A stretch of 64,000 nt of DNA from an uncultured virus (IMG/VR IMGVR_UViG_3300011440_000022) (Duplodnaviria; Heunggongvirae; Uroviricota; Caudoviricetes), in IMG/VR virus record IMGVR_UViG_3300011440_000022; one strand, written 5' to 3'. The translations under genes and the position numbers were made by a program. Below the pieces are notes generated by a model. The model saw only the letters and a list, made by a program, of their open reading frames with translations. It was not told where the DNA came from and made no database searches. Below are positions 1 to 64,000 of the stretch, one piece after another (the stretch's first letter is position 1; each line of letters begins with the position of its first letter).

Positions 1-1040
1 AGGGGGGTGCACATGCTTTATTTTTTCTTGAAATCAGGGGGAGGGGGTACCCCCTTGCATTACATGGCCTTGAAAATCCCAGGCAAGGTGGGGGGTACCC
101 CCTCATGTCATACATGGGGAGGGCAGGCAGTGTCAGGAGTAGGCCAGCAAGGTCAGGCCAGGGTCAGGCCAGGAGGGAGTGAGGTCAGGCAGAGGTCAGC
201 CCAGCCAGGAGGCCAGGCCTTTTCAAAAAGGGGAGGGCCGGGATTCCCGGCGGGAGGGCACGAGGTACGGGGAACGAGGGGCCAGGGAGGGCAGGCCCAA
301 AGTGGCTCCGTTGCAGCCACGAGGCAGTTTTGAAAACCCACCCAGCGGCAGGCGGTGGGTCTCGATTGGGCAGTGGGCGTGGTTGAACGGGAGGCGGGGA
401 AGGCTCCGTTGCAGGCCCAGGCCCACCAACCGAACACATGTTCCCAATCACAGCCTTGGAACTACACCAAGGGGAGGCTCCGTTGCAGCCGGATTCCAAA
501 TCGGGGTCATCGAGGGTCTCGATTCAGGGCCAACCGAGCCTCCGTTGCCACCCGAGCCAGGCCACCAACCCCAACCCTAAACCGGGTCACCCCCAGCTAC
601 ACCAGATGCGATTCAAAAGCCCCGTTTCCAAAACCCAGGAGCACCCCAGGTACCCCCTTTGCGGGAGGGCATCGGAGCGGGGAGGTCTCCCAAAATCCCA
701 GGACACCCCCGTTGCACCCAATTAGTTCGCAAACAATTAGTTCGCAAACCAGATTCTCCCAGCAAACTGAATTAGTTCGCAGGGCACACCCCCAAAACCC
801 TCTCAAGGCCTACACACGAAACTATAATTAGTTCGCAAAGTATTAGTAGTATCTATAAGGGTTTTCTCCCCCTCCGTCCGTTGCACCTACCCCGAACATA
901 CGTACGACCAGGGACATGTGCCCTGCGAACTAATTAATTCAGCCAACACACATTGCGAACTAATTCAACCCCTCAGAATCGCCCCGTTGCCCGAGCCGCA
1001 AAGACTTTGCGAACTAATTAGGCTCCGTTGCGTCAGAGAC
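1..1040. repeat. Non-coding repeat region: putative replication origin and/or genome terminus
   Basis: GGGGGTACCCCC palindromes (43-54, 91-102); (GGCT)CCGTTGC x8; AATTAGTTCGCA x4 forward (720, 735, 770, 826) and x3 reverse (924, 954, 1008); G-rich to C-rich strand switch; ORFs here look spurious. Confidence 0.7.
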
Positions 1041-1068
1041 TCAGACACCACCCAGATAGGAGACCCAG

Positions 1069-1326
1069 ATGAGCGTGTGGAAAGCAGGCGACTCCCAGGA
1101 CATCGCCGAGGGCCATTGCCGGAAGCACAGCCTTCCGTTCGATCCAAACCTCGGCCCCGAGGGAGGCCTTTTCGCCATGACCTTTGAGGCGATGAAGGTC
1201 TTGGTCAGCCACGGCCCCGAGGACTCACTCACCCGAGCCGAATACCGACTGGCGGTTTCGTTGTTGGAATACACCGCCATCCATTTGCACAATCGCTTCG
1301 CCTACGACGAGAGCGATGGGCACTAG
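1069..1326 (+). CDS. Hypothetical protein
   Basis: AGGAG RBS upstream; converges on the primase gene. Confidence 0.55.
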   Translation: MSVWKAGDSQDIAEGHCRKHSLPFDPNLGPEGGLFAMTFEAMKVLVSHGPEDSLTRAEYRLAVSLLEYTAIHLHNRFAYDESDGH

Positions 1327-3779
1327 GCCCGCATCGTCGCCACGTACGCTTCCGGCTTGGGGCCACGAGTCCCAGGCGGGGTCTCACCCACCACCCGATA
1401 GACCAGCCCACCGGCTTCCAGGGAATCGAGAGCGGCGGAAAGCTCCGTTGCCGAGCCGTGCCGACCCAGGTAAGCCCACAGTTCCTTGCGGGTGACAAAC
1501 CGGCCAGGGTGATTCCGTATCGAGGCAAGCACCTTGGAGCCAAGCTCGGTCGCCACCACTCCCGAGAGCACCGCCGACGCCGAGACCCGGCTGTAACGCT
1601 CCCAGGCGACACCCGCGGCCATGTGTTCCAACTCGATCTGATCCGCTCCGTCGCAGGCGGCGTAAATGACTGCCACCCTCATTACTTGGTCAGGGGCGCG
1701 GGCCAGGAGGTCTCCGATCCCGTCCAGCTTTGCCAGCGCCTTGAGTTGGTCGTAGAGACCGCCGCCGTTCCACAGTTCGGAGACCTCCGGCGAGCGCCGC
1801 ATTTCAAAAACCCCGGTGCGAGCTACCCCCCGAATCCTCCCCGCCAACGCCGCCAGTTCGCTGACCGGCACGGTGTCACCATCGGGCATGGAGCGCTCTG
1901 AATGCGACCAAATCCAGTGGAAGCGATTGCCAACCCCGTTGGTGGCCGATAGCTGATCGAAACCGGCCAGTAGCTCGGTGGGGGTAATTCCCCCGGTGAG
2001 ACAGACGTGATACCCGCTGGACACTGCCTTGCCGGTAGTCAGCGCCTTGGTCGAAAGCGGATCGGTGTGGTCGTAAGCCACCCGTAGCTGATGGGACATG
2101 GTCGAGGCCTGGCGACCCATCACGGTCAGAATCCGGCTGAACTCTCCCTCGGTTATGCAGAGCCGTTGATCCTCGGAGCCGCCCTTTGCCACCCAGGAGC
2201 CGGACACCTTGTCCAGCACCATCTCAGGGTCAGCCAAATCGTGCACCAGCATCTCGCCCGAGCCGTAGCCGCCACGGATATTGGAGATGGCGAAGTCAGG
2301 GTCGAGCAGGCGCATGAAGTCCCGAGCCGCCGAGGTCGCGGTTCCCTTCCGCCCGGTGGCGGTAGTCCCGACCAGCGCTGAGAACACCACCGCCGGGTGC
2401 TGCACCTTGGGCGAGACCCGGCACACCACGTTCCGACCAATCCAGGCTCCGAGCATGGGAAGGAGCGAGCCGCCGATGGCCGGAATCGAGGCCTCGGTTG
2501 CATCGACGTGCAGTTTCAAAACCTCACCGACCAGCCCGCCGCCGAACACCGCAGGCTCAAGCTCGGGAGTCTCCCCCTGCAAGTCGCCCTTGCGATACAA
2601 GCGCAGGCCCACCGGCAATTCGATCCCGCCGTCCAGATACTTCGGCGGGTGCACCACACCGAGAAACCCCCTGGTCGCATCGAACTCGTCAGGTTCGCCA
2701 TCTGGATTGGGGGGAGGCGTTTCAGAAACCGTTTTTGAATCAGCCGGATCGAGACCTCGATCCGTTTCAGTTCCAGCCAGCCCCGCCGAGACCGAGCCGA
2801 GCCAGCGATCCATTGACTCGACACCTTCGGCATCGAGGTCTTCCATCCCGTCGCCGAGCTTGTCCCGGCGCATCTCGGCGATCTGATCGTCGTACTGCCC
2901 GCCCTTGATCTTGGCGATGGCCGACTGCCACATCGTTTCGTAGTCAGCCTGGCGCTGGCGGTTCCAGCGCTTGGCCGGGTTGGGGTCAGAGTCCCGCCGC
3001 TCCCGGTACTGCTCAAGAATCTGATCGTGAGCCGCCCATCCGTCGTAGAACCCGGCTTCGACTTCCTTGGTCGCGGCCCACACCGCATTCATCGCCGACA
3101 TGCGCCGGTGCTCGCCAGCCCCGATGATCCGGTTCAGCATGTCCGCTATGACCCGGTCGAGGAAGGCTTGGCCTGCTTTCTCCGAGCCGTGCAGCCATCC
3201 CTCCCGGCTATTCAAAAACTCATCGACATCGACCCTTGAGGCCGGGTCAATCGGGGTGAGGTCTCCGGTGGGCTTGCCGTCCAGGGCCACCATCGGGACT
3301 TTCAGATCGAAGTCAGCCCGTATCGAGTGAGGCAGATCGGAAATGGGCCGGGACACCATCTCCGGTTCCAGCGAGCAGAGCACGTAGCCGCCGATCCCCT
3401 TGATGTCGCCGCCGGGGATCGGCCTCCCCCCGAACAACCCCCGGTAGTAGTGATGGTCGCCGCCCCGGTACAGCGACTTGAAGACCAGGGTGGGATTCTC
3501 GGCGAGCGCTTTCAAAAGTGCGGTGGGCACTGCCTCCGGCTCATCGATGTCGATGACCACCAGCCCCGACTTGCCGCAGTCAACCCCGACGTAGGCCAGG
3601 CCACCGGCCATCGCCCACAGCCGCTTGATTCCCGGCCCGTCGGTGGCCGAGGCCTCCCGCCAGCCAAGGGCCAGGGCCGGGGCTTTGTCGGCCTTGAGCG
3701 GGAACACCGCCGCATCGAGCAGGGTGGCAATCTCTACTGCCCTATCTCCCGTCACCGGGGCCGAGCGCGGGTCTAACAT
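1323..3779 (-). CDS. Bifunctional DNA primase/polymerase (Prim-Pol) fused to a DUF3987-like P-loop helicase domain
   Basis: N-terminal VFPL..KAP, GLVVIDID, GDHHYY, DIKGIGGYV; C-terminal Walker A-like GTTATGRKGT, GSGE, EGEF, G..NRF; winged-helix-like end. Confidence 0.8.
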   Translation of the reverse strand: MLDPRSAPVTGDRAVEIATLLDAAVFPLKADKAPALALGWREASATDGPGIKRLWAMAGGLAYVGVDCGKSGLVVIDIDEPEAVPTALLKALAENPTLVFKSLYRGGDHHYYRGLFGGRPIPGGDIKGIGGYVLCSLEPEMVSRPISDLPHSIRADFDLKVPMVALDGKPTGDLTPIDPASRVDVDEFLNSREGWLHGSEKAGQAFLDRVIADMLNRIIGAGEHRRMSAMNAVWAATKEVEAGFYDGWAAHDQILEQYRERRDSDPNPAKRWNRQRQADYETMWQSAIAKIKGGQYDDQIAEMRRDKLGDGMEDLDAEGVESMDRWLGSVSAGLAGTETDRGLDPADSKTVSETPPPNPDGEPDEFDATRGFLGVVHPPKYLDGGIELPVGLRLYRKGDLQGETPELEPAVFGGGLVGEVLKLHVDATEASIPAIGGSLLPMLGAWIGRNVVCRVSPKVQHPAVVFSALVGTTATGRKGTATSAARDFMRLLDPDFAISNIRGGYGSGEMLVHDLADPEMVLDKVSGSWVAKGGSEDQRLCITEGEFSRILTVMGRQASTMSHQLRVAYDHTDPLSTKALTTGKAVSSGYHVCLTGGITPTELLAGFDQLSATNGVGNRFHWIWSHSERSMPDGDTVPVSELAALAGRIRGVARTGVFEMRRSPEVSELWNGGGLYDQLKALAKLDGIGDLLARAPDQVMRVAVIYAACDGADQIELEHMAAGVAWERYSRVSASAVLSGVVATELGSKVLASIRNHPGRFVTRKELWAYLGRHGSATELSAALDSLEAGGLVYRVVGETPPGTRGPKPEAYVATMRA

Positions 3780-3867
3780 GGCCGACTCGGTTGGAATAAC
3801 ACCACAGAGCAGGCAGGCCCGTCTTCGACAGACTCCCGAAGGCGGGCTTGTTCTTGAATTGGGTTGC

Positions 3868-4155
3868 TCAGTCGGGCAGATTGAGCACGGTCACGGTTGC
3901 GCTGGTCAGGCATTCCTCAAAAATTTCCGGGTACAGCGCTTCCAAGCGAGCACGATTGATCGAGGTTCGCTCGTAGCGATTGATGGATACGCCGACCGCA
4001 CCCGAGGCCAGCAAGCCTTCGGTCTCACCAGCGCCTTCCAGATATTGGAGCAGGCGGTCTCGGAGCACCTTCTCGGTTCGTTCGATGGCCCGTTTGTTCG
4101 CCCGCACTTCCCGCAGTTGGTCTACGGCTTCAGCAAGCTCGGGGGGAAGGATCAT
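3868..4155 (-). CDS. Hypothetical phage protein (coiled-coil)
   Basis: GGAGG RBS before ATG 4155; typical small phage protein composition. Confidence 0.55.
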   Translation of the reverse strand: MILPPELAEAVDQLREVRANKRAIERTEKVLRDRLLQYLEGAGETEGLLASGAVGVSINRYERTSINRARLEALYPEIFEECLTSATVTVLNLPD

Positions 4156-4328
4156 CGACAATGCCTCCGGTGTCTCGGTCGGTCTTGGGAAAGCCCGGCC
4201 CGGTCGTTCGCCCCACTTCCAGGCCTCCCACCACAGAAGGCCAGAGCAAACGAACCGGGCCAGTCCGACGACTCTAGGCCGACGAGACCCCCCGAGAACC
4301 GTCAATCAGACCAAGACTTTTCGCGCCT

Positions 4329-4348
4329 CTGCGCGATATATCGCGCAG
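4329..4348. repeat. Perfect 20-bp palindrome CTGCGCGATATATCGCGCAG
   Basis: Read directly; lies between small leftward genes. Confidence 0.9.
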
Positions 4349-4451
4349 CCCGAGGCCCGGCTCCCTACCCGCCCTTTGTTTTTGAAAGCACGTACAGGAT
4401 CATGCCGACCAGCCCAGCGCAGAAGAGGATCAGACCAATGAGTTCCAAGGC

Positions 4452-4565
4452 TCATTCATCGTCGTGTCTCGCCGCGAAGAGCAGCGAGGCGACGAGCACG
4501 CCGAGGTTGGCCCCGACAAAGACTCCGATCAGAAGCACGATCCAGGGATCGAGGTCATCGAGCAT
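4452..4565 (-). CDS. Small membrane protein (37 aa)
   Basis: MLDDLDPWIVLLIGVFVGANLGVLVASLLFAARHDDE; one hydrophobic segment; AAGGGG RBS. Confidence 0.5.
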   Translation of the reverse strand: MLDDLDPWIVLLIGVFVGANLGVLVASLLFAARHDDE

Positions 4566-4643
4566 TCCGGCCCCTTACCCAACTAGGCTCGCTTCCAGCG
4601 GACTCACCCCGAGGTCGCCCGACTGAGACTCTAGGAGGCTCAC

Positions 4644-4943
4644 ATGTCAGACCAGCCAGACCGAGACCCGATCCAATCCCCCGACCCACTGGCGTTCTTC
4701 GGCTACGTCACCGCCCGCACCGCCCTTGAGATGCAGGCCGAGGCCCAATCGCTCAACTTGACTGCCGGGATCGAGTGGGCCAACCGGGAGCGGGTACGCA
4801 CCATCCAGGGGCTTGCCTCCAAGATCGAAGACCAAGCTGCCGAGCTTCTCTACAGCCTCCCCCACACCCCCGAGGTAAAGGCATCGCTTGACTCGCTGTG
4901 GCCGGACGACGACACACCGGACGACGACGATGCCGGTCGTTGA
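4644..4943 (+). CDS. Hypothetical protein
   Basis: AGGAGG RBS; good codon usage. Confidence 0.65.
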   Translation: MSDQPDRDPIQSPDPLAFFGYVTARTALEMQAEAQSLNLTAGIEWANRERVRTIQGLASKIEDQAAELLYSLPHTPEVKASLDSLWPDDDTPDDDDAGR

Positions 4944-5181
4944 CGACGGCTCGGGGCCGAGAGACCGACACCAGCAATGGCACGACGAGCGAGAGGTTCC
5001 CGACTTCCAGATAGCCACGCTCGCCGCCACCGCCAATGTCCTCATCGATGAGTTGGGAGTTGGTGAGGACGAGGCGATCCAAGTCGCCATCCTGATCGAC
5101 ACCGCTCAGAAGGAAGCACTCGCCGAGTTCGGCCCCGAGTTGACCTTGAGCGCCGCCGAGGTTCTGTGGGGGAATCGATGA
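4930..5181 (+). CDS. Hypothetical protein
   Basis: Overlapping operon arrangement; acidic protein. Confidence 0.55.
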   Translation: MPVVDDGSGPRDRHQQWHDEREVPDFQIATLAATANVLIDELGVGEDEAIQVAILIDTAQKEALAEFGPELTLSAAEVLWGNR

Positions 5182-5300
5182 AATGGCTTGACGACCTCAG
5201 CACCGTTCAGTTTGTCGGGGTCACGATCGCCTTAGCTTGGTGTGTCTTCGTCGTGGTCTCGGTGCTCATGGCTATCGGATGGCTGATCCGGCTGATATGA
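5178..5300 (+). CDS. Small membrane protein (40 aa)
   Basis: ATGA overlaps on both sides; one TM segment. Confidence 0.5.
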   Translation: MKWLDDLSTVQFVGVTIALAWCVFVVVSVLMAIGWLIRLI

Positions 5301-5581
5301 AGACACCGCCCACCGAATGCCCGCATTGCTCGGAGACTCACACCGGGGCAGGCCATGTCTGGATCGTCACACAAGGGCGGGTGACGCAGCCCGAGTTGGA
5401 TGCCCTGGTGCAGACTCACCACATCTCAAGGTGCCGAGTCTTTGACGGTGGATCGAATCGAACCGTGGGCGCAGGCCCGCTCACCGACCGGGATCGAATC
5501 CATCACGAGGCGGCTATCGCATCGGTCTTCGACGCCTTGGAAGGTAACGGATTCTCGGTGGGCAAGGGAGACCCCCGGTGA
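5297..5581 (+). CDS. Hypothetical protein with CxxC
   Basis: ATGA-coupled to the upstream gene. Confidence 0.55.
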   Translation: MKTPPTECPHCSETHTGAGHVWIVTQGRVTQPELDALVQTHHISRCRVFDGGSNRTVGAGPLTDRDRIHHEAAIASVFDALEGNGFSVGKGDPR

Positions 5582-5765
5582 AGTGTGGCGATCAGAGCAT
5601 CCTGTATCCGCTTTAGCTATAGCTAAACCGGGTGGCGTTGGCCTTCTCCCGACCGGGGGTCAGTGTCTATGTCGCGAGCGGGGCCAGAAACGAAAGCGAT
5701 TTCTTTGATAGGTCGAAAGAACCATTCAAGTTTGAATTACAGTCGTCGATAATTGATCCCACACA

Positions 5766-5883
5766 TGCGAAGGCTCTGAAAGCCGCCTGGTTGTGGGGAG
5801 TGCGAGTTGCGGGTTCTTACCTTTCTTTCTCGCAGCCGATGCAAGCCGGTGGGTGCAACCAGGCGGCGCTCAGAGCTTTCGCA
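5766..5883 (+). ncRNA. Rod-like structured leader RNA upstream of the Ltp gene
   Basis: 14-bp stem (5766-79/5870-83), 12-bp stem (5782-93/5856-67) and 8-bp inner stem with G-U pairs favouring the + strand; pyrimidine-rich loop. Confidence 0.6.
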
Positions 5884-5906
5884 ACCGAACAAGAAAGGGG
5901 TCAGAC

Positions 5907-6422
5907 ATGACTTCAGACACAAAGGCTCCGGTGGCTCCCACCGAAGCCACGACCAAGAAACCCATCTACAAGCGAGTGTGGGTCTACGTCCTGGCGATTG
6001 CGTTCATCGCGATCATTGCCAATAGCGGAGGCAACGATGCTCCCGCCGTAGCCGATACCACCGGCACCATTACGACCGAGGCACCGGCACCGACCGATGC
6101 TCCCGTCGTGACCGAGGCTCCGGCCCCGACCATGACCCGCAGCCAGGAGAACGCAGTTGCAAGCGCCGAGTCCTACTTGGATTTCAGCGCCTTCTCCCGC
6201 TCCGGCCTGATTGGTCAGTTGGAGTTTGAGGACTACTCAACCGCCGATGCCACCTTCGCCGTGGACTACCTCAACGTCGATTGGAACGAGCAGGCGTACA
6301 AATCCGCCGAGCAGTATTTGGACTTCTCGTCCTTCTCAGCCGGGGAACTCCGAGACCAATTGGAGTTTGAGGGATTCACTCCCGAGCAAGCCGCCTACGG
6401 GGTAGCTCAGACCGGCCTCTAA
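5907..6422 (+). CDS. ltp: Ltp-family host-surface protein (putative superinfection exclusion)
   Basis: TM segment, Thr/Pro linker, two Ltp-type repeats (SQENAVASAESYL..AFSR.GL..QL.FE; DWNEQA.KSA.QYL...FS...L.DQL.FEGFT.EQA.Y). Confidence 0.85.
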   Translation: MTSDTKAPVAPTEATTKKPIYKRVWVYVLAIAFIAIIANSGGNDAPAVADTTGTITTEAPAPTDAPVVTEAPAPTMTRSQENAVASAESYLDFSAFSRSGLIGQLEFEDYSTADATFAVDYLNVDWNEQAYKSAEQYLDFSSFSAGELRDQLEFEGFTPEQAAYGVAQTGL

Positions 6423-6444
6423 AGCCACTGCCGCTAACGACGGG

Positions 6445-6477
6445 AAAGGGGAGCCGAGCAATCGGCTCCCTTTTTCT
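6445..6477. terminator. Intrinsic, likely bidirectional terminator
   Basis: GGGAGCCGA-GCAA-TCGGCTCCC followed by TTTTT, between convergent genes. Confidence 0.8.
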
Positions 6478-6626
6478 TACGAGCGGTGAGCATCGCTGGT
6501 GAGATGGTTGTTGGCGATAACCACCGCTTGATTGGGCGTGGTTTTGAAACCGAGGTTGTGGCTCCAACCACAATCGCATTCCAGCCACACCCCATCGTCG
6601 CTATTGAAATAGGTGAGCCAGATCAC
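6477..6626 (-). CDS. Small hypothetical protein (CxCGW motif)
   Basis: GTGA overlap with the upstream gene. Confidence 0.45.
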   Translation of the reverse strand: MIWLTYFNSDDGVWLECDCGWSHNLGFKTTPNQAVVIANNHLTSDAHRS

Positions 6627-6919
6627 GCCACTTGCCCGCAGCATCGGTAGGGGTTGTTCCAAAGCTGGACTCGGGGCGGCTGGTAGAGCGGGTCGGTCTC
6701 GGGGTTGTACCCCGGTGGCAGGATCGGAGCGATGGTTCCGACCCGAGCCTCGTCCCGCATGATGTCGAAGAGGAAGCTCACCGCCTCATCTTCACTTTCA
6801 AAAGGGTTGTCCGAGGGGATGCGCCCGAGAACCGAGAGCACGGTGAACCGGCGATGGTTGCCCGAGGCCAGGAGCCGGATGACTTGCCGGGCCTCACTTT
6901 CAAAAAGCTCGACGCTCAT
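6623..6919 (-). CDS. Hypothetical protein
   Basis: ATG 6919 (MSVELFESE); good codon usage. Confidence 0.55.
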   Translation of the reverse strand: MSVELFESEARQVIRLLASGNHRRFTVLSVLGRIPSDNPFESEDEAVSFLFDIMRDEARVGTIAPILPPGYNPETDPLYQPPRVQLWNNPYRCCGQVA

Positions 6920-7158
6920 GGTGCCAGGGTATCCGCACAGGCAGGCGCTTGGGTGTGAGGAATGGTGTTGCCGTGAAAAGCCTCGGGGATGGTGAGACAG
7001 GAGACCACCGAGCCTCGTGGCTCGGATGGCGCATCGAGAATCGAGAGCCAGAGCAGTCCGATCAAGGCAAGGGTGGCACACCCGAGCAGGAGCATTTCAC
7101 GGCCCGACATTGACTCCCTGCCCCACTCAGGTATTGTCTCACGCATAATAGGAATGGG

Positions 7159-7417
7159 AGACAGCGGCACGCCCCGAAGCAGCAAAGGCCGAGGGGGGTA
7201 AAAGGCTTATCGTGCCCTGTGGTGCCCAGGAGCGGTCTACGCACCAATCCGCTTGTACCGCCGGATTATGAGCCGGTAGGAAGAGCCACCACAGGATGAC
7301 CAAGAGCCGCCGTGTTGTCTCAAAGACTTGGCCCGGCCCTGATGCGCCCTGGTCGGAACGAAGGCTCAGTGAAGAGCCGGAGTTTAAAGACCGGGAAGAC
7401 CAGGGGCCGGGCTGTCT
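7159..7417 (+). ncRNA. Candidate ~260-nt multibranch structured RNA
   Basis: Closing stem AGACAGC/GCTGTCT plus at least seven nested helices; TTGACT-N16-TATTGT promoter-like element at 7110-7137; no credible ORF. Confidence 0.5.
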
Positions 7418-7481
7418 TATTGGATGGATTAGTACGCTGTGATAATCTCCCGCCAGACCCGAGACCTAGAGAGAGGACGAG

Positions 7482-7751
7482 ATGAAGTATCTACTGAATC
7501 GTTGGTCATGGACGCTGTCTGCCCCGATGTGGCATCGGGAGGGGTGCGGCCATCTTCCCGCCACCGAAGACCTCAGCCCCACACAGTGGCTCATCGATAT
7601 TCCCGAGTGGCTTTTCGTCGCTTACTTGCTTGCCGACAACGAGGCGCTGGCAACTCTCGCCAATGGATACCGACCACAGTGCTGCGCTGACTGTCTCCCC
7701 AACCCACTCGCTGTTCTCCGGCCAGCGCCCGAGTTGGCTCACGCTGGTTGA
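7482..7751 (+). CDS. Hypothetical protein with Cys/His motifs
   Basis: GAGGA RBS; GATAAT -10-like box at 7441. Confidence 0.55.
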   Translation: MKYLLNRWSWTLSAPMWHREGCGHLPATEDLSPTQWLIDIPEWLFVAYLLADNEALATLANGYRPQCCADCLPNPLAVLRPAPELAHAG

Positions 7752-7877
7752 GCATCTTCACGATTTGGCTCGCCACTGAGATTGTCGTCCTGCTACTCGT
7801 GGCGTGGCTCTGGCCCTGGCCTCCGCAGCCACCCAGGAGCAAGTAGGATTTTTGAACGGTGGCCTTGGGAGGCAGAA

Positions 7878-7916
7878 GGGAGAAACCCCCGTCCGAGAGG
7901 GCGGGGGTTTCTCTTT
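7878..7916. terminator. Intrinsic terminator hairpin
   Basis: AGAAACCCCCGTCC-GAGA-GGGCGGGGGTTTCT followed by CTTT. Confidence 0.75.
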
Positions 7917-7971
7917 GCACCGAGCCGCCAACCATGTGAATCGAGGATGCCCGGTGCAGTTTTGAAAGTTA

Positions 7972-8142
7972 GCCCGTCCCGGCCAGGGGATTCCGGGGAG
8001 GATCACTTGTGCCAAGGGACGGGCCGGAGCAGAGTAATCGGTTTGCATTCCCGCCGCCCTTGGGTAAGGTTCGGGAACGGCATGGTTCGTTGGTGCGATC
8101 CACCGATACCTACGGGTCTCGGTGAAATCCACCAAAGAACCA
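7972..8142 (+). ncRNA. Candidate structured RNA (series of hairpins, one capped by cUACGg)
   Basis: GCCCGTCCC/GGGACGGGC, TTCCCG/CGGGAA and a long bulged hairpin at 8083-8142; lies between two terminators. Confidence 0.45.
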
Positions 8143-8147
8143 AGTCA

Positions 8148-8177
8148 GAAGAGACCCCGCTTCGGCGGGGTCTTTTC
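8148..8177. terminator. Intrinsic terminator (cUUCGg loop)
   Basis: GAAGAGACCCCGC-TTCG-GCGGGGTCTTTTC. Confidence 0.85.
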
Positions 8178-8223
8178 GTATAGGGTTACAATTACCTACT
8201 GACGTGGAAAGAGACACAAGACA

Positions 8224-9510
8224 ATGAAACGCTCGCTCGCTGTGGCAACCCTGGTGTTGGTTGTCCTCGCAGTATCAATCCCCGTACTTGGTGACACCCC
8301 CGAGCACAAGATTCTGATTTGCCATCTCCCGCCAGGGAATCCCGAGAACGGCCAGGCCATCGAGATAGACCGCAACGCTTGGGAGCAAGGTGGGCCTCCC
8401 GGTCATCACGCCGAGGGCAATCACGGCGGCGATTTTGAAATTAAAGATGACGATGATTTGAAACGGTGCGAGGGCAAGGAAGAGACCACCACGACCGAGA
8501 AAGACACCACGACCACCAAGCGGGAAACCACCACCACTGACAAAGACACCACCACAACCACCAAGCCAGAGACCACGACCACCGACAAAGAGACCACGAC
8601 CACCGACACGACCACGACCACGACAACTACGACGACGACGACGACGACGATGCCGACGACGACGACGACCGAGCCGCCGACACCGACTCAGTTCTGCGTT
8701 GATGTCAACAACGCTCCGCAAGCCGAGTTGGAAGAGTTGGGCGGCATCTCCCCGGCCCTGGCTCTGCTCATCATCGCCAACCGGCCCTACGAATCAGTGC
8801 AGGATTTAGGCGACCTATTCGGGCCGGGAGTCCTGGCCGCGATCTTGCTGGTCAATCCGACAACCGGAGCTTTCGCATCCGACGCTTGCCTCACCCCGGT
8901 CACGGTCACGACCAGCACAACGACCAGCACCAGCACTACGACCACGACCACTGCGCCGCCCACCACCCCGCCAACGCTCCAAGCCGGGAACGTGACCGCA
9001 GTGTGCGTGAGCAATATCCCGTTCTTCGCTTACGAGATTCTGAACTTCCCCGAGGGCACCCTGCTCTCAGAGATTCGTTTTGAAAACCCCGAGCCGGGCG
9101 GGGCCGACTTGGTCTACGTCAACCAACCGCTCACCGGGCAAGTGCTCTGGCCGGGAGCCAGCGCCGACCCCGAGGACTGGCCCGGTTGGATTTTGAATGA
9201 GGACGGGATTTGGGTCGAAGGCGACGACGGGTTCTTGTGGGCCAGGGAAGCGGTGCAAGTCACCTTCACCATCAACCCCTCCGTGACCGTGACCGTGACC
9301 TACCCACCAGCCTCAGCGATTTGCGCCGGGCCGGTGAACCCGGCCATCACCACCACGCCGGGATCGACTGCGCCGGATGGAGTGACCACCACCCGAGCCG
9401 GGGTGTTGCCCTTCACCGGAAGCGAGCTTCTGGCGCTCGGGTATCTGGCCGGAGCCACCTTCCTGCTCGGTCTGATCTTGCTGGTCTCGGCCCGCAAGCA
9501 GGAGTCATAG
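8224..9510 (+). CDS. Secreted, LPxTG-anchored Thr-rich surface protein with a ComEA-like helix-hairpin-helix domain
   Basis: Signal peptide; KILICHLPPGNPEN Cys/His module; Thr-rich stalks; VDVNNAPQAELEELGGISPALALLIIANRPYESVQDL (HhH); LPFTG + TM + RK tail. Confidence 0.8.
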   Translation: MKRSLAVATLVLVVLAVSIPVLGDTPEHKILICHLPPGNPENGQAIEIDRNAWEQGGPPGHHAEGNHGGDFEIKDDDDLKRCEGKEETTTTEKDTTTTKRETTTTDKDTTTTTKPETTTTDKETTTTDTTTTTTTTTTTTTTMPTTTTTEPPTPTQFCVDVNNAPQAELEELGGISPALALLIIANRPYESVQDLGDLFGPGVLAAILLVNPTTGAFASDACLTPVTVTTSTTTSTSTTTTTTAPPTTPPTLQAGNVTAVCVSNIPFFAYEILNFPEGTLLSEIRFENPEPGGADLVYVNQPLTGQVLWPGASADPEDWPGWILNEDGIWVEGDDGFLWAREAVQVTFTINPSVTVTVTYPPASAICAGPVNPAITTTPGSTAPDGVTTTRAGVLPFTGSELLALGYLAGATFLLGLILLVSARKQES

Positions 9511-9593
9511 ACTTCTCGCTGAACCCCGTCGGGTCACATTCCCTGAATTCCACATTCAGAGTCTCCCTCCCGGCGGGGTTCATCTGTCTCAAC

Positions 9594-9621
9594 TTGCATT
9601 GCAATTATGCCGATGTATAAT
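9594..9621 (+). promoter_or_regulatory. Sigma70-like promoter TTGCAT-N16-TATAAT with a CAATTA spacer motif
   Basis: Same architecture recurs at 29264, 29510 and 31234. Confidence 0.75.
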
Positions 9622-9652
9622 TGTGAGCGTAAGAGACAGACAGGAGCCAGAC

Positions 9653-9841
9653 ATGAAGTACGGAGCCACCGGCAACTACCCCTGGATGGGGAACAGCGAC
9701 GTGGCGCACATCATCAAGGAACAGCACCCGATGGGGCGAGCGTGGATCGCATGGTGCGGACGCACCGTCTACGACCCCCGTGACAAAAAGCCCGCTTGGG
9801 CCAAGGTGTGCAAGCGTTGTGAGAAAGCGAGCCAGACATGA
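9653..9841 (+). CDS. Small Cys/His (zinc-binding-like) protein
   Basis: AGGAG RBS; H..WCG..CKRC. Confidence 0.6.
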   Translation: MKYGATGNYPWMGNSDVAHIIKEQHPMGRAWIAWCGRTVYDPRDKKPAWAKVCKRCEKASQT

Positions 9842-10128
9842 ACGAGAACGTGAAGATCAAAAATACATGGGATGAGTCCGTGAAGACCTTCTGGATGGAA
9901 GGGCTGACCACTCCCGATGGGAAGCGGGAAATCACCCAGGCCACTCGGACGACCGACAACACGACGGGCGTGGTCTCGTGGGCTTGGCGGGGTTACGAGC
10001 TTCGGAAGGATGGGAAGCGGCGGTCGAACGCCGGTCTGACTTCGGCCAACTTCTACTTCGATGAGGAAGTCGAGACCATCTTGATTGCCGAAGTCGTGGT
10101 CGCTCAAGCCGTTCGGACAACCGAATGA
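9838..10128 (+). CDS. Hypothetical protein
   Basis: ATGA-coupled; G(Y)xLRKDG motif. Confidence 0.65.
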   Translation: MNENVKIKNTWDESVKTFWMEGLTTPDGKREITQATRTTDNTTGVVSWAWRGYELRKDGKRRSNAGLTSANFYFDEEVETILIAEVVVAQAVRTTE

Positions 10129-10337
10129 GCACAACGTGCGACCAGCCGATGCGGACGGGAACTTGTGTCTTGGACACCGACCACCGCGGACGGCATACCA
10201 CCGTCGCCTTCTACTGCGAGAGTTGTGGCAAGACTCGCCGGGGCAAGCCCCACTCGATGTCCGTTGTCCGGCTTGGTGACGGGAGCATTGACGATCAGTT
10301 CGCCTTCTGCTTCCTGTGCGTGAGGTACGCAGCGTGA
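10125..10337 (+). CDS. Small zinc-finger-like protein
   Basis: ATGA-coupled; C..C.L..DH.G.H and two CxxC. Confidence 0.6.
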   Translation: MSTTCDQPMRTGTCVLDTDHRGRHTTVAFYCESCGKTRRGKPHSMSVVRLGDGSIDDQFAFCFLCVRYAA

Positions 10338-10723
10338 GTCAGGATTACGACCCGCAGTACGGGCACTTCCGAATCACCGGCAACGAGCATTGGGTCGATG
10401 CCAGCGCCAACTACGAGACCGAGGAAGAGCGTGACCAAGTGCTCGCCCTCTTCCCGAAGTGGGTCAAGGCCAAGGGCAGTCGCCTCAGCTACTACACCGG
10501 CTCGATGAAGACCAACGACTTCACCAGCCACTCATGTCCCACCATCGTTTTCCATGCCGACCTTCGGGCAACCGGAGTGAGCGGCAAGGTCAACGAGACC
10601 GGACTCAAGCGCTACCGGAGATTCCGTGAGGTCTTGGCACGCCAGGACTTCCCCCGAGGTTGGCACCAGCCCTACAGCAACTCGCTCACCGAGGACGAGT
10701 TCCACGAGGCGCACGGAATATGA
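10334..10723 (+). CDS. Hypothetical protein
   Basis: GTGA-coupled; high coding bias. Confidence 0.65.
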   Translation: MSQDYDPQYGHFRITGNEHWVDASANYETEEERDQVLALFPKWVKAKGSRLSYYTGSMKTNDFTSHSCPTIVFHADLRATGVSGKVNETGLKRYRRFREVLARQDFPRGWHQPYSNSLTEDEFHEAHGI

Positions 10724-11100
10724 GCATGGAAACCCACAAGCACTTCGGGATCAATTGGTGGGTTGACATCAACACCAGCCGAATCCGAGTCAGTATTGAA
10801 CCGGAGCGGTGGGCTGAGTACGGCGAGTTCCAGTGGGTCTCGGTTGAGACCACCTATGCCGGTGGTGCCCTCTTCGTCGGCCACGACTCCGAGACTGGCA
10901 AGTACCACATTTTTGAAATGGGTGGAACGTGGATCGATCCGTGGGACAAAGAGCACGCCGGTCTCTACGAGTCACCGCTCGATGCTCTCAAAGCCGCCGC
11001 TCGGATTTTGAAAGACGACCACATCGAGGGGATGAAGTGGGAAGTCCTCATCGATGAGGCGATGGCCGCAGCCGAGAGAGCCGAGGCCGAGGCCGAGTGA
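10720..11100 (+). CDS. Hypothetical protein
   Basis: ATGA-coupled; ends before the terminator. Confidence 0.65.
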   Translation: MSMETHKHFGINWWVDINTSRIRVSIEPERWAEYGEFQWVSVETTYAGGALFVGHDSETGKYHIFEMGGTWIDPWDKEHAGLYESPLDALKAAARILKDDHIEGMKWEVLIDEAMAAAERAEAEAE

Positions 11101-11188
11101 GAGAACGACTCGGGCAATGGCTCGCCAAGCTGTTCGCTTGGGATCGAGACCGGCGACTCCGGCGCTGGCACCGACGAATCAAGTAACG

Positions 11189-11223
11189 GAAAGAGGGAAC
11201 GCTTTCGGGCGTTCCCTCTTTTC
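11189..11223. terminator. Bidirectional intrinsic terminator
   Basis: AAAGAGGGAACGCT-TTCG-GGCGTTCCCTCTTTT between convergent operons. Confidence 0.85.
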
Positions 11224-11374
11224 GGTTCCTCTGTCAAGGAAGATCATTCCTCTTCGTCAAAGTCCTCTGGCTCGGCGGGGTGTTCGGCGGGTACCGGTTC
11301 CGGCCCCGGTGCATTGGGTAGCTCGGGCTGTGGTGGTGGCCGGGTGTCCTCGTCGCTCGGTGGTGGCATCTCCA

Positions 11375-12079
11375 TCAGTCGGTTACCTCATCGGCAAGGC
11401 CAACGTCCTTGGAGAAGCGGTACATCACCGTGGCGAACTCGCCCCGCTCGATGGGGTCTTGCGCCCTGAACTCGCCGGTTTTCTTCTTCTCGTCCCGCCC
11501 GCCGAGCATGATGCCACCATTGATAACGAACTTGATGCCGTCGTCGTGGGGAGGCCAGTCGTCGGTCGGGTAGGTGTAGCCGTCTTTCGATTTCCAAGTA
11601 GACACAGTGCCTCCCGTATCCCAAGTGATGGTTCGCACGTCTGACGGTGCGACGTTGATTTGCCAGTGCATGGCATCCGGTGGGTTGCTGCACGGCCATC
11701 TCCCACCCCACTGAATCGCCTGCTTCCCGTTCGCCCGAATTCCCTCCATCCTCTTGATGAAGCTGGACGGGTAGTTGTGTCTCAGTGGGCAGTCGTAGGG
11801 ATTCTTCGATGGGTTGAGGTCGAGGGCCAAGGCAAAGGCGTGCAGCGATGTCGAGCCGCCCGCTGTATCTCGGCAGTTGTAAATGCCACCCGAGGACTCA
11901 CGGAAGTAGTACGGCTCGGAGGCCATGATCTGTGCGACCGCTTTCCAAATCGGAGCCGACTCGGAAGCGACCGAGAGATTCCACACCACTCCATCGCCGG
12001 GGAAGCCGACCTTCACGTAGCGGTCGGGGGAGCATTCGTACTTCGCCCACCATGACCGAACCTGAGATGATGAGGCCAT
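11375..12079 (-). CDS. Endolysin: M15-family zinc peptidase with a C-terminal SLH-like domain
   Basis: YNCR..SLHAFALALDLNP..WGGRW..DAMHWQ; C-terminal GIMLG..FRAQDPIERGEFATVMYR. Confidence 0.85.
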   Translation of the reverse strand: MASSSQVRSWWAKYECSPDRYVKVGFPGDGVVWNLSVASESAPIWKAVAQIMASEPYYFRESSGGIYNCRDTAGGSTSLHAFALALDLNPSKNPYDCPLRHNYPSSFIKRMEGIRANGKQAIQWGGRWPCSNPPDAMHWQINVAPSDVRTITWDTGGTVSTWKSKDGYTYPTDDWPPHDDGIKFVINGGIMLGGRDEKKKTGEFRAQDPIERGEFATVMYRFSKDVGLADEVTD

Positions 12080-12161
12080 AGGCCAACCCTACAGTTTTGA
12101 AAGACGGGGTGTGGGGTAAGATTCCTCAGAGACCAAGAACTCTTCGGAGTTCTTGGTCTCG

Positions 12162-12707
12162 CTAATTGGCGACACAGATTGCCACCGCCACATCAGTATC
12201 TACCGGCTCCCGTTGATGAAGCTCGACTTGCGCGATTTGGAATCCAGGCGGGCAGGCCGGGCCAGGAATCCCCTGCTCCCCCTGCGCCCCTTGCGGCCCT
12301 GGCTCGCCCTGCGCTCCCGGCGCGCCTTGCGGCCCCGTTGCCCCTTGTGCTCCCGGCTCACCGTCTGCTCCGGCTGCTCCCCGAGGGCCGGTGTCGCCGG
12401 TAGCCCCTGTAGCCCCGCGTGCTCCATCTGCTCCGTCCTGGCCTGGTTGTCCGGTTGCCCCTGGCAACCCACGCTCACCCTGTAGCCCCTGCAATCCCTG
12501 TAGACCTTGCGGCCCTGGCTCGCCCGCTGGCCCTGGTTCGCCTTGCTCACCCGCTGGCCCCGGTGGGCCGGGTGGCCCCGGCGGGCCTACGGCAGTCGAA
12601 GCCTGGCTCGCGTTGGGTGAGGCCAAAGCCAGAGCAAAGGCTATGAGCAGAAGCAGCCCGGCGATTCCAAAACCGAGAAGTGGATTAGAAGTGATTCGGT
12701 CGATCAT
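12162..12707 (-). CDS. Membrane-anchored collagen-like (Gly-X-Y) protein
   Basis: N-terminal TM segment, long GXY repeat, C-terminal CPPG..C; within the lysis cluster. Confidence 0.8.
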
Positions 12708-12961
12708 GCGTCTTCCACTTTCCTTTCCACCAACCCTTCCAATTCGGTACGTCGAGCATCGGTACGCCCGGCAATGAATCCGGCCAGCAATCCAATCAGG
12801 GTGTTGATGGTGTCGGAGACAAGAGCAATACCTTGAGTCGTGTCAGTGGTGGGATCGAGGATTTCAACAATGGCAATGACGATAAGAGAAATCAGCACCG
12901 AGACACAGATGGTGCCACCGATGAGTAGAACCAAAAGCTCGCCGGTTGTTCTCCCTTTCAA
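12704..12961 (-). CDS. Two-TM membrane protein, putative holin
   Basis: Two hydrophobic helices and a charged C-terminus; upstream of the endolysin. Confidence 0.55.
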
Positions 12962-13115
12962 AAATCACGCTTCCCAAGATGCAGGCTACTTGCTTTCGAT
13001 CTTCGCGATCTTGTATGGTCTCGGGTAGAGCGACTGAGCGCTTAGTGCGACGTACCTCTTTTCTTGTGACCTAGACCGCGTCGGAAGTACCGCTAGGAAG
13101 GAAAGAGGTTTCCGC

Positions 13116-15068
13116 ATGGAGCCTTTCACGGAGCGTCTACAGACGCTGCCTGACCTTTCCGACGAAGAGCTTGACGGTCTCGAAACCGAGATGATCGCTG
13201 CGTTCGACGCAGCCGATCAGTCCGGTGACGTAGACCTCATGCAAGCTCTCGCTGATGGTCTCGATGAAGTTCGGGCTGAGAAGTCCCGACGCACCGAGAC
13301 CGCTGCCCCGCCCGCCGAGGCACCCGCGGAGGTCGCTGCAAGTGCGGCCCCCACCGAGGACGTAGGAGCACAGACTCCCGCCGCCACGGAAGCCGTTGCC
13401 GCCACCGGGTTCGGAGCAGAGACACCGGAAGCTCAGGTAACCCCCCCAACCGGCTCAGAGCAGCCGCCAGCGCCGCAGCCCGAGCCGCAGCCCACCGAGC
13501 CACAGCCCGGCGAGCCGCAGCCCGAGCCGCAACCTGCGCCCGCTCCCGAGCCACAACCCGAACCCGAACCGGCACCTGCGCCGGAACCGGCACCGGAAGA
13601 GCCACAGCCACAGCCAGAACCGGGACAGCCAGAAGAGCAGCCCGCGTCTGAGCCAGACAGCGGCGAGTCCGAGGCCGAGACCGAAGAGGCACCGCCCGCG
13701 GAATCGGAATCCGAAGAGTCAGGAGATACCCAAGTGGAAATCGAAGTGACGGCTTCGGAAGTGCCGGATGAGAACACTCCGGTCACGTCCGCAGCCGAGC
13801 GGCCCATGACCATCCTCGCCGGTGGTGACCTTCCCGGTTACACCGCAGGGTCAGAACTCGCGAACATGGATCAAGTCGCCGAGGCGTTCGCCGCCAAGGT
13901 GAATTCGATCCGTGGCATCGCGGGTGACGGGGAGCACATCTTGGTCGCGTCGATACGCAACCGTGGTGACGCAAGTGAAGCGCAGACGCTCTCAGCCAGT
14001 GATCCCATCGGGAACCAGCGCAAGATTCGCGATCTGCTTTCAGACCCCCACAACCTCACCAGGGAAGCACTGACCGCCGCCGGTTGGTGTGCACCCCCGG
14101 TGCCGATCTACGACATTCCCGGTATCGGTTCGACCGACCGGCCCGTTGGTAGTTCGATCCCAACCTTCAACGCCGACCGTGGTGGGATTGTGTTCACCCG
14201 CCCCCCGGTGCTGAGGGTTCCCACCGCCGGTGAGCCTGGCGGGGTTGGCATCTACAAGGCCGATGGCACCAACTGGACGATGGTGAACGGCACCCTCACT
14301 GCACTGACCGACCCGACTCTCAAGCCGTGTCTCGACGTGGATTGTGGGGAGCCGGGAACAGCCGAGCTACACGCGCTGTCGCTCTGCCTGTGTTTCTCCA
14401 ACCTCCATGCGCGGGCCTACCCCGAGTGGATTCGGTCGAACACGGACTACGCCCTGGTCATGCAGGCTCGACTCGCCGAGGAATACGTTCTCTCGATGAT
14501 GATTGCCGCATCGACTTCGGTGGGCGCTGCCGGTACCACCACCCTCGGTACTGCCCGAGACACGATCCGTGCGATCCGTGTCGCCGCAGCCGAGTTCCGG
14601 TGGCTCAACCGGATCAGCCCCGAGTCTCCGGTCTCGGTCGTTCTGCCCGCATGGGTTCGGGATGCCATCGCCGCCGACTTGAACTTCCAGGCACCGGGAG
14701 ACCTTGCCTTGGAGACAAGTTGGGCCGACGTGGATGGGTACTTCGGTGAGTTCAATGTCGATGTCGCCTGGTCGCTCGACAACCTCAGCCCTGCTTGGAC
14801 TTCCAAGCAGCAGTACCCCTCGACCTTCACATTCATCATGTACGCGACGGGATCGTTCCTCCGGCTCGACGGTGGATCGCTCGACCTCGGCGTGGTGAGG
14901 ACGAAGGAAGACATTCAGACCAACCGGTACTGCACCTTCACCGAGACCTTTGAGGAAGTGGCCTACATCGGGCCAGAGTCCGCACCCGGTGATGGGACGT
15001 GGAGCTACACCGGCACCCTGGCCGTCAAGACCAAGGGTGGCGTGGGCGCAGCGGTCGCGGTCACCTGA
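13116..15068 (+). CDS. Major capsid (hexamer-type) protein with an N-terminal acidic/Pro-Glu scaffold-like region
   Basis: ALTAAGWCAP..IYD motif, F.ADRGG, KPC..V.C, GGSLDLGVVR...N.Y.TF.ETFE, as I recognise from actinophage hexamer capsid proteins. Confidence 0.85.
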   Translation: MEPFTERLQTLPDLSDEELDGLETEMIAAFDAADQSGDVDLMQALADGLDEVRAEKSRRTETAAPPAEAPAEVAASAAPTEDVGAQTPAATEAVAATGFGAETPEAQVTPPTGSEQPPAPQPEPQPTEPQPGEPQPEPQPAPAPEPQPEPEPAPAPEPAPEEPQPQPEPGQPEEQPASEPDSGESEAETEEAPPAESESEESGDTQVEIEVTASEVPDENTPVTSAAERPMTILAGGDLPGYTAGSELANMDQVAEAFAAKVNSIRGIAGDGEHILVASIRNRGDASEAQTLSASDPIGNQRKIRDLLSDPHNLTREALTAAGWCAPPVPIYDIPGIGSTDRPVGSSIPTFNADRGGIVFTRPPVLRVPTAGEPGGVGIYKADGTNWTMVNGTLTALTDPTLKPCLDVDCGEPGTAELHALSLCLCFSNLHARAYPEWIRSNTDYALVMQARLAEEYVLSMMIAASTSVGAAGTTTLGTARDTIRAIRVAAAEFRWLNRISPESPVSVVLPAWVRDAIAADLNFQAPGDLALETSWADVDGYFGEFNVDVAWSLDNLSPAWTSKQQYPSTFTFIMYATGSFLRLDGGSLDLGVVRTKEDIQTNRYCTFTETFEEVAYIGPESAPGDGTWSYTGTLAVKTKGGVGAAVAVT

Positions 15069-15080
15069 TAGACGACGTTC

Positions 15081-15104
15081 GGGAGCGGGCTTCGGCCCGC
15101 TCCC
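15081..15104 (+). terminator. GC hairpin after the capsid gene (weak U-tract)
   Basis: GGGAGCGGGC-TTCG-GCCCGCTCCC. Confidence 0.6.
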
Positions 15105-15131
15105 CCCAAGCCATAGTGAAGGAGATTTCAA

Positions 15132-16175
15132 ATGGCATATAGGGACGGAGCGTCGTCGGTACAGGGCAACGCGATTCGTATAACCCGTCTGCAATTGGAC
15201 GGGTCTATCGATCCGCGTTTTCCGGTGTTGACCACCCGCGGTTTCATCACGGCCTCATTCAGCCCCGAGTACGAAGAGGGCGATGAGATAACCGAGAAGC
15301 GTGCGGACGGTGGCGTGTGTATCTCGTGGAAAGCGGACGACACTCTCAAGCGATTGAATTTCAATCTCTCGCTGTGCTCGCCCGATCCCGAGGCCGCGGC
15401 ACTGCTCGCTGGTGGGCAAGTGATCTGTGATGCCGAAGGCCTGGTCGTCGGTTATACCTCCCCCGAGGTTGGATCGATTGCCGGGAACCCGGTCGCAGTC
15501 GAGATTTGGTCAACGGCCAACGTGGGCGGCAAGCCCGCAGCCGGGCAACCGTTCTGGCATTGGGCCTTCCCATACGTCAAGGTGCGGTACGACGGCGACA
15601 GGGAGTTCGGTAACTCGGCTCTCGCCAATGAGTTCAGCGGCCAAGCGCTCGGTAACCCGGCGCTCGTCACCAACGGACTCAACCCGAACAACGCGGGTGA
15701 TGACTTCGTCACCTACAAGGAAGCGCTCGTGAATCCGTTCTCTTACGTTCGGTCAACGACACTGCCTCCGTTCGGGTGGAAGGAAGGCGAGGCCGGTGGT
15801 GGAAACGGATTCCCCACGGAGCCGGAGTTCACCGTTGGCGAGTGCGCCATCACCGAGGCAGCGGCAGCGAGTGTCGGGGATGCCCCGACCGCAGGGCCAG
15901 CCGGAGCAGAGCCGAATGGCGAGTTGCTGGTGGACTCGGCTACCGGCGATGTGTGGATTGTGCGAGCGAGGAATTGGGTCGATTCCGGTGTGTCTCTGAC
16001 CCCCATCCCTGACGCAGTCGCCATCGTCGCATCCGATCCAGTGGTGACACCGCCGACCGGAACCTTTGCCGACGACGACGTTGTTTGGTGGAATGACGGC
16101 ACGACCTCGTACAAGGCCTACCGCCGGACAGCCGGTGCGTGGGTTGCCGAGGGCGCGAGCGACATCATCAAGTAG
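15132..16175 (+). CDS. Major tail (tube) protein with a C-terminal extension
   Basis: IRITRL..DG, YEEGDEITEKRADG.VC, L.LC.PDP motifs; follows the capsid gene. Confidence 0.75.
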   Translation: MAYRDGASSVQGNAIRITRLQLDGSIDPRFPVLTTRGFITASFSPEYEEGDEITEKRADGGVCISWKADDTLKRLNFNLSLCSPDPEAAALLAGGQVICDAEGLVVGYTSPEVGSIAGNPVAVEIWSTANVGGKPAAGQPFWHWAFPYVKVRYDGDREFGNSALANEFSGQALGNPALVTNGLNPNNAGDDFVTYKEALVNPFSYVRSTTLPPFGWKEGEAGGGNGFPTEPEFTVGECAITEAAAASVGDAPTAGPAGAEPNGELLVDSATGDVWIVRARNWVDSGVSLTPIPDAVAIVASDPVVTPPTGTFADDDVVWWNDGTTSYKAYRRTAGAWVAEGASDIIK

Positions 16176-16183
16176 TGGGAGGA

Positions 16184-16215
16184 AGGGAGCGCTCCGGCAG
16201 GGGCGCTCCCTCTTT
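16184..16215 (+). terminator. Intrinsic terminator
   Basis: AGGGAGCGCTCC-GGCA-GGGGCGCTCCCT followed by CTTT. Confidence 0.65.
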
Positions 16216-16233
16216 CCCCGATAGGGTTAGGCC

Positions 16234-17280
16234 ATGAGTACGAGCTATCTCGGGTTACAAACCCCTGACTACGCCGATCCAGCCGATGTGCCCGCTGCTA
16301 TCCGGCAGTTGGTCGCGTCTGGCCCCATTCCCCGTTTTCCAAATGCGGGCAACCGCAATGCAGCGATTCCCGCTCCGGCCAAGGGAGCGATTGCCTATCT
16401 GGAAGGCCTGAACAAGTTCACCTTTTGGGACGGCAGCGGAACCGGCGACGGATGGCGAGACCTCGTGCCAGCGCTTCCGAGTCAATGGCGCTCGGACAAC
16501 ATGCTTTGGGTCAACGACTCGATACCGGCCAACGCCATCGACAAGGTTCACGCCAAGGACATTCAGTCCGGTGGGTCGAGCGGAGTCATTCCGGTCACGG
16601 CATTCCCATCGGCTGACCTCGATACCAAGGGCATCCTCACTCTTTCAAATAGCACCACGGTCAAGAACGACACGCAGGCTCCGACGATTCGGAATCTCAA
16701 CGAGCTTCGTGAGGACGTAGCGCTCAAGGCCAACGCAGTCATGCGAAACGTGACCGCCGTGCAGAGCGTGACCGGGCCGGTGCGATTCGTCTTCGGAGAC
16801 CTTGCCAATCCCGGTATCCAGCTTGGCAGTGCCTCGTTCGGAATCTTCCAAGACATCGGCGGCAACTTGCAGATCAAGTTCGGGAGTCGCCATGTTCGAT
16901 TCTCGGAAGCGGGTGCGTCCTTCCTCCCGGCCAACTCCAACCAGCTTGGCATCGGCGGCAACGACTACTACTGGACGAACGTGGTTGCCAACAACTTCGT
17001 CAACATCTCTGACCCGAGCCTCAAAGAAATCGAGGGGCCACTGATCGATGTGATGGAGCGGGTTCGGAAGGTCACTCCGATCAATTTCAAATGGAAGCAA
17101 GACCCCGATGCGCCTGGTCTTGACCACATCGGATTGAACGCCGCCGAGGTATTCGCGGCCTTCCCCACTGCCGTCGAAGGCAAGCCGGGCAATTTTGGAA
17201 TCAAGGGCAACGAAGTGAGTGCCGTGCTGTGGGCGGCAATCCGAGAGCTAGACCACCGACTGACCGAGGCAGGTTTTTGA
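16234..17280 (+). CDS. Tail fibre/spike with a C-terminal intramolecular chaperone (peptidase S74-like)
   Basis: SDPSLKE..PINFKWK..HIGLNAAEV..FP.AV..LWAAIREL; N-terminal RF...R.AAIPAP..G..AYL module. Confidence 0.8.
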   Translation: MSTSYLGLQTPDYADPADVPAAIRQLVASGPIPRFPNAGNRNAAIPAPAKGAIAYLEGLNKFTFWDGSGTGDGWRDLVPALPSQWRSDNMLWVNDSIPANAIDKVHAKDIQSGGSSGVIPVTAFPSADLDTKGILTLSNSTTVKNDTQAPTIRNLNELREDVALKANAVMRNVTAVQSVTGPVRFVFGDLANPGIQLGSASFGIFQDIGGNLQIKFGSRHVRFSEAGASFLPANSNQLGIGGNDYYWTNVVANNFVNISDPSLKEIEGPLIDVMERVRKVTPINFKWKQDPDAPGLDHIGLNAAEVFAAFPTAVEGKPGNFGIKGNEVSAVLWAAIRELDHRLTEAGF

Positions 17281-17282
17281 AA

Positions 17283-17528
17283 ATGATCGAGAACGAGAAT
17301 GGCGAGACCACGATGATCGACATGCCCGATGCTGAGACTCCAACTGTCGAAGAGCTACAGGCAAGAGTCTTTGAACTAGAGCGATACATCGCTTTACAAA
17401 CCAATACAATTGCCGCCTTCCGGCATCGCAACATTCGGTTGGAGATGGAGATTGTCGAATTGATGAGCCAGCTTCCCCACATCTACAGCGCGCCCATCAC
17501 GGATTCAGAAGATGGAGCACAAGGATGA
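17283..17528 (+). CDS. Hypothetical coiled-coil protein
   Basis: ATG 17283 directly after the tail fibre gene. Confidence 0.55.
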   Translation: MIENENGETTMIDMPDAETPTVEELQARVFELERYIALQTNTIAAFRHRNIRLEMEIVELMSQLPHIYSAPITDSEDGAQG

Positions 17529-17971
17529 CCCTCGATGACCTACTAGCTCTGCTCCCCGATGAGCCGGACGGCAACATCTCAGCCGCCGATATGCGGGTCA
17601 TCGTGGAAGAGCTTTACAAATCCGCTCACACCGTGGTCACTCGACTCGCTTTTGAATACTCGACCGACACCACCCCACCCACGGGGAAAATCACCGTTCC
17701 CAATTGGGGATTGACCGCCACCGGATTGATCCTCTCTGAGATGACCAGCGACGGGGAGCCGGTGCCCTTCGGGATGCTGAACACTGAGACCATGCCCGCC
17801 GACTTCGTCCTTGGAGCAGCGGGCAGTGCGCTCATGCGTGGGCAAATCACCGCCATCCCCATCGATGCTGGTGCCTACCGAACAGCGGCAATCACGGTGA
17901 GTGAGGCGCTTACTGAACCCGCCGCCAACGCTCCGCTCACCTTCCTTGTCGCCGGGCAGTGGTACATCTGA
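17525..17971 (+). CDS. Putative virion structural protein
   Basis: LLALLPD..G.ISAADMR motif; structural operon context. Confidence 0.55.
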   Translation: MTLDDLLALLPDEPDGNISAADMRVIVEELYKSAHTVVTRLAFEYSTDTTPPTGKITVPNWGLTATGLILSEMTSDGEPVPFGMLNTETMPADFVLGAAGSALMRGQITAIPIDAGAYRTAAITVSEALTEPAANAPLTFLVAGQWYI

Positions 17972-18754
17972 GTGAGCTTCGACCGCTCGTTCTCGTCCTC
18001 ATTCGATGTCATTGCCTCACCTGACCCCATCCCACCGGGAGACCCACAGACGGCGTGCTGGCTGACCGAGGAACAACTCGATTTCTTCGCCAGCGAGTAT
18101 CCCGACCTCACCCCCGAGCAAATCGATGCCCTCTGCCTGGAAGCGACGTGGGTTCTCGATGAGCTAACCCACAACTACTACCACGGCGAAGAGTGCTGGT
18201 CGGACACCTTCAGTCTTCGGGGCGACCAATGCGACTTCATCCTCAGTCATGGCCCCGTCACCGAGATTCAGTCGGTGCAGCAAATGCACAACTGCGACAG
18301 CACCAGCACCAACATCACCGGCTGGTGTGAAATCTCACCGGGCAAGGTCTCGATCTGTCCAGCGACGTGTGGTGGCCGGGTCTACAACACGCCGTGGCAT
18401 TGTGGTTGCCCGAAGCGGATTCGGGTGGTCTACACCATCGGCAGCAACCTCCCGCCCGGCGCTCGGGCCGCGGTCTACACGCTGGCAACCGAGTACGCCA
18501 ACGCCATCACCGAGGGCAAGAAATGCAATCTCCCCGAGCGCATCACTTCCATCACTCGACAGGGAGTCTCGTGGACGCTGCTCGATCCCGGTGACTTCAT
18601 GGACAAGGGACTCGTCGGCATCTCTCGGATCGACTCGTGGATTTCGATAGCTCGTCGGAGCGTGCCCAAGGGCAAGGCCATTGACCCGCTCCGGTACGGG
18701 CACTGGCTTTTTTCAAAACAAGTCGGGTACGGAGCCTGCGAGGTCACACCGTGA
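17972..18754 (+). CDS. Head-to-tail adaptor
   Basis: C.LPERITSITRQGVSW...G..GI..ID.WI motif. Confidence 0.75.
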   Translation: MSFDRSFSSSFDVIASPDPIPPGDPQTACWLTEEQLDFFASEYPDLTPEQIDALCLEATWVLDELTHNYYHGEECWSDTFSLRGDQCDFILSHGPVTEIQSVQQMHNCDSTSTNITGWCEISPGKVSICPATCGGRVYNTPWHCGCPKRIRVVYTIGSNLPPGARAAVYTLATEYANAITEGKKCNLPERITSITRQGVSWTLLDPGDFMDKGLVGISRIDSWISIARRSVPKGKAIDPLRYGHWLFSKQVGYGACEVTP

Positions 18755-19188
18755 CCCCACTGCAATACGCCGACCAACTCCGCAAGGATTTCGCTGACTA
18801 CGCCGTTGACACTTGCCAGCTTGAGATACCGAAAGAGACCTTCACTCAGTACGCCACTCAAGTCATCGCCTGCGCCTCACTCACCGCAGCCGTCACCGAG
18901 GCCGCAGCACAGCCGATCAACGAAGGTGGGCAGACGTGCTCGTACGGGCAGATCGCCACCATCAACATTGCCCTGGCTCGGGAGTGTGCCTACGAAATGA
19001 ACGACGACGGCACCAACGATGTCGAGCAGATCAATGCCATCTCCGCACAAGCCGACAAGGATGCCGACTGCCTCTGGACGTGGGCCGAGCAACTCTCGTA
19101 TTGGTTATTCAAAGATTTCACGATGAGTTTTATGAACACCGGCGGCTTGCAAATCACGACCCTCAGTCTGACCATCGGCGTTCCATAG
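18751..19188 (+). CDS. Putative tail terminator/neck protein
   Basis: Position after the adaptor; Cys-containing, GG.....L.I C-terminus. Confidence 0.5.
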   Translation: MTPLQYADQLRKDFADYAVDTCQLEIPKETFTQYATQVIACASLTAAVTEAAAQPINEGGQTCSYGQIATINIALARECAYEMNDDGTNDVEQINAISAQADKDADCLWTWAEQLSYWLFKDFTMSFMNTGGLQITTLSLTIGVP

Positions 19189-19202
19189 GGAAGGACTCGC
19201 AA

Positions 19203-19382
19203 ATGAACAACGAACAGCCCGAGGCCGAGACTGAGACCGAGCAACTCGCCGCCGAGATACGGAACATGGAGTTCAGTGCCGGGTCGCTCTACGTCAACGT
19301 CGATGTCAACGATCTACTTGAGACCCACACCGAGGAAGAGACATTTGAGCTTCTCGGGAAGCTAAAGGACTTGCTGCAATGA
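19203..19382 (+). CDS. Small acidic hypothetical protein
   Basis: AAGGA RBS; ATGA-coupled to the next gene. Confidence 0.5.
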   Translation: MNNEQPEAETETEQLAAEIRNMEFSAGSLYVNVDVNDLLETHTEEETFELLGKLKDLLQ

Positions 19383-19699
19383 GCGGCCTATGGGATGACG
19401 GATACCCGATTCATTTCTCCCGAGCCGAGATTCAAAAAGCTGGCCCGTTGGAGCACGGGCTTTCGCTCATGGCGACGGCGACCTCCCACTGGAACGCCGA
19501 GACTCGGAAGAAAGCAGCCAAGCGAGGGATCGCACTCAAGGACGGAAGCTATCCCATCAAGGATGTAGCCGATTTGAAAAAAGCGATTCAGGCACTAGGT
19601 CGTGCCAAGAACCGTGCCCGAGTCGTCCGGCACATCAAGAAACGTGCCAAGGCTCTCGGGCAGATGAAACTCGTCAAGGATTTGAAAGAGCGAATCTGA
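19379..19699 (+). CDS. Basic head-associated protein (DGSYPI..L.KAI..GRA..HI.KRA.ALG motif; DUF6582-like)
   Basis: Motif recognised from phage head/protease-associated proteins. Confidence 0.6.
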   Translation: MSGLWDDGYPIHFSRAEIQKAGPLEHGLSLMATATSHWNAETRKKAAKRGIALKDGSYPIKDVADLKKAIQALGRAKNRARVVRHIKKRAKALGQMKLVKDLKERI

Positions 19700-19700
19700 C

Positions 19701-20144
19701 GTGCCGCTCAACTACGTCTTCGTGGCTGACCCGTCTTCGTTTCATCACGCCTTCCGATCCTGGCAGGGGATGACCGGGCGCTACATGTACGGCAAGACGA
19801 TAAAGACCAACGCCATTGCCATCGCCGAGGCACCCGGCCCCGGCAAGATTCCGAGGAACCGAACCGGCATCAATTACTCGACCGGACGATTGCAGTCGCT
19901 TATCCGACCACAGCGAGGCACGCATGGCCGTCATCGAGATTTGGAAGGGCGGGTCATCGCTATTCCAAAACACGCCATCTATGTTCACCAGGGCACAGCG
20001 GCTCACACCATTGTTCCGGTGCGTGCCTCGGTGCTCTCGTTCTACTGGCACCGCAAGGGGCGAGTAGTGGCGCTCCCGGCAGTAAGGCACCCCGGCACTG
20101 ATCCTCAACCTTTCCTAGCTGATGCACTGAAGAAAGCGATGTAG
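19701..20144 (+). CDS. HK97 gp10-like neck/tail-completion protein
   Basis: TGRL..I, YVHQGT..H.I.P, V.HPGT.PQPFL.DAL. Confidence 0.7.
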   Translation: MPLNYVFVADPSSFHHAFRSWQGMTGRYMYGKTIKTNAIAIAEAPGPGKIPRNRTGINYSTGRLQSLIRPQRGTHGRHRDLEGRVIAIPKHAIYVHQGTAAHTIVPVRASVLSFYWHRKGRVVALPAVRHPGTDPQPFLADALKKAM

Positions 20145-20215
20145 GCTCATCACCTAGACGTTTGTAAGGAATAGACCGACATGACAGACTCGACATCAAG
20201 ACAGAAGGCCGCGCC

Positions 20216-20710
20216 ATGAGCCTTGCCGTTGCCGAATGGAAGGTGCGTGACGGGAATCGCCTCATTCAATTTGAGGGCATCTGTCTCGGCAAGGTCTCAT
20301 CCCGCAGGCCCGAGTCGCCGAGGTGGACAGACCTATCGCTTTTCAAAACCAACGGTGGGAGCTACGTCCTTGAGAAGCTCGGTATGTCCATCGTGCTTCA
20401 CATGCCGGGTTGTCCTCACATTCTCGGTGTGCTCCCCCGCTTCCAAGACACCTATGCCGGTGCCGATCCAGACGAGGGGTATCAATACGACGACTGCGTG
20501 CCCGACACCTACGACTTCACGCAGCTTCTCGTAGAGGAACCGAGGTATTGGGCCACCATCGCCACCGACCCCAATGAGATAGTCGCCGCGCTCTATCGGA
20601 AACGTGACGGCTCCCGGCATCTCCCCCGCATCTCCATCGAGCTTTTGGAAAAGGTCTCCGAGATTGATAACGACATCAATGCGGCCTATAGGGTTGAACG
20701 AATTTCTTGA
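20216..20710 (+). CDS. Conserved hypothetical phage protein
   Basis: F.G..LG..SS...RW..L.L.KT.GG.Y pattern. Confidence 0.6.
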   Translation: MSLAVAEWKVRDGNRLIQFEGICLGKVSSRRPESPRWTDLSLFKTNGGSYVLEKLGMSIVLHMPGCPHILGVLPRFQDTYAGADPDEGYQYDDCVPDTYDFTQLLVEEPRYWATIATDPNEIVAALYRKRDGSRHLPRISIELLEKVSEIDNDINAAYRVERIS

Positions 20711-20717
20711 GTGTATA

Positions 20718-21239
20718 ATGTGCTCCGTGACCGACTGCGACCGGCCCATCTACGTCAGAGCCAGACGAATGTGCTCCCTGCACTACAACCGCTGGCGCAA
20801 GCATGGAGATGTGAATTACACGACCACTCTCTATGAGTGCACCGTTGAAGGATGCAGCCGACCACATCAAGCCCGAGGAATGTGTTCGCCGCATTACATG
20901 AGATGGCACCGGTACGGCGACCCACTCGCAGGACAACCAACTTTCTATGGCGACACTCTCACCTTTCTCCGAGATGCCATCGAACGAGCCAAGGATGGGG
21001 AGACTGAGTGCATCGATTGGCCTTTTGCCAAAGGCAAGTACGGACACGGTCATTTTGTCTTTGAAGGCCGAACGCAATACGCACACGCTCTCGCTTGCGC
21101 CGCTCTTCATGGCCCGAGGCCCGAGGGATTAGAGGCGGCTCATTCCTGCAACCGGGGATGCTGTGTAAATGGCAACCATCTCCGATGGGCAACTCGGAAG
21201 GAAAACGAGGCTGACAAACGAAAGGCACGGTCTCACTAG
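20718..21239 (+). CDS. HNH homing endonuclease with two N-terminal C-C-C-H zinc-finger repeats
   Basis: CSV.DC...ARRMC..HY.RW x2; AHSC...CVN..HLRWATR.EN..D; lower GC. Confidence 0.85.
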   Translation: MCSVTDCDRPIYVRARRMCSLHYNRWRKHGDVNYTTTLYECTVEGCSRPHQARGMCSPHYMRWHRYGDPLAGQPTFYGDTLTFLRDAIERAKDGETECIDWPFAKGKYGHGHFVFEGRTQYAHALACAALHGPRPEGLEAAHSCNRGCCVNGNHLRWATRKENEADKRKARSH

Positions 21240-21351
21240 TGGCCTCGCAACCTCATCAATGGCAGCGGAAGGAACTCTGGCCGGGATGGGCTGTCTTTTG
21301 GTGCTCTCGTTGTGGTCGTAGGGCGGCTGTACCCCAAGAGGTCAAGGCACC

Positions 21352-22032
21352 TTGCTTACCGTCCTGACCGGCGGCGAGCCGAGAGCGCTCAACGAGTTAG
21401 CTGGCGAGCTACTGAAACGAGCCGAGTTCGCCCTTATCGAAGAGACCGCCGAAGACTTGTTCGATGGTGAGATAGCGACCTACCGACCGGGGCAAGATCG
21501 AAACCTCGTTGTCATCGACCACCACTGGAAGCCGCTCATCGAGCAGGACAGCTACCGGCTCTCGCCCAATTTCAAAATGATGGAATTGTTCCTGGCATCT
21601 CGGGGCGGGCTGACCGTGGTGTTGCCATCCGATAACCCTCTGATCGACATGCTGCACCGGCAGACCATTACCTCGGTGAAAGACCTCGGAGACCTCGACA
21701 CCGACGACATCATTGCTCTGGCCGGGAGCATGGAAGCCGAGGCTCTGCCCTACGACCGATGGCGGCACTACATCGGTGTGGCCTATCCGCAATGGCTGGT
21801 CATCTGCCAGCCCGACCGTGAGGTTCGCCGGGACTTCATCGGGCGGGCCGACGAAGACGACTGGACTCAGTACGGCTTCGCATCAAGCGGGGCCACTCCC
21901 GAGGAACTCGATCTACTCTGGCTCACCCTCGATTCACCGCAGCTTCTCGGAGTGGGAAAACTCTCACAACAAATCGAGAACTGGCTCGCCACTCGTGGGG
22001 CCGCATTCACTAACGTCCCGCTTCTGACATGA
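21352..22032 (+). CDS. Hypothetical protein, possibly a degenerate nucleotide-kinase-like fold
   Basis: N-terminal strand-loop-helix pattern resembling a P-loop kinase but lacking GKT; directly upstream of polA. Confidence 0.45.
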   Translation: MLTVLTGGEPRALNELAGELLKRAEFALIEETAEDLFDGEIATYRPGQDRNLVVIDHHWKPLIEQDSYRLSPNFKMMELFLASRGGLTVVLPSDNPLIDMLHRQTITSVKDLGDLDTDDIIALAGSMEAEALPYDRWRHYIGVAYPQWLVICQPDREVRRDFIGRADEDDWTQYGFASSGATPEELDLLWLTLDSPQLLGVGKLSQQIENWLATRGAAFTNVPLLT

Positions 22033-22033
22033 C

Positions 22034-23773
22034 ATGCCAGACGACCTCTACCGCTTCATCCACTCCGGCTCCGACGTAGCCGACTTCACCGCTTGGTGTG
22101 AAGGCCAGCGGTACATCACCATCGACACCGAGACCACGAGTCTCGACTACCACCATCCCGATTTCAGGGTGCGCCTGATCCAAGTCGGGAACCGGAACCA
22201 GGCCTGGCTTGCCCGGCTCCCTGAGTGGCCGGGGTTGTTTAACCACGTTTTTCAAAACTTCCCCGGCAGGCTCGTTATCCACAACGCCAGCTTCGACGTG
22301 CCAAGCCTGGCTCGCCATGACGTTGACGTGCCCTGGCGAAAGATTGACGACACCATGCTCGCCCTCCGCATTCTCCAACCGAATCAGCCTTCCAAGCTCA
22401 AGCCCGCATCAAGACGATTGCTTGGTGGCGACGGCGGTGGGGAGCAAGCTCTCAAGCTGGCGATGAAGAAACAGAAGTGGCGGTGGGAAGACATACCTCT
22501 CGACTACGAGCCGTTCCTGTATTACGCCGCTCTCGACGTGATTCTCGCTTCACGCATCTACGAGCTTGACGCAGTCCAGAAGATCGTCGCCTCATCGGTG
22601 TTCGACTTGGAGATGGACGTGAGGGCCATCTGCTCTCGGATGGAAGCCAACGGCATGAGGATCGACCGGGAATTCACCGCCGAGAAGTTCGCCGAGCTTC
22701 GGTCGGAATCCGACCGCTTGAAATTGAGCTACCACGGAATCGTGTCGCTGACCTCGACCGACGAGCTTGGCCGGTGGTTCATCTCCAACACCGAGCGTGG
22801 GCTACTCACCAAGAAAACCAGGGGCGGTCGGGTCGCCGTTGACAAGGACGTGCTGGAACGGGTTGCTGCTTACGGCGACCGGGACTCGGCCAACGTTGCC
22901 AAGGCCGTGCTTCGGGTGAGGAAGATCGACAAGATGGCGAGCGCCTACTTTTCAAATTTCCTCGGGTATCTGCACGAGGGAGTGGTTCACCCGAGCATCA
23001 ACACAATGGCGGCACGCACGAGTCGCATGTCGATTTCAAATCCGGCGCTTCAGACTCTTCCAAAACCAAGCTCCGACCCCGACTCTCGAATGGTGCGCCG
23101 AGCCATCATCCCGCTCCGTGAAGGCGAAGTCATGCTCTCGGCTGACATGGATCAGATCGAATTACGAATCGCGGCATCGCTGGCTGAAGACCGGGCGCTG
23201 GCCGAGGCCTTCTCTGAAGGCGATTTCTTTTTGAAAGCGACCCGTGACATTTACGGAGACCCGGCCATCATCAAGACCGACGACCGGCGGCAAGTCATCA
23301 AGACGTTCTTTTACAGCTTCCTATATGGCGCTGGTGTCGAGACCATGTCAATCAGGGCGGGAATCCCGGTAGCTCGGATGGCCGAAGTCAAGGCCTTGGT
23401 GAGCCGGTCTTACCCCGGCCTCTCTCGGATGGCGAAGCGCATCGAGCGGGAGGCACGGAACAGCGGCGGGGTGATGACATTGGGCGGGCGATTCCTACCG
23501 GTCGATCCGCATGTTCTCTACGCCGGGACTAACTACGTGATCCAGGCCAGTGCCGCCGAGTTTTTGAAAAGGTCGCTTGTGGCGCTCGCCAGTGCCGGGT
23601 TTGAGGATTACCTCTTGGCTCCCGTCCATGACGAAGTCGTGTTCTCCATCCCCGAGGGAGATGTCGAAGAGGCCAGTCACGCCATCATTGCCTCGATGGA
23701 AAGTCGAGAACTCATGGTGCCGCTGACCGCCAGTATCAACGGGCCGGGAAAGACCTGGGCCGACCTGACATGA
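22034..23773 (+). CDS. polA: Family A DNA polymerase (3'-5' exonuclease + polymerase)
   Basis: Exo motifs DTET, HNASFD, YAALD; motif A DMDQIELR; motif B RQVIKTFFYSFLYG; motif C VHDE. Confidence 0.95.
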   Translation: MPDDLYRFIHSGSDVADFTAWCEGQRYITIDTETTSLDYHHPDFRVRLIQVGNRNQAWLARLPEWPGLFNHVFQNFPGRLVIHNASFDVPSLARHDVDVPWRKIDDTMLALRILQPNQPSKLKPASRRLLGGDGGGEQALKLAMKKQKWRWEDIPLDYEPFLYYAALDVILASRIYELDAVQKIVASSVFDLEMDVRAICSRMEANGMRIDREFTAEKFAELRSESDRLKLSYHGIVSLTSTDELGRWFISNTERGLLTKKTRGGRVAVDKDVLERVAAYGDRDSANVAKAVLRVRKIDKMASAYFSNFLGYLHEGVVHPSINTMAARTSRMSISNPALQTLPKPSSDPDSRMVRRAIIPLREGEVMLSADMDQIELRIAASLAEDRALAEAFSEGDFFLKATRDIYGDPAIIKTDDRRQVIKTFFYSFLYGAGVETMSIRAGIPVARMAEVKALVSRSYPGLSRMAKRIEREARNSGGVMTLGGRFLPVDPHVLYAGTNYVIQASAAEFLKRSLVALASAGFEDYLLAPVHDEVVFSIPEGDVEEASHAIIASMESRELMVPLTASINGPGKTWADLT

Positions 23774-23783
23774 AAGGAACGAG

Positions 23784-24179
23784 ATGGAAGACGAGAGAAC
23801 ACGGAGACTGCACAGCACGACCGACGCTCAAGTGTGGGCCGAGGAATGGTGCAAGGTCGCTCGGGAGATTGCTGACGCAGCGGAGCCGGGCCGACAAGTA
23901 ATCGATGAAGGCTGGATGATCGGTTGGTTCGCCAACGCCATCGAGATTGGCCGGGCCGCTGGTGTCACAGAAGCCAACGCCGAGACCGAGACCGGAGACA
24001 TCATCCGGCAGATCGACAAGACCCTCGACGTGCTTTCAAAAGTGGAAGAGATGATGAACGCCGAAGCCACCATGAACGCCATCAAGCATCTTTCCAACGT
24101 AGTGAGGCCGGTACCGCTCGTTGGGATGGTGTCGTCACTGATCGGTGACTTGGAAGCGTGGCGGCAACGGATCGAATGA
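23784..24179 (+). CDS. Hypothetical protein
   Basis: AAAGGA RBS; DA.VWA..W..M.GWFANAIE.G pattern. Confidence 0.65.
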   Translation: MEDERTRRLHSTTDAQVWAEEWCKVAREIADAAEPGRQVIDEGWMIGWFANAIEIGRAAGVTEANAETETGDIIRQIDKTLDVLSKVEEMMNAEATMNAIKHLSNVVRPVPLVGMVSSLIGDLEAWRQRIE

Positions 24180-24580
24180 GGAATATTCTCGGTATCGATC
24201 CCGGCTCGACAACCGGCCTGGTGATGCTTGCCGATGGTGCAGTGGCCTACTCGGAGCAAATCTCGTTTACTGACGTAGGCGAGAAGCTGGAAATTCTCAT
24301 CGCCACTGCGGACGGCATCGGCATCGAGCAATACATCATCACACCGAGCACCGCCAAAAAGACCCGGCAGTACGACGCTCTCTACACCATCGGCATTGTC
24401 ATCTTCCTATCGAGGCGAATGGGCGTGCCCATGAGATTGCAGAAAGCGGCTGACGCGAAGAACGCCTATACCAACGAGCATCTCCATCAGTTGGGCCTTT
24501 TCGATTCCGTCACCGGGCCGCACGCTCGGGACGCTCTGCGACACGCCCTGCTCGCCAATCGCATGATGACGAATTTATAG
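24176..24580 (+). CDS. RuvC-like Holliday junction resolvase
   Basis: ILGIDPGSTTG, IEQY, HARDALRH acidic catalytic pattern. Confidence 0.75.
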   Translation: MRNILGIDPGSTTGLVMLADGAVAYSEQISFTDVGEKLEILIATADGIGIEQYIITPSTAKKTRQYDALYTIGIVIFLSRRMGVPMRLQKAADAKNAYTNEHLHQLGLFDSVTGPHARDALRHALLANRMMTNL

Positions 24581-24647
24581 AATCACCAATCGAATGAAAA
24601 TCAGGCGGTATACTTTCGCCACCTAGACACAGACCAGGGAGGTCACG

Positions 24648-25553
24648 TTGACTGAGCCAGTCATTGTTCAGATACCACGATCCATCAAGTCCGCGACCGC
24701 CGCCTTGAACGGGATCGATTCACTGCTCACTGCCAAGGGGTGGGAGCGAGCCGCCATTGTCTACGCCTTCACCTATGACACCGGAGGGGGTCGTCCGAAA
24801 AGTGACGGAAATCCGTCACTTTTGACCATCACCGAGTTCTCCAAGCTCGGCATCGCCGGGCTGTCCCACAGGGAGACAGTCGCCACCTATCGGAAGTTCT
24901 GGAAGGACTACGCCGATCAGCCCGACATCAAGCCGGGGAGCAAGGTCACGCTTCCCACCATCAAGTTCCCCCCGACCGACGAGCGTGGGAGCACCCGTTG
25001 GGCGTCAGAGGACGGAGCCGAGAACGTGCTCAAGGGCATGGTCGAGAAGCACGGAGCCGAGAAGGTTGCCGACCTACTCCCTCGGGAAGCCGCCCCAATC
25101 ATCTCCAAGGCTCTCGATGAGCGAGATGAGGCCATCGCCGCCGCCGATCTGGAAGCCCATCTCGGACGGGAGCCGAAGCCGTCTGAGGTAGACAGCGCGG
25201 TTCGTTCTGCTCGGGGCCGGGCCGTCAAGACCGGGAGCACCGTCGCAGAAGAGACCCCCCGAGCCGCCGAGTTCACCGCTGGCATGACCAAGGCCAGTGA
25301 GCGGGACAAGGATGCACGCCGGGTCATGCTCAGTGGTTTGGCTCTTGAGGTTGACGACCTCTTGGACAAGGCGTACAAGCGCCTGCTCGATGCTCTCGCT
25401 CTCAGCCGAGATGTCAGCTTCACCGGCGACGCTCAGGTTGTCCTTTCCGACACTCTCGCCAAGGTGCGAGGGCTGATCGGATTGATGGAGATGGCGGTGA
25501 ACGGAACCGCCGAAGTGGATTGGGACGCGGAACTCGCCGCTCTCACCGAGTAG
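24648..25553 (+). CDS. Putative DNA-binding protein (GGGRPKS motif)
   Basis: GGGAGG RBS with TTG start; internal 12-bp inverted repeat. Confidence 0.6.
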   Translation: MTEPVIVQIPRSIKSATAALNGIDSLLTAKGWERAAIVYAFTYDTGGGRPKSDGNPSLLTITEFSKLGIAGLSHRETVATYRKFWKDYADQPDIKPGSKVTLPTIKFPPTDERGSTRWASEDGAENVLKGMVEKHGAEKVADLLPREAAPIISKALDERDEAIAAADLEAHLGREPKPSEVDSAVRSARGRAVKTGSTVAEETPRAAEFTAGMTKASERDKDARRVMLSGLALEVDDLLDKAYKRLLDALALSRDVSFTGDAQVVLSDTLAKVRGLIGLMEMAVNGTAEVDWDAELAALTE

Positions 25554-25575
25554 AGGCAGGAGGCCAGACAGAGAC

Positions 25576-26004
25576 ATGTGGATGAAGAGAGATGATCGGG
25601 TCGAGGACTTGCTCGACTATGCGATGGCACACCCGACATGGGTGCTCAGTGAAGCCGCCGCTGACTTGGGCTGGTCGATAGCTGACGTGAAGGCGACCAT
25701 TCGTCCGCTCAGGAGCTTCCTGGCGGATTTCGACTACAACCTCGTGTGTGAATCACCGGGCACGGTCGGGGAGTGGATTTACAAGCTGGTCGGGTCAGTC
25801 AACGATTCCTCCCCTTGGATCGCGAATCGCATGAAGGACAGTCACACCCGGCTTCGGACAATCAGCAATGTCAACGCTTCCATCGCCAAGTCAGTTGACA
25901 AGCGAACGGTGGAAGGCCGCAAGGCCAACCTCATTCACACCACGGTCGAAGCATTGCTGGCGCAGTTGGACGCAATCGACCCCACCAACAACAACGGCCA
26001 GTAG
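25576..26004 (+). CDS. Putative HTH protein
   Basis: LSEAAADLGWS...V..I..LR helix-turn-helix-like segment. Confidence 0.55.
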   Translation: MWMKRDDRVEDLLDYAMAHPTWVLSEAAADLGWSIADVKATIRPLRSFLADFDYNLVCESPGTVGEWIYKLVGSVNDSSPWIANRMKDSHTRLRTISNVNASIAKSVDKRTVEGRKANLIHTTVEALLAQLDAIDPTNNNGQ

Positions 26005-26024
26005 GTCTCAGTTGCGATAAGTTG

Positions 26025-26051
26025 GAGCGCCCCGGTTCGCCGGGGCGCTTT
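26025..26051 (+). terminator. Intrinsic terminator
   Basis: AGCGCCCCGG-TTCG-CCGGGGCGCT-TT. Confidence 0.75.
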
Positions 26052-26060
26052 GCGTTGGAC

Positions 26061-26088
26061 TTGCACAAGGTTTACAGAGAGGTATAAT
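26061..26088 (+). promoter_or_regulatory. Promoter TTGCAC-N16-TATAAT; probably leaderless helicase mRNA
   Basis: -10 box ends 8 nt before ATG 26097; no SD. Confidence 0.65.
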
Positions 26089-26096
26089 TCAGCCCA

Positions 26097-27860
26097 ATGA
26101 GCACCTTTGCCGAGATAGTCGAGAGCCTTCCAGGGCGGATCGTGGTTTCCACTTCGTATCGATTCAAAGAGTCGGTGAAGGCTGTGCCTGGTGCCAAATG
26201 GCATAACGAAGAGAAGTGGTGGTCGGTGCCGTTGTCCTGGCCGTCTGCTCTCGCCCTCCGTGCTGAGTTTGGAACCGAGCTTGAGATTGGGCCGGAACTC
26301 ACGGATTGGGGCTACAAGGTGGCTCCGGCCAAAGCGACCCTGGCGCTGCTTCGCACTGCCTTGGAGTTGGAAGACGACGGCACCGATCAGTACCCGGTAG
26401 GCAAGCCTGGCTTCTCGGATTTATACCCGTATCAACTTGTGGGTGGGCATCTCATCAATCTCGCCGGTCGATACTTGTTCTTCGATCAGACCGGAACCGG
26501 CAAGACCCGTACTGCTCTCGCCGGGCTGTCTCTACTGGAAGAGTCCCGAGCCATCTTCCCGGTTCTCATCGTGGCCCCGAAGTCGATGCTCCGAACATGG
26601 CGCTCCGAGATTCGTGGGTTCTTCCCCACAGCCTCGGTACAGATCGTTGAGGGAACCCCGGCTCAAGTCGATGCCGCTCTCGCCGAGACCGCCGACTTCT
26701 ACATCGTCAGCTATGACACCGCCCGCTTGCGGAGCCGTCACGCTCCGTTCCCCTCCGTGTCTCTCGCTGACAAAGAGAAGGTGGATGGGCCACTGCAAAA
26801 GATCGCTTTCAAATCGATAATCGTGGACGAGGTTCACCGAGCCAAGAACCCGAAGGCCAAGCAGACCCGAGCACTGTGGTACCTCGCCCGAGATGTCAAG
26901 AACGTGATCGGTCTCACCGGCACCCCGATTCAGGACACACCGGAAGACTTGTGGTCGGTACTGAGGCTGATCGTTCCCGACGAGTACCCGGTGAAGACCG
27001 GCTACATCGAGCGCTACTGCAACGTGAGCTACAACGTGTGGGGCGGGCGGGAGATTCTCGGAATCAATCCCCATCGGTCGGAAGAGTTCTTCCGCAATCT
27101 CGATACCCGCTGCCGTCGAGTCACCAAGGAAGCGGTGCTCCCCTTCCTCCCCGAGAAGGTCTACGAGACTCGATGGGTCACGCTTCCCAAACCGCATCGC
27201 AAGATGTACGACGATTTTGAAAGAACGATGTTTACCAAGACCATCGATGGAACTGACACCATCGCAGTTGGCACCGTCTTGGAAAAGGCAGGGCGTCTTA
27301 TTCAGATCGCCAACGCCGCCGGGCACGTCGATGCCGGTGGTGTATTCCACATGGACGGCGACAACTCCCCGAAGGTCGATGCTCTCATGGAAGACATCGC
27401 CAACGGCGATTATGAGGATCAGCAAGTGGTCGTCTTCTCGGATTCAAAAGTCCTACTCGACCTTGTCGCCGCTCGGATGGTGAAGGCCAAGATCGAGTTC
27501 ACTGCCATCACTGGCGATGTCACCGGCGAAGACCGGGACGAAGCGATGGAGGCTTTTCAAAACGGCAAGGTGCAATTCATCCTGCTCACCCGAGCCGGTG
27601 GTGAGGGCATCACTCTGACAGCGGCAAGCACGATGGTTCGGCTGGTTCGCTCATGGAGCTACACCGTGCACACCCAGGCCGAGGATCGAGTCCATCGAAT
27701 CGGCTCTGAGATTCACGACTCGGTTTTATACGTCGATTACATTGTCGAGGACACCGTCGAGGAAGGACAGCTTGCCAAGCTCTCGGGGAAGGAAGCCCGA
27801 GCGCAGGAAGTGCTCAGGGACAAGGACTTGATGGCGATGATTACAGGAGAATGGAAATGA
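26097..27860 (+). CDS. SNF2-family (SF2) helicase
   Basis: DQTGTGKT, DEVH, LTGTP, GGEGITLTAA, QAEDRVHRIG. Confidence 0.92.
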   Translation: MSTFAEIVESLPGRIVVSTSYRFKESVKAVPGAKWHNEEKWWSVPLSWPSALALRAEFGTELEIGPELTDWGYKVAPAKATLALLRTALELEDDGTDQYPVGKPGFSDLYPYQLVGGHLINLAGRYLFFDQTGTGKTRTALAGLSLLEESRAIFPVLIVAPKSMLRTWRSEIRGFFPTASVQIVEGTPAQVDAALAETADFYIVSYDTARLRSRHAPFPSVSLADKEKVDGPLQKIAFKSIIVDEVHRAKNPKAKQTRALWYLARDVKNVIGLTGTPIQDTPEDLWSVLRLIVPDEYPVKTGYIERYCNVSYNVWGGREILGINPHRSEEFFRNLDTRCRRVTKEAVLPFLPEKVYETRWVTLPKPHRKMYDDFERTMFTKTIDGTDTIAVGTVLEKAGRLIQIANAAGHVDAGGVFHMDGDNSPKVDALMEDIANGDYEDQQVVVFSDSKVLLDLVAARMVKAKIEFTAITGDVTGEDRDEAMEAFQNGKVQFILLTRAGGEGITLTAASTMVRLVRSWSYTVHTQAEDRVHRIGSEIHDSVLYVDYIVEDTVEEGQLAKLSGKEARAQEVLRDKDLMAMITGEWK

Positions 27861-27877
27861 CACAGACAGGAGACACC

Positions 27878-28144
27878 ATGACAGGAGCGCCGGTTGAGTT
27901 CACTGCTCACCATTTAGAACAGATCGCGTGGTCACTTGATGCTCTCACCAAGTTCGCGAGAATGTGGATTCAGCCGATTGCCGAAGCTGATGGGCCGGTC
28001 TCGGAAGTGTGCGTCCAAGTGAATGTCGATGGTGAGCCGATGAAACCCTCCGAAGCCAGGGAGCTACTCAATTGGATGGACGGCACCGAGATTCAGGACG
28101 ATCTTCGGGCGATGGCGGAACGACTCAATCGAGAGACATCGTGA
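27878..28144 (+). CDS. Hypothetical protein
   Basis: AGGAG RBS within an AGACA-rich leader. Confidence 0.55.
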   Translation: MTGAPVEFTAHHLEQIAWSLDALTKFARMWIQPIAEADGPVSEVCVQVNVDGEPMKPSEARELLNWMDGTEIQDDLRAMAERLNRETS

Positions 28145-28277
28145 CCGACGAGAACCAAGCCATCCTTTACGCCGACTACAAGCGCTCGCCTTGGTGGGAC
28201 AGACTCTTCCAGCGAGTGATGTGGTTCTGGATGAGCTTGTTTGAGGACGAGCCACTATCGAAGCCGTGGGTCAAGCC

Positions 28278-28550
28278 ATGAAAACCGAGACCCGCAGCCA
28301 GAAGTGCCGGTGGAAGAACCACTACCCCACGATGGCGATGGCCGAACGTGCCCGAGTGAGAAACCAAAATCGACACGGTTGGCTTTTGAAAATCTACAAA
28401 TGCACAGAGTGTGACGAATTCCATCTCTCCCGATTTCGGGTGAGGGGGAAGCCAGTGCCCATTGTTGGGCCACGTAATCCAGACACAGACACAGACATAG
28501 GAGACAGACATGACCGAGACACCCACCCCCGCTTGTTGGACGACCACTGA
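28278..28550 (+). CDS. Small zinc-ribbon protein (C..K..Y....A..IYKC..C..FHL)
   Basis: Motif shared with 35913-36164. Confidence 0.55.
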   Translation: MKTETRSQKCRWKNHYPTMAMAERARVRNQNRHGWLLKIYKCTECDEFHLSRFRVRGKPVPIVGPRNPDTDTDIGDRHDRDTHPRLLDDH

Positions 28551-28633
28551 GGACGGCGGCTCACACAGCCGTACAATCTGCAAAGGGCACGATTACATCG
28601 ACCTCACTGACCTAGAACTATTGGAGTTCCTTT

Positions 28634-28909
28634 TTGAAACCGACTCAGCATCACAATCCTCGTGACCGTCTGACTCGCATCACCGATGCGGGTCTGGAAG
28701 GCGCGAGGGGCCACTCCGAATTCAAGGACGACGACCGCGTGATTGTGCTCATCTACGGTGACGACGGGATGGCCGGGATTGGCTTGGGCGGTTATAACGG
28801 TGACACCGTTCAAGCTGCCACCGACATGCTGTCTCACATCGAAGCGGTCTTTGAGGCCAACGGAATCCACATGAGCTTCATCCCATTGGAACAGAAGGGA
28901 CGGGGATAA
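28634..28909 (+). CDS. Hypothetical protein
   Basis: Coding bias; operon context. Confidence 0.55.
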   Translation: MKPTQHHNPRDRLTRITDAGLEGARGHSEFKDDDRVIVLIYGDDGMAGIGLGGYNGDTVQAATDMLSHIEAVFEANGIHMSFIPLEQKGRG

Positions 28910-29163
28910 TGACCTTCCGACCAATCACGCACTGGAACTACCGGATCATCGAGCACGAGGAAGACGAAGAGAGGGTCTTCACCATGCACGAGGTTTACTA
29001 CGACGACGAAGGCCCGCACTCGTGGACGGCCAAGCCGGTCACTCCAACCGCCGGTTCTCGGGACGAGATGATCTTGGTTCTGGAAGGCATGTTGCAGGAC
29101 GCGAAAACAAAGCCTGTTCTGCGGATCGAAAACGAGACCGGCCTGGTAGAAATCCCCGGTTGA
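28909..29163 (+). CDS. Conserved hypothetical phage protein (WNYRI..HEVYYD)
   Basis: Recognisable WNYR/EVYY motif. Confidence 0.7.
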   Translation: MTFRPITHWNYRIIEHEEDEERVFTMHEVYYDDEGPHSWTAKPVTPTAGSRDEMILVLEGMLQDAKTKPVLRIENETGLVEIPG

Positions 29164-29218
29164 CAAGTCCCTCCTGAGCGCCCTCGGGGAAGTGGGCGTG
29201 GGCAGAATCAGCTAGTTA

Positions 29219-29250
29219 GACCCCCTCTGCCAGTTAGAGGGGGTTTTTCT
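29219..29250 (+). terminator. Intrinsic terminator
   Basis: GACCCCCTCT...AGAGGGGGTT-TTTCT. Confidence 0.7.
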
Positions 29251-29263
29251 ATTCCATCTGGAT

Positions 29264-29291
29264 TTGCATTTCAATTACAGATGAGTATAAT
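29264..29291 (+). promoter_or_regulatory. Promoter TTGCAT-N16-TATAAT with CAATTAC
   Basis: Matches 9594 and 29510. Confidence 0.75.
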
Positions 29292-29331
29292 TCTGAGGGT
29301 AAGAACAAACCCCAACGAAGGGAGACCCATT

Positions 29332-29517
29332 ATGGAAGCAGTGCTGACACTCAAAGCAGAGGACGACAAAGACGTGAGCCTCTCGCTCTACGAAGATGGC
29401 TGGCTCGCCGTCACCAACCCAATCGAGGGAGGTACGTCGAGCAACTTCTACAAGCTGACCAAAGAGGAACTCAAAGCTCTGAGTCAGAAGCTCGCCACCC
29501 TTGCGGAGTTTGCATAA
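29332..29517 (+). CDS. Hypothetical protein
   Basis: GGGAG RBS, ATG 29332. Confidence 0.6.
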   Translation: MEAVLTLKAEDDKDVSLSLYEDGWLAVTNPIEGGTSSNFYKLTKEELKALSQKLATLAEFA

Positions 29518-29537
29518 CAATTACACCGATGTATAAT
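29510..29537 (+). promoter_or_regulatory. Promoter TTGCAT-N16-TATAAT with CAATTAC
   Basis: Matches 9594 and 29264. Confidence 0.75.
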
Positions 29538-29579
29538 TGGCTCGTGAGCAAGACACAGACACAGACAGGAGGCTCGCCT

Positions 29580-29819
29580 ATGACCACTACTCCCGTTCCC
29601 GTTGTGTGGGAACGCTACGACTCCGAAGAGGGCTACTACGGCCTGGTTTGGACGTTGGCCTCGGATGAGGCTGAGACCCCCGAGGTTGTCTACGAGACAA
29701 CCGAGTGGCCGATCAAGAGCCTGGTCGGTCGAGAGGTTGTCCAATTCGTTGAGGCCAGTGCCACCTATCGGTTTATGACCGACGAGGAAAACATGGCTCG
29801 ATTCCCGTGGGCCAAATGA
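29580..29819 (+). CDS. Hypothetical protein
   Basis: AGGAGG RBS, ATG 29580. Confidence 0.6.
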   Translation: MTTTPVPVVWERYDSEEGYYGLVWTLASDEAETPEVVYETTEWPIKSLVGREVVQFVEASATYRFMTDEENMARFPWAK

Positions 29820-30013
29820 GCCGGAGGTACGGCGACACGTCGGGCCTCTTCGGTGGCGAGAAGGTCTCCATCACCATCGGTGACGTGACCGCCACTGCCA
29901 CCTTCATCGCAGGCATCCAGGGAACCGCCGCCGAGAAGCTCTACATGGTGGAACTCGACGGGACGGGTCAGTTGATCCAAGTTCCCGGTTACACCATCAG
30001 CAAGACCGCTTGA
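29816..30013 (+). CDS. Small hypothetical protein
   Basis: ATGA-coupled. Confidence 0.55.
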   Translation: MSRRYGDTSGLFGGEKVSITIGDVTATATFIAGIQGTAAEKLYMVELDGTGQLIQVPGYTISKTA

Positions 30014-30264
30014 GAAAGAGAGACACGCCAATGGAGCGAAGAGTGATTGAACTCAAAAACAAACAAGCCGCCCTGGTTCGCCAGTGGACGGAGGCCACCA
30101 AGACCGGCAAGGTTCGGGAGGCCAAGGAAGCGCAGGCTGCGGCCCTGATGGTCACTTACGAAATACGGGGGGTCAAGTAACCGTGTTCTCTAGGATGCGG
30201 CCTCACGCCAGATGAGATTTGCAGTGGATTGTAAATCCGCTACAATTCAGAAAAGGAAACAGAC

Positions 30265-31224
30265 ATGAAAGGAACGATGCCAATGTCCATACTTCTCGCG
30301 ACAGACGAAGCTCTGTCGAAATTCAACGAAGAGCTTGTCAAGGTCTACGTGCCCGGCAAGAGCTTCGTCAAAGGCAAAGCGGGCGATGCTGATGTCGCTG
30401 CCGCTGCCAATGTTCTCAGTCCGCTGAAAAAGAGTTACCAGCGGCCCAACGGCGAGACCTACTTGCCTCGGGGAATCAACATCGGCGGTACTTCATTCCA
30501 AGACGTGGCCTTCATCGAGAAGGCGTACAGTCAGAATCTCGCCGTGCTTCTCTATGGGCCTCCCGGTACCGGCAAGACGGCGCTGATCGAAGCGGCCTTG
30601 GACGATGTCATTACCGTCCAGGGTTCCATCGAGACCGAGGCGGCAGACTTTGTCGGCTCATGGGTTCAGCAGCCGGACGGCACCTACGCATGGGTCGATG
30701 GCCCGGCCATTGTCTCAGCCGAGAACGGCGTGCCTCTTCTCATTGACGAGATTGCGCTGATCGATCCGAGGCAGTTGTCGGTGGTCTACTCACTGATGGA
30801 CGGTCGAGGCGAAATCACCGTGACCGCCAACCCCGACCGGGGCAAGGTAAAGGCCAAGCCTGGATTCTTGGTGTTCGGGGCGACCAACCCCGATGTGCCA
30901 GGGGCAGTAATGTCCGAGGCGCTTCTGAGCCGATTCGCATTTCACGTCGAAATGAAAACCGATTGGAAGGTCGCCAAGACTCTCAAGGTTCCAGCGCAGA
31001 TCATCGAGGTTGCCAGGAACCTAGAGAAGAAAGCCGAGACCGGTGTTGTGGGGAACCCTCCGCAGCTTCGTGAAGTGCTGGCTTACCGAGACATTGCCGA
31101 GACCTACGGTGAGGAAGTGGCACTCGCTAACTTCGTCGGCCAGGCCCGGCCCGAGGATCGGGTCTACGTGACCGAGGCAATCAAGTCGGTGTTCGGAGCG
31201 GATGCCAAGGCACTGACTTTCTAG
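30265..31224 (+). CDS. MoxR/CobS-like AAA+ ATPase
   Basis: GPPGTGKT, WVDGP, LLIDEI, ATNP, SEALLSRF. Confidence 0.9.
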   Translation: MKGTMPMSILLATDEALSKFNEELVKVYVPGKSFVKGKAGDADVAAAANVLSPLKKSYQRPNGETYLPRGINIGGTSFQDVAFIEKAYSQNLAVLLYGPPGTGKTALIEAALDDVITVQGSIETEAADFVGSWVQQPDGTYAWVDGPAIVSAENGVPLLIDEIALIDPRQLSVVYSLMDGRGEITVTANPDRGKVKAKPGFLVFGATNPDVPGAVMSEALLSRFAFHVEMKTDWKVAKTLKVPAQIIEVARNLEKKAETGVVGNPPQLREVLAYRDIAETYGEEVALANFVGQARPEDRVYVTEAIKSVFGADAKALTF

Positions 31225-31288
31225 GACACACAACAATTACGACCTGCTATAATCAGATCAGACACAGACAAGAAATAGGAGAACGCCT

Positions 31289-31726
31289 ATGACCACACCT
31301 ACCGCCAAGATCGTCAAGACCGACCGCATAGATCGGCATGACGGCATCGATGCCTACGGGCTTCATATCGAGTACCTCCGGTTCTACCGGGAGTCAATGA
31401 AACTGCACAGCCAAGTGCAAGTGTTCCTCACCGGGAACAACGTCTACGTCTACCAGCGAGCCAAGGGTTCCAAGAAAGCCCGTTGGTCGGGATTGCAGTA
31501 CGCCGACCACGCTGCCGCCCGAGAGCAAGTCCGTACTCTGCTCGCCAAGTCCGAGTCCGACAGTATCGGAGCGGTGGTGCGAGGCGTGCCGACCCTGGTG
31601 CAATTGACCGAGTCCGACATCGAGTCGATCAAGAACGGCCAGAAGCCGTCCGCTCGCTACGACGGCGGCACTCGGAACAACCGACTGTTCGGCAAGATTG
31701 ACGACGAGACTTGGGTACCGGAATGA
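31289..31726 (+). CDS. Hypothetical protein
   Basis: Own promoter-like CAATTAC-N7-TATAAT (31234-31253) and AGGAG RBS. Confidence 0.65.
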   Translation: MTTPTAKIVKTDRIDRHDGIDAYGLHIEYLRFYRESMKLHSQVQVFLTGNNVYVYQRAKGSKKARWSGLQYADHAAAREQVRTLLAKSESDSIGAVVRGVPTLVQLTESDIESIKNGQKPSARYDGGTRNNRLFGKIDDETWVPE

Positions 31727-33747
31727 CCACCATCGCTCCGGTTAAGAACGCCTACCCCGACATCTCGGTTCTGATGAGCACCAAGGTCGAATTTCAGCGA
31801 GTCTTAAATGAGATGCTGAGGGAGATGGGCCTGAAACGGGACGGTGTTCTGGCGAAGGTCAGTTGGGATACCGTGAAGCCCGCCCCGGCGATGGCCTGGT
31901 ACACGCCGGGTGAGGCCGACATCACGTTCCACGTTGGCGAGTTTCTGAGACTCCATCCTGACCTTGACGTGAGCGATCTGGCGAAGGCCATCCTCGATGG
32001 CGACAGTTGGGTTCGCTACTCGGGCCGGTCAATGACCGCTGGTGGCACCAAGGCTCACAACAAGATCAGACGGGAGGTTCTCGGTGTCCTCATCCACGAG
32101 GCGGCGCACGCTCGTTGGTCAACTTGGGCCGGTACCAAATTCAGGACAACTCTGCCCATCATTCACACTCTGACCATCTTTGAGGAAGGCCGAGTTGAGA
32201 AGCGGGCTATCGATGAGCGGAACCCGCACTTCCCCAAATTCAGAACGAAGGAATATCTGAGGGCAGTCGGACGACTGCTTTTCGATGAGCTTTCAAAAGC
32301 TGACATGGTTTCGGTTGGACAGGCATTGCAGGCCTGGGCACTCATCAAGGGTCGGGCTAATGCCGGGACTCTGAGCGCTCTGGAATTCTCGCCCATCGAC
32401 AATGTCATGCGGTCTCATTTCGGTGACGATCTAATTGACGATCTGACCGACATCTACGACGAGGCGATGTCAGTCGATGCCAACCATGACTTTGAGCGGT
32501 TGGTCGAGCTTGCCAAGGAATGGAACGAGACTGCCGGAATCACCAGCGAAGATACTGAGGGTGACGAAGGTGGTTGCTCCCATCATGTCAAGGAAAAGGC
32601 CAAGGGCGAAGTCGGTACCAAGGGCAAGACCGAGGATGCCGACAAGGAAGATGGCGAAGAGGGTGAGGGCGGCGGCGACGGCGACGGAGATGGCGGGGAA
32701 GGCGAAAGCGATGCTCCCGGCAAACCCACTGACGGTGAGAGTAGCGACGGCGAATCTGACGAAAGTGAATTCGTTGATGCCGATGAAACGCCGCTGATCG
32801 AGGTTGAGGGTGATTCCTCATCCGCCACCGCTGACGGCATCCCGGCATTCCGCAAGGCCGTGACCAAGCTGGTCGAGGAAGTGGATTGGGAGCGAGTTGA
32901 AATCGAGACCACCAACCCTCGGGAAGCAGTGTCGAAGGTTTTTGAAAAGAGGCAGAGCTACGAGGGCGCTCAGTGGAAAGTCCGCAAGCCGACTCCCCAT
33001 GAGGTTGCGGCATCGAACAAGCTGGCGCAGCACTTTGAGACTCTGACTGTTCCGACCATTACCTCAGCGCGGGTGCTCTCTGAGCAGCCCACCGGACGAC
33101 TCAAGAGCCGGGAGGCGGTGAGGCGATCTGCCGAACGAGCGCAGGGTCGAATGAGCACGGCCAAGCCCTGGATCGACAAAAAGCGGAAGCATGGTCTTGG
33201 CGCTCCGGTCATAGTGGGCATCGCAACCGATACCTCGGGGTCGATGTCTTGGGCGCAGAGCATGGTCGCCACCGCTGCCTACATCGTGGGCAAGGCGGGC
33301 CACCGGATTCACGCTAAGACCGCAGCCGTCACCTTCGGAACGTTTGTCGAGTCGGTCTTGAACCCCGACGAGATTCCGACCGAGGTTCGGGAGCGTCAAG
33401 CCAACGGCGGGGTCGAGGAATTCGACATCGCAATGGCTGCTCTGGATGGGGCGCTTGGTCTGACCACTGCGCCAGGAGCCAAGGTGCTGATCGTGATTTC
33501 AGACAACGAGCTTGTGAACGCCTTTGAGCCAGAGAAGCGAGCGGCCTGGATGGAACGGATGCACAAGGCCGGGGTCGCCATCATTTGGGTCGATCAAGCC
33601 GACCATGCGATACCGAACGTTGAGGCAATCAGGATCGACAGGCACCACCACAACGCCGAGTCTCTGCCGATGGAGTTGGTACGAGTGATTTCAAAAGCGG
33701 TTGACAAGGCCTTCGCCTCAAAGCGTGGAAGCGGATGGGGTTCGTAA
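31723..33747 (+). CDS. CobT-like VWA protein with an N-terminal HExxH metallopeptidase-like domain
   Basis: IHEAAH..FEEGRVE; acidic linker; MIDAS DTSGSM..VISD. Confidence 0.85.
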   Translation: MTTIAPVKNAYPDISVLMSTKVEFQRVLNEMLREMGLKRDGVLAKVSWDTVKPAPAMAWYTPGEADITFHVGEFLRLHPDLDVSDLAKAILDGDSWVRYSGRSMTAGGTKAHNKIRREVLGVLIHEAAHARWSTWAGTKFRTTLPIIHTLTIFEEGRVEKRAIDERNPHFPKFRTKEYLRAVGRLLFDELSKADMVSVGQALQAWALIKGRANAGTLSALEFSPIDNVMRSHFGDDLIDDLTDIYDEAMSVDANHDFERLVELAKEWNETAGITSEDTEGDEGGCSHHVKEKAKGEVGTKGKTEDADKEDGEEGEGGGDGDGDGGEGESDAPGKPTDGESSDGESDESEFVDADETPLIEVEGDSSSATADGIPAFRKAVTKLVEEVDWERVEIETTNPREAVSKVFEKRQSYEGAQWKVRKPTPHEVAASNKLAQHFETLTVPTITSARVLSEQPTGRLKSREAVRRSAERAQGRMSTAKPWIDKKRKHGLGAPVIVGIATDTSGSMSWAQSMVATAAYIVGKAGHRIHAKTAAVTFGTFVESVLNPDEIPTEVRERQANGGVEEFDIAMAALDGALGLTTAPGAKVLIVISDNELVNAFEPEKRAAWMERMHKAGVAIIWVDQADHAIPNVEAIRIDRHHHNAESLPMELVRVISKAVDKAFASKRGSGWGS

Positions 33748-34112
33748 TGAGCCGACGTTCCGAAGGCCGTCCCGACCGGCACTCTGAGCGCTCGGAGACT
33801 TACGGCGACCACGACTTCAAGGGTCTAGGAATCACCCTCTGCCACAACTGCGGGGAGCCGACTCGTGACCATCCGTTGGAGCCATGTCGCCGTAAGCCGA
33901 AGAATGCCGTTGCCGTGATTGCAGGCGGTGGTAAATTGCCACGCAAGACAAGACCGAGAGAAGGCCTGGACAAGAAATGAATTGTGCTTTGAGCCAATGC
34001 GAACACGCGCCCGCTGTAGCGGTGTTGGGTGACATGCTCCCCCTCTGCCAGCTACATGCTGATCGACTCTTCTCAGCTTCGCCCGACCTTCCAGACCTCA
34101 GATGGGCCGACC

Positions 34113-34487
34113 ATGACTGAGCGGATCGAGCCAAGCGTCGAGCAGATCACAACCGGGATTCACAAACTCAATCGGGAGTATTTGGAATGCCGCACTATCG
34201 GGCACGCTTGGATGCCGAGCTACGTGGGGCCGGTGGCAAAGTCGAACGATCAGGATTTGAAATCCCGAGCGCTTCACCATCCCTGGCATCCCGACGCAGT
34301 CCGTGTTCTGATCTGCCAGCGGTGTCACACCGAGCGGATCGATCTTTGCGTGGTCGGGTATGGGAGGGACACCTACAGCTATCGGATGGTGTCCCGACAA
34401 TATCGGTATCAGGACGGGTACAAGGTGGAAGGCGCTCATAACCATCGAGAGCTTTTACACGAAGAGCTATTCAGGAGAAGCACATGA
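34113..34487 (+). CDS. Hypothetical protein (CR..GH.W..C.RC.TER)
   Basis: Conserved actinophage-type Cys motif. Confidence 0.6.
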   Translation: MTERIEPSVEQITTGIHKLNREYLECRTIGHAWMPSYVGPVAKSNDQDLKSRALHHPWHPDAVRVLICQRCHTERIDLCVVGYGRDTYSYRMVSRQYRYQDGYKVEGAHNHRELLHEELFRRST

Positions 34488-35140
34488 CTGTGATTGGACA
34501 CATCGAGGACATCGAGGACAACGACAACGGGTCTTTCACCGAGGCCGTTCGGGTCGCTCTGCTCAACACCGGCAAGGTGGAAGTCACCGCCAAGGACATC
34601 GTTGATTCAATGGACGGAGCTATCAACGCGAGCCAGGCCTCAACCGCTCTCTCGTATCTGCGAAACAACCGGGAAACGACCGGCATCGTCCGCATCTCAC
34701 AGGGCGTGTATTCCTACCAGCCAGACAATCTCGACAAGGACATGGGCGACGTGCACCGGGAGTCGAAGAGAAGCAACTCTCACGTTGACATAGTGAGAAC
34801 GGTTTTCACATCGCATCCAGGCCAGGAACTCACCAGCCGGGATATTCAAAAACTGCTCGACCCCGAGAGCACGTTCTCCATCCGCCAGATCAGTCAGGCA
34901 ATCAGCAACCTCGTGAGCAAGGAACCCGGTCTCGTCCGAGTCGGAGCGGGTCGATACGTCTACCGAGCCAACGTCGAGGGAGTCGAGCTTGATGGGATCG
35001 GTGACAAGGTTCCCGACGACTTCCTCATCGATGCCGGACTGAACGTGGTGGCCCGAGCACAGGACGGGAGCCGGGTTGCCGTCGATGAGAACGGCGTTGC
35101 CTGGCTCATCAGCATCAGAGTCGAGGGCCGGTTGCTGTGA
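34484..35140 (+). CDS. Protein with tandem winged-HTH-like repeats
   Basis: Two repeats ending IVRISQGVYSY and LVRVGAGRYVY. Confidence 0.6.
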   Translation: MTVIGHIEDIEDNDNGSFTEAVRVALLNTGKVEVTAKDIVDSMDGAINASQASTALSYLRNNRETTGIVRISQGVYSYQPDNLDKDMGDVHRESKRSNSHVDIVRTVFTSHPGQELTSRDIQKLLDPESTFSIRQISQAISNLVSKEPGLVRVGAGRYVYRANVEGVELDGIGDKVPDDFLIDAGLNVVARAQDGSRVAVDENGVAWLISIRVEGRLL

Positions 35141-35460
35141 CCTTGCCAAGACGACATGTAGATCACACCACCTTGCCTCCGAAGCTCATTGAGCGGTTGG
35201 AGATAGGCGATTGTTGGACATGGACAGGGCCAGTCAATAGCACTGGCTATGGCCGAAGTTCAATCAATGGGCAACCAGGCGGCGTACATCGAGTGGTGTA
35301 CGAGCACCTAGTGGGGTCAGTTGATCCCGGTCTCGACATCGATCATCTATGTCGAAACAGGGTTTGTGTCAATCCAGACCACATGGAACCCGTTTCACGT
35401 TCAGTGAATTTGAAAAGAGGTCGAGCGGGAGGGGATCGAAGTGCCAAAAGAGCGGTGTGA
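35137..35460 (+). CDS. HNH endonuclease
   Basis: CWTWTG..GYG..HRV.Y..DHLCRNR.CVNPDH.EPV...N. Confidence 0.88.
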   Translation: MTLPRRHVDHTTLPPKLIERLEIGDCWTWTGPVNSTGYGRSSINGQPGGVHRVVYEHLVGSVDPGLDIDHLCRNRVCVNPDHMEPVSRSVNLKRGRAGGDRSAKRAV

Positions 35461-35737
35461 CTTCTGTAGCTCGTCGGAAGTCGCTTGGGCTTACCCGGCC
35501 AAGAGCTTTGTCTATGACGAAGTCAGCGGGTCACTCGGGGCGTGGGCGGCGTGCTCCGAGTGCAGCGATCTAATCGAAACCGAGAATCATCATGCTCTGG
35601 CAAAGCGCTCACTCGACAATGCCGGGTCGTGGGTCGCCCAACTCAGTTACAGCGACTACGAGGATTTACTCAAGGGCGTCAAAGACGTGCACAACAAGTT
35701 CCGATCCGCCCGTACCGGGGAGCGACAAGCCGCATGA
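35441..35737 (+). CDS. Zinc-finger hypothetical protein
   Basis: CDFC..WAAC.EC. Confidence 0.65.
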   Translation: MPKERCDFCSSSEVAWAYPAKSFVYDEVSGSLGAWAACSECSDLIETENHHALAKRSLDNAGSWVAQLSYSDYEDLLKGVKDVHNKFRSARTGERQAA

Positions 35738-35912
35738 TCGATATGACGGCCTTGCGTGAGTCGATCATCGAACGACTCGACATGCCTTGGAAGGGCCACT
35801 GCACCTACGACGGCCCAAGCAGTCAGCCTTGTTGCTCGTCATGGAACGAAGAGCGCAACGGCAGGATTTTTGAATCCGACATTGACGACATCATCAAATT
35901 GGTGGTGGCCGC

Positions 35913-36164
35913 ATGACGAAGAGCGCGGGGAGCCACTCACCACGGCCCTCAACCGACAATCAGCAAACCCGTCCGGCTATCTCGGCTACATGCGGCAAGC
36001 GTGTTTTCAATACCAGGGATCGGGCTAAGAAATGGGCGAAAGGGAGGAAGCAACTGAACCTCCGGCCCTACCAATGCAAGACGTGCGGACTCTGGCATCT
36101 CACTTCATGGAGCGCCGCCGAGTTTGCCAGATTCAGAGAGCATGAAGCACGAGGAAGAAAATGA
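35913..36164 (+). CDS. Small zinc-ribbon protein
   Basis: CGKR.F...RPYQC..CG.WHLTS. Confidence 0.6.
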   Translation: MTKSAGSHSPRPSTDNQQTRPAISATCGKRVFNTRDRAKKWAKGRKQLNLRPYQCKTCGLWHLTSWSAAEFARFREHEARGRK

Positions 36165-36243
36165 ACCCAACTGAAAATGGTCGTTGCTTGGAGGGCAGCG
36201 GTGATAGGAGAAGCGATAGTCCCAAACATTCGGTTCTACGCCG

Positions 36244-36648
36244 ATGCCCTCCGAACAACGACCCGAGGATTTTACTTTGAGCTACGTGTCACTGACCGAT
36301 CCCGAGGTACGGGAGCTTGCTCTCGGCATCATGGCCGGGACGGTGTTCACCGACCGGCAACTTCTCGATCCCCAAGACATAACGATGGTGTTCCCCGTCT
36401 TGTCGATGATGACACCCGAGCAATATCAGGAGTCCGTGATCGATGTCGTTCTCCCCGGTGGGATTGAGGATGCTGCCCCGGTCGGACTGATCTACGAGCA
36501 CTTGGATAAGGCAGGCCCGCGGTCGGTCAATGGCTACCCTATGTTCTTCTCGCTAAGGGTGATGTCGCCATCCGACCTAGAGCGAGTGCAAGGGGTGATG
36601 GACGAGCTTGGAGCCGTCCTTGGAGTGGGAGCGAACGAAGAGGAATGA
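36244..36648 (+). CDS. Conserved hypothetical phage protein
   Basis: YE.L.KAGPRSVNGYPMFFS motif. Confidence 0.65.
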   Translation: MPSEQRPEDFTLSYVSLTDPEVRELALGIMAGTVFTDRQLLDPQDITMVFPVLSMMTPEQYQESVIDVVLPGGIEDAAPVGLIYEHLDKAGPRSVNGYPMFFSLRVMSPSDLERVQGVMDELGAVLGVGANEEE

Positions 36649-37028
36649 CCGAGACTCTTGACATCGTCATGTCGCTGGTGCTTATCGCACTCGTCGCGTC
36701 CATGTTCATCATGCAGCGCAAGACAGCCCGGCACGCGTACTACTCCGGCTATTGGGCTGGCCGCAACGACGAGGTCGTGCGGGAAATCTACGAGCAGAAC
36801 GACGAGCATATCTACGCCGACCACGAGGGCTACCTCAGTGAGATGGCCCAAGTGGTGTCGCAGCAACTTGCCGAGCGGGGCGTTGATTACAAAGAGTGGC
36901 CGGAGTGGGACGGCATCAACCGGCTCGTTCTCGGTCTGCCCGAGGAAAGCCAGGCCGCTCTTCTCACCGGCGAGATAGCCACCCGACAGCCTTCCTTCGT
37001 ACGGCGTTTTCAGTGGCCGTGGAATTGA
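36645..37028 (+). CDS. Membrane-anchored hypothetical protein
   Basis: N-terminal TM segment; ATGA-coupled. Confidence 0.6.
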   Translation: MTETLDIVMSLVLIALVASMFIMQRKTARHAYYSGYWAGRNDEVVREIYEQNDEHIYADHEGYLSEMAQVVSQQLAERGVDYKEWPEWDGINRLVLGLPEESQAALLTGEIATRQPSFVRRFQWPWN

Positions 37029-37272
37029 CCCGTTTCCGAATCAACGCGCCCTACTTGTACCAAGGTGGGGTCGTGGTGAATTGGGAATCAGAGAAGCTCC
37101 GTGGGCAACATGAGTCCGGCGAAGGCGCATTGCCAGAGGACATCGAGGGCTTGACCCGAGTTGAATATCTGAGCATGTGGACTGAGAGCGGGAAGCCGGT
37201 TCGCGGTCGTAGATCGAACGGCAAGTCGAACTTCCCCTCTCGCTTCTGACACCAACCCAACAAGAGGACAAC

Positions 37273-37881
37273 ATGACCAAGATAAGACTGGCCCTGGCCG
37301 CTGCATTGATCCTGATACCCCTGACCGCCCAAGCTCACGACCACGAAGAGATTCAAGAGTGGGAGTCGAGTTGGGAAGCCCGAGTCGAGAAGGTCTACCA
37401 AGACATTCAGGAAACCGACGTGCTCACATCGAGCGCCATCGAGCGGCTGGCGGTTCTGAATTTTGAAAGACAGGATTTTGAATCCCGCCATTCCTGCCAC
37501 TTCACCGGCGATTGCAGCCCGACCACTACAGCGGCGATAGCGTCAGCGACCGGGGAAGTGTCCCAAGCAGCGGCGGGCGAGATTTGGATGGACTCGGTCG
37601 AAGAGTGGCGTCCGCTGGTGGCCGGACACTTCGCCCCTGGTGATGTCGAGACCGCCCTCTGCCTCATGGAGCGAGAGAGCGCGGGAAATCCCACTGCGAA
37701 AAACCCGAGCGGAGCCTCCGGTCTGATGCAAGTCATGCCAGGATGGGCCAATGACTTCGGAATGTCAGTGAACGACTTGATGATCCCCGAGAAGAACCTC
37801 TACGCCGCCGCCAGGATCAAGGACATACAGGGCTGGACAGCTTGGAGTCCATACAATCGGGGCGAATGTCGGGGATTGTAA
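37273..37881 (+). CDS. Secreted SLT-type lytic transglycosylase
   Basis: Signal peptide; RESAGNP.A.N.SGASGLMQV; N...A..I...GW..W. Confidence 0.8.
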   Translation: MTKIRLALAAALILIPLTAQAHDHEEIQEWESSWEARVEKVYQDIQETDVLTSSAIERLAVLNFERQDFESRHSCHFTGDCSPTTTAAIASATGEVSQAAAGEIWMDSVEEWRPLVAGHFAPGDVETALCLMERESAGNPTAKNPSGASGLMQVMPGWANDFGMSVNDLMIPEKNLYAAARIKDIQGWTAWSPYNRGECRGL

Positions 37882-38172
37882 ATGAGCAGGCCAACACTCG
37901 CCAAGAGGGTCAACGTCGTCACCTGGGTTTACTGGACGGCTCTAGTGGCTTGGATACGCCGCAAATGGTAAATCGCAAGAGGACACTCACCGAGGAACTT
38001 GAGGAATTGGAGCGCACCAACCCGGCAGTAGCCGAAGCAGCGCAGCGCTACGACGAGACTGTGAGCCGCCTGCTCGGGCGCACTCGGATAGATCGGTTCA
38101 AGGAACATCGGCTCGGCAATTGCCAGCCAGCGACTTGTCCGTATCTGCACACCAAGGAAGAGAGGGAGACTG

Positions 38173-38370
38173 ATGGCTGACGAGGTAATGGTTCGGTACG
38201 GCAGCGCCGGGGTGAAGATCGCAGACACCTTCATGGAGCTTGTGCCCACAGCCAAGGTACGAGTCAAGGCCACTCGGGGCGGTGGCGGTGGGCCAACCAT
38301 TCATCTCATTGCCACCGAAGCTGAGATGGATTCCATTTACGAAGCCTTGCAAGAGCGTCTTAGTGAGTGA
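38173..38370 (+). CDS. Hypothetical protein
   Basis: GGGAG RBS; operon context. Confidence 0.5.
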   Translation: MADEVMVRYGSAGVKIADTFMELVPTAKVRVKATRGGGGGPTIHLIATEAEMDSIYEALQERLSE

Positions 38371-38550
38371 GTTCGCGCAAGGCATGTTGGTCGGTGTCAC
38401 CATCACCCTCTTGGTGATGTTCGTGCTCTTGGCCGTGCTCGTGGGCCGACGAATCAACAAGCAGCAAAGAGAGCAACAAGATCAGCGGGTAAACGACCGG
38501 CGCTGACTTCGGGCTGGTAGGGTGAGGCGACTCGGAAACAGCCTCAGACA

Positions 38551-39624
38551 TTGATTCTTACTGCCCCGCAATCTGACCTCAGCACTGCCTTGGAAAAGGT
38601 CGAGTTCGCTTTGTCGAGCGGCATCGCTGTGCACCGGCAAGTCCTTCTCGACTGCACCGGGGAGTGGGTCGTGTTCTCGGCTCACAACACCACGACTGCG
38701 ATCAAGACCGCCATCCCCATCCCACTCGCCGAGGAAGGCGACCGCCTGCTTTTGCCACCGGAAGCAATCCGTGCGGTGAAGGCAATGCCGCCGGGAGATG
38801 TCACGCTTTCAAAAAAGGACGGCAGGCTGATTCTCAAAAGTTCGCTCGGCCCCAAGTACCAACTCGGCTACGGCAACCCGGCGGATTACATGGACGTGGT
38901 CTTCTCAAAGAAAACCACTTTCAAAATCGGGATCGAGCAACTGCTCCGAGCGATCCGCTACCTCGGTGCCTACCGCACTGACACCGTGCTTATCACCGGG
39001 CAGCACTTCATCACCACCGACAAGTTCCGCATGACCGTGGTGACTCATCTCGGAACCCCGCCGTGGGAGGCCGGGGAGCAAGTCGTGGTGCCGAGCGGGT
39101 TCTTTCCCCTCGCCGAGAAGGTTTTGGATTCGGGTGGCGGCGATGTCGATGTCATCGTGCAGAACAATCGGGTCACGTTTCGACAGGGGATGAATGCGAT
39201 CAGCACTCTTCGGAGCGATGCCAAGTTCCCGAGCTTCCAAACCGCACTCGACAGCTTCGACCTACTCGGACATTTTGAAACGACTCGTGAAGACTTGCTC
39301 GCCGCCTGTGATCGAGCCAGCGTGATCGCACGCGGTCATCTCCCCATGAAGCTCGATTTGAAATCCAAGAAGGGCGGGGAAGTCTCGGCTTTCAGAACTG
39401 ATGTCGGCACCAGCGAAGAGACCCTGGTTGGCGACTGGCATGTTGCCGACTACTCCATCGCATTCAATGCCGGAATGCTGCGGGCGATGGTCTCGGTTCT
39501 GGCTCCCGGCGATGTACGGCTGAGTTTCGACACCAACCCCAAGAACATGTTTCATCTCGACGGGCCGGACGATGAGCAAGTGGGGTTTGTGATGATGCCG
39601 ATGATGTCGATGATGGGAACGTGA
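38551..39624 (+). CDS. dnaN: DNA polymerase III beta sliding-clamp homologue
   Basis: ~357 aa; TDKFRM (cf. ATDxxRL), FP.F, IAFNA, C-terminal MMPM. Confidence 0.8.
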   Translation: MILTAPQSDLSTALEKVEFALSSGIAVHRQVLLDCTGEWVVFSAHNTTTAIKTAIPIPLAEEGDRLLLPPEAIRAVKAMPPGDVTLSKKDGRLILKSSLGPKYQLGYGNPADYMDVVFSKKTTFKIGIEQLLRAIRYLGAYRTDTVLITGQHFITTDKFRMTVVTHLGTPPWEAGEQVVVPSGFFPLAEKVLDSGGGDVDVIVQNNRVTFRQGMNAISTLRSDAKFPSFQTALDSFDLLGHFETTREDLLAACDRASVIARGHLPMKLDLKSKKGGEVSAFRTDVGTSEETLVGDWHVADYSIAFNAGMLRAMVSVLAPGDVRLSFDTNPKNMFHLDGPDDEQVGFVMMPMMSMMGT

Positions 39625-39850
39625 TGCTGACCGGCAGGGCGTATTTACGAATTGAAAAATCTGCTCACGGCAAGGTGATGGTGAACACGGTGCGAACCCG
39701 CAAACCGGAATCACCGGGAGTATGGATCGCGGTCAATTTGAAAGTGCCCGAGTCCGTCTTCGCTCCCTACGAGACCGAGCTTGAGTTATCTGAAAAGGAC
39801 TTGGACGGAGTCATCATCCTGCTCCCCGACGAATTGGAGTTGATGGGATC

Positions 39851-40789
39851 GTGATGATCTTCACCCACTCCGACATCGACAATTTCCTTGAGTGCCGCCG
39901 ACTCTGGAACTGGAACTACGTGCGGGACTTCCACCCACACCCGAAAGTGCACGGTTACCGAGAACTCGGGAGCCGGGTGCACAAGGTTTTTGAAAATTAC
40001 TACTCCGGCGGCGGGGCTGACCCGGTGGTTTTCTACAACGCTCTCTCGGCGAAGGCGGTGGCCTGGCAGGAAGAGCACTCGGTTCCCGAGTGGGAAATGG
40101 ACGAGCTTTACAAGGACATCGCTCTCGGTCGTCGCCTGGTCTCGGCCTACTTCGACTGGCTGGAAGAGACCGGGGCTGACCACGACCTGGAAGTGGTGAG
40201 CACCGAGGAAATGATCGAGGCCGAGATTCTCGGGGGAGATGTCCTGCTCCGTGGGAAGATCGACACCAAGTTTCGACGGGAAGACTCCGGCCTCTTAGTT
40301 CTGAACGATTTCAAATCTCTCGGGAGATGGGACTCCGGCCAGCGTGCTCGGTTGGAGCACAGCTACCAGCACCACGTCTACACCGCCATCGAGAATCTCA
40401 GCCACCCCGACGATCCGATGGCCGAGGCCTGGTACACCGTGCTCGTCAAGGGCCGGTCTCCCAAGATCGAGCGATTCAAGGTTCCCGGCACTGCTCGCTC
40501 CGGCCCCAACCGGCTCCGAGACATCGAGCGCATCTGCATCGACATGATCCGAGCCATCGATGAGAAGTCCGATTACCCGAGTCCCAACCAGCACTGCGCC
40601 TGGTGCGATTATCGACAGCCTTGCCTCATCGCTGACGACTCACCAGCGGCGGCTGAGGAATATCTGAATGTCAAATTCCTGGTTGGTGGAAGGCATGAAA
40701 GGTATTATACTGAAACGAAATCTGACGAGTCAGATGTGGTGCCGGGAACCTCAAGGACTTCCGGCCCTGATTGGAGCACAACGGCATGA
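39851..40789 (+). CDS. PD-(D/E)xK exonuclease (RecB/Cas4-like)
   Basis: S.I..F..CRR.W, G..VH, GKID, DFKS, Q..VY, C.WC.Y...C. Confidence 0.85.
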   Translation: MMIFTHSDIDNFLECRRLWNWNYVRDFHPHPKVHGYRELGSRVHKVFENYYSGGGADPVVFYNALSAKAVAWQEEHSVPEWEMDELYKDIALGRRLVSAYFDWLEETGADHDLEVVSTEEMIEAEILGGDVLLRGKIDTKFRREDSGLLVLNDFKSLGRWDSGQRARLEHSYQHHVYTAIENLSHPDDPMAEAWYTVLVKGRSPKIERFKVPGTARSGPNRLRDIERICIDMIRAIDEKSDYPSPNQHCAWCDYRQPCLIADDSPAAAEEYLNVKFLVGGRHERYYTETKSDESDVVPGTSRTSGPDWSTTA

Positions 40790-41565
40790 GTGAAGACAGG
40801 AGCGTTTCGTTCCTCATCTACGGCGCATCGAAGAGCGGGAAATCAACTCTCTCGGTCACGTCGCCCGCGCCCCGGCTCTACATGGACGTGGAAGCTGCCT
40901 CACGCTTTCTCCCCATCAAACGAATCGATTGGAACCCGGCCAAGAGTGCCCCGCCCGAAGCCGATGGGTCGTGGGATACGTGCGTGGTGCCAACCCGGTC
41001 ATGGGACACAGTTCAGAAGGCCTACCAATGGCTGGCCTCGGGCAAGCACCCGTTCAATTCCTTCATCATCGACTCCATCTCCGAATTGCAGCAACGCTAT
41101 ATCGAGGGCATCTCGGGCCGTAGCCAGTTGCAATTGCAGCAATGGGGCGATGCCTTCCGAGAGGTCGCCGGTCTGATCCGTGACATCAGGGACTTGACCG
41201 TGCACCCCACCAAGCCGCTTGAGTGCGTCGTGCTCACCAGCATGGCGAAGAACCGGGATGGCATGTGGGGGCCATTCGTCCAGGGACAGCTACAAGACGT
41301 GATGCCCTACTTCCTCGACCTCACCGGGTATCTCTACGTCGAGATGGAGCAGGAGGGCGACGAGTTGGTTGAGAAGCGACGGCTGCTCACGAGGCGCACG
41401 TCGCAGTTTGAGGCAGGCCAGAGACTAGGAGGCAAAATCCCGCCAGTAGTAGACGACCCCAATTTGGAAGCCCTCATCGAGAAGGTCTTCCCGTTGCCGG
41501 TGCCGGAAGAGCCGAGCGACAAAGCAATTCTGGAAGCAGCGGGCGTAACGAAAGAGGACACATGA
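40786..41565 (+). CDS. AAA_24 / Sak4-like ssDNA-annealing ATPase
   Basis: IYGASKSGKST, D.E, IIDSISE, WG; sits between the exonuclease and SSB genes. Confidence 0.8.
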   Translation: MSEDRSVSFLIYGASKSGKSTLSVTSPAPRLYMDVEAASRFLPIKRIDWNPAKSAPPEADGSWDTCVVPTRSWDTVQKAYQWLASGKHPFNSFIIDSISELQQRYIEGISGRSQLQLQQWGDAFREVAGLIRDIRDLTVHPTKPLECVVLTSMAKNRDGMWGPFVQGQLQDVMPYFLDLTGYLYVEMEQEGDELVEKRRLLTRRTSQFEAGQRLGGKIPPVVDDPNLEALIEKVFPLPVPEEPSDKAILEAAGVTKEDT

Positions 41566-42167
41566 GTTTGGATTGGAATGACCTCATTGGCGGCGGGCCG
41601 GACGGAGCGGCAACGACTGACCTTGTTCCTATCGGGAAGTACGACACCCGAGTAATCGAGGCCGAAGTCGCACCAGCGGGCACCGGCAAGACGATGATTC
41701 AGATGGTTTTGGAAATCGACGGCGGGGCGTACAACGGGGAGTGGCTGTGGAACAACCTCGTGTTCCCCGACAACACCAGCAAGCCGGGCCATCGCCGCAT
41801 GTTCATGCGAGCCATGCGTGCTCTCGGATTCACGCCGGAGTTTTTGACAACCAACCAGCCGAGTGCCGAGCAGATCGCATCACTGATGCTCGGGCGCTCC
41901 GTGGTTGCGACTGTCGCCCACCGGGAATGGGAGAAGGAAATGCGAACCGATGTCAAGTCGTTGCACCCGCCAGGGACATCGAGTGACGAGGCACCGCCCA
42001 CTCCCGAGCTAGGGGCCGACACCGATGATGAGCTTCCCCCACCGCCGCCAATCCCGGCTGCGGCAGAGGACGAAGATGTTCCGCCGCCGATACCGGTAGT
42101 TGAGAACAGTGACACCACAACCGATAACAACGAAGAGGACGAAACTCAACCCAAGGCTCCGTTCTAA
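41562..42167 (+). CDS. DUF669-like ssDNA-binding protein
   Basis: P.G.Y...V..AE....GK.MI...EI..G; acidic/Pro tail ending PF. Confidence 0.75.
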   Translation: MSLDWNDLIGGGPDGAATTDLVPIGKYDTRVIEAEVAPAGTGKTMIQMVLEIDGGAYNGEWLWNNLVFPDNTSKPGHRRMFMRAMRALGFTPEFLTTNQPSAEQIASLMLGRSVVATVAHREWEKEMRTDVKSLHPPGTSSDEAPPTPELGADTDDELPPPPPIPAAAEDEDVPPPIPVVENSDTTTDNNEEDETQPKAPF

Positions 42168-42187
42168 ACGGGGCCAGGAAGGAAGGC

Positions 42188-42478
42188 ATGACAACTGCCA
42201 CCAAGACAAAGGGCGAGCTTGCCCGAGAGGGTCGAGCCAGCAATGCGCTCGCCAAGATCAAGGCCGAGGCCGACAACATCGCGAAGTTGGAGAAGCAGAT
42301 CGATGCTTCCAAGACCAAGATCGGGAAGCTCGGCATGACTGCGCGCAAGAATGGCGTGGCCTTGAAGGACATCTCGGCTGTGACCGGGTACTCCATCGGG
42401 TGGGTGCAGCAAGCACTCGTCGCCGCTGGCTACGTCCCGAGGGCGTACAACACCAATGGTGACGCTGCCGCCAAGTAA
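42188..42478 (+). CDS. Small basic HTH protein
   Basis: AR..GV.LKDIS..TGYS..WVQQ. Confidence 0.65.
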   Translation: MTTATKTKGELAREGRASNALAKIKAEADNIAKLEKQIDASKTKIGKLGMTARKNGVALKDISAVTGYSIGWVQQALVAAGYVPRAYNTNGDAAAK

Positions 42479-42497
42479 GGCCGTCGCCGCAGCGGAG

Positions 42498-42794
42498 ATG
42501 GTTTACCGGCTCTCAGTCGCCGATCTGGAAGGCCATCTCCCTCGGAGCTACCTACTAGCCAGAACTCTCGTCCACTTGGGCTACGACGCCTTCGTGGTCG
42601 AGAGTTCTTCGTTTCCGGTCTACCTTGAGGACGAAGAGGGCCAGGGTTGGGAATTCGATCTGAGCGACCACGAGCAACTGACCTTCTGCTCAGTTTTGAA
42701 AACTCCCCCCGCCGCCGTCATTGAGTTCTACGATCTGCCGTGGGACGATCTGGACGCAATGGCACAACTTCTCATTTCCGACAACCGCACATGA
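42498..42794 (+). CDS. Hypothetical protein
   Basis: Coding bias. Confidence 0.5.
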   Translation: MVYRLSVADLEGHLPRSYLLARTLVHLGYDAFVVESSSFPVYLEDEEGQGWEFDLSDHEQLTFCSVLKTPPAAVIEFYDLPWDDLDAMAQLLISDNRT

Positions 42795-43042
42795 GAGAGC
42801 ACCGACTTCGCATCGGCGGTGTAATGCGGTGCTGTCTCCAAACGTGGCAAGTTTCAAAAGTGACGGGCGCTCTCGATGATGCCGAGCCTGGCGATTTACT
42901 TCCCTGCCGTTACTGCGATCAGACATTGATGCTGGCTGAGGATGGGATTTGGGAGTGGAATCATCCCAAGCCTGAACCGAGCCAAACAGAGATGCTTGAT
43001 TGGCTCAGAGCGATAGAGGCTGGACAGATCGACTTGACTTAG
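42791..43042 (+). CDS. Hypothetical zinc-binding protein (GG.MRCC..C.YC)
   Basis: ATGA-coupled. Confidence 0.55.
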   Translation: MREHRLRIGGVMRCCLQTWQVSKVTGALDDAEPGDLLPCRYCDQTLMLAEDGIWEWNHPKPEPSQTEMLDWLRAIEAGQIDLT

Positions 43043-43062
43043 TATTTTCATTTCGATATAAT
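43034..43062 (+). promoter_or_regulatory. Canonical promoter TTGACT-N17-TATAAT
   Basis: Precedes the AGACAGGAGCCAGACATG leader. Confidence 0.75.
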
Positions 43063-43097
43063 TGCCTTGTAAGGCAAGCAAGAGACAGGAGCCAGAC

Positions 43098-43925
43098 ATG
43101 ACAGCACCAGCACCCGCAACCGAGAAACAAGTTTCTTTTCTGAAAACCCTTCTCTCTGAGCGTGAGGTTGATCCGAAGTTCGCCGAGGGTTGCGCCATTC
43201 GGCTCGCCGCCTGGGACACATGGCATGGTGCCGGAGCATGGCTTGTCGATGGGGAAGCTCCCGAAGGGGTTCTTCTCAAAGGCGATGCGAGTGCTTGCAT
43301 CGAGCGGGCACTAGCCGCTCCCAAGCTGCCCAAGCCCAAGACCACCTACGTTGACCCGCCCGCTGGAATGCACAAGAACGCAGCCGGTCAGTACGTCAAG
43401 GTCTACACGACCCGCAACGGCTACACCGTGGCGAAGGTGCTTGTCGAGCGGATGAGCGAAGTCGAGTCCGAGACCGGCCCACTCACCAAGTGGGAGTTCG
43501 ACTACCGAGGCCGAGGCGGGCTGAAAGGCCTGGACGAAACCACCAAGCTCACTTGGGAAGAGGCCAAGGCCTTCGGTAAGACCTACGGCATCTGCGTCAA
43601 CTGTGCCGCCCATCTGACCGACGAGCGGTCGATCTACGCAGGCTACGGCCCGGTTTGCGCCGACAATCACGGCTGGCCCTACCCGAGCATGGCCGAGGCG
43701 ATGGAGGGCTTGGACGGAGGGGTGGCGGCGCTGGTCGCCACTCCCGCCGAGGGAGTCACCTACACCGGTTTCGACGGCAAGACCTACGGCAAGGATGGAA
43801 AGGTCTTGGAGTTGTATGGCCTGGCTGATGGTTCTCTCGGGACTTTCGCTGAGAAGGCGGCTGAGGCCAAGTCTCCAAGCGCTGCCGATCTTCTCTTTGG
43901 TGATGAGCTTCCCGAGGAAGAGTGA
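43098..43925 (+). CDS. DUF6011-like protein
   Basis: ATEKQ..F...L N-terminus; G.C..C...LTD.RS...G.GPVCA. Confidence 0.7.
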   Translation: MTAPAPATEKQVSFLKTLLSEREVDPKFAEGCAIRLAAWDTWHGAGAWLVDGEAPEGVLLKGDASACIERALAAPKLPKPKTTYVDPPAGMHKNAAGQYVKVYTTRNGYTVAKVLVERMSEVESETGPLTKWEFDYRGRGGLKGLDETTKLTWEEAKAFGKTYGICVNCAAHLTDERSIYAGYGPVCADNHGWPYPSMAEAMEGLDGGVAALVATPAEGVTYTGFDGKTYGKDGKVLELYGLADGSLGTFAEKAAEAKSPSAADLLFGDELPEEE

Positions 43926-44197
43926 CGGTGCAGAAGAGATACACCAACGACCCTTGCCAGTGCGGTCACTGGCGCGCCCACCACAATCTGAATTCCGCTG
44001 GTGATTGCTACAAGGACGGGTGTGGATGCCTCGGTTTCAAAGACCTCAATCCGGTCTGCCTCTGCGGGCATCGAAGTACCGGACACATCGGCGGCGACAG
44101 TCACGATGTTTGCACTGCTCCCGTCAAACCGGGAGGCATCTGCGGATGCTCTGAGTTCAGGGACACCAACGCCGCGGCGTCCTACTTGCTCCCATGA
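43922..44197 (+). CDS. Tandem CxCGH...H...C..C.C..F metal-binding protein
   Basis: Two Cys/His repeats. Confidence 0.65.
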   Translation: MTVQKRYTNDPCQCGHWRAHHNLNSAGDCYKDGCGCLGFKDLNPVCLCGHRSTGHIGGDSHDVCTAPVKPGGICGCSEFRDTNAAASYLLP

Positions 44198-44421
44198 AAA
44201 CGGGAATGAGAGTCTCGATACTCCCCGCTTCCGAGGCACAAGAGAACTCCCTTTTTGACAACGAGACAGGAACCATCGTCCGATACCACGACGATCAATA
44301 CACGCAATATTGCTCGCTGGTGAAACTCGACACCGAAGGTCTCTCGGCTGACCGGGGTAACAAGGCGTGGATCAGGAATCGTCGGCTGGTGCCGTTTGCT
44401 GACGAGGTCTTGCTCCGATGA
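44194..44421 (+). CDS. Small SH3/KOW-like protein (paralogue A)
   Basis: GMRV..G.I..V.LD..LVP...EVLL. Confidence 0.6.
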   Translation: MKTGMRVSILPASEAQENSLFDNETGTIVRYHDDQYTQYCSLVKLDTEGLSADRGNKAWIRNRRLVPFADEVLLR

Positions 44422-44633
44422 AATTGAAAGTCGGAATGAGAGTCGTCGTTGTTTCTGCCGATGAAGTGTTCCGAAGCTCTCTGGAAACAGTCGAAGGCAA
44501 GAGGGGGAAGATCACTCAACTCGGAGATTTGGTTTGTATTGTCGAACTCGACCATCCACTAGAAAACGACCATCGATGGGTTATCGCAACCCGTAGCCTG
44601 GTTCCCGAAGCGGCGGAAGTGCTTTTGCAATGA
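44418..44633 (+). CDS. Small SH3/KOW-like protein (paralogue B)
   Basis: Same pattern as the upstream gene. Confidence 0.6.
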   Translation: MKLKVGMRVVVVSADEVFRSSLETVEGKRGKITQLGDLVCIVELDHPLENDHRWVIATRSLVPEAAEVLLQ

Positions 44634-44699
44634 AGTAGCCAGCCTATTACACTCACATGAAATTGACCTAGATACAGACATGAAAGGAAGGTGAGGCCA

Positions 44700-45068
44700 A
44701 TGTGGATATTCACCAAGGATGGGTTCTTCTCCATCGTCCAGCACAAGGACAGTCCCGATTACCTCATGGTGCGGGCCAGAGTCCGTGAAGATATTCAGCG
44801 GGCCTTCGGCCCCGGTGACATCATCGAGAAGAGCGGGAGCGATTACCGATTCCGCAAAACGGTTCCGAGAGTCGTTGTCGCTGATTATTTCAGCAAGGCG
44901 GTTTCTGAGATTGACTACACGTCGGTCAAGGATGAAATCGATCAGGGCGAAGAGGATCGACACAAAATGCTGTACGCCGTCTGGCGTGCTCATTGGGACT
45001 TGCAGCGGGATCGATACAACGAAGCAGAGGACGATTGGTTCGATTTCACTTGGACGAAAGTGAACTAA
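44700..45068 (+). CDS. Conserved hypothetical phage protein (MW.FT..GF.S.V..VRAR..DY.FR)
   Basis: Recognisable motif. Confidence 0.7.
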   Translation: MWIFTKDGFFSIVQHKDSPDYLMVRARVREDIQRAFGPGDIIEKSGSDYRFRKTVPRVVVADYFSKAVSEIDYTSVKDEIDQGEEDRHKMLYAVWRAHWDLQRDRYNEAEDDWFDFTWTKVN

Positions 45069-45267
45069 CTGAGGGAGGAACCGTGAAGATCATCACGGTC
45101 GAAGAACACCAGGCTCGATACATCGAGGGCTTGCTGAGGGATCGCAAGCGGGCAACACACAAAGAGATGGGCGAGGTAGGGAAGGGCACTGATGAACACC
45201 GGCAGCTTGCCGCCGAGATTCAGCGCATCGACCTAATCTCTCTGGCTCTCAAGGATGCGGAGTCGCG

Positions 45268-45513
45268 ATGACCGAAGACATCTTGATCGACATTCTGGAA
45301 TGGATAGCAGTCATTTGCCTTCTAGGTGGATGGCTGTTTTTCATGTTCATTGCCTGGGACAAACTGGATAAGCGGCGACTTGGAAAGCTGGAAGTTTTCA
45401 AAGACGTTGACCCCGAAGCTCCGAACCTTGCTCCCTACGATCCGCACACCCTCCGGTGGCGAAATGAGATGATCGAACGAGAGCGCCCTCGGGACGAAGA
45501 CCTTGGTTTGTGA
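45268..45513 (+). CDS. Membrane-anchored hypothetical protein
   Basis: N-terminal TM segment. Confidence 0.5.
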   Translation: MTEDILIDILEWIAVICLLGGWLFFMFIAWDKLDKRRLGKLEVFKDVDPEAPNLAPYDPHTLRWRNEMIERERPRDEDLGL

Positions 45514-45886
45514 AAACTCCATCACCAAGAGGACGGGACAAGGTCGCCAACGATCCACGCTGCTTTTTCTGTGGAATTGAAATCGACCCGGTCTTTTACA
45601 CCCGAGCCATGCACGAGGGAGTCAGCTATGCAGTGTGCTCGACCGACTGCCCGAAGTGGTGGGAGGGAGCACTGCACTTTGGCTACGGCGGGCCTCAGTG
45701 GGGGCATCTCGTACAACCAGCACGCCCGTCACGCCGCAAGAGTCGCACCGAGCGAGCGACTCCGTCACATTGACCTCAATCGGGTAGTGGTCGTGGTGAA
45801 TCACCGTCTTGCTCACCGCCAGATAGTTTCGCAGCCGTCCGGTACAGACCGACCCATCCGAGAACCGATGGAGATGCGGGCCTAGA

Positions 45887-46144
45887 TCAGCGCCGGTGGA
45901 CTCGCTCACGAAGCGACGAGACTAGTGCTTGCTTCGATGCGAAGGGATACATCTCAAAGGGTGGCACCGGCGAGTCCGGCGACTGCTCAAAGAGAATCCC
46001 GCCGTCGCCTTCCACCGGCTCACGATGATCGACCCGGCCATCGAGAATCTCATCGGGGATGCCTTGCGGAAAGGCAGTGCATGTCAATTCGCCGGGATTG
46101 AGATGCACACAGGAGTAGCACATCGGAGTGAGATAAGTGGTCAT
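45887..46144 (-). CDS. Small Cys-rich protein (C..C.H..C.AFP.GIP..I..DH..P..GDGG..F)
   Basis: Motif I recognise as often following phage head-associated enzyme domains; C-terminal ALVSSLRERVH. Confidence 0.7.
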   Translation of the reverse strand: MTTYLTPMCYSCVHLNPGELTCTAFPQGIPDEILDGRVDHREPVEGDGGILFEQSPDSPVPPFEMYPFASKQALVSSLRERVHRR

Positions 46145-46302
46145 GTCAGCACCACGGTTTCAACACTCTCATAAAGCTCATCGAACAAGTCCCACACTCC
46201 GGCGTACTCGGCATCGGAGAACACACCAAGGTCATGCCGGTCGCCATTCTTGTCGATGCCGTAGAGCCGGTACTTGTCCTGGGGGTTTTCTTGCTGTGTC
46301 AT
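46141..46302 (-). CDS. Small acidic protein (possible partner/immunity protein)
   Basis: ATGA-coupled on both sides. Confidence 0.5.
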   Translation of the reverse strand: MTQQENPQDKYRLYGIDKNGDRHDLGVFSDAEYAGVWDLFDELYESVETVVLT

Positions 46303-48410
46303 ATCGCTGCTCCGACCCCTTCGGAAAGACCCAATATCTCTCGACTGTTTTCGATGAACTCTTCCCAACCTTCGCCGCCCTCCATCTCGTGGTAGTACCG
46401 GACGAACTTCTCAGCCAGGGATTCGGTCATGCTCCGAGAGCCGTAGGTCGTGATTGGGTTCTCCCCCATCATCTCTGTCCAACTCAAAAGATAACTCGCT
46501 GAATCTGGATTAGCCATCGTCTTTCGCTGAACGCTCCGATGAATGGCGTGGCCGTACTCATGGACGATGGTGGCTTGCATCCCGGTCAGACCGGGGTGTT
46601 CAAAAAGCTCCGACTCGGGAATCTCATCGGGGTCGAGTCTCGGGTTCACGATCATCAATATTCGGTTGGGAGTGGAAATCACTTGACCGAAGGTGCCTTT
46701 CATCGAGGGCAAGTCCCAAATCGATTCCACACCGCCATCGGTAAGGGCGTCAGCCTCCATCGAAGCCATCATCGAACCAAACGGGCTGGATGAAGCGGCG
46801 GCTTGGAACTGCAACCCCTCCAAAAACCATGCTCTGCCCTGCTCGTCCTCACCGGTTCCGATGTAGGCCAGAGCATCATTGGTCAGATCGCCAAAGCGTC
46901 CTTCCAAAGCATCGACCTCGACATTGAACCGCTGGTCAAAACCGGGATGGGTTGCTCCGACAGTGGATCGAAGCGGCTTTCCAAAATCAATCGGGACTGC
47001 TTCCTCGGGGCCAGCCGGGGTAGGGGCCATGTTCGGCTCCCATGCGTCATAGAGCTTGGCAGTGTCGGGGTAATGCTCCCTCATGCCAGGAAGCTCGATG
47101 AGAGGCCCGTATTCGGCCCAATACTCGTCCTTTTCCTGCGGACTAAGCATGTGATAGGGCTTGACTTCAGCGGGGTCGTAGCGGGTCTGAGGCATCTGAG
47201 AGGGGATGCTCATGCCGGAGTGCCATGTGTCCCACGCTGCCTGTAGCTCGGGGCTGACCGGCTCGTAGTCGGTGGTCACCGCGACCCACACTTCGGCATA
47301 GGCCTCCGAGGACTTGGACTTGCCGTAAGCACTCGGAGCCAGATTTTGAATCGCGTATCGAGCCGCCTGAGTCTCCGGCCAGTTGGAGCTATCCGGCATG
47401 GTGCCGAAGCCATCAGACTGCCCCACTTTTGAAAACGGCTGACCGACCTCAAGCATGGTCTCCGACAGATACCGGAACTGTCGCTGGTGGCCGAACTCGT
47501 GAACCAGGGTTGAGGTCTCATCACCCTGTGCACTGCCCACACTCCAAGGCATCGACTTGCCTGAGTTCATCCCCTTGGTCTTTTGCCACAGCTTGTCGTC
47601 TTGGAAATAGCTCTGCCCGAGCACGATGGCTCGCTTCCCGACTACCGGCCCAATCCCGCCGGGGTGGTCGGTGCCGGGATGGGCGACAGCGATGGCACCA
47701 GGGCCACCGGGCTTCACCCTCGGGTCTCCCACCGTGGACGCTTGCTGATCGGTGACAACGGCATCGACCCGAAGAGCGGTATCGGGATCGATGTGAGTCA
47801 GCCAGCGATAGCGCTCGGCAAGAGCGTGCTCCATCTCGGGGCCGGTGCCCGCCAGATCGAAAATGGTTGGCTCCCCCCGAAAGGCGGCAAGGTCAGCCTC
47901 CATCTGATCCTTGACCCATTGATGCTTCGCCGATGTGGACAGCGAGTCCCAATTAGGGGGCTTACCCATCGGGGGGAGCGGTGTGCCCACCGCCATGCTC
48001 GACTTCACGATTGGGGGTGTCGGAGTGTCGGGTGGCGGTGTGGGCGGCACACTTGGTTTTGAAATCTTGGCCTTGGTCGGTTCCCTCTGTGAGACCTGAT
48101 AGCTGCGGGCATCGAAGGTGTGCCCGAACTTGTCACCCTCCCAACGAGGGTCGGTCATTTTGACTCGGATGATCGGATCGCCCGGTTTCTCGGGGTCAGG
48201 GATGATGTCGATGACCTCACCCTGGACTTCTTTCTTCCCCCGCTGACCGTGCCGGAACCCGGCCATGTCGATGAGGTTGATGAGCCAGCCAATCTCGATA
48301 AACCGGCCATCACTTCCCCGAGGGTGAAGGTCGGGGTTCCAATCAGCCGCGACCAGGGCCGAGTTAGGGCCGTGAACCCTTTGGCGCAACTCGGCCCTGG
48401 TCAGCGACAT
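46299..48410 (-). CDS. Putative internal head protein with WNPDLHPRG tag and two zincin (HExxH) metallopeptidase domains
   Basis: VHEFGH..AYG...SEAYAE and VHEYGH..TYG...TESLAE. Confidence 0.75.
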   Translation of the reverse strand: MSLTRAELRQRVHGPNSALVAADWNPDLHPRGSDGRFIEIGWLINLIDMAGFRHGQRGKKEVQGEVIDIIPDPEKPGDPIIRVKMTDPRWEGDKFGHTFDARSYQVSQREPTKAKISKPSVPPTPPPDTPTPPIVKSSMAVGTPLPPMGKPPNWDSLSTSAKHQWVKDQMEADLAAFRGEPTIFDLAGTGPEMEHALAERYRWLTHIDPDTALRVDAVVTDQQASTVGDPRVKPGGPGAIAVAHPGTDHPGGIGPVVGKRAIVLGQSYFQDDKLWQKTKGMNSGKSMPWSVGSAQGDETSTLVHEFGHQRQFRYLSETMLEVGQPFSKVGQSDGFGTMPDSSNWPETQAARYAIQNLAPSAYGKSKSSEAYAEVWVAVTTDYEPVSPELQAAWDTWHSGMSIPSQMPQTRYDPAEVKPYHMLSPQEKDEYWAEYGPLIELPGMREHYPDTAKLYDAWEPNMAPTPAGPEEAVPIDFGKPLRSTVGATHPGFDQRFNVEVDALEGRFGDLTNDALAYIGTGEDEQGRAWFLEGLQFQAAASSSPFGSMMASMEADALTDGGVESIWDLPSMKGTFGQVISTPNRILMIVNPRLDPDEIPESELFEHPGLTGMQATIVHEYGHAIHRSVQRKTMANPDSASYLLSWTEMMGENPITTYGSRSMTESLAEKFVRYYHEMEGGEGWEEFIENSREILGLSEGVGAAI

Positions 48411-48411
48411 G

Positions 48412-49308
48412 TCAGGAATGGACTCGGCTTCGCAGAGAGGCGCTCACAGCCTCCCTGTGGACGTTCCTGCGAAGCGACTCCCTCCGGCTCTCTGTCTCCC
48501 CACTGACGGTCTCGATGGCCTCAGCGATGGCCTCACGGCGCTCTGCGGCGGTCATGGTGGGGTTCTTCTCTTCCAGGGCGACGATCCGCTCGTAGACCTC
48601 ACCCAACTGCTCCCCGAAGGCCTCTTGGAAGCTGGCATCGACCATCTCTTCCAGGGCTAGATCGACCAGCGGCTCGACCCCGGCAGCGACCAAAGCGAGC
48701 ATCTGACCGGAAGCAACCCTTGCCCTCGGGATAGGGAGGCCAGGCACATTCACGGCACAGACGGCGACAAGCTCCAAGCCACCGTTGATCGGTCGCCAGT
48801 CACCGGAGACCGACGAGGCACGCAAGGTGCGAAGCTGGCTCTCGGAGACATCGGGCCGGAGTGCTCCGGCTACCCAAATCCCGAACCGATCCTCGCCCAC
48901 ATTCACGTCCATCATCGCTGAGTTGGTGTTGTCGTAGTGAGCTACCGCATCGGCCACGGTTGCGTTGATGTCGGCGTGCCCACCGGTGAGCGTGATCTGT
49001 CCCACGTCCACGAAGTCGCCCTTGTCAGTCTCGACCACGCCAGTTTTGAAAAAGGCGTACTTGCTCTTCGACTTGGGGGCACGTACCGAACCACTCATCC
49101 CGATATGAGACTGTCGCCACGAGGCGATGTGGCCCCGGCACTGTCCCGAGTTCTCGACCGAAAGCGGTGAGAGTCGCAGGAAGTTCGGGTTGTCGAACCA
49201 TTCCCGAGGCGGTCTTACCGGGAAGGCCGCGGCGACCAGCGCCTTGATGTCCTCACGAACCATCCCGAATGGGGAGTGGCCGTTGTGAATCCCGTCTTCC
49301 AACGTCAC
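48412..49308 (-). CDS. Capsid maturation (prohead) protease-family protein, actinophage type
   Basis: PP..WF.NP, GHIA.W..HIG, GGHA, HYDNT, GED..GIW.AG, SGDWR, AVN.PG.P. Confidence 0.75.
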   Translation of the reverse strand: MTLEDGIHNGHSPFGMVREDIKALVAAAFPVRPPREWFDNPNFLRLSPLSVENSGQCRGHIASWRQSHIGMSGSVRAPKSKSKYAFFKTGVVETDKGDFVDVGQITLTGGHADINATVADAVAHYDNTNSAMMDVNVGEDRFGIWVAGALRPDVSESQLRTLRASSVSGDWRPINGGLELVAVCAVNVPGLPIPRARVASGQMLALVAAGVEPLVDLALEEMVDASFQEAFGEQLGEVYERIVALEEKNPTMTAAERREAIAEAIETVSGETESRRESLRRNVHREAVSASLRSRVHS

Positions 49309-49742
49309 AGCAATTCCTTTCGCTTTTCGGATCGAAGAGTCTTCAGTCTCGCGACCCTCTCTTTCTGATGGGCTATCTGTGTCTCGGTCTCGGCTTCGAT
49401 CCGGCGTATCTCGGTCACTTTCAAATTGCGTTGTCCCTCGATCAACTCCAAATGCCCTGCTCCCGATGTGACCAGCGCTTTTACATCGAGGTCAGCTACC
49501 GCATCACGCAATTCAGAAACCTTGGCCCGGCCTTCGGCAGTCATCCGAGCCAGATCGAGTTCTGACTCGTGGATCAGTGCACTCAGTTTCGAGGTCGGGT
49601 CAATTTCAAAATCGAGTTTTGAATCCTGAACTTCAGGCGCAGGCTCATTAACTCTTTTCCCCCAATCCTTCGGAGCTTTGAACCCGAAGCCATCGGCGAC
49701 GATGACCGACTCGTGTTTTTCAAAATAGAGGGTCTGGCTCAC
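49305..49742 (-). CDS. Hypothetical coiled-coil protein (head operon)
   Basis: GTGA overlap at its start and ATGA-type overlap with the protease gene. Confidence 0.6.
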   Translation of the reverse strand: MSQTLYFEKHESVIVADGFGFKAPKDWGKRVNEPAPEVQDSKLDFEIDPTSKLSALIHESELDLARMTAEGRAKVSELRDAVADLDVKALVTSGAGHLELIEGQRNLKVTEIRRIEAETETQIAHQKERVARLKTLRSEKRKELL

Positions 49743-51766
49743 ACGAGGAAGCTCCCTTCGGTCTGCCCTGAACCCCGGCGGCGACGAAGATACTCGCTGG
49801 CATCCCGGTACCCCTGCACCAGCCGGGAGCGGTTGTCCTTGAGTTTCTCAACCACGGATCGCTTGCTGGCGATGTTCCGAGCCTTCTCAGAAGTGACATT
49901 GCTGATGTCCATGCGAACCTTGGCAAGCTGGTTCCTCAGCTTGAGCGTGGGATCGAGGTTCTCGTCCATGCTCGTGTAAACCGCACTGGCCTGGTCTTTG
50001 AGCCGGTTGGCCTGTGCAGTGAGTTGAGCGGCTTTCTCCGGCGAGGCATACGCCGCCTTTTCCAAGAGGGCGTTTGCCTCTTCCTGAAAATCACTGGCCT
50101 TTCCCGCCATCTGATCGGCCCGCCGTTGAATCGCATCGGGGTCGGGTTTGATGAGGGAAAGCTGTGCCTGGATTTGGTCACGAGAGGCGCGCAGAGCGTC
50201 CAGCTTCCGGTCGTAGCCATCACGGAGCCGGTCAACCTCACCTTCGGCCTTGTCGATCTGAGAATCGGCCAGCTTGAGTTCGTCGTATCGGGCGTTCCGA
50301 AGCCATTCATCCTTCGCCCCGAGCATGTCCCTGATGTCGTCCATCTCGCCCTGAATGTCGGCTCGCAGCAACGGGTCTTCGGTGGCCCTCAGTTTCGACT
50401 CCAACTCTTCCAGCCGTCGCCGTGCACCCGCTTCCAACTGAGCGGCAAGCTCGACCTTTTGCTGAAGATTCATCGTCTTCCACTGAGAAGCCCGGCTCTC
50501 AGATTGGCCCTTGCGCCGGGCCAGGGCTGACTTGCGAGCCGCTTCCCGACGCTGCTCTATCTCGGCATCGGATAGCTCTCGGGTGGTCTTGCGATCCTCT
50601 CGGGCGTAGGGAGTGCGGGAATCGCCGGTGGGCTTCCGCTTCAGCTTGTAGCGCTTGGTGGCCGGGAACGCCGGGTACCGACTGCGAACCTCTTTTGAAA
50701 TTCGATCCCCGTAGGGGTCATCGTCGGTAGCGGCCAAGAGCGGAGCAGCACTACCCCGAGTCCCGACATGACAAGCCACTCCGAACCCACCCATCCGCTG
50801 GCAGAGATTGGTGCAATAGCCCTTGGCCCTCGGCCCGAGGTACTTGACGAGATGTCGGTGACATCGAGTCCATGAGCCGGGGGTGCCCCATCTGATCTTC
50901 GTCAGCCCGCCTTGGCCGGTCGTCCAATAGAGCCGGAGCCGCTCGGTTCCCTTGAGACCTTCCGGCGATTTGATGACGGCGAGAAGCGTCTGCATTTCCA
51001 AATTACCGAGATGATCCTCGATGACATCGAGAGCCGCCGAAGAGCGAATCTTCCGCTGCTTCACTTCCTTGGGGATGAACTCGACTCCCTTGGTCGCTTC
51101 ATCCACTTGCTCGATGACGCTCCCTTGGAGACCTTCCTCGGTGAGCACGACGATGGGCGGCGGATCGATAGAGCGGAGCGGGATGAGCCACTGCTCGTCC
51201 TCGTACCACTTGCCGTCATGTCGCCGGTAGAGAGTGGGGCCGGGAGCCAGGGCAATCAATTCCAAGACTGCGTTCTTGTCGAGTTCGTCCACGATGGCGA
51301 CGAGCTTGGTGTTCGACGGCAGTTTTGAAATCGCCGCCGCCGCCAGCACCGGATCGGGGTCAGTGGTAATCCAGGCCAGGGGGAAGACCGGACGGAAAAG
51401 CACCGAGTCACAGCCTTCCGAGAAGGCACGAGCTACGAAGGCGACATCGTCGCCCGAGAGCGGGACGGTGGCTCCCCACATCTCTTCGTTCTCGACCCAC
51501 TGGCCGTCCTCATACATGAGTCCGTCCCTGGTCAACCCGATAACCAGCGAGTCGGTGCCTGCCGCGATCAGCCCTTCGGGAAGCGTTGGGTTATCCCCAA
51601 GCAGGGCTTTTAGAGTCCGGCCCCGCTCGTTTTTCAAAACACGCCTGGCCCACACCGCCGCATCGGTCTCGTGCCACTCGACAAGCTCAAGCTCATCGAG
51701 CACCGCAGCCTCATTGAGATGCAGTGAATCGATGGACGATGGCCGGGGATAGGTACGACTACTCAC
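49739..51766 (-). CDS. Head-associated protein with a YW..G.G..KIRWG.PG...RC...L.KY...GYC module and long coiled coil
   Basis: Probable GTG start at 51766 overlapping the upstream stop; module recognised from actinophage head proteins. Confidence 0.65.
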   Translation of the reverse strand: MSSRTYPRPSSIDSLHLNEAAVLDELELVEWHETDAAVWARRVLKNERGRTLKALLGDNPTLPEGLIAAGTDSLVIGLTRDGLMYEDGQWVENEEMWGATVPLSGDDVAFVARAFSEGCDSVLFRPVFPLAWITTDPDPVLAAAAISKLPSNTKLVAIVDELDKNAVLELIALAPGPTLYRRHDGKWYEDEQWLIPLRSIDPPPIVVLTEEGLQGSVIEQVDEATKGVEFIPKEVKQRKIRSSAALDVIEDHLGNLEMQTLLAVIKSPEGLKGTERLRLYWTTGQGGLTKIRWGTPGSWTRCHRHLVKYLGPRAKGYCTNLCQRMGGFGVACHVGTRGSAAPLLAATDDDPYGDRISKEVRSRYPAFPATKRYKLKRKPTGDSRTPYAREDRKTTRELSDAEIEQRREAARKSALARRKGQSESRASQWKTMNLQQKVELAAQLEAGARRRLEELESKLRATEDPLLRADIQGEMDDIRDMLGAKDEWLRNARYDELKLADSQIDKAEGEVDRLRDGYDRKLDALRASRDQIQAQLSLIKPDPDAIQRRADQMAGKASDFQEEANALLEKAAYASPEKAAQLTAQANRLKDQASAVYTSMDENLDPTLKLRNQLAKVRMDISNVTSEKARNIASKRSVVEKLKDNRSRLVQGYRDASEYLRRRRGSGQTEGSFLV

Positions 51767-52553
51767 GCCAGGGGAACTCCATCTCCAAGCCGAGCGCTCG
51801 TGACCGGCGCTCGACGTACCACTGGAACTCGGGATGGGACTCGGCGAACTCGACTGCGGTTGGAAGGTCTCGGACTGAGGCGATGGTCGGCACAGTGAGC
51901 GAAGCGGTGATGGTCTCGGTGAGCAGAGGCTTGAGAGCGTCAGCCTCACTCTCGCCGGAGTACCGAACTTGGACTCTGAAATCATCGACCTCAGACACCG
52001 GCATCGACGTGATCTTCACGGACTTGCCCGATTGGTCAGCCGGGTCGTACAGATCGAGAGCGTTGTCTTCCACGCTGACGATGTCGTAGTCACCGATTGC
52101 TTCGATGTCGGTGAGCATGAACCACTGCCCGGTGTACCGGAGATAGCTAGTCGTGGGCGAGTCGAGCATCAGAGTGGCGACATCACCGTTGTCATCTACG
52201 AGGGCGTTCAGGGACATGCTGTTTTCTCCATCTAGGAAATCCTGCGCCACGGACACCGGCCAGGGGTAGGCGCTGATCCCCATTCTGACCGGATCGTATT
52301 GGCTGTAAGGACGGACAATGATTTTGAATCCATTATTGGTTTCACCCTTGAAATAGCCATAGATCGAGTCATCAATGCTTGTGAGGTAGACCTCTTTGTA
52401 CGCATCACCAAGGTCACGTTCTCCGGCATAGGAATAGTCGTTGCCTGCTTCCTCTTTCCACGAGAATTCCTTGAGAAGTTCCAAACTGATCGTTCCATCG
52501 ACGCTTCCGTGTGCCTCCAACGTGGCCGGATGATGGGGGAAGAACTTCTTCAT
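51759..52553 (-). CDS. Hypothetical protein (head operon)
   Basis: ATGA-coupled to the giant upstream gene; C-terminal WYVERRSRALG..FPW. Confidence 0.65.
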   Translation of the reverse strand: MKKFFPHHPATLEAHGSVDGTISLELLKEFSWKEEAGNDYSYAGERDLGDAYKEVYLTSIDDSIYGYFKGETNNGFKIIVRPYSQYDPVRMGISAYPWPVSVAQDFLDGENSMSLNALVDDNGDVATLMLDSPTTSYLRYTGQWFMLTDIEAIGDYDIVSVEDNALDLYDPADQSGKSVKITSMPVSEVDDFRVQVRYSGESEADALKPLLTETITASLTVPTIASVRDLPTAVEFAESHPEFQWYVERRSRALGLEMEFPWRE

Positions 52554-55500
52554 ACCGCTGCTCCGGCCTCACCACTGACGGCGATGGTGGGAAGCTGCGC
52601 CTTCACTTCCGGCGGCAACAAGTCCGTGACCTTCACGATGTTTCCTGCCTCGGTCATGCCGATATTTTGAAACGCATCGTCGTTCATGTTGAAGGGAATG
52701 TCTGAGCTACGAATGATTTCCTCGACCGACCGGCCACCAATCTCAGTGATGCCCTTGGCCTTCAGTTTGGCGAGAATGTCCTGTCGCTGACTTGCGCTTA
52801 CGAATATGTAGGCAACTTGTCGAGGGTCTAGTTTCTGCTTCTGCATGTATTCAAACATGCCGCCTTGAGTCAAAAATGAGTTGTTAACGGGCCGATAACC
52901 CCATGAATCACCCGTGGTAGCTGAGGTGTATATATCGAGCGACTGATTGATGAGGTCTCCGGCGAACATGAACACGCCCTCATCATCGGTTTTTGCCGAG
53001 TAGGTCTTGCCGCTGAGGTACACCCGACTCCCGGCTCCCGAGGACATGTCGCTTTCCTTGGATTGCCCGCCAGCGTAAATTCCCACCGAGAAACGCTCGG
53101 CTGCGCCCATGAGACCCCGATTCGGGCTAGAGAGAATCTCAGCGACAGTGGTGGCGTCACCGCCGCCGTACAGCCGGTGGCGGTACCAAAGGTTCCCTTG
53201 CTTGGCTGTGATGGCCTTCGCCACTTCCTTACTCAGCATCGGCACGAAGCGGCCATCTTCCAAGAGATGGATTTCCAAATCGTCAATTGTGACCTTTCGC
53301 CCGAGCGTGGCTTCTAGGTCTTTGTTCAATCGGTCGAAGACCTTCACCATGCCGACATCGTTGGGCGACAACTCTTGAACGCCACCCTCCCGGTGGGCGA
53401 ATTGCGGGGAGTGGGTCTTGTAGAGCTTGCCAAGGGCGAAGCGAGCGATCTGCTCATCGGTGGCCGGGCCTTGCGCTTCGGGCGGAATCCCGACTGCCTC
53501 CATCGCCCGACTCACCGCGGCCTGGAACTCATCGGGGTTCTCGGCCACAGCTTCGGGCACCCGAATCGTGACCATGCCCGACTCGTTCCAGCGACGTATC
53601 TCCCCGTATGAAGACCCCTTGCCCGCTGATGTTCCGCTGACTGACGAGGGAACAGCATTCATACGGACGTAGCTTCCATCGGCAAACTTGCGCTCGATAC
53701 GCCTGCCCATCTCAGCCGTGCTCGATGCTCCCGAGCCAGCACCGCCTTTGATGCTCTTCCCCGAGAAGATTTTTGCGCCGGTCTCGTCCATCGAGATAGC
53801 CCCGAGCGACGGGTCTTTGTCGAATCCAATGATGCCGTTGTCGTGCCACCCCGCCGCCACTGCCTTGTCGGTGAGCTTGACCGTCGAGGTCGGGGTCGAA
53901 GTAGCAATGGCGTGGGCGTCCCACTCGTAGCGCCTGATCGACGGCATGGATCGTTCCTGCACGTCCATTGCCCCGGTCGTTCCATCGGATGCGGCCAGGG
54001 TGAGTCGGTAGATCGGAATGCCCTTGCCGTCTTCCCCGATGTGAACCGGATCAGCAACCAGCCGAACATTGGGCACATTGCCATTGCTTGGCTTGAGTTG
54101 GTCGGACATCACCGACTTGCGAACGGAGATGACATCGCCCTTTTTCAAATCACTGGCAAGAGAGTTATCAAGATCGACCCACTTCCCGTAGGTCACGTCC
54201 TTGGAAGCAGTGAGCAAGATGTCAGACGTGACCTCGGCCCTGTCCTCCGGCATTCTGAAATGGAATTCGACAAACCGATTATTGGTCTCTGAATCTCTCG
54301 CCATCTGAGCACGCACTTGCATGTCTTCGATGTATTCGGCATCCCCGAAAGCAAACTCAAGACCGGTACCAGCGTCGGTCTCGTCACGTTGGGCGAAAAT
54401 TTCCAAACCGGCATCAGTGATTGACCGCACCGGCAGTTTGTCGGGCGTTTCATGGATCGCCCCAAGGACACCGGTAATGGGTGGTGGGTCGGGAGCAGTT
54501 TCATCACCGGAGACATCGACTGCATCGGCGGGCTTGGGCAAGTTAGTCAGCGAGCTATCGGGGATCGGAACAGCATGTTCCATGCCTTCGACGGTGAACC
54601 CGAACAGAGAAGTCCAATGACCGCTCAGAGCTTCCTCGTGGGAAAACTCGGCGGGGTCGTAGGCAACCAGGGCGGCGGGCTTCTCTGACGAGAGACCCGG
54701 CGTGAAGGCTGCGGCGTTCGGTGACGTGTCATCGATGACCGCCACTTTGGACACCTTGCCGTTGGCGACCATGTTCCCGAGGAACTCGCCTTGCTCCCCA
54801 TGCCAGCCACTCTTGACATGGCTATCAGGCAAGCTCACCACCCGGCCATCGTTGTTGATGTAGAAGAACATGTCCGTCTTGCGAACCCCGGCATCGGTCG
54901 AGAGCTTGCCCTCACCCACCGCTTTGTAAATCACCGTGCCATTGGGAAGCTGGACGATGTTCTCGGCTGACGTGACCTTGCTGACGTACTCAATCGGGTC
55001 AGGCCCGTTCAACTCGGCGTAATGATCGACCCACAATCGGGAAACAACCCGGTACTCGTAGTCGCTCTTGGCGAAGTTGTAGACCCGCACGTAGTTCGGC
55101 TTTTTGAAAACGTCGTCTTCCATGACGATGACTGCGGCCTGGTCATCGGTAGTTCGCACTCGCATTCCAACCTTGGGAGCGAACCCGTCCTTGGTCAGCG
55201 TGCGATACGGCGAGCCGGAAAGCCAGTTGTCCCGCTCCCATTGCGGCTGTGCCAGGGTCTTGCCGTCAGGGGAGACATACTTGATGGCAGCATCGGAGAT
55301 TTGTGTCTCCGTGAAATCAATCGCCATCTCGACCGAAGCCTTGGCGCTTTCGGGTAGTCCCTCTTCGGTAGTCGCCGAGGGAACCGGAGCACCATCGACA
55401 TCTTTGAGCAAGATGGTCTTGCTCAAGGTCTTCCGAATGACCTTGCCCTCATCGGTTGTGATAGCAAGCAGGGGAGCGACCTTGGCCTGCTTGCCATCGG

Positions 55501-58500
55501 GCGGGCCAACCCAATTGATTGTTCCCTCAGTGATCTTGTCACCCGGCCCGAAGGCTCGGACGTACTGACCAATGCGGGGATCGTTCCCGTCTTTGAGTTT
55601 CAAGGGCCAGAAGGGAGCATCGGTAATGGCGACATCTTCGACCGGAACCGGAACCGGAGTGCTCGGCTCGTCTATCGAAACGAGAAGATTGGCGTTGATA
55701 ATTCGGGACTTGCCGTCAGCGCCGTAAATCCTGACTGCCTGTGGGAATTGAGCGAGAGCATCATCTGTGCCCTCCCACACCTTGCCGGTGAAACCATCGG
55801 GTGCGGCAACCCATGATCCCGGTGTGAAGTCCTTGCGGGTTTTGAAACTCGCCTTGGAGAGAATCGTGTCCTTCGACTTCTTGACCGCCTCCGACTTCTC
55901 AACCACGGTGGGCTGAAGCTGCGGAATGATGTTCTTGCCGATGTTCTTCCGTAGCTCACGCTGGCGGGAACTAGTGATCGTGGTTTTTGCCCCGTTGATG
56001 GTGAACTCGGGGAGGATGGTCGCCGCATAATTGTTGTAGCCCGAGGCATGGTGTCCGACAAGGACACCTTCGTAGATGATGTCGCCATTCTTTTTGAATG
56101 TGGGAATGGTTTGCGGGATCGAAGCATCGAGAGTTGTAGCCGTCTGCAATCTGAAGCTGGTTTGACTGGCCTGCGTGCTGATCGCCAGGGTCTTGTTCTC
56201 CCCGGTCGGGCTTATCAGATAGAGATTCCCGATGATGGTCTTGTCGCCGTAGTAGCTCTTTTTCACATCGAAGGCGGCTGACTTCACGTAAAAGAGACCG
56301 GTCGAACTGTGCTCTGGATTGACGGGATTTGAAAGGATGACGCTCTGCCCCACCCACTCGTTGAGCGAAGTCTCGTTGTGATGTGTCCCGGCATCTTCTA
56401 TCGGAGGAAGGCCTTGCAAGGACGCGACGAAGTCTTCGTAGATCGAGTCCAGACCCACCGACTCGCCAATTTGAACGTGGGCATTGACTCCGGTTGTGGG
56501 ATCGGTGTAAGTCGGTGACACCCCGAGAGCCGCCAAGTCAGCCGGGGTGTAGGGAGTCGTATTCCAGGCCGTGGGCTGGTCAAGCTCTTCCGCCAAGTCA
56601 GTGTCTTCCGGCTCACCGCCAGAAAACTCGGTGCTGGTTGCGGTGTCATCGGCGGTGATGAGGTCATCCCGAAGCATCATCCCGAGGGTCTGATCCTGGG
56701 TGAAGGGATCGGGAATGTGCCACTGAGCCTTGATTTCAACGTCTTCGTTTTCCCACTCTGGCCTAGAGATGAAGCGCTCTTTGCCATCGAGCATCGAGGT
56801 CATCGCAATCGAGCTTTCCGAGATACCGTCGATCCGATAGACCACGTCATGCTGTGTGCCCGGCTTCTCAGGGTCGGGGTAGCGGTGAAAGAGGAAGTCA
56901 CCCGCCTTGGCATCCGCGAAAATGTCCTTGCTCACCAGCGCTTGGGGTTGCAGTGCCAGCGGTGGCTTGTCTGACCCCTCGTTGGAAATGGTCAGATTGA
57001 ACAGATTCCACAGTGAGTGCCCGACAAGCTGATTGTTCGTCTGAGCGACCTCGTACTGCGTATGCAGTTGATTGAAAGACTCCGTTGGCTCAACCACACG
57101 AGGGGAGTAGTGGGAACCGGGAACGGTTGTGTCCATGTAGACGGTGTGGTTGTCGGGATCGACCGCCGAGACCATTTGCAAATTCCCGGTCATGTCCACG
57201 CCGGTCACACGGAACAGCCCAATGCGCCCGCCACCGGGATAAGCAACAACGGTGTCACCAAGAACCGGGCCGAGTTCAGGATCGGAATTCTGCCATAGCG
57301 TTGCTAGTTCGGCTTCCATCTTGTTTATCAAATTCGATGGAGTGAAATTGATCGTGCCGGGTTCCCACTGATTTGAAATCGGATTCCAAAACATCTGAGA
57401 AGACACGTTGCCCTTGCCCACCGTTATCAACTTCGGCGGCGTGTACGAGGCAAACGGGTCAGCCACTCCGTACTTTTCCAAGAGGTAGTCCCGACGAGCA
57501 ATCAAGATGTCCGCTACGTCGGGGTCGAGGCCAGCACCGGAGACCATGTTCTTGATCTGTGAGGGACGAATCGCAGCGACTCGCTGCGCTCCCATCTTCT
57601 GCTCGTTCAGAGTGATCCCGGCGAAGACTTGGGACGAGGAAGGGTTGATACTTGAATTGAGGTAGCTATCGACCTCACCAACTACGCGCCCAAACTGGCT
57701 CCCCTTCGGAGCGCCTTGCGCCCGGTACTGAAGTGAGCCACCGGTGTCGATCCGATACGGCACCCCGTCCACGACCATGATGTTGTCGTGGGTCATACCG
57801 GCTACGTCCCAATTGGCGAGCCAGGCATCGACCACCATGTTTTCGCGAATCTGGCGAATCACATCGGGATCATCGAGCGCCTTGCTCAGTGGAACGACCG
57901 TGCCCTCGGGAGTGGCGCTTTTCAAAATCTTGGAAGCCACCGTCTGATGCTGGCCGAAGTAAAGGTCTGGCACCGGAACCCCGGCCACCTTGTAAAGCTC
58001 GTTCGCCAGCATCTCATTGGCACCGTGATCGAGGCTCTTGGTGCGTTTGATGTAAAACTGCGTGCCGGGTGCGATGTCCTCGTGTTCCAGGGCCAATCGA
58101 GCCGCCTCTTGGACGGCGGGATCAGTCGTGACCCACACTTTCAAATCAGCGGCATTCCTGGCTTCGTCCCACGCCGGGTTGACCCCTTGCTGATAACCGG
58201 AGCCACCGTTGCCGTAGATGACCTCTTGGTTCCCAGCCTTGTCGGTGTACGTCGCCACGAAATACTGAGGGGTGCCCATCGCACTTTTGAAAGCAAGTGA
58301 TTGGTTCGGGTAGTCGATGAAGCTGAGGTCATCGCCGAGCGACTCGGCAACTTGAGTGACGTAGTCACTCGTGGGATCGACGGCCAGTTTCTCCGTTTCA
58401 GTTGTGGTATAAAACCCGCCAGGATTGGAGCCTCCCTGTGCTCCGCTCTTGATCCAGTTGTCCATTTCCATGTCGGACTGTGGGTCGGGCGTGGAATGAA

Positions 58501-58870
58501 TGGTGCCCTTCGGAGTGGGGAGTCCGTAAGCCTGGTTGGTCGGGATGACGACATTCGCTCCGAGCTTCTCATCATCGGGCGCAACGATGAGTTTCCCGCT
58601 CGGGAGAATGTTCTCTACCCGACCCCGCTGCCAGATGCCATCGAGTAGCCAGCGAATGAAGCCGCCGGTCTCGATGAACTTCCCGTCCGGCCCACGAGGA
58701 TGAAGGTCGGGATTCCAATACGAGCCAGCGAGCAGACCAGCGGTGGCGAACCCCCGAGCACGACGAGTCGCATACCAGCGAGTCGTTCCGTCGTTGAACA
58801 TGTCGAGAAGCGACTCGACATTGTCCTCACTGAGTTCCAGACCCCGAAGTTCGGGCTTATCCAGCACCAC
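52550..58870 (-). CDS. Giant (~2100 aa) polyvalent protein: WNPDLHPRG tag, HipA/PI3K-like kinase domain, SH3-like repeats, possible C-terminal ART-like domain
   Basis: GSNPGGFY..YIK..NE.LAN.LY..DAWLANWD..DN..RIDTGG; probable GTG start 58870 with GGGAGG RBS (ORF track starts at 58942). Confidence 0.75.
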   Translation of the reverse strand: MVLDKPELRGLELSEDNVESLLDMFNDGTTRWYATRRARGFATAGLLAGSYWNPDLHPRGPDGKFIETGGFIRWLLDGIWQRGRVENILPSGKLIVAPDDEKLGANVVIPTNQAYGLPTPKGTIHSTPDPQSDMEMDNWIKSGAQGGSNPGGFYTTTETEKLAVDPTSDYVTQVAESLGDDLSFIDYPNQSLAFKSAMGTPQYFVATYTDKAGNQEVIYGNGGSGYQQGVNPAWDEARNAADLKVWVTTDPAVQEAARLALEHEDIAPGTQFYIKRTKSLDHGANEMLANELYKVAGVPVPDLYFGQHQTVASKILKSATPEGTVVPLSKALDDPDVIRQIRENMVVDAWLANWDVAGMTHDNIMVVDGVPYRIDTGGSLQYRAQGAPKGSQFGRVVGEVDSYLNSSINPSSSQVFAGITLNEQKMGAQRVAAIRPSQIKNMVSGAGLDPDVADILIARRDYLLEKYGVADPFASYTPPKLITVGKGNVSSQMFWNPISNQWEPGTINFTPSNLINKMEAELATLWQNSDPELGPVLGDTVVAYPGGGRIGLFRVTGVDMTGNLQMVSAVDPDNHTVYMDTTVPGSHYSPRVVEPTESFNQLHTQYEVAQTNNQLVGHSLWNLFNLTISNEGSDKPPLALQPQALVSKDIFADAKAGDFLFHRYPDPEKPGTQHDVVYRIDGISESSIAMTSMLDGKERFISRPEWENEDVEIKAQWHIPDPFTQDQTLGMMLRDDLITADDTATSTEFSGGEPEDTDLAEELDQPTAWNTTPYTPADLAALGVSPTYTDPTTGVNAHVQIGESVGLDSIYEDFVASLQGLPPIEDAGTHHNETSLNEWVGQSVILSNPVNPEHSSTGLFYVKSAAFDVKKSYYGDKTIIGNLYLISPTGENKTLAISTQASQTSFRLQTATTLDASIPQTIPTFKKNGDIIYEGVLVGHHASGYNNYAATILPEFTINGAKTTITSSRQRELRKNIGKNIIPQLQPTVVEKSEAVKKSKDTILSKASFKTRKDFTPGSWVAAPDGFTGKVWEGTDDALAQFPQAVRIYGADGKSRIINANLLVSIDEPSTPVPVPVEDVAITDAPFWPLKLKDGNDPRIGQYVRAFGPGDKITEGTINWVGPPDGKQAKVAPLLAITTDEGKVIRKTLSKTILLKDVDGAPVPSATTEEGLPESAKASVEMAIDFTETQISDAAIKYVSPDGKTLAQPQWERDNWLSGSPYRTLTKDGFAPKVGMRVRTTDDQAAVIVMEDDVFKKPNYVRVYNFAKSDYEYRVVSRLWVDHYAELNGPDPIEYVSKVTSAENIVQLPNGTVIYKAVGEGKLSTDAGVRKTDMFFYINNDGRVVSLPDSHVKSGWHGEQGEFLGNMVANGKVSKVAVIDDTSPNAAAFTPGLSSEKPAALVAYDPAEFSHEEALSGHWTSLFGFTVEGMEHAVPIPDSSLTNLPKPADAVDVSGDETAPDPPPITGVLGAIHETPDKLPVRSITDAGLEIFAQRDETDAGTGLEFAFGDAEYIEDMQVRAQMARDSETNNRFVEFHFRMPEDRAEVTSDILLTASKDVTYGKWVDLDNSLASDLKKGDVISVRKSVMSDQLKPSNGNVPNVRLVADPVHIGEDGKGIPIYRLTLAASDGTTGAMDVQERSMPSIRRYEWDAHAIATSTPTSTVKLTDKAVAAGWHDNGIIGFDKDPSLGAISMDETGAKIFSGKSIKGGAGSGASSTAEMGRRIERKFADGSYVRMNAVPSSVSGTSAGKGSSYGEIRRWNESGMVTIRVPEAVAENPDEFQAAVSRAMEAVGIPPEAQGPATDEQIARFALGKLYKTHSPQFAHREGGVQELSPNDVGMVKVFDRLNKDLEATLGRKVTIDDLEIHLLEDGRFVPMLSKEVAKAITAKQGNLWYRHRLYGGGDATTVAEILSSPNRGLMGAAERFSVGIYAGGQSKESDMSSGAGSRVYLSGKTYSAKTDDEGVFMFAGDLINQSLDIYTSATTGDSWGYRPVNNSFLTQGGMFEYMQKQKLDPRQVAYIFVSASQRQDILAKLKAKGITEIGGRSVEEIIRSSDIPFNMNDDAFQNIGMTEAGNIVKVTDLLPPEVKAQLPTIAVSGEAGAAV

Positions 58871-60971
58871 CGGGCGCGCCTCCCACACTCGCTCCTGCTC
58901 CGGCACCCTTCGGCGGCACGCCGTAAGAAGTAGCGAAGTCATTGGCCTCTTTCAAAACGTCGAGGATGGGGAGGTCGATTTCCTGCACTGGCATATCGAG
59001 GTCTTCCAGCCCGCCTTCCGCTGCATCCAGACCGACCACCGCTGCCCACCGATGGTGGCCGTCCACCACGTAATCATCTGAGGTCGTGAAAATCGATGAC
59101 TCACGGATGACGTTGCGGGCAGTCTCGGTATCGCCTTCCAGCCACTTCATCATCCCGGCGACCTTGGCCCCGACTAGCTCGTTCTGAGAGGCCTTGAGAT
59201 GCGAAGCCGGTCGCCTCTTCTCAGTGACCGAGATGCCCTTGTCCCGAAGGTATTGAGCAAAGGCAGGCCCGATGTCAACTTCGCCATCCTTGTTCTTGGG
59301 GAGCGCATCGGCGGGAGACCCCTCGACCGGGATACCGGAAAGCTGTGGCATCTGGATTCTCGGGATGCCCTTCGACTCAGCGCAGAAGAGGTTGGTGTCG
59401 GGAACCGAGACCAAGCAGAGGTCGTAGTTGGGAGCATCTTCGCCCGCAGCCTTGGCCTCGTTAGCGATTCGGGCAAGCTCATCAAGCAAGGTCGAGACTT
59501 GATCGACGCTCTGTAGCTCGACGTACTTCCCCTCGTGCAAAGCAGTAACCGCCTCCATCACGTCCGAGGTTTGGAGTGGATTCTCTCTCGACCCGACCTC
59601 ACCAGCTTCGACCGAAATCTCTTCGCCGATCTGATTGGTATTGGCCCCGGCAATAGCGGGAGTCAGCCCCTCATCGGTGCCCTCTCGAAAGCTCGGGAGA
59701 ATGTCGGTGGTCTTGCCCTGGTAGCTGCCGTTGTCGGTACGAATCGTGACTCGGCCAGGATCATTCTCAGCAAATTCAAAATCCTCAATCACACCGGGAA
59801 TGTCACCAGGCAAAATGATTTCGTCACCCACCATGAGGTTCCCAACCTCACGACTCTCGTTGTAGGCCCGAGGCTCGGCGGGCGAAGCCGGTGTCCGAGG
59901 CCGATCCAATCCACGAGCCGTAAATTCCTCTTGGAGATACTCGGCATCCAGGCCAAGCGATTCGACCAACTGCTCATCAACGTCGCCAATGGCGGCATCG
60001 ACCGTGCGTTGGTAAGTGTCACGAAGCTCATCATCACTGAGATTACGGAAGGGACGATCTTCACTGCGACGTGGGATCGAACGACGATCTAGCTCTTCAC
60101 GGAGCAGCGTGTTTTCCAATTCCACATCGAGCATCTCGCCTTCAGGAAGATCACCGATCAGTTGGTCAACCGACTCGGCGTAGCGAGTCTGAAGATCAGA
60201 GTCGGATAGATTTTCAAAAGGCCTGCCCTCGGGCACCACTTCCGGTGCTTCCGGCCCCGGCTGTCCCGCCCGAACCCAATCATCGAGGTCAAGTACCTGC
60301 TCGCCCCGGCTCTCGGCATCGAGTCGATACCGCTGAAATCCCTCAGCAACCGACTTGGGAACGCCAGTCGAAAATGCCTCTTCCAACCCTTCGGTCTCAA
60401 GCAGATAGGAAGGCTCGGGAGGTTGATGAACTCGATTTCGATATGCCTCCATCCGACGCAGCCGCTCGGCGGTCGGATCAGTCCGGCCCTCAAACTCCTG
60501 CATCTCCCGAGAACTTGGAATCTCCGGCACCGACCGGATGAAGTCACCGCTGTCTCGTCGCCCAAAGTCCAGATCGGCCTTGACCTCGGGAGCAGTCGCT
60601 ACTTGGTTCGGCTTCACCGTGACCGTACGCCCATCGGAAAGCTCAACGTCGATGTCGGGATTGCCTTTAGTTCTACCGGGCCGAATCTCTTTGACCTTGC
60701 CCCTGGTGCCGTCCGGCCCATCACCAAAATCAAAAAGCTGAATGAGACCCATCACTTCGATGAAGCGTCCGTCCCGGCCTCGGGGATGAAGGTCGGGATT
60801 CCAAACGGCGGCGGTCAGCCCATGCACCAGCACGTAATTGACCTCCCGAAGATCAATCCCCTCGTTCAGAGCTTGGGCCTCCAAACCAGCAACGATTTCC
60901 AAATTTGGCTCGGGATAGGAAAGGGCTTCCTCCCACTCGGCATAGAGGTCGAGCACTCGTTCGTTTGTCAT
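58857..60971 (-). CDS. Putative internal head protein with WNPDLHPRG tag and C-terminal ParB/Srx-like domain
   Basis: LKASQNEL...KV..IFT..D.YVVDGHHRWAA; two internal RPF.NLSD..L repeats. Confidence 0.75.
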   Translation of the reverse strand: MTNERVLDLYAEWEEALSYPEPNLEIVAGLEAQALNEGIDLREVNYVLVHGLTAAVWNPDLHPRGRDGRFIEVMGLIQLFDFGDGPDGTRGKVKEIRPGRTKGNPDIDVELSDGRTVTVKPNQVATAPEVKADLDFGRRDSGDFIRSVPEIPSSREMQEFEGRTDPTAERLRRMEAYRNRVHQPPEPSYLLETEGLEEAFSTGVPKSVAEGFQRYRLDAESRGEQVLDLDDWVRAGQPGPEAPEVVPEGRPFENLSDSDLQTRYAESVDQLIGDLPEGEMLDVELENTLLREELDRRSIPRRSEDRPFRNLSDDELRDTYQRTVDAAIGDVDEQLVESLGLDAEYLQEEFTARGLDRPRTPASPAEPRAYNESREVGNLMVGDEIILPGDIPGVIEDFEFAENDPGRVTIRTDNGSYQGKTTDILPSFREGTDEGLTPAIAGANTNQIGEEISVEAGEVGSRENPLQTSDVMEAVTALHEGKYVELQSVDQVSTLLDELARIANEAKAAGEDAPNYDLCLVSVPDTNLFCAESKGIPRIQMPQLSGIPVEGSPADALPKNKDGEVDIGPAFAQYLRDKGISVTEKRRPASHLKASQNELVGAKVAGMMKWLEGDTETARNVIRESSIFTTSDDYVVDGHHRWAAVVGLDAAEGGLEDLDMPVQEIDLPILDVLKEANDFATSYGVPPKGAGAGASVGGAPGGAG

Positions 60972-62593
60972 GGCTGCTCCCTCGGCGGCAGATTGCCTCC
61001 CGGCTGAACCTCACCGCCCTGCATGGCTTCGTCCGGTGGTGTGCGGCCACCGGCTGGGTTGGTCTCTGATCTGAACATCGCCCCGAGTTCGTCCATCCCG
61101 CTTCCCTCCCCGCCACCGCCCTCAAGCAGTGACGAGATGTCGTCGGGGATACCGGCCTCTTCCTGCCCGGCTTGCCGAAGAGAAGCGAAGTATTCGGGAT
61201 TGAGCCTCTCGATGAGAGCAGCGGCAATGTCGGGAGGAATCTGTGTCCGCTCCAAAGCCATGCGAGTGAGAAGCTCGTCATCGGTCGGTTTGTCGTAATC
61301 GGTGAAGCCCCGAGCCGACCGCCACGCCTGGTACGAGATGATGTTCCGGTCAAAGCCCTCATTGGCCGCGGTGCTCTTGTCGGGTCGGGTGACAATGTCA
61401 GATGGATCGAACCAAATCACCAATCGATTGATAAGGGTCTCATCCTCTTGGGGATGGAGCTTTTTCAGCGCCGGTCGGAAGTAGACCGTGGTGAGAGCAT
61501 CCACGATCATCAAGGCCAGCGGCTCGATGTGGGCCTTGTAGAGATTGTCGTCAATGATGATGGCGTTGGAGAACTTGACATCGCTCAAGCCCTGCACCAC
61601 GTTCTTTGGAATGTCAATCCCCTGCAAAACCCGGTCAAGAGTTGCCTCGGCAAGCTGAACCATTTGCTCGTCTACGGGACGGCCCAAGTCGATCTTTTTC
61701 AATTCCTTACCGAGCGCAGCCGGGCCGGTGAGGATCAATGGCACCACCGAAGTCGCCGCTGACTCTTCCTCCAACGGGGAGACCGCCGCCTGAATCAGAG
61801 CGTCTTCGATGCTCTGCGGGTTGTCGTCATCGATGCCAGCGGAGAGGCCGTCCGGCACGAAGATGACTCCGGCGTTCATCCGAGACCGAGTCATCATTCG
61901 GATGGCCTGCGTGAGCAAGGTCAGTTGCTCGCACGAGTCAAGCACACCGATCATGGACGAGTCAGCGTCGGATGAGAAGCGAGGATGGGAGCGCCAGATA
62001 CGGGCGACGAAGGTGTTGTCGGGGAGCTTGTCATCCTTGCTCGCCGTGACCGTCGAGGTCTTCCGGCTACGTTGAATGGTGTAGCCCTGACCCGCCCCGT
62101 TGGATTTCAACTCGTCGGTCGAGGCAATCGTCCATTGCTTTTCGCGAACCAAGTAACACTCGCCGGAGACCGAGAGATTGATCCCGAGTTCACGAAGCAG
62201 TCCCGAACCCATTCCCGGCGAGTTCACCAATAGGTCGTAGAGCACCTTGTCTGCCGCCGAGACCAACTCGGCGGTGTTGTCCGGCCAGACCTCGTGCTCT
62301 CTTGCAAACTCTTCCAAAAAGAGACTGGATCGCACCGGCGCAGATTCAGGGTCATCCACGATGGCGGCGTAGAGCCTGATCTGAGAAAGAATTTGCCCGA
62401 TCAGATTGAACGCAAAGTGAAGCTCGCCGATGGAGTCGTAGAACGACCACGCCGCCGTCTGCCAGGCCTCGGGCTTGTGGGTCTCTTCGTTACGTTTGGT
62501 GAGGTCGATCTTCTTGGCTGAGGCCGAGAACGACCGTGGGGAATTGAATGGCGGTGCTTGTTGCCGCCCACCATCATCCTCAAAAAACCTCAT
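60968..62593 (-). CDS. Portal protein
   Basis: WQ..AW.FYD.IGEL.FA, GE.Y, RIWR.HP...DADS, R...G.D.P, W.D.S..RP motifs of actinophage portals. Confidence 0.82.
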   Translation of the reverse strand: MRFFEDDGGRQQAPPFNSPRSFSASAKKIDLTKRNEETHKPEAWQTAAWSFYDSIGELHFAFNLIGQILSQIRLYAAIVDDPESAPVRSSLFLEEFAREHEVWPDNTAELVSAADKVLYDLLVNSPGMGSGLLRELGINLSVSGECYLVREKQWTIASTDELKSNGAGQGYTIQRSRKTSTVTASKDDKLPDNTFVARIWRSHPRFSSDADSSMIGVLDSCEQLTLLTQAIRMMTRSRMNAGVIFVPDGLSAGIDDDNPQSIEDALIQAAVSPLEEESAATSVVPLILTGPAALGKELKKIDLGRPVDEQMVQLAEATLDRVLQGIDIPKNVVQGLSDVKFSNAIIIDDNLYKAHIEPLALMIVDALTTVYFRPALKKLHPQEDETLINRLVIWFDPSDIVTRPDKSTAANEGFDRNIISYQAWRSARGFTDYDKPTDDELLTRMALERTQIPPDIAAALIERLNPEYFASLRQAGQEEAGIPDDISSLLEGGGGEGSGMDELGAMFRSETNPAGGRTPPDEAMQGGEVQPGGNLPPREQP

Positions 62594-63333
62594 GTCACCG
62601 ATTGCGTGAATACGTAACAGGGGTTCCAGACAGCGAGAGCCAGCCGTTCGACCTTGTAGAGCAGGGTGTTCGACAGCAACTCTTCGTAGCTGGAAGTGGT
62701 GAATTCCTCTGACACATACACATCGATTTCGCCACCGTGTATTGCCATCTGACCAGCCGGATAGTTCCCAACCACGACGGGGTTGCCGGTGACGGATGAG
62801 TAGAGCTTGCCGTCCTTCTCGGTCATCGCACCTTCGGCCAGGACTGCGTCATAGGCCGACATGTGGATTGTCCCGCCCTGCATCCCATCTGCGATCAGCT
62901 TGGCCTCCAACCGGGCCATCGCCTCTCGTGAGTTGGCGGCGGTGCCGCCGGTAGCAACGCCATCCGAGAGCTTGGGATTGGTCGGGGAAGTTGCTGTCCC
63001 TCCCCATATCGCCTCTTCGATGGCGGCGGAAGTCTTGATGTCGAGTTCCCGTTCAACCGCCTCGGTTATCTCGTGGCCGATGAATTGCACTCCGAACTCG
63101 ATCACGAAAGGAACGAATGACACCGCATCGGGGCAATCTTGAAAGTCGGCTGACTTCTCAGCGGGCGGGCAGTTGGCCTCTTCGACATTGACATCGAAGC
63201 AACCCTGCGGAACGAAGACGACTCCCTCTTCCCACCGCCCATCACTGCCCGGTCGATTCCCGGTGTCCAGAAGGTTGTGCTTGGTACCGAAGATGTCCGG
63301 CGCATCTACGGACTGATTGAGCAATAGCACCAT
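62590..63333 (-). CDS. Major capsid pentamer-type protein
   Basis: RWE.G..F....C, PF.I, E..IW.G, G.IH, GNPVV.G.Y, N.....ER pattern. Confidence 0.7.
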   Translation of the reverse strand: MVLLLNQSVDAPDIFGTKHNLLDTGNRPGSDGRWEEGVVFVPQGCFDVNVEEANCPPAEKSADFQDCPDAVSFVPFVIEFGVQFIGHEITEAVERELDIKTSAAIEEAIWGGTATSPTNPKLSDGVATGGTAANSREAMARLEAKLIADGMQGGTIHMSAYDAVLAEGAMTEKDGKLYSSVTGNPVVVGNYPAGQMAIHGGEIDVYVSEEFTTSSYEELLSNTLLYKVERLALAVWNPCYVFTQSVT

Positions 63334-63434
63334 GTTCGACCCCGAACTCCCTTTCGACGTTGTGTCGTGCCGTCAGATCAGTTCAGGGTCTAGAAACTTC
63401 GTGGGAGCATAGTCACACGAAGACGAGCGACGGG

Positions 63435-63524
63435 TTACCAGATGGTGGCTGCAAGCCAGATGATTCCCAGGACGACGAGAACCAAAAGCGCAATCTTGAG
63501 AATCACGTCGAGGTTGATGGTCAT
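63435..63524 (-). CDS. Small membrane protein (29 aa)
   Basis: MTINLDVILKIALLVLVVLGIIWLAATIW; GGAGG RBS. Confidence 0.5.
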   Translation of the reverse strand: MTINLDVILKIALLVLVVLGIIWLAATIW

Positions 63525-63538
63525 TGCCCGCTTCCCTC

Positions 63539-63730
63539 CTACTCAGATGGAGCGACCTTACTCTCTGACTCTGGCTCGGGTGCGTTGTGAGTGAGGTCAA
63601 CCTTTTCGGCCCAACTCCGTGCATCCTCGGTGCAATCAGGACAACCGGCAAGCAGTCCCGAAATCCATGTCAGCAATTGCTCGGGGTCAATGGTGTTCTC
63701 GGTCTCAGTCTTTCGTCGTTTCAATAGCAT
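63539..63730 (-). CDS. Hypothetical protein
   Basis: GAGG RBS; CPDC. Confidence 0.5.
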   Translation of the reverse strand: MLLKRRKTETENTIDPEQLLTWISGLLAGCPDCTEDARSWAEKVDLTHNAPEPESESKVAPSE

Positions 63731-63740
63731 GTCTGGCCTC

Positions 63741-64000
63741 TCAATATTTAATCATGTAATTGACCACTTGGTACGGCGGATTAGCTGTGCTGGTATCCCC
63801 GGTTCCCGATGCCCCGGTCGCCCCGGTTCCCGACGCCCCGGTAGCCCCGGTTCCCGCTGCCACCGATGATCCCAAGTCGTGAGTGTGGTGAGGAATTGTG
63901 TGAGTATGAGTAGCTGATGCGCTGGTTCCACCGACATTATGCGTGTGGTTGGCGGCTGCGCTCGTCGTCCCACTAATGCTGATTGACACCGAACCGGAGT
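63741..64000 (-). CDS. Tail-fibre/collar-type protein, 3' part only (truncated by the window)
   Basis: HTH/HxH repeats, GTGATGAS repeats, PPYQVVNYMIKY C-terminus. Confidence 0.7.
   Translation of the reverse strand, partial: SGSVSISISGTTSAAANHTHNVGGTSASATHTHTIPHHTHDLGSSVAAGTGATGASGTGATGASGTGDTSTANPPYQVVNYMIKY

Follow-up and report, generated by a model that had tools for sequence, protein, structure and literature searches.

Definition and distribution of the word

The source of the DNA is an uncultured sediment phage in which a short AT-rich word recurs about once per kb, inside genes and on both strands. The analysis covered a 64-kb window (the whole stretch of DNA that was analysed) together with 10.8-kb and 7.1-kb extensions beyond it; the genome is roughly 92 kb, of which about 10 kb is known through a sister phage alone. 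The initial annotation had described the word as TTTSAAA, a centre-degenerate pseudo-palindrome with about 70 copies that was often extended to TTTTSAAAA. The window contains 74 exact matches, among which all 27 of the 27 example coordinates are found, and the extension is present at 20 of the 74. The pseudo-palindrome was not borne out. When the 74 sites are read in the TTTCAAA orientation, the base on the 3′ side is A in 53, T in 19, G in 2 and C in none, while the base on the 5′ side is T in 25, C in 24, A in 16 and G in 9. The word is best described as an asymmetric 8-mer, 5′-WTTCAAAW-3′, with 87 sites in the window, and 72 of the 74 TTTSAAA sites fall inside it; the other two are plus-strand TTTCAAA copies followed by G (44035–44041 and 45396–45402). 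Window and extensions combined hold 104 copies in 81.9 kb (1.27 per kb).

All 87 sites lie within 221–60219, with 40 on the plus strand and 47 on the minus strand, and the three long gaps that the initial annotation had listed are present at 12,963–15,125, 24,041–26,806 and 28,640–32,290. Before the first gap, plus-strand sites are located at 221–228, 611–618, 1802–1809 (in the PrimPol-helicase gene), 2514–2521, 3210–3217, 3510–3517, 6796–6803, 6898–6905 and 12956–12963, and minus-strand sites at 328–335, 2733–2740, 4380–4387, 6542–6549, 7960–7967, 8433–8440, 8456–8463, 9078–9085, 9191–9198, 10911–10918, 11006–11013 and 12095–12102. Between the first and second gaps, the plus strand carries the word at 15126–15133 (between the ribosome-binding site of the major tail gene and its start codon), 16643–16650, 17085–17092, 18711–18718, 19430–19437, 20341–20348, 21570–21577, 22250–22257, 22950–22957 (in the DNA polymerase gene), 23034–23041 and 24034–24041, and the minus strand at 17275–17282, 17650–17657, 19572–19579, 19680–19687, 23229–23236 and 23562–23569. 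The interval up to the third gap has plus-strand sites at 26807–26814, 27442–27449 and 27555–27562, and minus-strand sites at 27215–27222, 28384–28391 and 28632–28639. Beyond it, the plus-strand sites are at 32291–32298, 33689–33696, 34844–34851, 38807–38814 (in the clamp gene), 38919–38926, 40309–40316, 42852–42859, 49419–49426, 49604–49611, 49718–49725, 51632–51639, 54143–54150, 57920–57927, 58139–58146, 58950–58957, 59774–59781 and 60212–60219, and those on the minus strand are at 32940–32947, 34255–34262, 35408–35415 (within an HNH insertion), 35868–35875, 37461–37468, 37476–37483, 39273–39280, 39356–39363, 39736–39743, 39988–39995, 42694–42701, 47344–47351, 47427–47434, 48057–48064, 49044–49051, 49617–49624, 50693–50700, 51323–51330, 52322–52329, 52665–52672 (in the gene for a 2130-aa protein), 55102–55109, 55840–55847, 56092–56099, 56327–56334, 57371–57378 and 58285–58292.

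Enrichment of the word

The zero-order expectation of 2–3 copies of TTTSAAA given in the initial annotation agrees with the computed value of 2.9. Against the observed 74, dinucleotide-preserving shuffles gave 5.56 ± 2.25 copies (largest 12; none of 100 reached 74), within-gene synonymous-codon shuffling gave 21.4 ± 2.6 (maximum 28 in 300 runs) and codon-order shuffling gave 14.3 ± 1.7, so the enrichment persists under codon and dinucleotide nulls alike. The codon nulls used our own gene calls, and the 13 sites outside called genes were held fixed in both, so the coding-sequence comparison is 61 observed versus about 8 expected. For WTTCAAAW, 87 copies were observed versus 5.0 ± 1.9 under an order-1 and 3.7 under an order-3 Markov model, and its reversed control has no copy in the window. 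Related words are rare, as had been noticed (0 copies each of TTTAAAA and TTTTAAA), and no enrichment is seen for further stop-free AT-rich words (AAACAAA, 3 versus 3.8 expected; TTTCTTT, 6 versus 4.9). The enrichment is therefore confirmed as real, and it is stronger than was first stated.

Strand, frame and placement

Called genes make up 84.5% of the window and hold 61 of the 74 TTTSAAA sites, which use all five stop-free frames (F-E, F-Q, F-K, S-K/N and L-K), in keeping with the earlier description of copies on both strands and in various frames. WTTCAAAW is found 38 times on the sense strand and 34 times on the template strand, and the order of its plus and minus sites follows random runs (z = −0.7). 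The word favours neither strand, neither direction of transcription and neither coding nor non-coding sequence, and it has no orientation polarity or regional concentration along the window. In contrast, the codon-driven word TCAAGGA of the relatives L047 and L048 is confined to one strand (14:0 and 15:0). The even sense and template counts and the use of every open frame support the earlier proposal of selection on DNA rather than on protein, and the word is a signal at the level of DNA, not of RNA or protein. The accompanying claim that TTT and AAA are otherwise avoided went too far, as these are minor codons (23% of Phe and 26% of Lys) that are not strongly avoided.

Among the 143 positions attainable by synonymous codon choice, 60 carry the word, and 12 of the 16 F-E contexts carry it as TTT-GAA-A. 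The capsid, major tail, portal and AAA_5 ATPase genes and the gene at 24648–25553 (6.5 kb in total) contain no WTTCAAAW site, whereas a rate of 1.36 sites per kb predicts about 8.8 by our arithmetic from the counts; the word is thus placed where constraint is weak. The gene for the 2130-aa protein contains 10 sites. In terms of spacing, the coefficient of variation between sites was 0.85, compared with 0.98 ± 0.11 at random (P = 0.11), which is not clearly regular.

Conservation among strains and in the sister phage

Sites are retained among strains beyond expectation: in a strain that is 2.0% diverged, 28 of 28 are kept, where 86.8% per site would be expected (P = 0.019). The sister phage, at 61% nucleotide identity, has the same word at 64 sites in 48.7 kb (1.31 per kb). 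Positions common to both phages account for only 3 of the 14 sites compared in the window and 3 of the 13 in the sister, with chance sharing of 3% per site (P = 0.008). These are the minus-strand sites at 19572–19579 and 19680–19687, which are 108 bp apart, and the site at 22250–22257, where the sister has the word on the opposite strand. The comparison indicates that density is conserved and positions are not. The sites have identical sequence and orientation in the independent assemblies L002–L005 and G001, and contigs from four further runs showed 5 differences in 20 kb, none of them within a site.

A second word in a related lineage

A separate branch of the same phage group (L008, L010 and L046) carries GTATAC with S flanks at about 1.1 copies per kb (range 1.0–1.25), and 4 copies are present in 5.2 kb of L036. 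The word is enriched about 40-fold (0.5 copies expected in L010), in a carrier genome that otherwise lacks 13 of 25 palindromes, and its sites are well retained: 12 of 12 where divergence is 4.1%, and 8 of 10 where it is 10.8%. In the capsid tree, the GTATAC lineage sits amid branches without any comparable word, and none was found in six cultured relatives. GTATAC is an independent second case in an unrelated branch. Since GTATAC with symmetric flanks resembles a dimer site, the mechanism may differ between the two lineages.

Both word-bearing lineages avoid palindromic hexamers to an extreme degree. The source genome lacks 31 of the 51 palindromic hexamers; TTCGAA has 0 copies versus 20 expected, and TTCAAA has 99 versus 24 expected.

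Cellular genomes and candidate proteins

WTTCAAAW-type enrichment was absent from 401 Actinomycetota genomes and from three MAGs (G002–G004), and thus from every sampled candidate host; absence from host DNA is judged on these sampled genomes. In many high-GC genomes of 5–10 Mb, TTTCAAAW has no more than about 12 copies (G003, 6; G028, 3; G058, 8; G299, 12).

The gene at 1323–3779 on the minus strand has domain matches to PrimPol and DUF3987 (D5-like) and encodes a primase-helicase that is a candidate reader of the word. Between the two phages that share the word, this is the least conserved replication protein, with 38% identity to its sister copy compared with 65% for the polymerase. The phage also encodes recombination genes and has a Cas4-like PD-(D/E)XK exonuclease, a Sak4-like ATPase and an SNF2 helicase, and it encodes no RecBCD/AddAB-type enzyme. 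The GC-skew minimum lies at 24–28 kb, and the word has no polarity around it. Pfam and PHROGs searches turned up no sequence-specific DNA-binding protein whose occurrence follows that of the word. DNA methyltransferase families had no match in the 78 window ORFs, the 10.8-kb and 7.1-kb extensions or the sister regions, and none was found when the 2130-aa protein was searched piecewise at E ≤ 0.5; the sole methyltransferase-like match was to the generic family Methyltransf_11, a weak one located in the L010 structural module. The interpretation in the initial annotation is partly supported: DNA-level selection stands, and its named candidates gained no backing. Pfam gave no HTH protein and did not bear out the ParB-like label even at E ≤ 1, and no modification enzyme was found.

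Possible function of the word

Among known systems, WTTCAAAW is closest to HIP1 of cyanobacteria, to USS/DUS, to Chi and to the Cluster O repeats, without belonging to any of these. In Pasteurellaceae and Neisseriaceae, the uptake signal sequences (USS/DUS) occur at about 1 copy per kb, in both orientations and within coding sequence, and, as with WTTCAAAW, it is the density that is kept rather than the positions. They differ in belonging to competent bacteria, where biased DNA uptake keeps them up, and we know of no counterpart to DNA uptake in phages. Dispersed repeats within actinophage genes have been described as having unknown function and predicted binding by a dimeric protein (PMC4351075). 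Like WTTCAAAW, the 17-bp repeat in Cluster O mycobacteriophages and the Cluster A stoperators are dispersed over the genome with many copies in genes, and the Cluster O repeat is not linked to promoters. As that source describes them, these repeats are 13–17 bp long with 24–37 copies, dyad-symmetric in Cluster O and oriented with transcription in Cluster A, whereas WTTCAAAW is 8 bp long, asymmetric, present in >100 copies and indifferent to transcription direction.

The likeliest role of WTTCAAAW is to flag phage DNA to a protein, and this reader of the word is most likely phage-encoded. The explanation that we tentatively favour, while giving it somewhat less than an even chance, is a phage-specific address word: a dispersed recognition site for a trans-acting, DNA-sequence-reading phage factor that would work chromosome-wide, with about 1 kb as its scale, probably in replication, recombination or packaging and not in the control of a single gene. 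Because the word is AT-rich, it is nearly absent from high-GC cellular DNA, and therefore the roughly 100 copies in a 92-kb genome would single out phage DNA and mark nothing else in the cell. Selection would hold the density, and sites would drift toward the weakest protein and codon constraint. In the concrete forms that we prefer, the sites would serve the phage replisome for starting or loading, with the PrimPol-helicase as their reader, or would be docking sites for an abundant architectural or packaging protein. For a classical DNA-binding regulator, 8 bp without symmetry would be a short site, and this counts against the address word. So do the negative search for a tracking DNA-binding protein, the low conservation of the PrimPol-helicase, the length of about 3 nt that normally suffices for a primase, and spacing that is not clearly regular.

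The sharpest version of the address word, in which the PrimPol-helicase starts lagging-strand primers only at WTTTGAAW/WTTCAAAW, is possible but unlikely. Such priming would oblige the genome to supply a site about every kb on both strands; the gene for the enzyme is present, the word is strand-symmetric, and 0.65 sites per kb per strand matches the scale of Okazaki fragments. However, the PrimPol is just 38% identical between two phages that share the word, polarity is absent around the GC-skew minimum, and the S flank preference at GTATAC is not expected of a primase. The tie between PrimPol and the word is one of analogy with phage NrS-1, whose PrimPol recognises the 8-nt template word 5′-TTTGGTTA-3′; both words are AT-rich 8-mers that would be read on a single strand by a PrimPol-helicase-type enzyme, and the complement of WTTCAAAW shares the TTTG start (PMC8718748). 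The NrS-1 enzyme was later found to favour GTG, on which it works better, and genome-wide enrichment of its word is not reported (PMC8718748). We consider it improbable that the word is the target of a host or unrecognised phage DNA methyltransferase, made or maintained by methylation-dependent repair, recombination or protection, as proposed for cyanobacterial HIPs. HIP1 (GCGATCGC) and alternate HIPs are similarly 8-bp words over-represented tens-fold (15- to 300-fold for HIP1), found in all frames within ORFs, conserved by selection and not replenished, exchanged for other words in other lineages, as WTTCAAAW is for GTATAC, and unsettled in function (PMC5861425, PMC4390886). GTATAC, an enriched palindrome in a palindrome-purging genome, would also be most easily tolerated if the site were protected. 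As described, HIPs are GC-rich true palindromes on chromosomes with cognate methyltransferases (PMC5861425, PMC4390886), whereas WTTCAAAW is non-palindromic, AT-rich, phage-borne and not enriched in the sampled Actinomycetota genomes and MAGs; the methyltransferase searches yielded only the weak L010 match, and the extreme palindrome avoidance suggests unmodified DNA. More doubtful again is a Chi-like word, which a translocating helicase-nuclease (host RecBCD/AdnAB type or a phage enzyme) would recognise in single-stranded form, switching from degradation to recombination, so that the word would protect phage DNA. WTTCAAAW is an asymmetric 8-mer in both orientations genome-wide, the phage has the exonuclease, ATPase and helicase named above, and Chi, itself a short asymmetric word discussed as a mark of self, is strongly over-represented in some lambdoid phages (PMC3784561). 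Yet Chi is the host's own word, is oriented and concentrated between origin and packaging site in lambdoid phages, and is shunned by phages with their own recombinases (PMC3784561), and the source phage carries recombination genes. If the word were a host Chi, the host genome would be expected to over-represent it, and no sampled genome does; the word has neither polarity nor regional concentration, no RecBCD/AddAB-type enzyme is encoded, and palindromic GTATAC with symmetric flanks points to a dimer reading duplex DNA.

It is very improbable that the word has no function and is a by-product of restriction-site purging (TTCGAA to TTCAAA or TTTGAA), mutation bias, or codon or dipeptide usage. 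TTCGAA is indeed missing, TTTCAAAA is one transition from the palindrome TTTCGAAA, and the genome has lost many palindromic hexamers; however, the TTCAAA excess of about 75 far exceeds the roughly 20 missing TTCGAA, purging would not generate W flanks, and the F-E contexts mostly choose TTT-GAA-A and not the GC-richer escape TTC-GAG. Enrichment also survives the synonymous and codon-order shuffles, sites are conserved between strains, AAACAAA and TTTCTTT are not enriched, and GTATAC has no such neighbouring palindrome. An artefact, in which a modified palindrome TTTCGAAA was misread as TTTCAAAA or TTTTGAAA in sequencing or assembly, has a negligible chance of being correct. Such misreading would fit the complete loss of TTCGAA and the apparently random orientation of sites, but the independent assemblies and the contigs of four further runs agree on the sites, and misreads would give TGA stops at about 1/6 of sites, yet the long ORFs are intact.

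Enrichment and identity of the word

TTTSAAA was found 74 times in the window. Dinucleotide shuffles gave 5.56 ± 2.25 copies and reached 74 in none of 100 trials, a synonymous-codon shuffle within genes gave 21.4 ± 2.6, and a codon-order shuffle gave 14.3 ± 1.7. Because both codon nulls hold the 13 non-gene sites fixed, the coding comparison is 61 observed copies against approximately 8 (synonymous) or approximately 1 (codon-order). The enrichment claimed in the initial annotation therefore exceeds all three nulls. Called genes cover 84.5% of the window and contain 61 of the 74 copies, so there is no preference for intergenic DNA. All five frames that avoid a stop were used, and the motif was spelled at 60 of the 143 places where it could be reached synonymously (F-E, 12 of 16; F-K, 14 of 22). 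Gene coordinates for these statistics were obtained with a simple codon-score caller and two manual corrections.

The motif had been described as a pseudo-palindrome with a central C or G, and this description had to be revised. When every copy was oriented as TTTCAAA, the 3′ neighbor was A in 53 copies, T in 19, G in 2 and C in none, while the 5′ neighbor was T in 25, C in 24, A in 16 and G in 9, which places A or T on the 3′ side in 72 of 74 copies and on the 5′ side in 41 of 74. The core TTCAAA occurred 99 times, with the flank pairs T.A (53), T.T (19), A.A (15) and others (12). These flank counts define the word as the asymmetric 8-mer 5′-WTTCAAAW-3′, and whether the center reads C or G depends only on which strand of the word is considered. 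WTTCAAAW was present in 87 copies, 72 of them in called genes, compared to Markov expectations of 5.0 ± 1.9 (order 1) and 3.7 (order 3), and the backward-letter control WAAACTTW was absent. Since other easily encoded AT-rich words were at expectation (AAACAAA, 3 versus 3.8; TTTCTTT, 6 versus 4.9), the signal is specific and does not reflect a general taste for A/T.

Other words also departed from expectation in the window: CATCGA (181 versus 56), TTCCAA/TTGGAA (76 versus 30) and TTTCCAAA (11 versus 1.8) were enriched, and CTTCAAA was depleted (1 versus 6.8).

Placement and conservation of the sites

WTTCAAAW was located on the plus strand 40 times and on the minus strand 47 times, in agreement with the earlier claim that copies occur in differing frames on both strands. 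The order of orientations was random (41 runs versus 44.2 expected, z = -0.7). Relative to transcription, sense and template copies numbered 38 and 34, and this balance, together with the lack of any regional bias, rules out a signal at the level of RNA or peptide. Two words from related phages were considered as further cases and rejected as coding effects because of their strand bias: TCAAGGA in the relatives' loci L047 and L048 (14:0 and 15:0), and CGGAAACA in phage Mimi (13:4).

The density of the word was 1.36 per kb. Replication genes carried 2–3.7 sites per kb, and the genes for the capsid, major tail protein, portal and AAA_5 ATPase and the gene at 24648–25553 were free of sites over a total of 6.5 kb, a length for which the mean density predicts about 8.8. 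Such differences between genes indicate that sites sit where protein or codon constraint permits. The gaps first noticed over the capsid gene, at 24.1–26.8 kb and at 28.7–32.2 kb were all present. Overall spacing was near random (CV 0.85 versus 0.98 ± 0.11). Gaps of 24–80 bp were scarce in the window and sister phage (2 versus 9.8 expected, over a range picked post hoc), and a bump in spacing at approximately 100 bp, where a single 32-bp bin held 13 gaps, was of borderline significance after correction for scanning (P = 0.05). Among close pairs (83–113 bp) in the window phage, 9 of 11 were co-oriented. One pair, 108 bp apart in the gene for a small basic protein, keeps its position in both phages (window 19572–19687; sister phage L007 15607–15721).

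Four strain-level relatives of the window share 96.4–98.6% DNA identity with it. In L004, at 2.0% divergence, all 28 window sites were kept, where 86.8% retention per site was expected (P = 0.019), and the remaining strains retained 7 of 8 (L002), 2 of 2 (L003) and 6 of 6 (L005) sites. Contigs assembled from four further runs showed 5 differences in 20 kb, none of them within a site, which confirmed the sequence.

The sister phage, represented by a 93,817-bp contig whose capsid is 67% identical to that of the window, shares the word and its flank rule, and the density is the same (64 sites in 48.7 kb, compared to 104 in 81.9 kb of the window phage). Over 12,242 aligned coding bases with 61% identity, however, only 3 of 14 window sites coincided with 3 of 13 sister sites, and at one of these the sister's word is on the opposite strand. 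Chance sharing is 3% per site (P = 0.008 for at least 3 of 14). Retention among strains combined with low coincidence in the sister indicates that individual sites are protected in the short run, and that it is density which is retained in the long run.

A second, independent word in a related lineage

Four loci of the same phage group (L008, L010, L036 and L046), with 67% GC and capsids 41–43% identical, lack WTTCAAAW. These loci carry GTATAC with C/G flanks instead, with 14 copies in L008 (11.2 kb), 19 in L010 (17.1 kb), 4 in L036 (5.2 kb) and 14 in L046 (13.7 kb), or approximately 1.1 per kb; the expectation in L010 is 0.5 copies. L008 and L010 hold 12 of 12 GTATAC sites in common at 4.1% divergence, and L046 and L010 hold 8 of 10 at 10.8% divergence, where 50% would be expected. 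In a quick maximum-likelihood capsid tree, the window and sister form a deep pair and the GTATAC group is nested elsewhere, adjoining the relative L038, among branches with a best-word z of 7–13. The window had a best-word z of 45 and the sister one of 24; L008, L010 and L046 scored 24–27, and the short L036 locus (5.2 kb) scored 8. No comparable word was found in six cultured relatives (DSL-LC01, Pumpernickel, Mimi, Mareelih, GMA2 and Phendrix).

Palindrome purging

The window has no copy of 31 of the 51 palindromic hexamers expected at least 4 times, whereas only 39 of 1974 non-palindromes are missing. GGATCC (0 versus 33.9 expected), CCCGGG (0 versus 36.2) and TTCGAA (0 versus 20) are among those purged. 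The sister lacked 26 of 37 such palindromes, L010 lacked 13 of 25 and the relative L013 lacked 12 of 31, compared to 0–3 of about 30 in the relatives L038, L045 and L040. The palindromes spared in the window are mostly of the form A-NNNN-T (ATCGAT, 41; AGGCCT, 27; AGCGCT, 27). The sister lacks ATCGAT and AGGCCT, so the avoidance profile shifts quickly between relatives. Purging this extreme shows how strongly restriction systems have shaped these genomes.

The phage, its possible reader and its host

The approximately 92-kb genome to which the window belongs is that of an uncultured tailed phage. The near-identical record G001 matches it at 99.8% identity over 35,455–64,000 and 99.2% over 33,282–35,140, and extends past its end by 10.8 kb of tail genes; L058 contributes a further 7.1 kb encoding a MuF-Zeta fusion protein, the large terminase and a Fic protein. 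The capsid protein is at most 39% identical to those of deposited phages, with Actinomycetia phage DSL-LC01 as the top match and large phages of Microbacterium, Arthrobacter and Gordonia as further ones. When 8 kb was compared by megablast with 50,697 phage records, there were no matches; a capsid protein scan of viral contigs gave no relatives, and a scan with the 703-aa protein gave near-identical strains only. Near-identical DNA was present in the runs of 24 studies, and the 17 runs with at least half of the sampled words came from freshwater sediment, sediment and groundwater.

PHROGs and Pfam searches identified a PrimPol-DUF3987 primase-helicase (1323–3779, minus strand; PF09250 Prim-Pol, E = 1.5e-9, plus DUF3987), a family A DNA polymerase (22034–23773), a resolvase-like protein (24158–24580), an SNF2 helicase, a sliding clamp, a Cas4-like exonuclease, a Sak4-like ATPase and DUF669. 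The capsid (13116–15068) and major tail protein are encoded on the plus strand, and the protease, portal and large virion-module proteins (703, 748, 2130 and 704 aa) on the minus strand. No repressor or integrase family was matched by this annotation. The primase-helicase is 38% identical between window and sister, and the polymerase 65%.

Pfam scans for a DNA methyltransferase or base-modifying enzyme were negative in 78 window ORFs, in the 10.8-kb and 7.1-kb extensions and in the sister's counterpart of the approximately 10 kb seen through the sister only. Pieces of the 2130-aa protein gave no match to such an enzyme at E ≤ 0.5, and the sole methyltransferase-like match among 21 ORFs of L010 and L046 was a weak generic Methyltransf_11 in the structural module. 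A DGHHR motif had suggested that the 704-aa protein (58857–60971) might be ParB-like, and that reading had no Pfam support at E ≤ 1. A 703-aa and an 85-aa protein are common only to the window phage and the GTATAC loci; they were dropped as readers because they appear to be ejected virion proteins of the metalloprotease type, with two HExxH motifs in the 703-aa protein. An ESM Atlas search with two conserved unknown proteins returned only 'hypothetical' and DUF6192.

An actinobacterial host is a possibility raised by the Ltp, DUF6011 and DUF6192-like proteins. Phage-like density of the word was absent from 401 evenly drawn Actinomycetota genomes and from the MAGs G002–G004, so that the equal enrichment in a host chromosome which the initial annotation had set against its own claim was not seen in this sample. 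The top noticed ratio to the reversed control among the 401 genomes was about 5, at a density of no more than 0.3 per kb, and many high-GC genomes of 5–10 Mb held about 12 or fewer copies. This statement rests partly on 14 genomes flagged as unpublished (G124, G005, G178, G395, G230, G052, G243, G022, G340, G152, G086, G272, G322 and G347). G002, which holds L046, has 209 GTATAC and 121 TTTSAAA in 8.1 Mb, and G003 and G004 have 61 and 35 GTATAC in 5.9 Mb each. One contig of the GTATAC branch falls in the bin of a Thermomicrobiales MAG, and that MAG shows no enrichment.

Interpretation and comparison with known systems

The WTTCAAAW feature is real, strongly selected and so far undescribed: it is a lineage-specific phage word, selected for density at the DNA level and very scarce in the GC-rich DNA of cells. 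Searches of an open-access library gave no paper on WTTCAAAW or on a phage 8-mer of this abundance. We infer, at a little short of an even chance, that a sequence-reading factor acts on the whole phage chromosome. The word could provide start or loading sites for the replisome, or docking sites for an architectural or packaging protein, and these two versions are weighed about equally. The replisome version has a precedent in the NrS-1 PrimPol, which recognizes 5′-TTTGGTTA-3′ (PMC8718748), and the primase-helicase encoded at 1323–3779 (PF09250 and DUF3987) belongs to a class of primases for which long template recognition words are known.

A broader proposal, which is possible but rather doubtful, is that GC-rich soil and sediment phages repeatedly evolve private AT-rich 'address words', about one per kb in their own genes, by which a phage-encoded machine tells phage from host DNA. 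Candidates for that machine are a primase-helicase restricted to priming at the word, and a nuclease or packaging system by which word-bearing DNA is spared or selected. A change in the reader's specificity would then switch the word, so that one lineage has WTTCAAAW and another GTATAC. If true, phages would possess their own virus-autonomous equivalent of Chi, USS and HIP1.

Hyper-abundant words such as Chi, USS/DUS and HIP1 have been described in cellular chromosomes, and each exposed a genome-wide DNA-handling machine; the dispersed repeats known in phages are 13–18 bp long, occur in tens of copies and are mostly unexplained. The closest in pattern to WTTCAAAW are cyanobacterial HIP1 and its alternates, which are over-represented, located within ORFs, conserved, and replaced between lineages (PMC5861425, PMC4390886). 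WTTCAAAW likewise exceeds the at least 15-fold genome-wide excess, ORFs included, that defines HIP words (87 versus approximately 4–5). A methylation-linked word of the HIP kind is nevertheless improbable, as HIP words are perfect palindromes, which is true here of the GTATAC lineage only, and have a cognate DNA methyltransferase, of which Pfam gave no sign, with approximately 10 kb covered by way of the sister. A Chi-like signal is somewhat less probable still. Chi sites are biased in orientation or aligned with replication or packaging, which WTTCAAAW is not. Chi is also over-represented in the host chromosome and read by the host's RecBCD/AddAB; none of the cellular genomes sampled here held WTTCAAAW at phage-like density.

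It is very improbable that the word is a by-product of restriction-site avoidance, in which purged TTCGAA sites would have been rewritten as TTCAAA: the TTCAAA excess is about 75 versus about 20 purged sites, the W flanks are left without explanation, and F-E is spelled TTT-GAA rather than the GC-richer escape TTC-GAG. An artefact of assembly or base calling would place stops in long ORFs, and is excluded for practical purposes because sequence and orientation are the same in independent assemblies. The word also resembles the RuvC cleavage consensus (A/T)TT↓(G/C), present on both strands; that consensus has four bases, however, and would need no eight-base word.

USS/DUS resemble the word in occurring about once per kb, in both orientations and in genes, but they belong to naturally competent bacteria with a sequence-specific uptake receptor, and uptake machinery is not involved in this phage. 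Cluster A stoperators are asymmetric sites aligned with transcription and go with an immunity repressor and a temperate life style, in contrast to the near-equal sense and template counts and the absence of repressor or integrase matches here. Cluster O dyad repeats are approximately 17 bp long with 7-bp inverted arms and 30–40 copies, unlike an 8-bp non-dyad word with 104 copies in 81.9 kb. A word so short (8 bp) and so frequent (more than 100 copies), imposed on protein sequences, held at constant density as individual positions come and go, and exchanged for another word in a separate branch, would indicate a phage-encoded system that reads the whole chromosome. The word could serve as a sequence signature to spot fragments of these phages in metagenomes, and oligonucleotide pull-down would be a simple route to the reader.

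Other features of the phage genome

The layout of the genome is unusual in that the capsid and major tail genes (13116–17280, plus strand) lie among the replication genes, far from a single long block on the minus strand (46299–63333; G001 1–10801) that contains the genes for the protease, portal, tape measure and tail fibres. Two minus-strand products of this block (46299–48410 and 58857–60971) have a common N-terminal motif, WNPDLHPRG-DGRFIE, which may be a signal for capsid packaging. A MuF-Zeta-toxin fusion adjoins the terminase in both the window phage and the sister, and a small Fic/DOC protein is also encoded by the window phage (L058 1–2493, L058 5027–5467 and L052 17993–20029 for these genes). 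HNH endonuclease genes at 20711–21239 and 35141–35454 are missing at exactly those places in L004 and G001, which identifies them as mobile insertions.

The second largest site-free gap (24041–26806) overlaps the cumulative GC skew minimum (24–28 kb), contains the gene for a DUF6192-like 301-aa protein without sites, and is a possible origin region. Beside the PrimPol-helicase gene, the non-coding DNA at 720–1019 contains seven copies of the 12-mer TGCGAACTAATT, four in one orientation and three in the opposite one, and seven copies of the 8-mer AACTAATT versus 0.3 expected; this cluster is a candidate replication origin or operator cluster.

What the first reader, a model, noticed from the sequence alone, without database searches (positions are those of the whole stretch)
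7110..7420. Candidate novel ~260-nt multibranch ncRNA
Seen: an ORF-poor interval after TTGACT-N16-TATTGT (7110-7137) with nested helices. These are AGACAGC 7159-65/GCTGTCT 7411-17 (closing), GGCACG 7166-71/CGTGCC 7211-16, CTGTGGTG 7217-24/CACCACAG 7287-94 (enclosing AGCGG/CCGCT and TACCG/CGGTA), and CCGGCC 7333-38/GGCCGG 7405-10 (enclosing CCTGGTC/GACCAGG and GGCTC/GAGCC). Junctions are purine-rich and AAGAGCC occurs three times. I see no tRNA, tmRNA, RNase P or hammerhead hallmarks. Inference: an undescribed phage structured RNA such as a protein decoy, sponge or ribozyme.
Basis: partly seen in the sequence, partly recalled or inferred. Interest (0 to 1): 0.75.

Follow-up and report, generated by a model that had tools for sequence, protein, structure and literature searches.

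The report
Candidate structured small RNA, sediment phage
A phage known only from sediment and groundwater metagenomes carries a non-coding stretch of about 265 bases that folds stably and appears in RNA libraries, so it is probably a new small phage RNA of unknown function, found so far in one narrow lineage.

Summary
The proposed fold under one closing helix is not supported: enforced it gives -94.9 kcal/mol against an MFE of -126.2, and only 3 of its 8 helices have pairing probability near 1.

The best model has two domains: a branched domain 1 (7158-7321) and a long GC-rich, terminator-like domain 2 (7323-7418).

**For a real + strand RNA**
- The core folds with z -4.9, -4.3 and -3.9 in three natural variants.
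- It is non-coding, and more conserved than nearby spacers.
- In two metatranscriptome runs the only contigs on 1.5 kb lie at 7177-7420 and 7204-7348.

**Against, or weak**
- Only three near-identical sequences exist, so covariation is not significant (one compensatory pair).
- Similar z-scores occur elsewhere in the genome, and domain 1 alone reaches only z -2.4.
- RNA depth is low and strand is unknown.
- There is no Rfam, tRNA or tmRNA match, and no homologue in 80 related phage loci or 5 near-complete relatives.

Verdict: a probable lineage-specific phage small RNA, or a leader-derived one. Function is unknown. Interest is moderate.

The parts
6623..6919 (-). orf98, a divergently transcribed 98-aa ORFan that bounds the intergenic region on the left
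   Evidence: Codon-position GC is 0.66/0.44/0.78. No relative outside its own cluster among 5.8 billion proteins. Atlas fold hits are weak, TM 0.5 or less, and are a lead only.
7110..7137 (+). sigma-70-like promoter TTGACT-16-TATTGT
   Evidence: The only such hit in 1-20000. Both hexamers are identical in window, L002 and L003. Not above the chance expectation of 4.0 per 20 kb.
7144..7155 (+). inferred transcript start and short unstructured 5' end, variable between variants
   Evidence: 6 of L003's 7 changes in segment 7110-7155 lie at 7144-7152, while sequence from 7153 on is conserved. The start site itself is inferred from the -10 position.
7158..7321 (+). domain 1: branched fold closed by GAGACAGCGGC/GCCGUGUUGUCUC, containing the 9-bp helix 7216-24/7287-95
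   Evidence: Same MFE fold in window, L002 and L003. Alone it gives z -2.43, matched by 2 of 200 shuffles. Two U-A to U-G changes and one C-G to U-G change keep pairs.
7323..7418 (+). domain 2: long GC-rich hairpin. AAGAC/GUCUU plus an 11-bp GGCCCGGCCCU/GGGGCCGGGCU stem, with inner helices 7348-54/7389-95 and 7363-67/7374-78
   Evidence: Folded with its tail it gives -55.9 kcal/mol, z -5.20, matched by 0 of 200 shuffles. It holds the one compensatory pair, 7366/7375 U-A to C-G in L003. The L002 double change at 7349/7350 keeps pairing with 7393/7394.
7412..7420 (+). U-rich tail UGUCUUAUU and the likely 3' end
   Evidence: The X19 RNA contig matches up to 7420 and then runs into 24 unlike letters, while the X17 DNA contig runs on unchanged. 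Variants diverge and carry indels from 7418 on. Not flagged by the terminator scan, whose loop limit is 8.
7177..7420 (.). interval covered by a contig of metatranscriptome run X19. Run X20 covers 7204-7348.
   Evidence: these are the only RNA-run contigs on 6800-8300. Both have 0 differing letters, at depth 2 and 3.8.
7437..7445 (+). TGTGATAAT, a possible extended -10 promoter for orf89. It begins a 45-nt block that is conserved in all three sequences.
   Evidence: Read from alignment A1. Inference only; not called by the promoter scan.
7482..7751 (+). orf89, an 89-aa ORFan that is a real gene
   Evidence: 11 of 17 differences to L003 are at third codon positions, with no indel (positions, counted by hand). 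94% aa identity. No relative outside its own cluster.
7880..7913 (+). canonical hairpin terminator that closes the promoter-to-terminator cassette
   Evidence: 15-nt arms, 93% complementary, 4-nt loop, followed by TTTG. 0 differences in L002 and L003.

Best explanation
The interval holds a real non-coding RNA gene on the + strand, about 275 nt long, from about 7144 to about 7420. It sits inside a lineage-specific promoter-to-terminator cassette: promoter 7110-7137, the RNA, the small gene orf89 at 7482-7751, and a terminator at 7880-7913. The cassette belongs to a roughly 92-kb phage that encodes its own replication genes and is known from sediment and groundwater metagenomes. The RNA folds in two domains rather than under one closing helix. 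Domain 1 (7158-7321) is branched. Domain 2 (7323-7418) is a long GC-rich, terminator-like hairpin followed by UGUCUUAUU. Proposed mechanism: host RNA polymerase starts at the sigma-70-type promoter. Most transcripts end, or are trimmed, at the foot of domain 2. The compact RNA outlasts the neighbouring mRNAs. It then acts in trans, more likely by binding a protein than by antisense pairing. Read-through may add to orf89 expression. Shown here: the sequence features, fold stability in three variants, non-coding status, higher conservation than neighbouring spacers, and presence in RNA libraries. Inferred: the transcript's start, end and strand, and the whole trans-acting, protein-binding step.
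For: Fold: the core has z -4.86, -4.33 and -3.93 in window, L003 and L002, each matched by 0 of 200 shuffles, and all three give the same MFE architecture. The + strand is more stable than the - strand (z -3.26). Non-coding: codon-position GC is flat in all overlapping ORFs. Inside the core, L003 has four single-base insertions and L002 one single-base deletion, all in unpaired columns, and they frameshift those ORFs. L002 also has a 7-base deletion at 7418-7424, at the core's 3' edge. Constraint: difference to L003 is 5.3% in the core, against 15% at 7110-7155, 9.7% at 7420-7481 and 26.6% at 7752-7879. Pairing: 250 of 252 cells are paired, seven pairs changed on one side only and stayed paired (G-U on the + strand), and one pair is compensatory. 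On the window-only MFE, 2 substitutions break pairs on the + strand against 5 on the - strand. RNA: 2 of 22 listed runs are metatranscriptomes from two studies. Their only contigs on 6800-8300 lie at 7177-7420 and 7204-7348 with 0 differences, and nothing covers orf98, orf89 or the next gene. The RNA contig departs from the window at 7420, whereas the X17 DNA contig (7372-7745) continues. Against antisense action: the longest complementarity to the rest of the 64 kb is 13 nt, about chance level by my own estimate, and it lies inside a stable helix. Precedent: short structured 5'-proximal RNAs ended by early terminators are reported in virulent Pseudomonas phages (PMC10914365, passages read).
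Against: Covariation is not significant: 161 of 500 shuffles reach the observed score with three sequences at about 95% identity. Substitutions avoid breaking pairs only weakly, 2 observed against 3.8 expected, P 0.14. Low z-scores are not unique to this element. 3 of 111 background windows fall below -4.86, and nearby windows reach -6. Most of the excess stability comes from domain 2, since domain 1 alone gives z -2.43. The promoter match is within chance expectation. The terminator scan does not call domain 2, and a 62-nt insert in a terminator stem is atypical. The RNA contigs have depth 2 to 3.8 and give no strand, DNA can be present in RNA libraries, and the 24-letter loose end is unexplained. 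There is no homologue in any relative, so function cannot be read from distribution. No partner protein is known.
Confidence: 0.4

Rival explanations
1. It is a cis-acting 5' leader or attenuator. The 340-nt structured leader belongs to the orf89 mRNA. Domain 2 acts as a conditional early terminator or mRNA stabiliser that sets orf89 expression. The short RNA seen in libraries is a by-product.
For: There is one promoter (7110-7137), one gene and one strong conserved terminator (7880-7913), which is a single-unit layout. Twenty-nine 5'UTR-derived short RNAs made by premature termination are reported in virulent Pseudomonas phages (PMC10914365, passages read). RNA contigs cover only the leader.
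Against: A 17-nt hypervariable spacer with indels separates the element from a conserved block that begins with an extended -10-like TGTGATAAT, which suggests orf89 has its own promoter. By eye I saw no anti-RBS or antiterminator pairing that competes with the GC stem. No known riboswitch aptamer matched.
Confidence: 0.25
2. There is no RNA function. The interval is regulatory or spacer DNA between divergent genes, and its GC-rich inverted repeats fold well by chance or serve only as a transcription stop. The RNA-library contigs would then be incidental.
For: Comparable z-scores occur elsewhere. Covariation is not significant. Domain 1 alone is only modestly stable. The element is absent from every relative tested. 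RNA depth is low.
Against: Both RNA contigs fall inside the 264-nt core of a 1.5-kb stretch, and one ends at the element's 3' edge. The core is 2 to 5 times more conserved than neighbouring non-coding spacers. All indels fall in loops, and all one-sided helix changes keep pairing on the + strand.
Confidence: 0.2
3. One reading: a single multibranch RNA closed by 7159-65/7411-17 that acts as a decoy, sponge or ribozyme.
For: All the helices are present and are perfect Watson-Crick. The closing helix is invariant in the three sequences, so the alignment does not contradict it. AAGAGCC occurs three times.
Against: The enforced fold is 31 kcal/mol above the MFE and no better than shuffles. Five of its eight helices have probability 0.04 or less. 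Two variant changes break its helices: G to A at 7171, and C.A at 7350/7402. Both are accommodated by the two-domain fold. No ribozyme family matched.
Confidence: 0.07
4. It is a nascent-RNA device acting on polymerase or replication. One version is a put- or EAR-like processive antiterminator that carries transcription through the two conserved terminators (7880-7913, 8148-8177) into the next gene. Another is an origin primer transcript.
For: The structured RNA lies directly after a promoter and upstream of two terminators that are 100% conserved, and I saw no conserved promoter before gene 8224-9510. The primase-polymerase gene lies 3.3 kb away.
Against: Downstream genes have their own repeated promoter-like motif from 9594 on. 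The known put and EAR elements are much smaller, which I state from recall. No origin features were identified. Nothing here tests the idea.
Confidence: 0.05

Closest known systems
5'UTR-residing short structured ncRNA candidates of virulent Pseudomonas phages (phiKZ, PAK_P3 and others; PMC10914365, passages read)
   Same: A phage promoter is followed within a few hundred nt by a structured segment and an early 3' end, giving a short, abundant RNA upstream of a gene. Function is mostly unknown.
   Different: No sequence or model relationship was tested or is claimed. Those RNAs are mostly under 250 nt and have mapped 5' and 3' ends. Here the ends are inferred, and the 3' hairpin carries a 62-nt branched insert.
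GOLLD, ROOL and OLE large ornate RNAs (PMC12286853, search listing and abstract only)
   Same: They are large, highly structured non-coding RNAs without known catalytic function. From recall, GOLLD and ROOL are often phage- or prophage-borne.
   Different: None of their Rfam models matched even at E up to 10. This RNA is about 265-275 nt, against roughly 500-800 nt (sizes from recall). No tRNA lies nearby.
Moron-type transcription units of phages (promoter, gene, terminator inserted between conserved genes; concept from recall)
   Same: The cassette from 7110 to 7913 has a promoter, a terminator and ORFan content. It is absent at the syntenic place in the nearest relative L004/G002.
   Different: Classical morons carry a protein gene only. 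Here a 264-nt structured RNA is the promoter-proximal and best-conserved part.
HK022 put RNA and lambda PR' 6S leader transcript (from recall)
   Same: A promoter-proximal structured RNA lies upstream of terminators, and a short stable leader transcript accumulates.
   Different: put is about 70 nt with two stem-loops. No similarity was tested, and the downstream genes here have their own promoter-like motifs.

Membership tests
Any Rfam 15 family (4227 models) | Covariance-model score at or above the family's gathering threshold | tested here: not met
   0 hits over the whole window. At E up to 10 on 6900-7700 there were only 2 noise hits (mir-532 at 13.8 bits, sR23 at 11.4 bits), both at 6987-7078 and outside the element.
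tRNA / tmRNA | ARAGORN detection of a cloverleaf or a tag-peptide structure | tested here: not met
   0 genes in 64 kb.
Structured functional ncRNA (generic criteria) | Folding energy beyond dinucleotide shuffles | tested here: met
   z -4.86, -4.33 and -3.93, each matched by 0 of 200 shuffles. But 3 of 111 background windows are as low.
Structured functional ncRNA (generic criteria) | Statistically significant covariation in homologues | tested here: inconclusive
   3 sequences with 1 compensatory pair. 161 of 500 shuffles reach the observed score. The placement test gives P 0.14.
Structured functional ncRNA (generic criteria) | A transcript exists | tested here: inconclusive
   Contigs from two metatranscriptome runs are confined to 7177-7420 and 7204-7348. 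Depth is low, strand is unknown, and DNA carry-over is not excluded.
Structured functional ncRNA (generic criteria) | Not protein-coding | tested here: met
   No codon-position bias. Single-base indels in L002 and L003 frameshift every overlapping ORF.
Intrinsic (Rho-independent) terminator, for domain 2 | GC-rich hairpin with a short loop, immediately followed by a U-tract | tested here: inconclusive
   An 11-bp GC-rich stem followed by UGUCUUAUU (6 U of 9) is conserved in 3 of 3 sequences. But the stem encloses 62 nt, so the scan, whose loop limit is 3-8, does not call it.
Sigma-70 promoter | -35 and -10 hexamers with 16-18 nt spacing | tested here: inconclusive
   9 of 12 positions match and both hexamers are conserved in 3 of 3 sequences. 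One hit was found against 4.0 expected by chance in 20 kb. No TSS data.
Base-pairing (antisense) sRNA | Extended complementarity of an accessible region to a target mRNA | tested here: not met
   The longest match to the other 64 kb is 13 nt and lies within a stable helix. The host and the remaining roughly 28 kb of the phage were not searchable.
Riboswitch | A known aptamer class plus a competing expression platform | tested here: not met
   No aptamer family matched. I saw no antiterminator pairing against the GC stem by inspection. A new aptamer class cannot be excluded.
GOLLD / ROOL / OLE | Match to the family model; length of 500 nt or more | tested here: not met
   No hit at E up to 10. 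The core is 264 nt.

The most novel reading that the evidence does not exclude
The element is the founding member of a new class of phage-borne structured RNA with a tertiary fold. It would act either as a protein or RNA-polymerase decoy or scaffold, or as an RNA-only antitermination device. On this reading the repeated AAGGCUY...AAGAGCC helix flanks are recognition modules. It looks lineage-restricted only because its relatives have diverged beyond a model built from three sequences.
Probability: 0.1. Interest if true: 0.75.

Novelty: new member of a known kind. Interest (0 to 1): 0.42.

Why it matters
Small non-coding RNAs of virulent-type phages are turning up in numbers, but almost none has a known function. 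Environmental phages are barely sampled for them. Here an uncultured sediment and groundwater phage offers a defined candidate of about 275 nt, with a promoter, a likely 3' end, a consistent fold and traces in metatranscriptomes. If confirmed, it would be a concrete handle on RNA-based regulation or host interference in phages outside model systems. It would also show that metatranscriptome contigs can flag stable phage RNAs. Because it occurs in a single narrow lineage and has no functional clue, its general importance is uncertain for now.

Tried and rejected
**Homologue searches that found nothing**
- blastn ('distant' mode) of 7100-7480 against 50,697 phage records.
- Exact patterns from the element in viral contigs. 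The pattern turned out to span two variable positions.
- An exact pattern in genome contigs.
- Relatives of orf98, the primase and the 428-aa protein in viral contigs. P0002 in viral contigs gave one 14-residue hit, L001, with no RNA match.
- nhmmer and blastn against 81 loci.
- Covariance model R1 against the window plus 81 loci, which found only itself at 342 bits.
- R1 with filters off on L004 1-10000, best hit 9.9 bits.
- R1 on 5 related phage records of 85-97 kb, with 0 of 5 matching.
- The nearest held record, G001, lacks the first 20 kb of the window.
- The search of earlier findings by place and by sequence returned nothing.

**The 24-letter loose end of the X19 RNA contig**
It is not in the window, not in G001 (L002 and L003 could not be searched) and not in genome contigs. 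Its origin is unknown.

**Hypotheses rejected**
- tRNA, tmRNA or any Rfam family.
- A protein-coding small ORF.
- An antisense regulator of genes in this window.
- A retron or DGR-type RNA: no reverse-transcriptase hit among the 42 ORFs scanned against PHROGs, 15 of which were also scanned against Pfam.

**Leads that gave no usable name**
Atlas look-ups of orf89 and orf98 scored under 0.9 by features and at TM 0.51 or below by structure.

**Coverage gaps**
No RNA contig lay on 6800-7176 or 7421-8300 in X19 or X20. This is absence of contigs at low depth, not proof of silence.

**Literature**
Two full-text searches listed no paper describing this element. They searched general phage-ncRNA terms only.

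Full report
**Context**

The window is phage DNA. It encodes a primase-polymerase (1323-3779, - strand), an Ltp-like superinfection-exclusion lipoprotein (5793-6422), a major head protein (13116-15068) and a major tail protein. Further on it encodes a DNA polymerase, helicase, clamp, exonuclease, Sak4-like annealing protein, SSB, an HNH endonuclease and portal-like proteins. No integrase appeared among the ORFs I scanned.

The finding lies in the gap between two divergent ORFan genes. On the left is orf98 (6623-6919, - strand; GC by codon position 0.66/0.44/0.78). On the right is orf89 (7482-7751, + strand). Neither has a relative outside its own cluster among 5.8 billion proteins.

orf89 is a real gene. 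Of its 17 differences to L003, 11 are at third codon positions and there is no indel (positions, counted by hand). Amino-acid identity is 94%.

**The observation**

TTGACT-16-TATTGT (7110-7137) is the only sigma-70-like site the scan finds in 6500-8300 and in 1-20000. Shuffles of the 20 kb give 4.0 such sites on average, so the match is not evidence on its own. Both hexamers are identical in the three natural sequences available.

AAGAGCC occurs at 7281, 7302 and 7372, out of 7 + strand copies in 64 kb. Some 7-mer occurs three or more times in 217 of 5000 shuffles of the core, so this is marginal. In L003 the third copy reads AAGGGCC, with a compensating change opposite it.

ORFs of 48-89 aa do overlap the interval. 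They show flat codon-position GC. Inside the core, L003 carries four single-base insertions (after 7257, 7272, 7368 and 7388) and L002 one single-base deletion (7388). L002 also has a 7-base deletion at 7418-7424, at the core's 3' edge. These indels frameshift the overlapping ORFs.

**The fold**

| Segment | Strand | ΔG (kcal/mol) | z | Shuffles as stable |
|---|---|---|---|---|
| Core 7156-7419, window | + | -126.2 | -4.86 | 0 of 200 |
| Core, L003 | + | -130.2 | -4.33 | 0 of 200 |
| Core, L002 | + | -121.3 | -3.93 | 0 of 200 |
| Core, window | - | -116.1 | -3.26 | 1 of 200 |
| Domain 1 alone (7156-7322) | + | -70.0 | -2.43 | 2 of 200 |
| Domain 2 with tail (7323-7440) | + | -55.9 | -5.20 | 0 of 200 |

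The three variants give the same architecture.

It has two domains:
- Domain 1 is closed by 7158-68/7309-21. It contains 7204-08/7304-08, the 9-bp helix 7216-24/7287-95 and three small hairpins.
- Domain 2 is built from 7323-27/7414-18, the 11-bp stem 7330-40/7403-13, 7348-54/7389-95, 7356-59/7382-85 and 7363-67/7374-78.

That is 31 kcal/mol above the MFE and no better than the shuffle mean of -100.9. Only three of the eight have pairing probability near 1.

Most of the excess stability lies in domain 2, as the table shows.

Low z-scores are not unique in this genome. Of 111 + strand windows between 10 and 60 kb (20 shuffles each), the mean is -0.79, the sd is 1.33, and 3 fall below -4.86. Several windows near the finding also reach -4 to -6.5.

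**Relatives and evolution**

Only two other copies could be fetched, both from metagenome contigs: L002 and L003. They are about 95% identical to the window over the element.

On the consensus fold, 250 of 252 cells are paired. Seven pairs changed on one side only and stayed paired, through U-A to U-G, C-G to U-G, or U-G to C-G. One pair is compensatory: 7366/7375, U-A to C-G in L003. Two cells break, both in the weak 4-bp helix next to the hypervariable loop at 7384-7388.

With three sequences this is not significant. 161 of 500 shuffles reach the observed score. When I placed the same substitutions at random on the window-only MFE, 3.8 breaks were expected against 2 observed, P 0.14. On the - strand fold, 5 break.

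The variant data do discriminate between the two models in two places.

Constraint is clearer. The table gives divergence from L003 by segment.

| Segment | Divergence to L003 |
|---|---|
| RNA core 7156-7419 | 5.3% |
| Neighbouring coding genes | 3.4-7.3% |
| 7110-7155 | 15% |
| 7420-7481 | 9.7% |
| 7752-7879 | 26.6% |
| Both downstream terminators | 0% |

The conserved block begins at about 7153 and ends at 7418, which matches the edges of the fold.

**RNA evidence**

Of 22 runs listed for 7100-8200, 18 DNA runs hold half or more of its words. They come from sediment, freshwater-sediment, groundwater and 'outdoor' metagenomes. Two are metatranscriptomes from two studies, with small shares of 0.19 and 0.09.

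I laid four runs on 6800-8300:
- RNA run X19 gives one contig, covering 7177-7420 with 0 differences at depth 2.
- RNA run X20 gives one contig, covering 7204-7348 with 0 differences at depth 3.8.
- No RNA contig lies on orf98, orf89 or beyond.
- The X19 contig leaves the window sequence at exactly 7420 and continues for 24 unlike letters.
- The X17 DNA contig (7372-7745) runs across that point unchanged.

I could not place the loose end. It may be a chimera formed at a true RNA 3' end, or a different genomic context. Both readings make 7420 a boundary.

Contigs give no strand and no true ends, depth is low, and DNA carry-over cannot be excluded. Even so, two independent contigs both falling inside a 264-nt core within 1.5 kb is hard to attribute to random DNA. 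That is my inference, not a computed probability.

**Anatomy of the unit**

The parts run in this order:
1. The promoter at 7110-7137.
2. About 10 variable nucleotides.
3. The two-domain RNA.
4. A U-rich tail, UGUCUUAUU (7412-7420).
5. A 17-nt hypervariable spacer with indels.
6. A conserved 45-nt block beginning with TGTGATAAT (7437-7445). I read this as a possible extended -10 element.
7. orf89.
8. A variable spacer.
9. A perfect hairpin terminator at 7880-7913.

The nearest related phage is L004/G002, with 67% identity over the matched part of the major head protein (residues 192-649) and an estimated completeness of 100%. It has homologues of the primase and of the 428-aa protein, but nothing corresponding to orf98, the RNA or orf89.

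The cassette therefore looks like a lineage-specific, moron-like insertion.

**Mechanism**

I commit to an independently made, stable small RNA of about 275 nt. Its 3' domain doubles as a terminator-like stop. I think it most probably acts in trans on a protein, with read-through into orf89 as a secondary route.

- The biogenesis part rests on the features above.
- The trans-acting, protein-binding part is inference. It draws on the high helical content, the lack of any complementarity longer than 13 nt to the other 64 kb, and the repeated AAGAGCC 3' strands, two of them (7302, 7372) opposite an AAGGCUY 5' strand (7202, 7361).

The main rival is a purely cis-acting leader or attenuator of orf89. 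It matches a pattern reported in virulent Pseudomonas phages (PMC10914365, passages read). I cannot separate the two without transcript ends.

**Comparison with known families**

No Rfam 15 family matches at gathering score anywhere in the window. None matches within the element at E up to 10. ARAGORN finds no tRNA or tmRNA.

The element is not a member of GOLLD, ROOL or OLE, of any riboswitch class, or of any ribozyme family held in Rfam. In kind it is closest to the short structured promoter-proximal RNAs now being catalogued in lytic phages.

I therefore rate it a new member of a known kind, restricted so far to one species-level lineage. My confidence that it is a real RNA is moderate, about 0.6-0.65. 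Its function is unknown.

Noticed in passing
window 7914-8182 (+); L004 7388-7748: A second non-coding stretch folds even more stably: -131.5 kcal/mol, z -6.95, matched by 0 of 200 shuffles. It ends in a canonical 13-bp terminator at 8148-8177 followed by a U-tract. Its 3' two-thirds (about 7966-8177) are well conserved in L003, with one compensatory pair (8099/8127), but the long-range 5' pairing is broken there. The syntenic gap upstream of the 428-aa homologue in relative L004 is also extremely structured, z -8.87, and by eye shares a 12-mer with it. No RNA contig covered the stretch.
   Followed up: partly
window 9594-9623, 29264-29293, 29510-29539: Three copies of a 30-nt motif with TTGCAT, a 16-nt spacer and TATAAT (family D10). 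This is probably the phage's own strong promoter type. It differs from the promoter-like site in front of the RNA.
   Followed up: no
window 9631-9656, 28488-28524, 43076-43101: A repeated purine-rich leader, AAGAGACAGACAGGAGCCAGACATGA, ends in a start codon (family D6). The GAGACAG part recurs at the 5' end of the RNA (7158-7164) and at 6995-7001.
   Followed up: no
window 7004-7021: A hairpin, CCGAGCC-TCGT-GGCTCGG, has a loop that reads ACGA in L002 and in the X16 and X17 contigs. That is the exact reverse complement of the loop, as if the hairpin had been inverted.
   Followed up: no
window 8224-9510: The 428-aa protein starts with a hydrophobic, signal-like N-terminus, MKRSLAVATLVL (read by hand). 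It also has long Thr-rich repeats, a helix-hairpin-helix motif and a widespread C-terminal domain, with 1398 representatives at E 0.001 or below. Its function is unknown.
   Followed up: partly
window 12234-12572: A 9-nt periodic GC-rich repeat of 10 or more copies (family D1) lies inside ORF 12162-12707 (- strand). This is consistent with a collagen-like Gly-X-Y repeat protein.
   Followed up: no
window 48280-48343, 58656-58719, 60742-60805: A 64-nt segment is shared at 69-73% identity by three - strand genes (family D4). It suggests a common terminal module in three large virion-type proteins.
   Followed up: no
window 5704-5967 (+): Another locally very stable window, z about -6 with 30 shuffles, spans the region upstream of and into the Ltp-like gene.
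   Followed up: no
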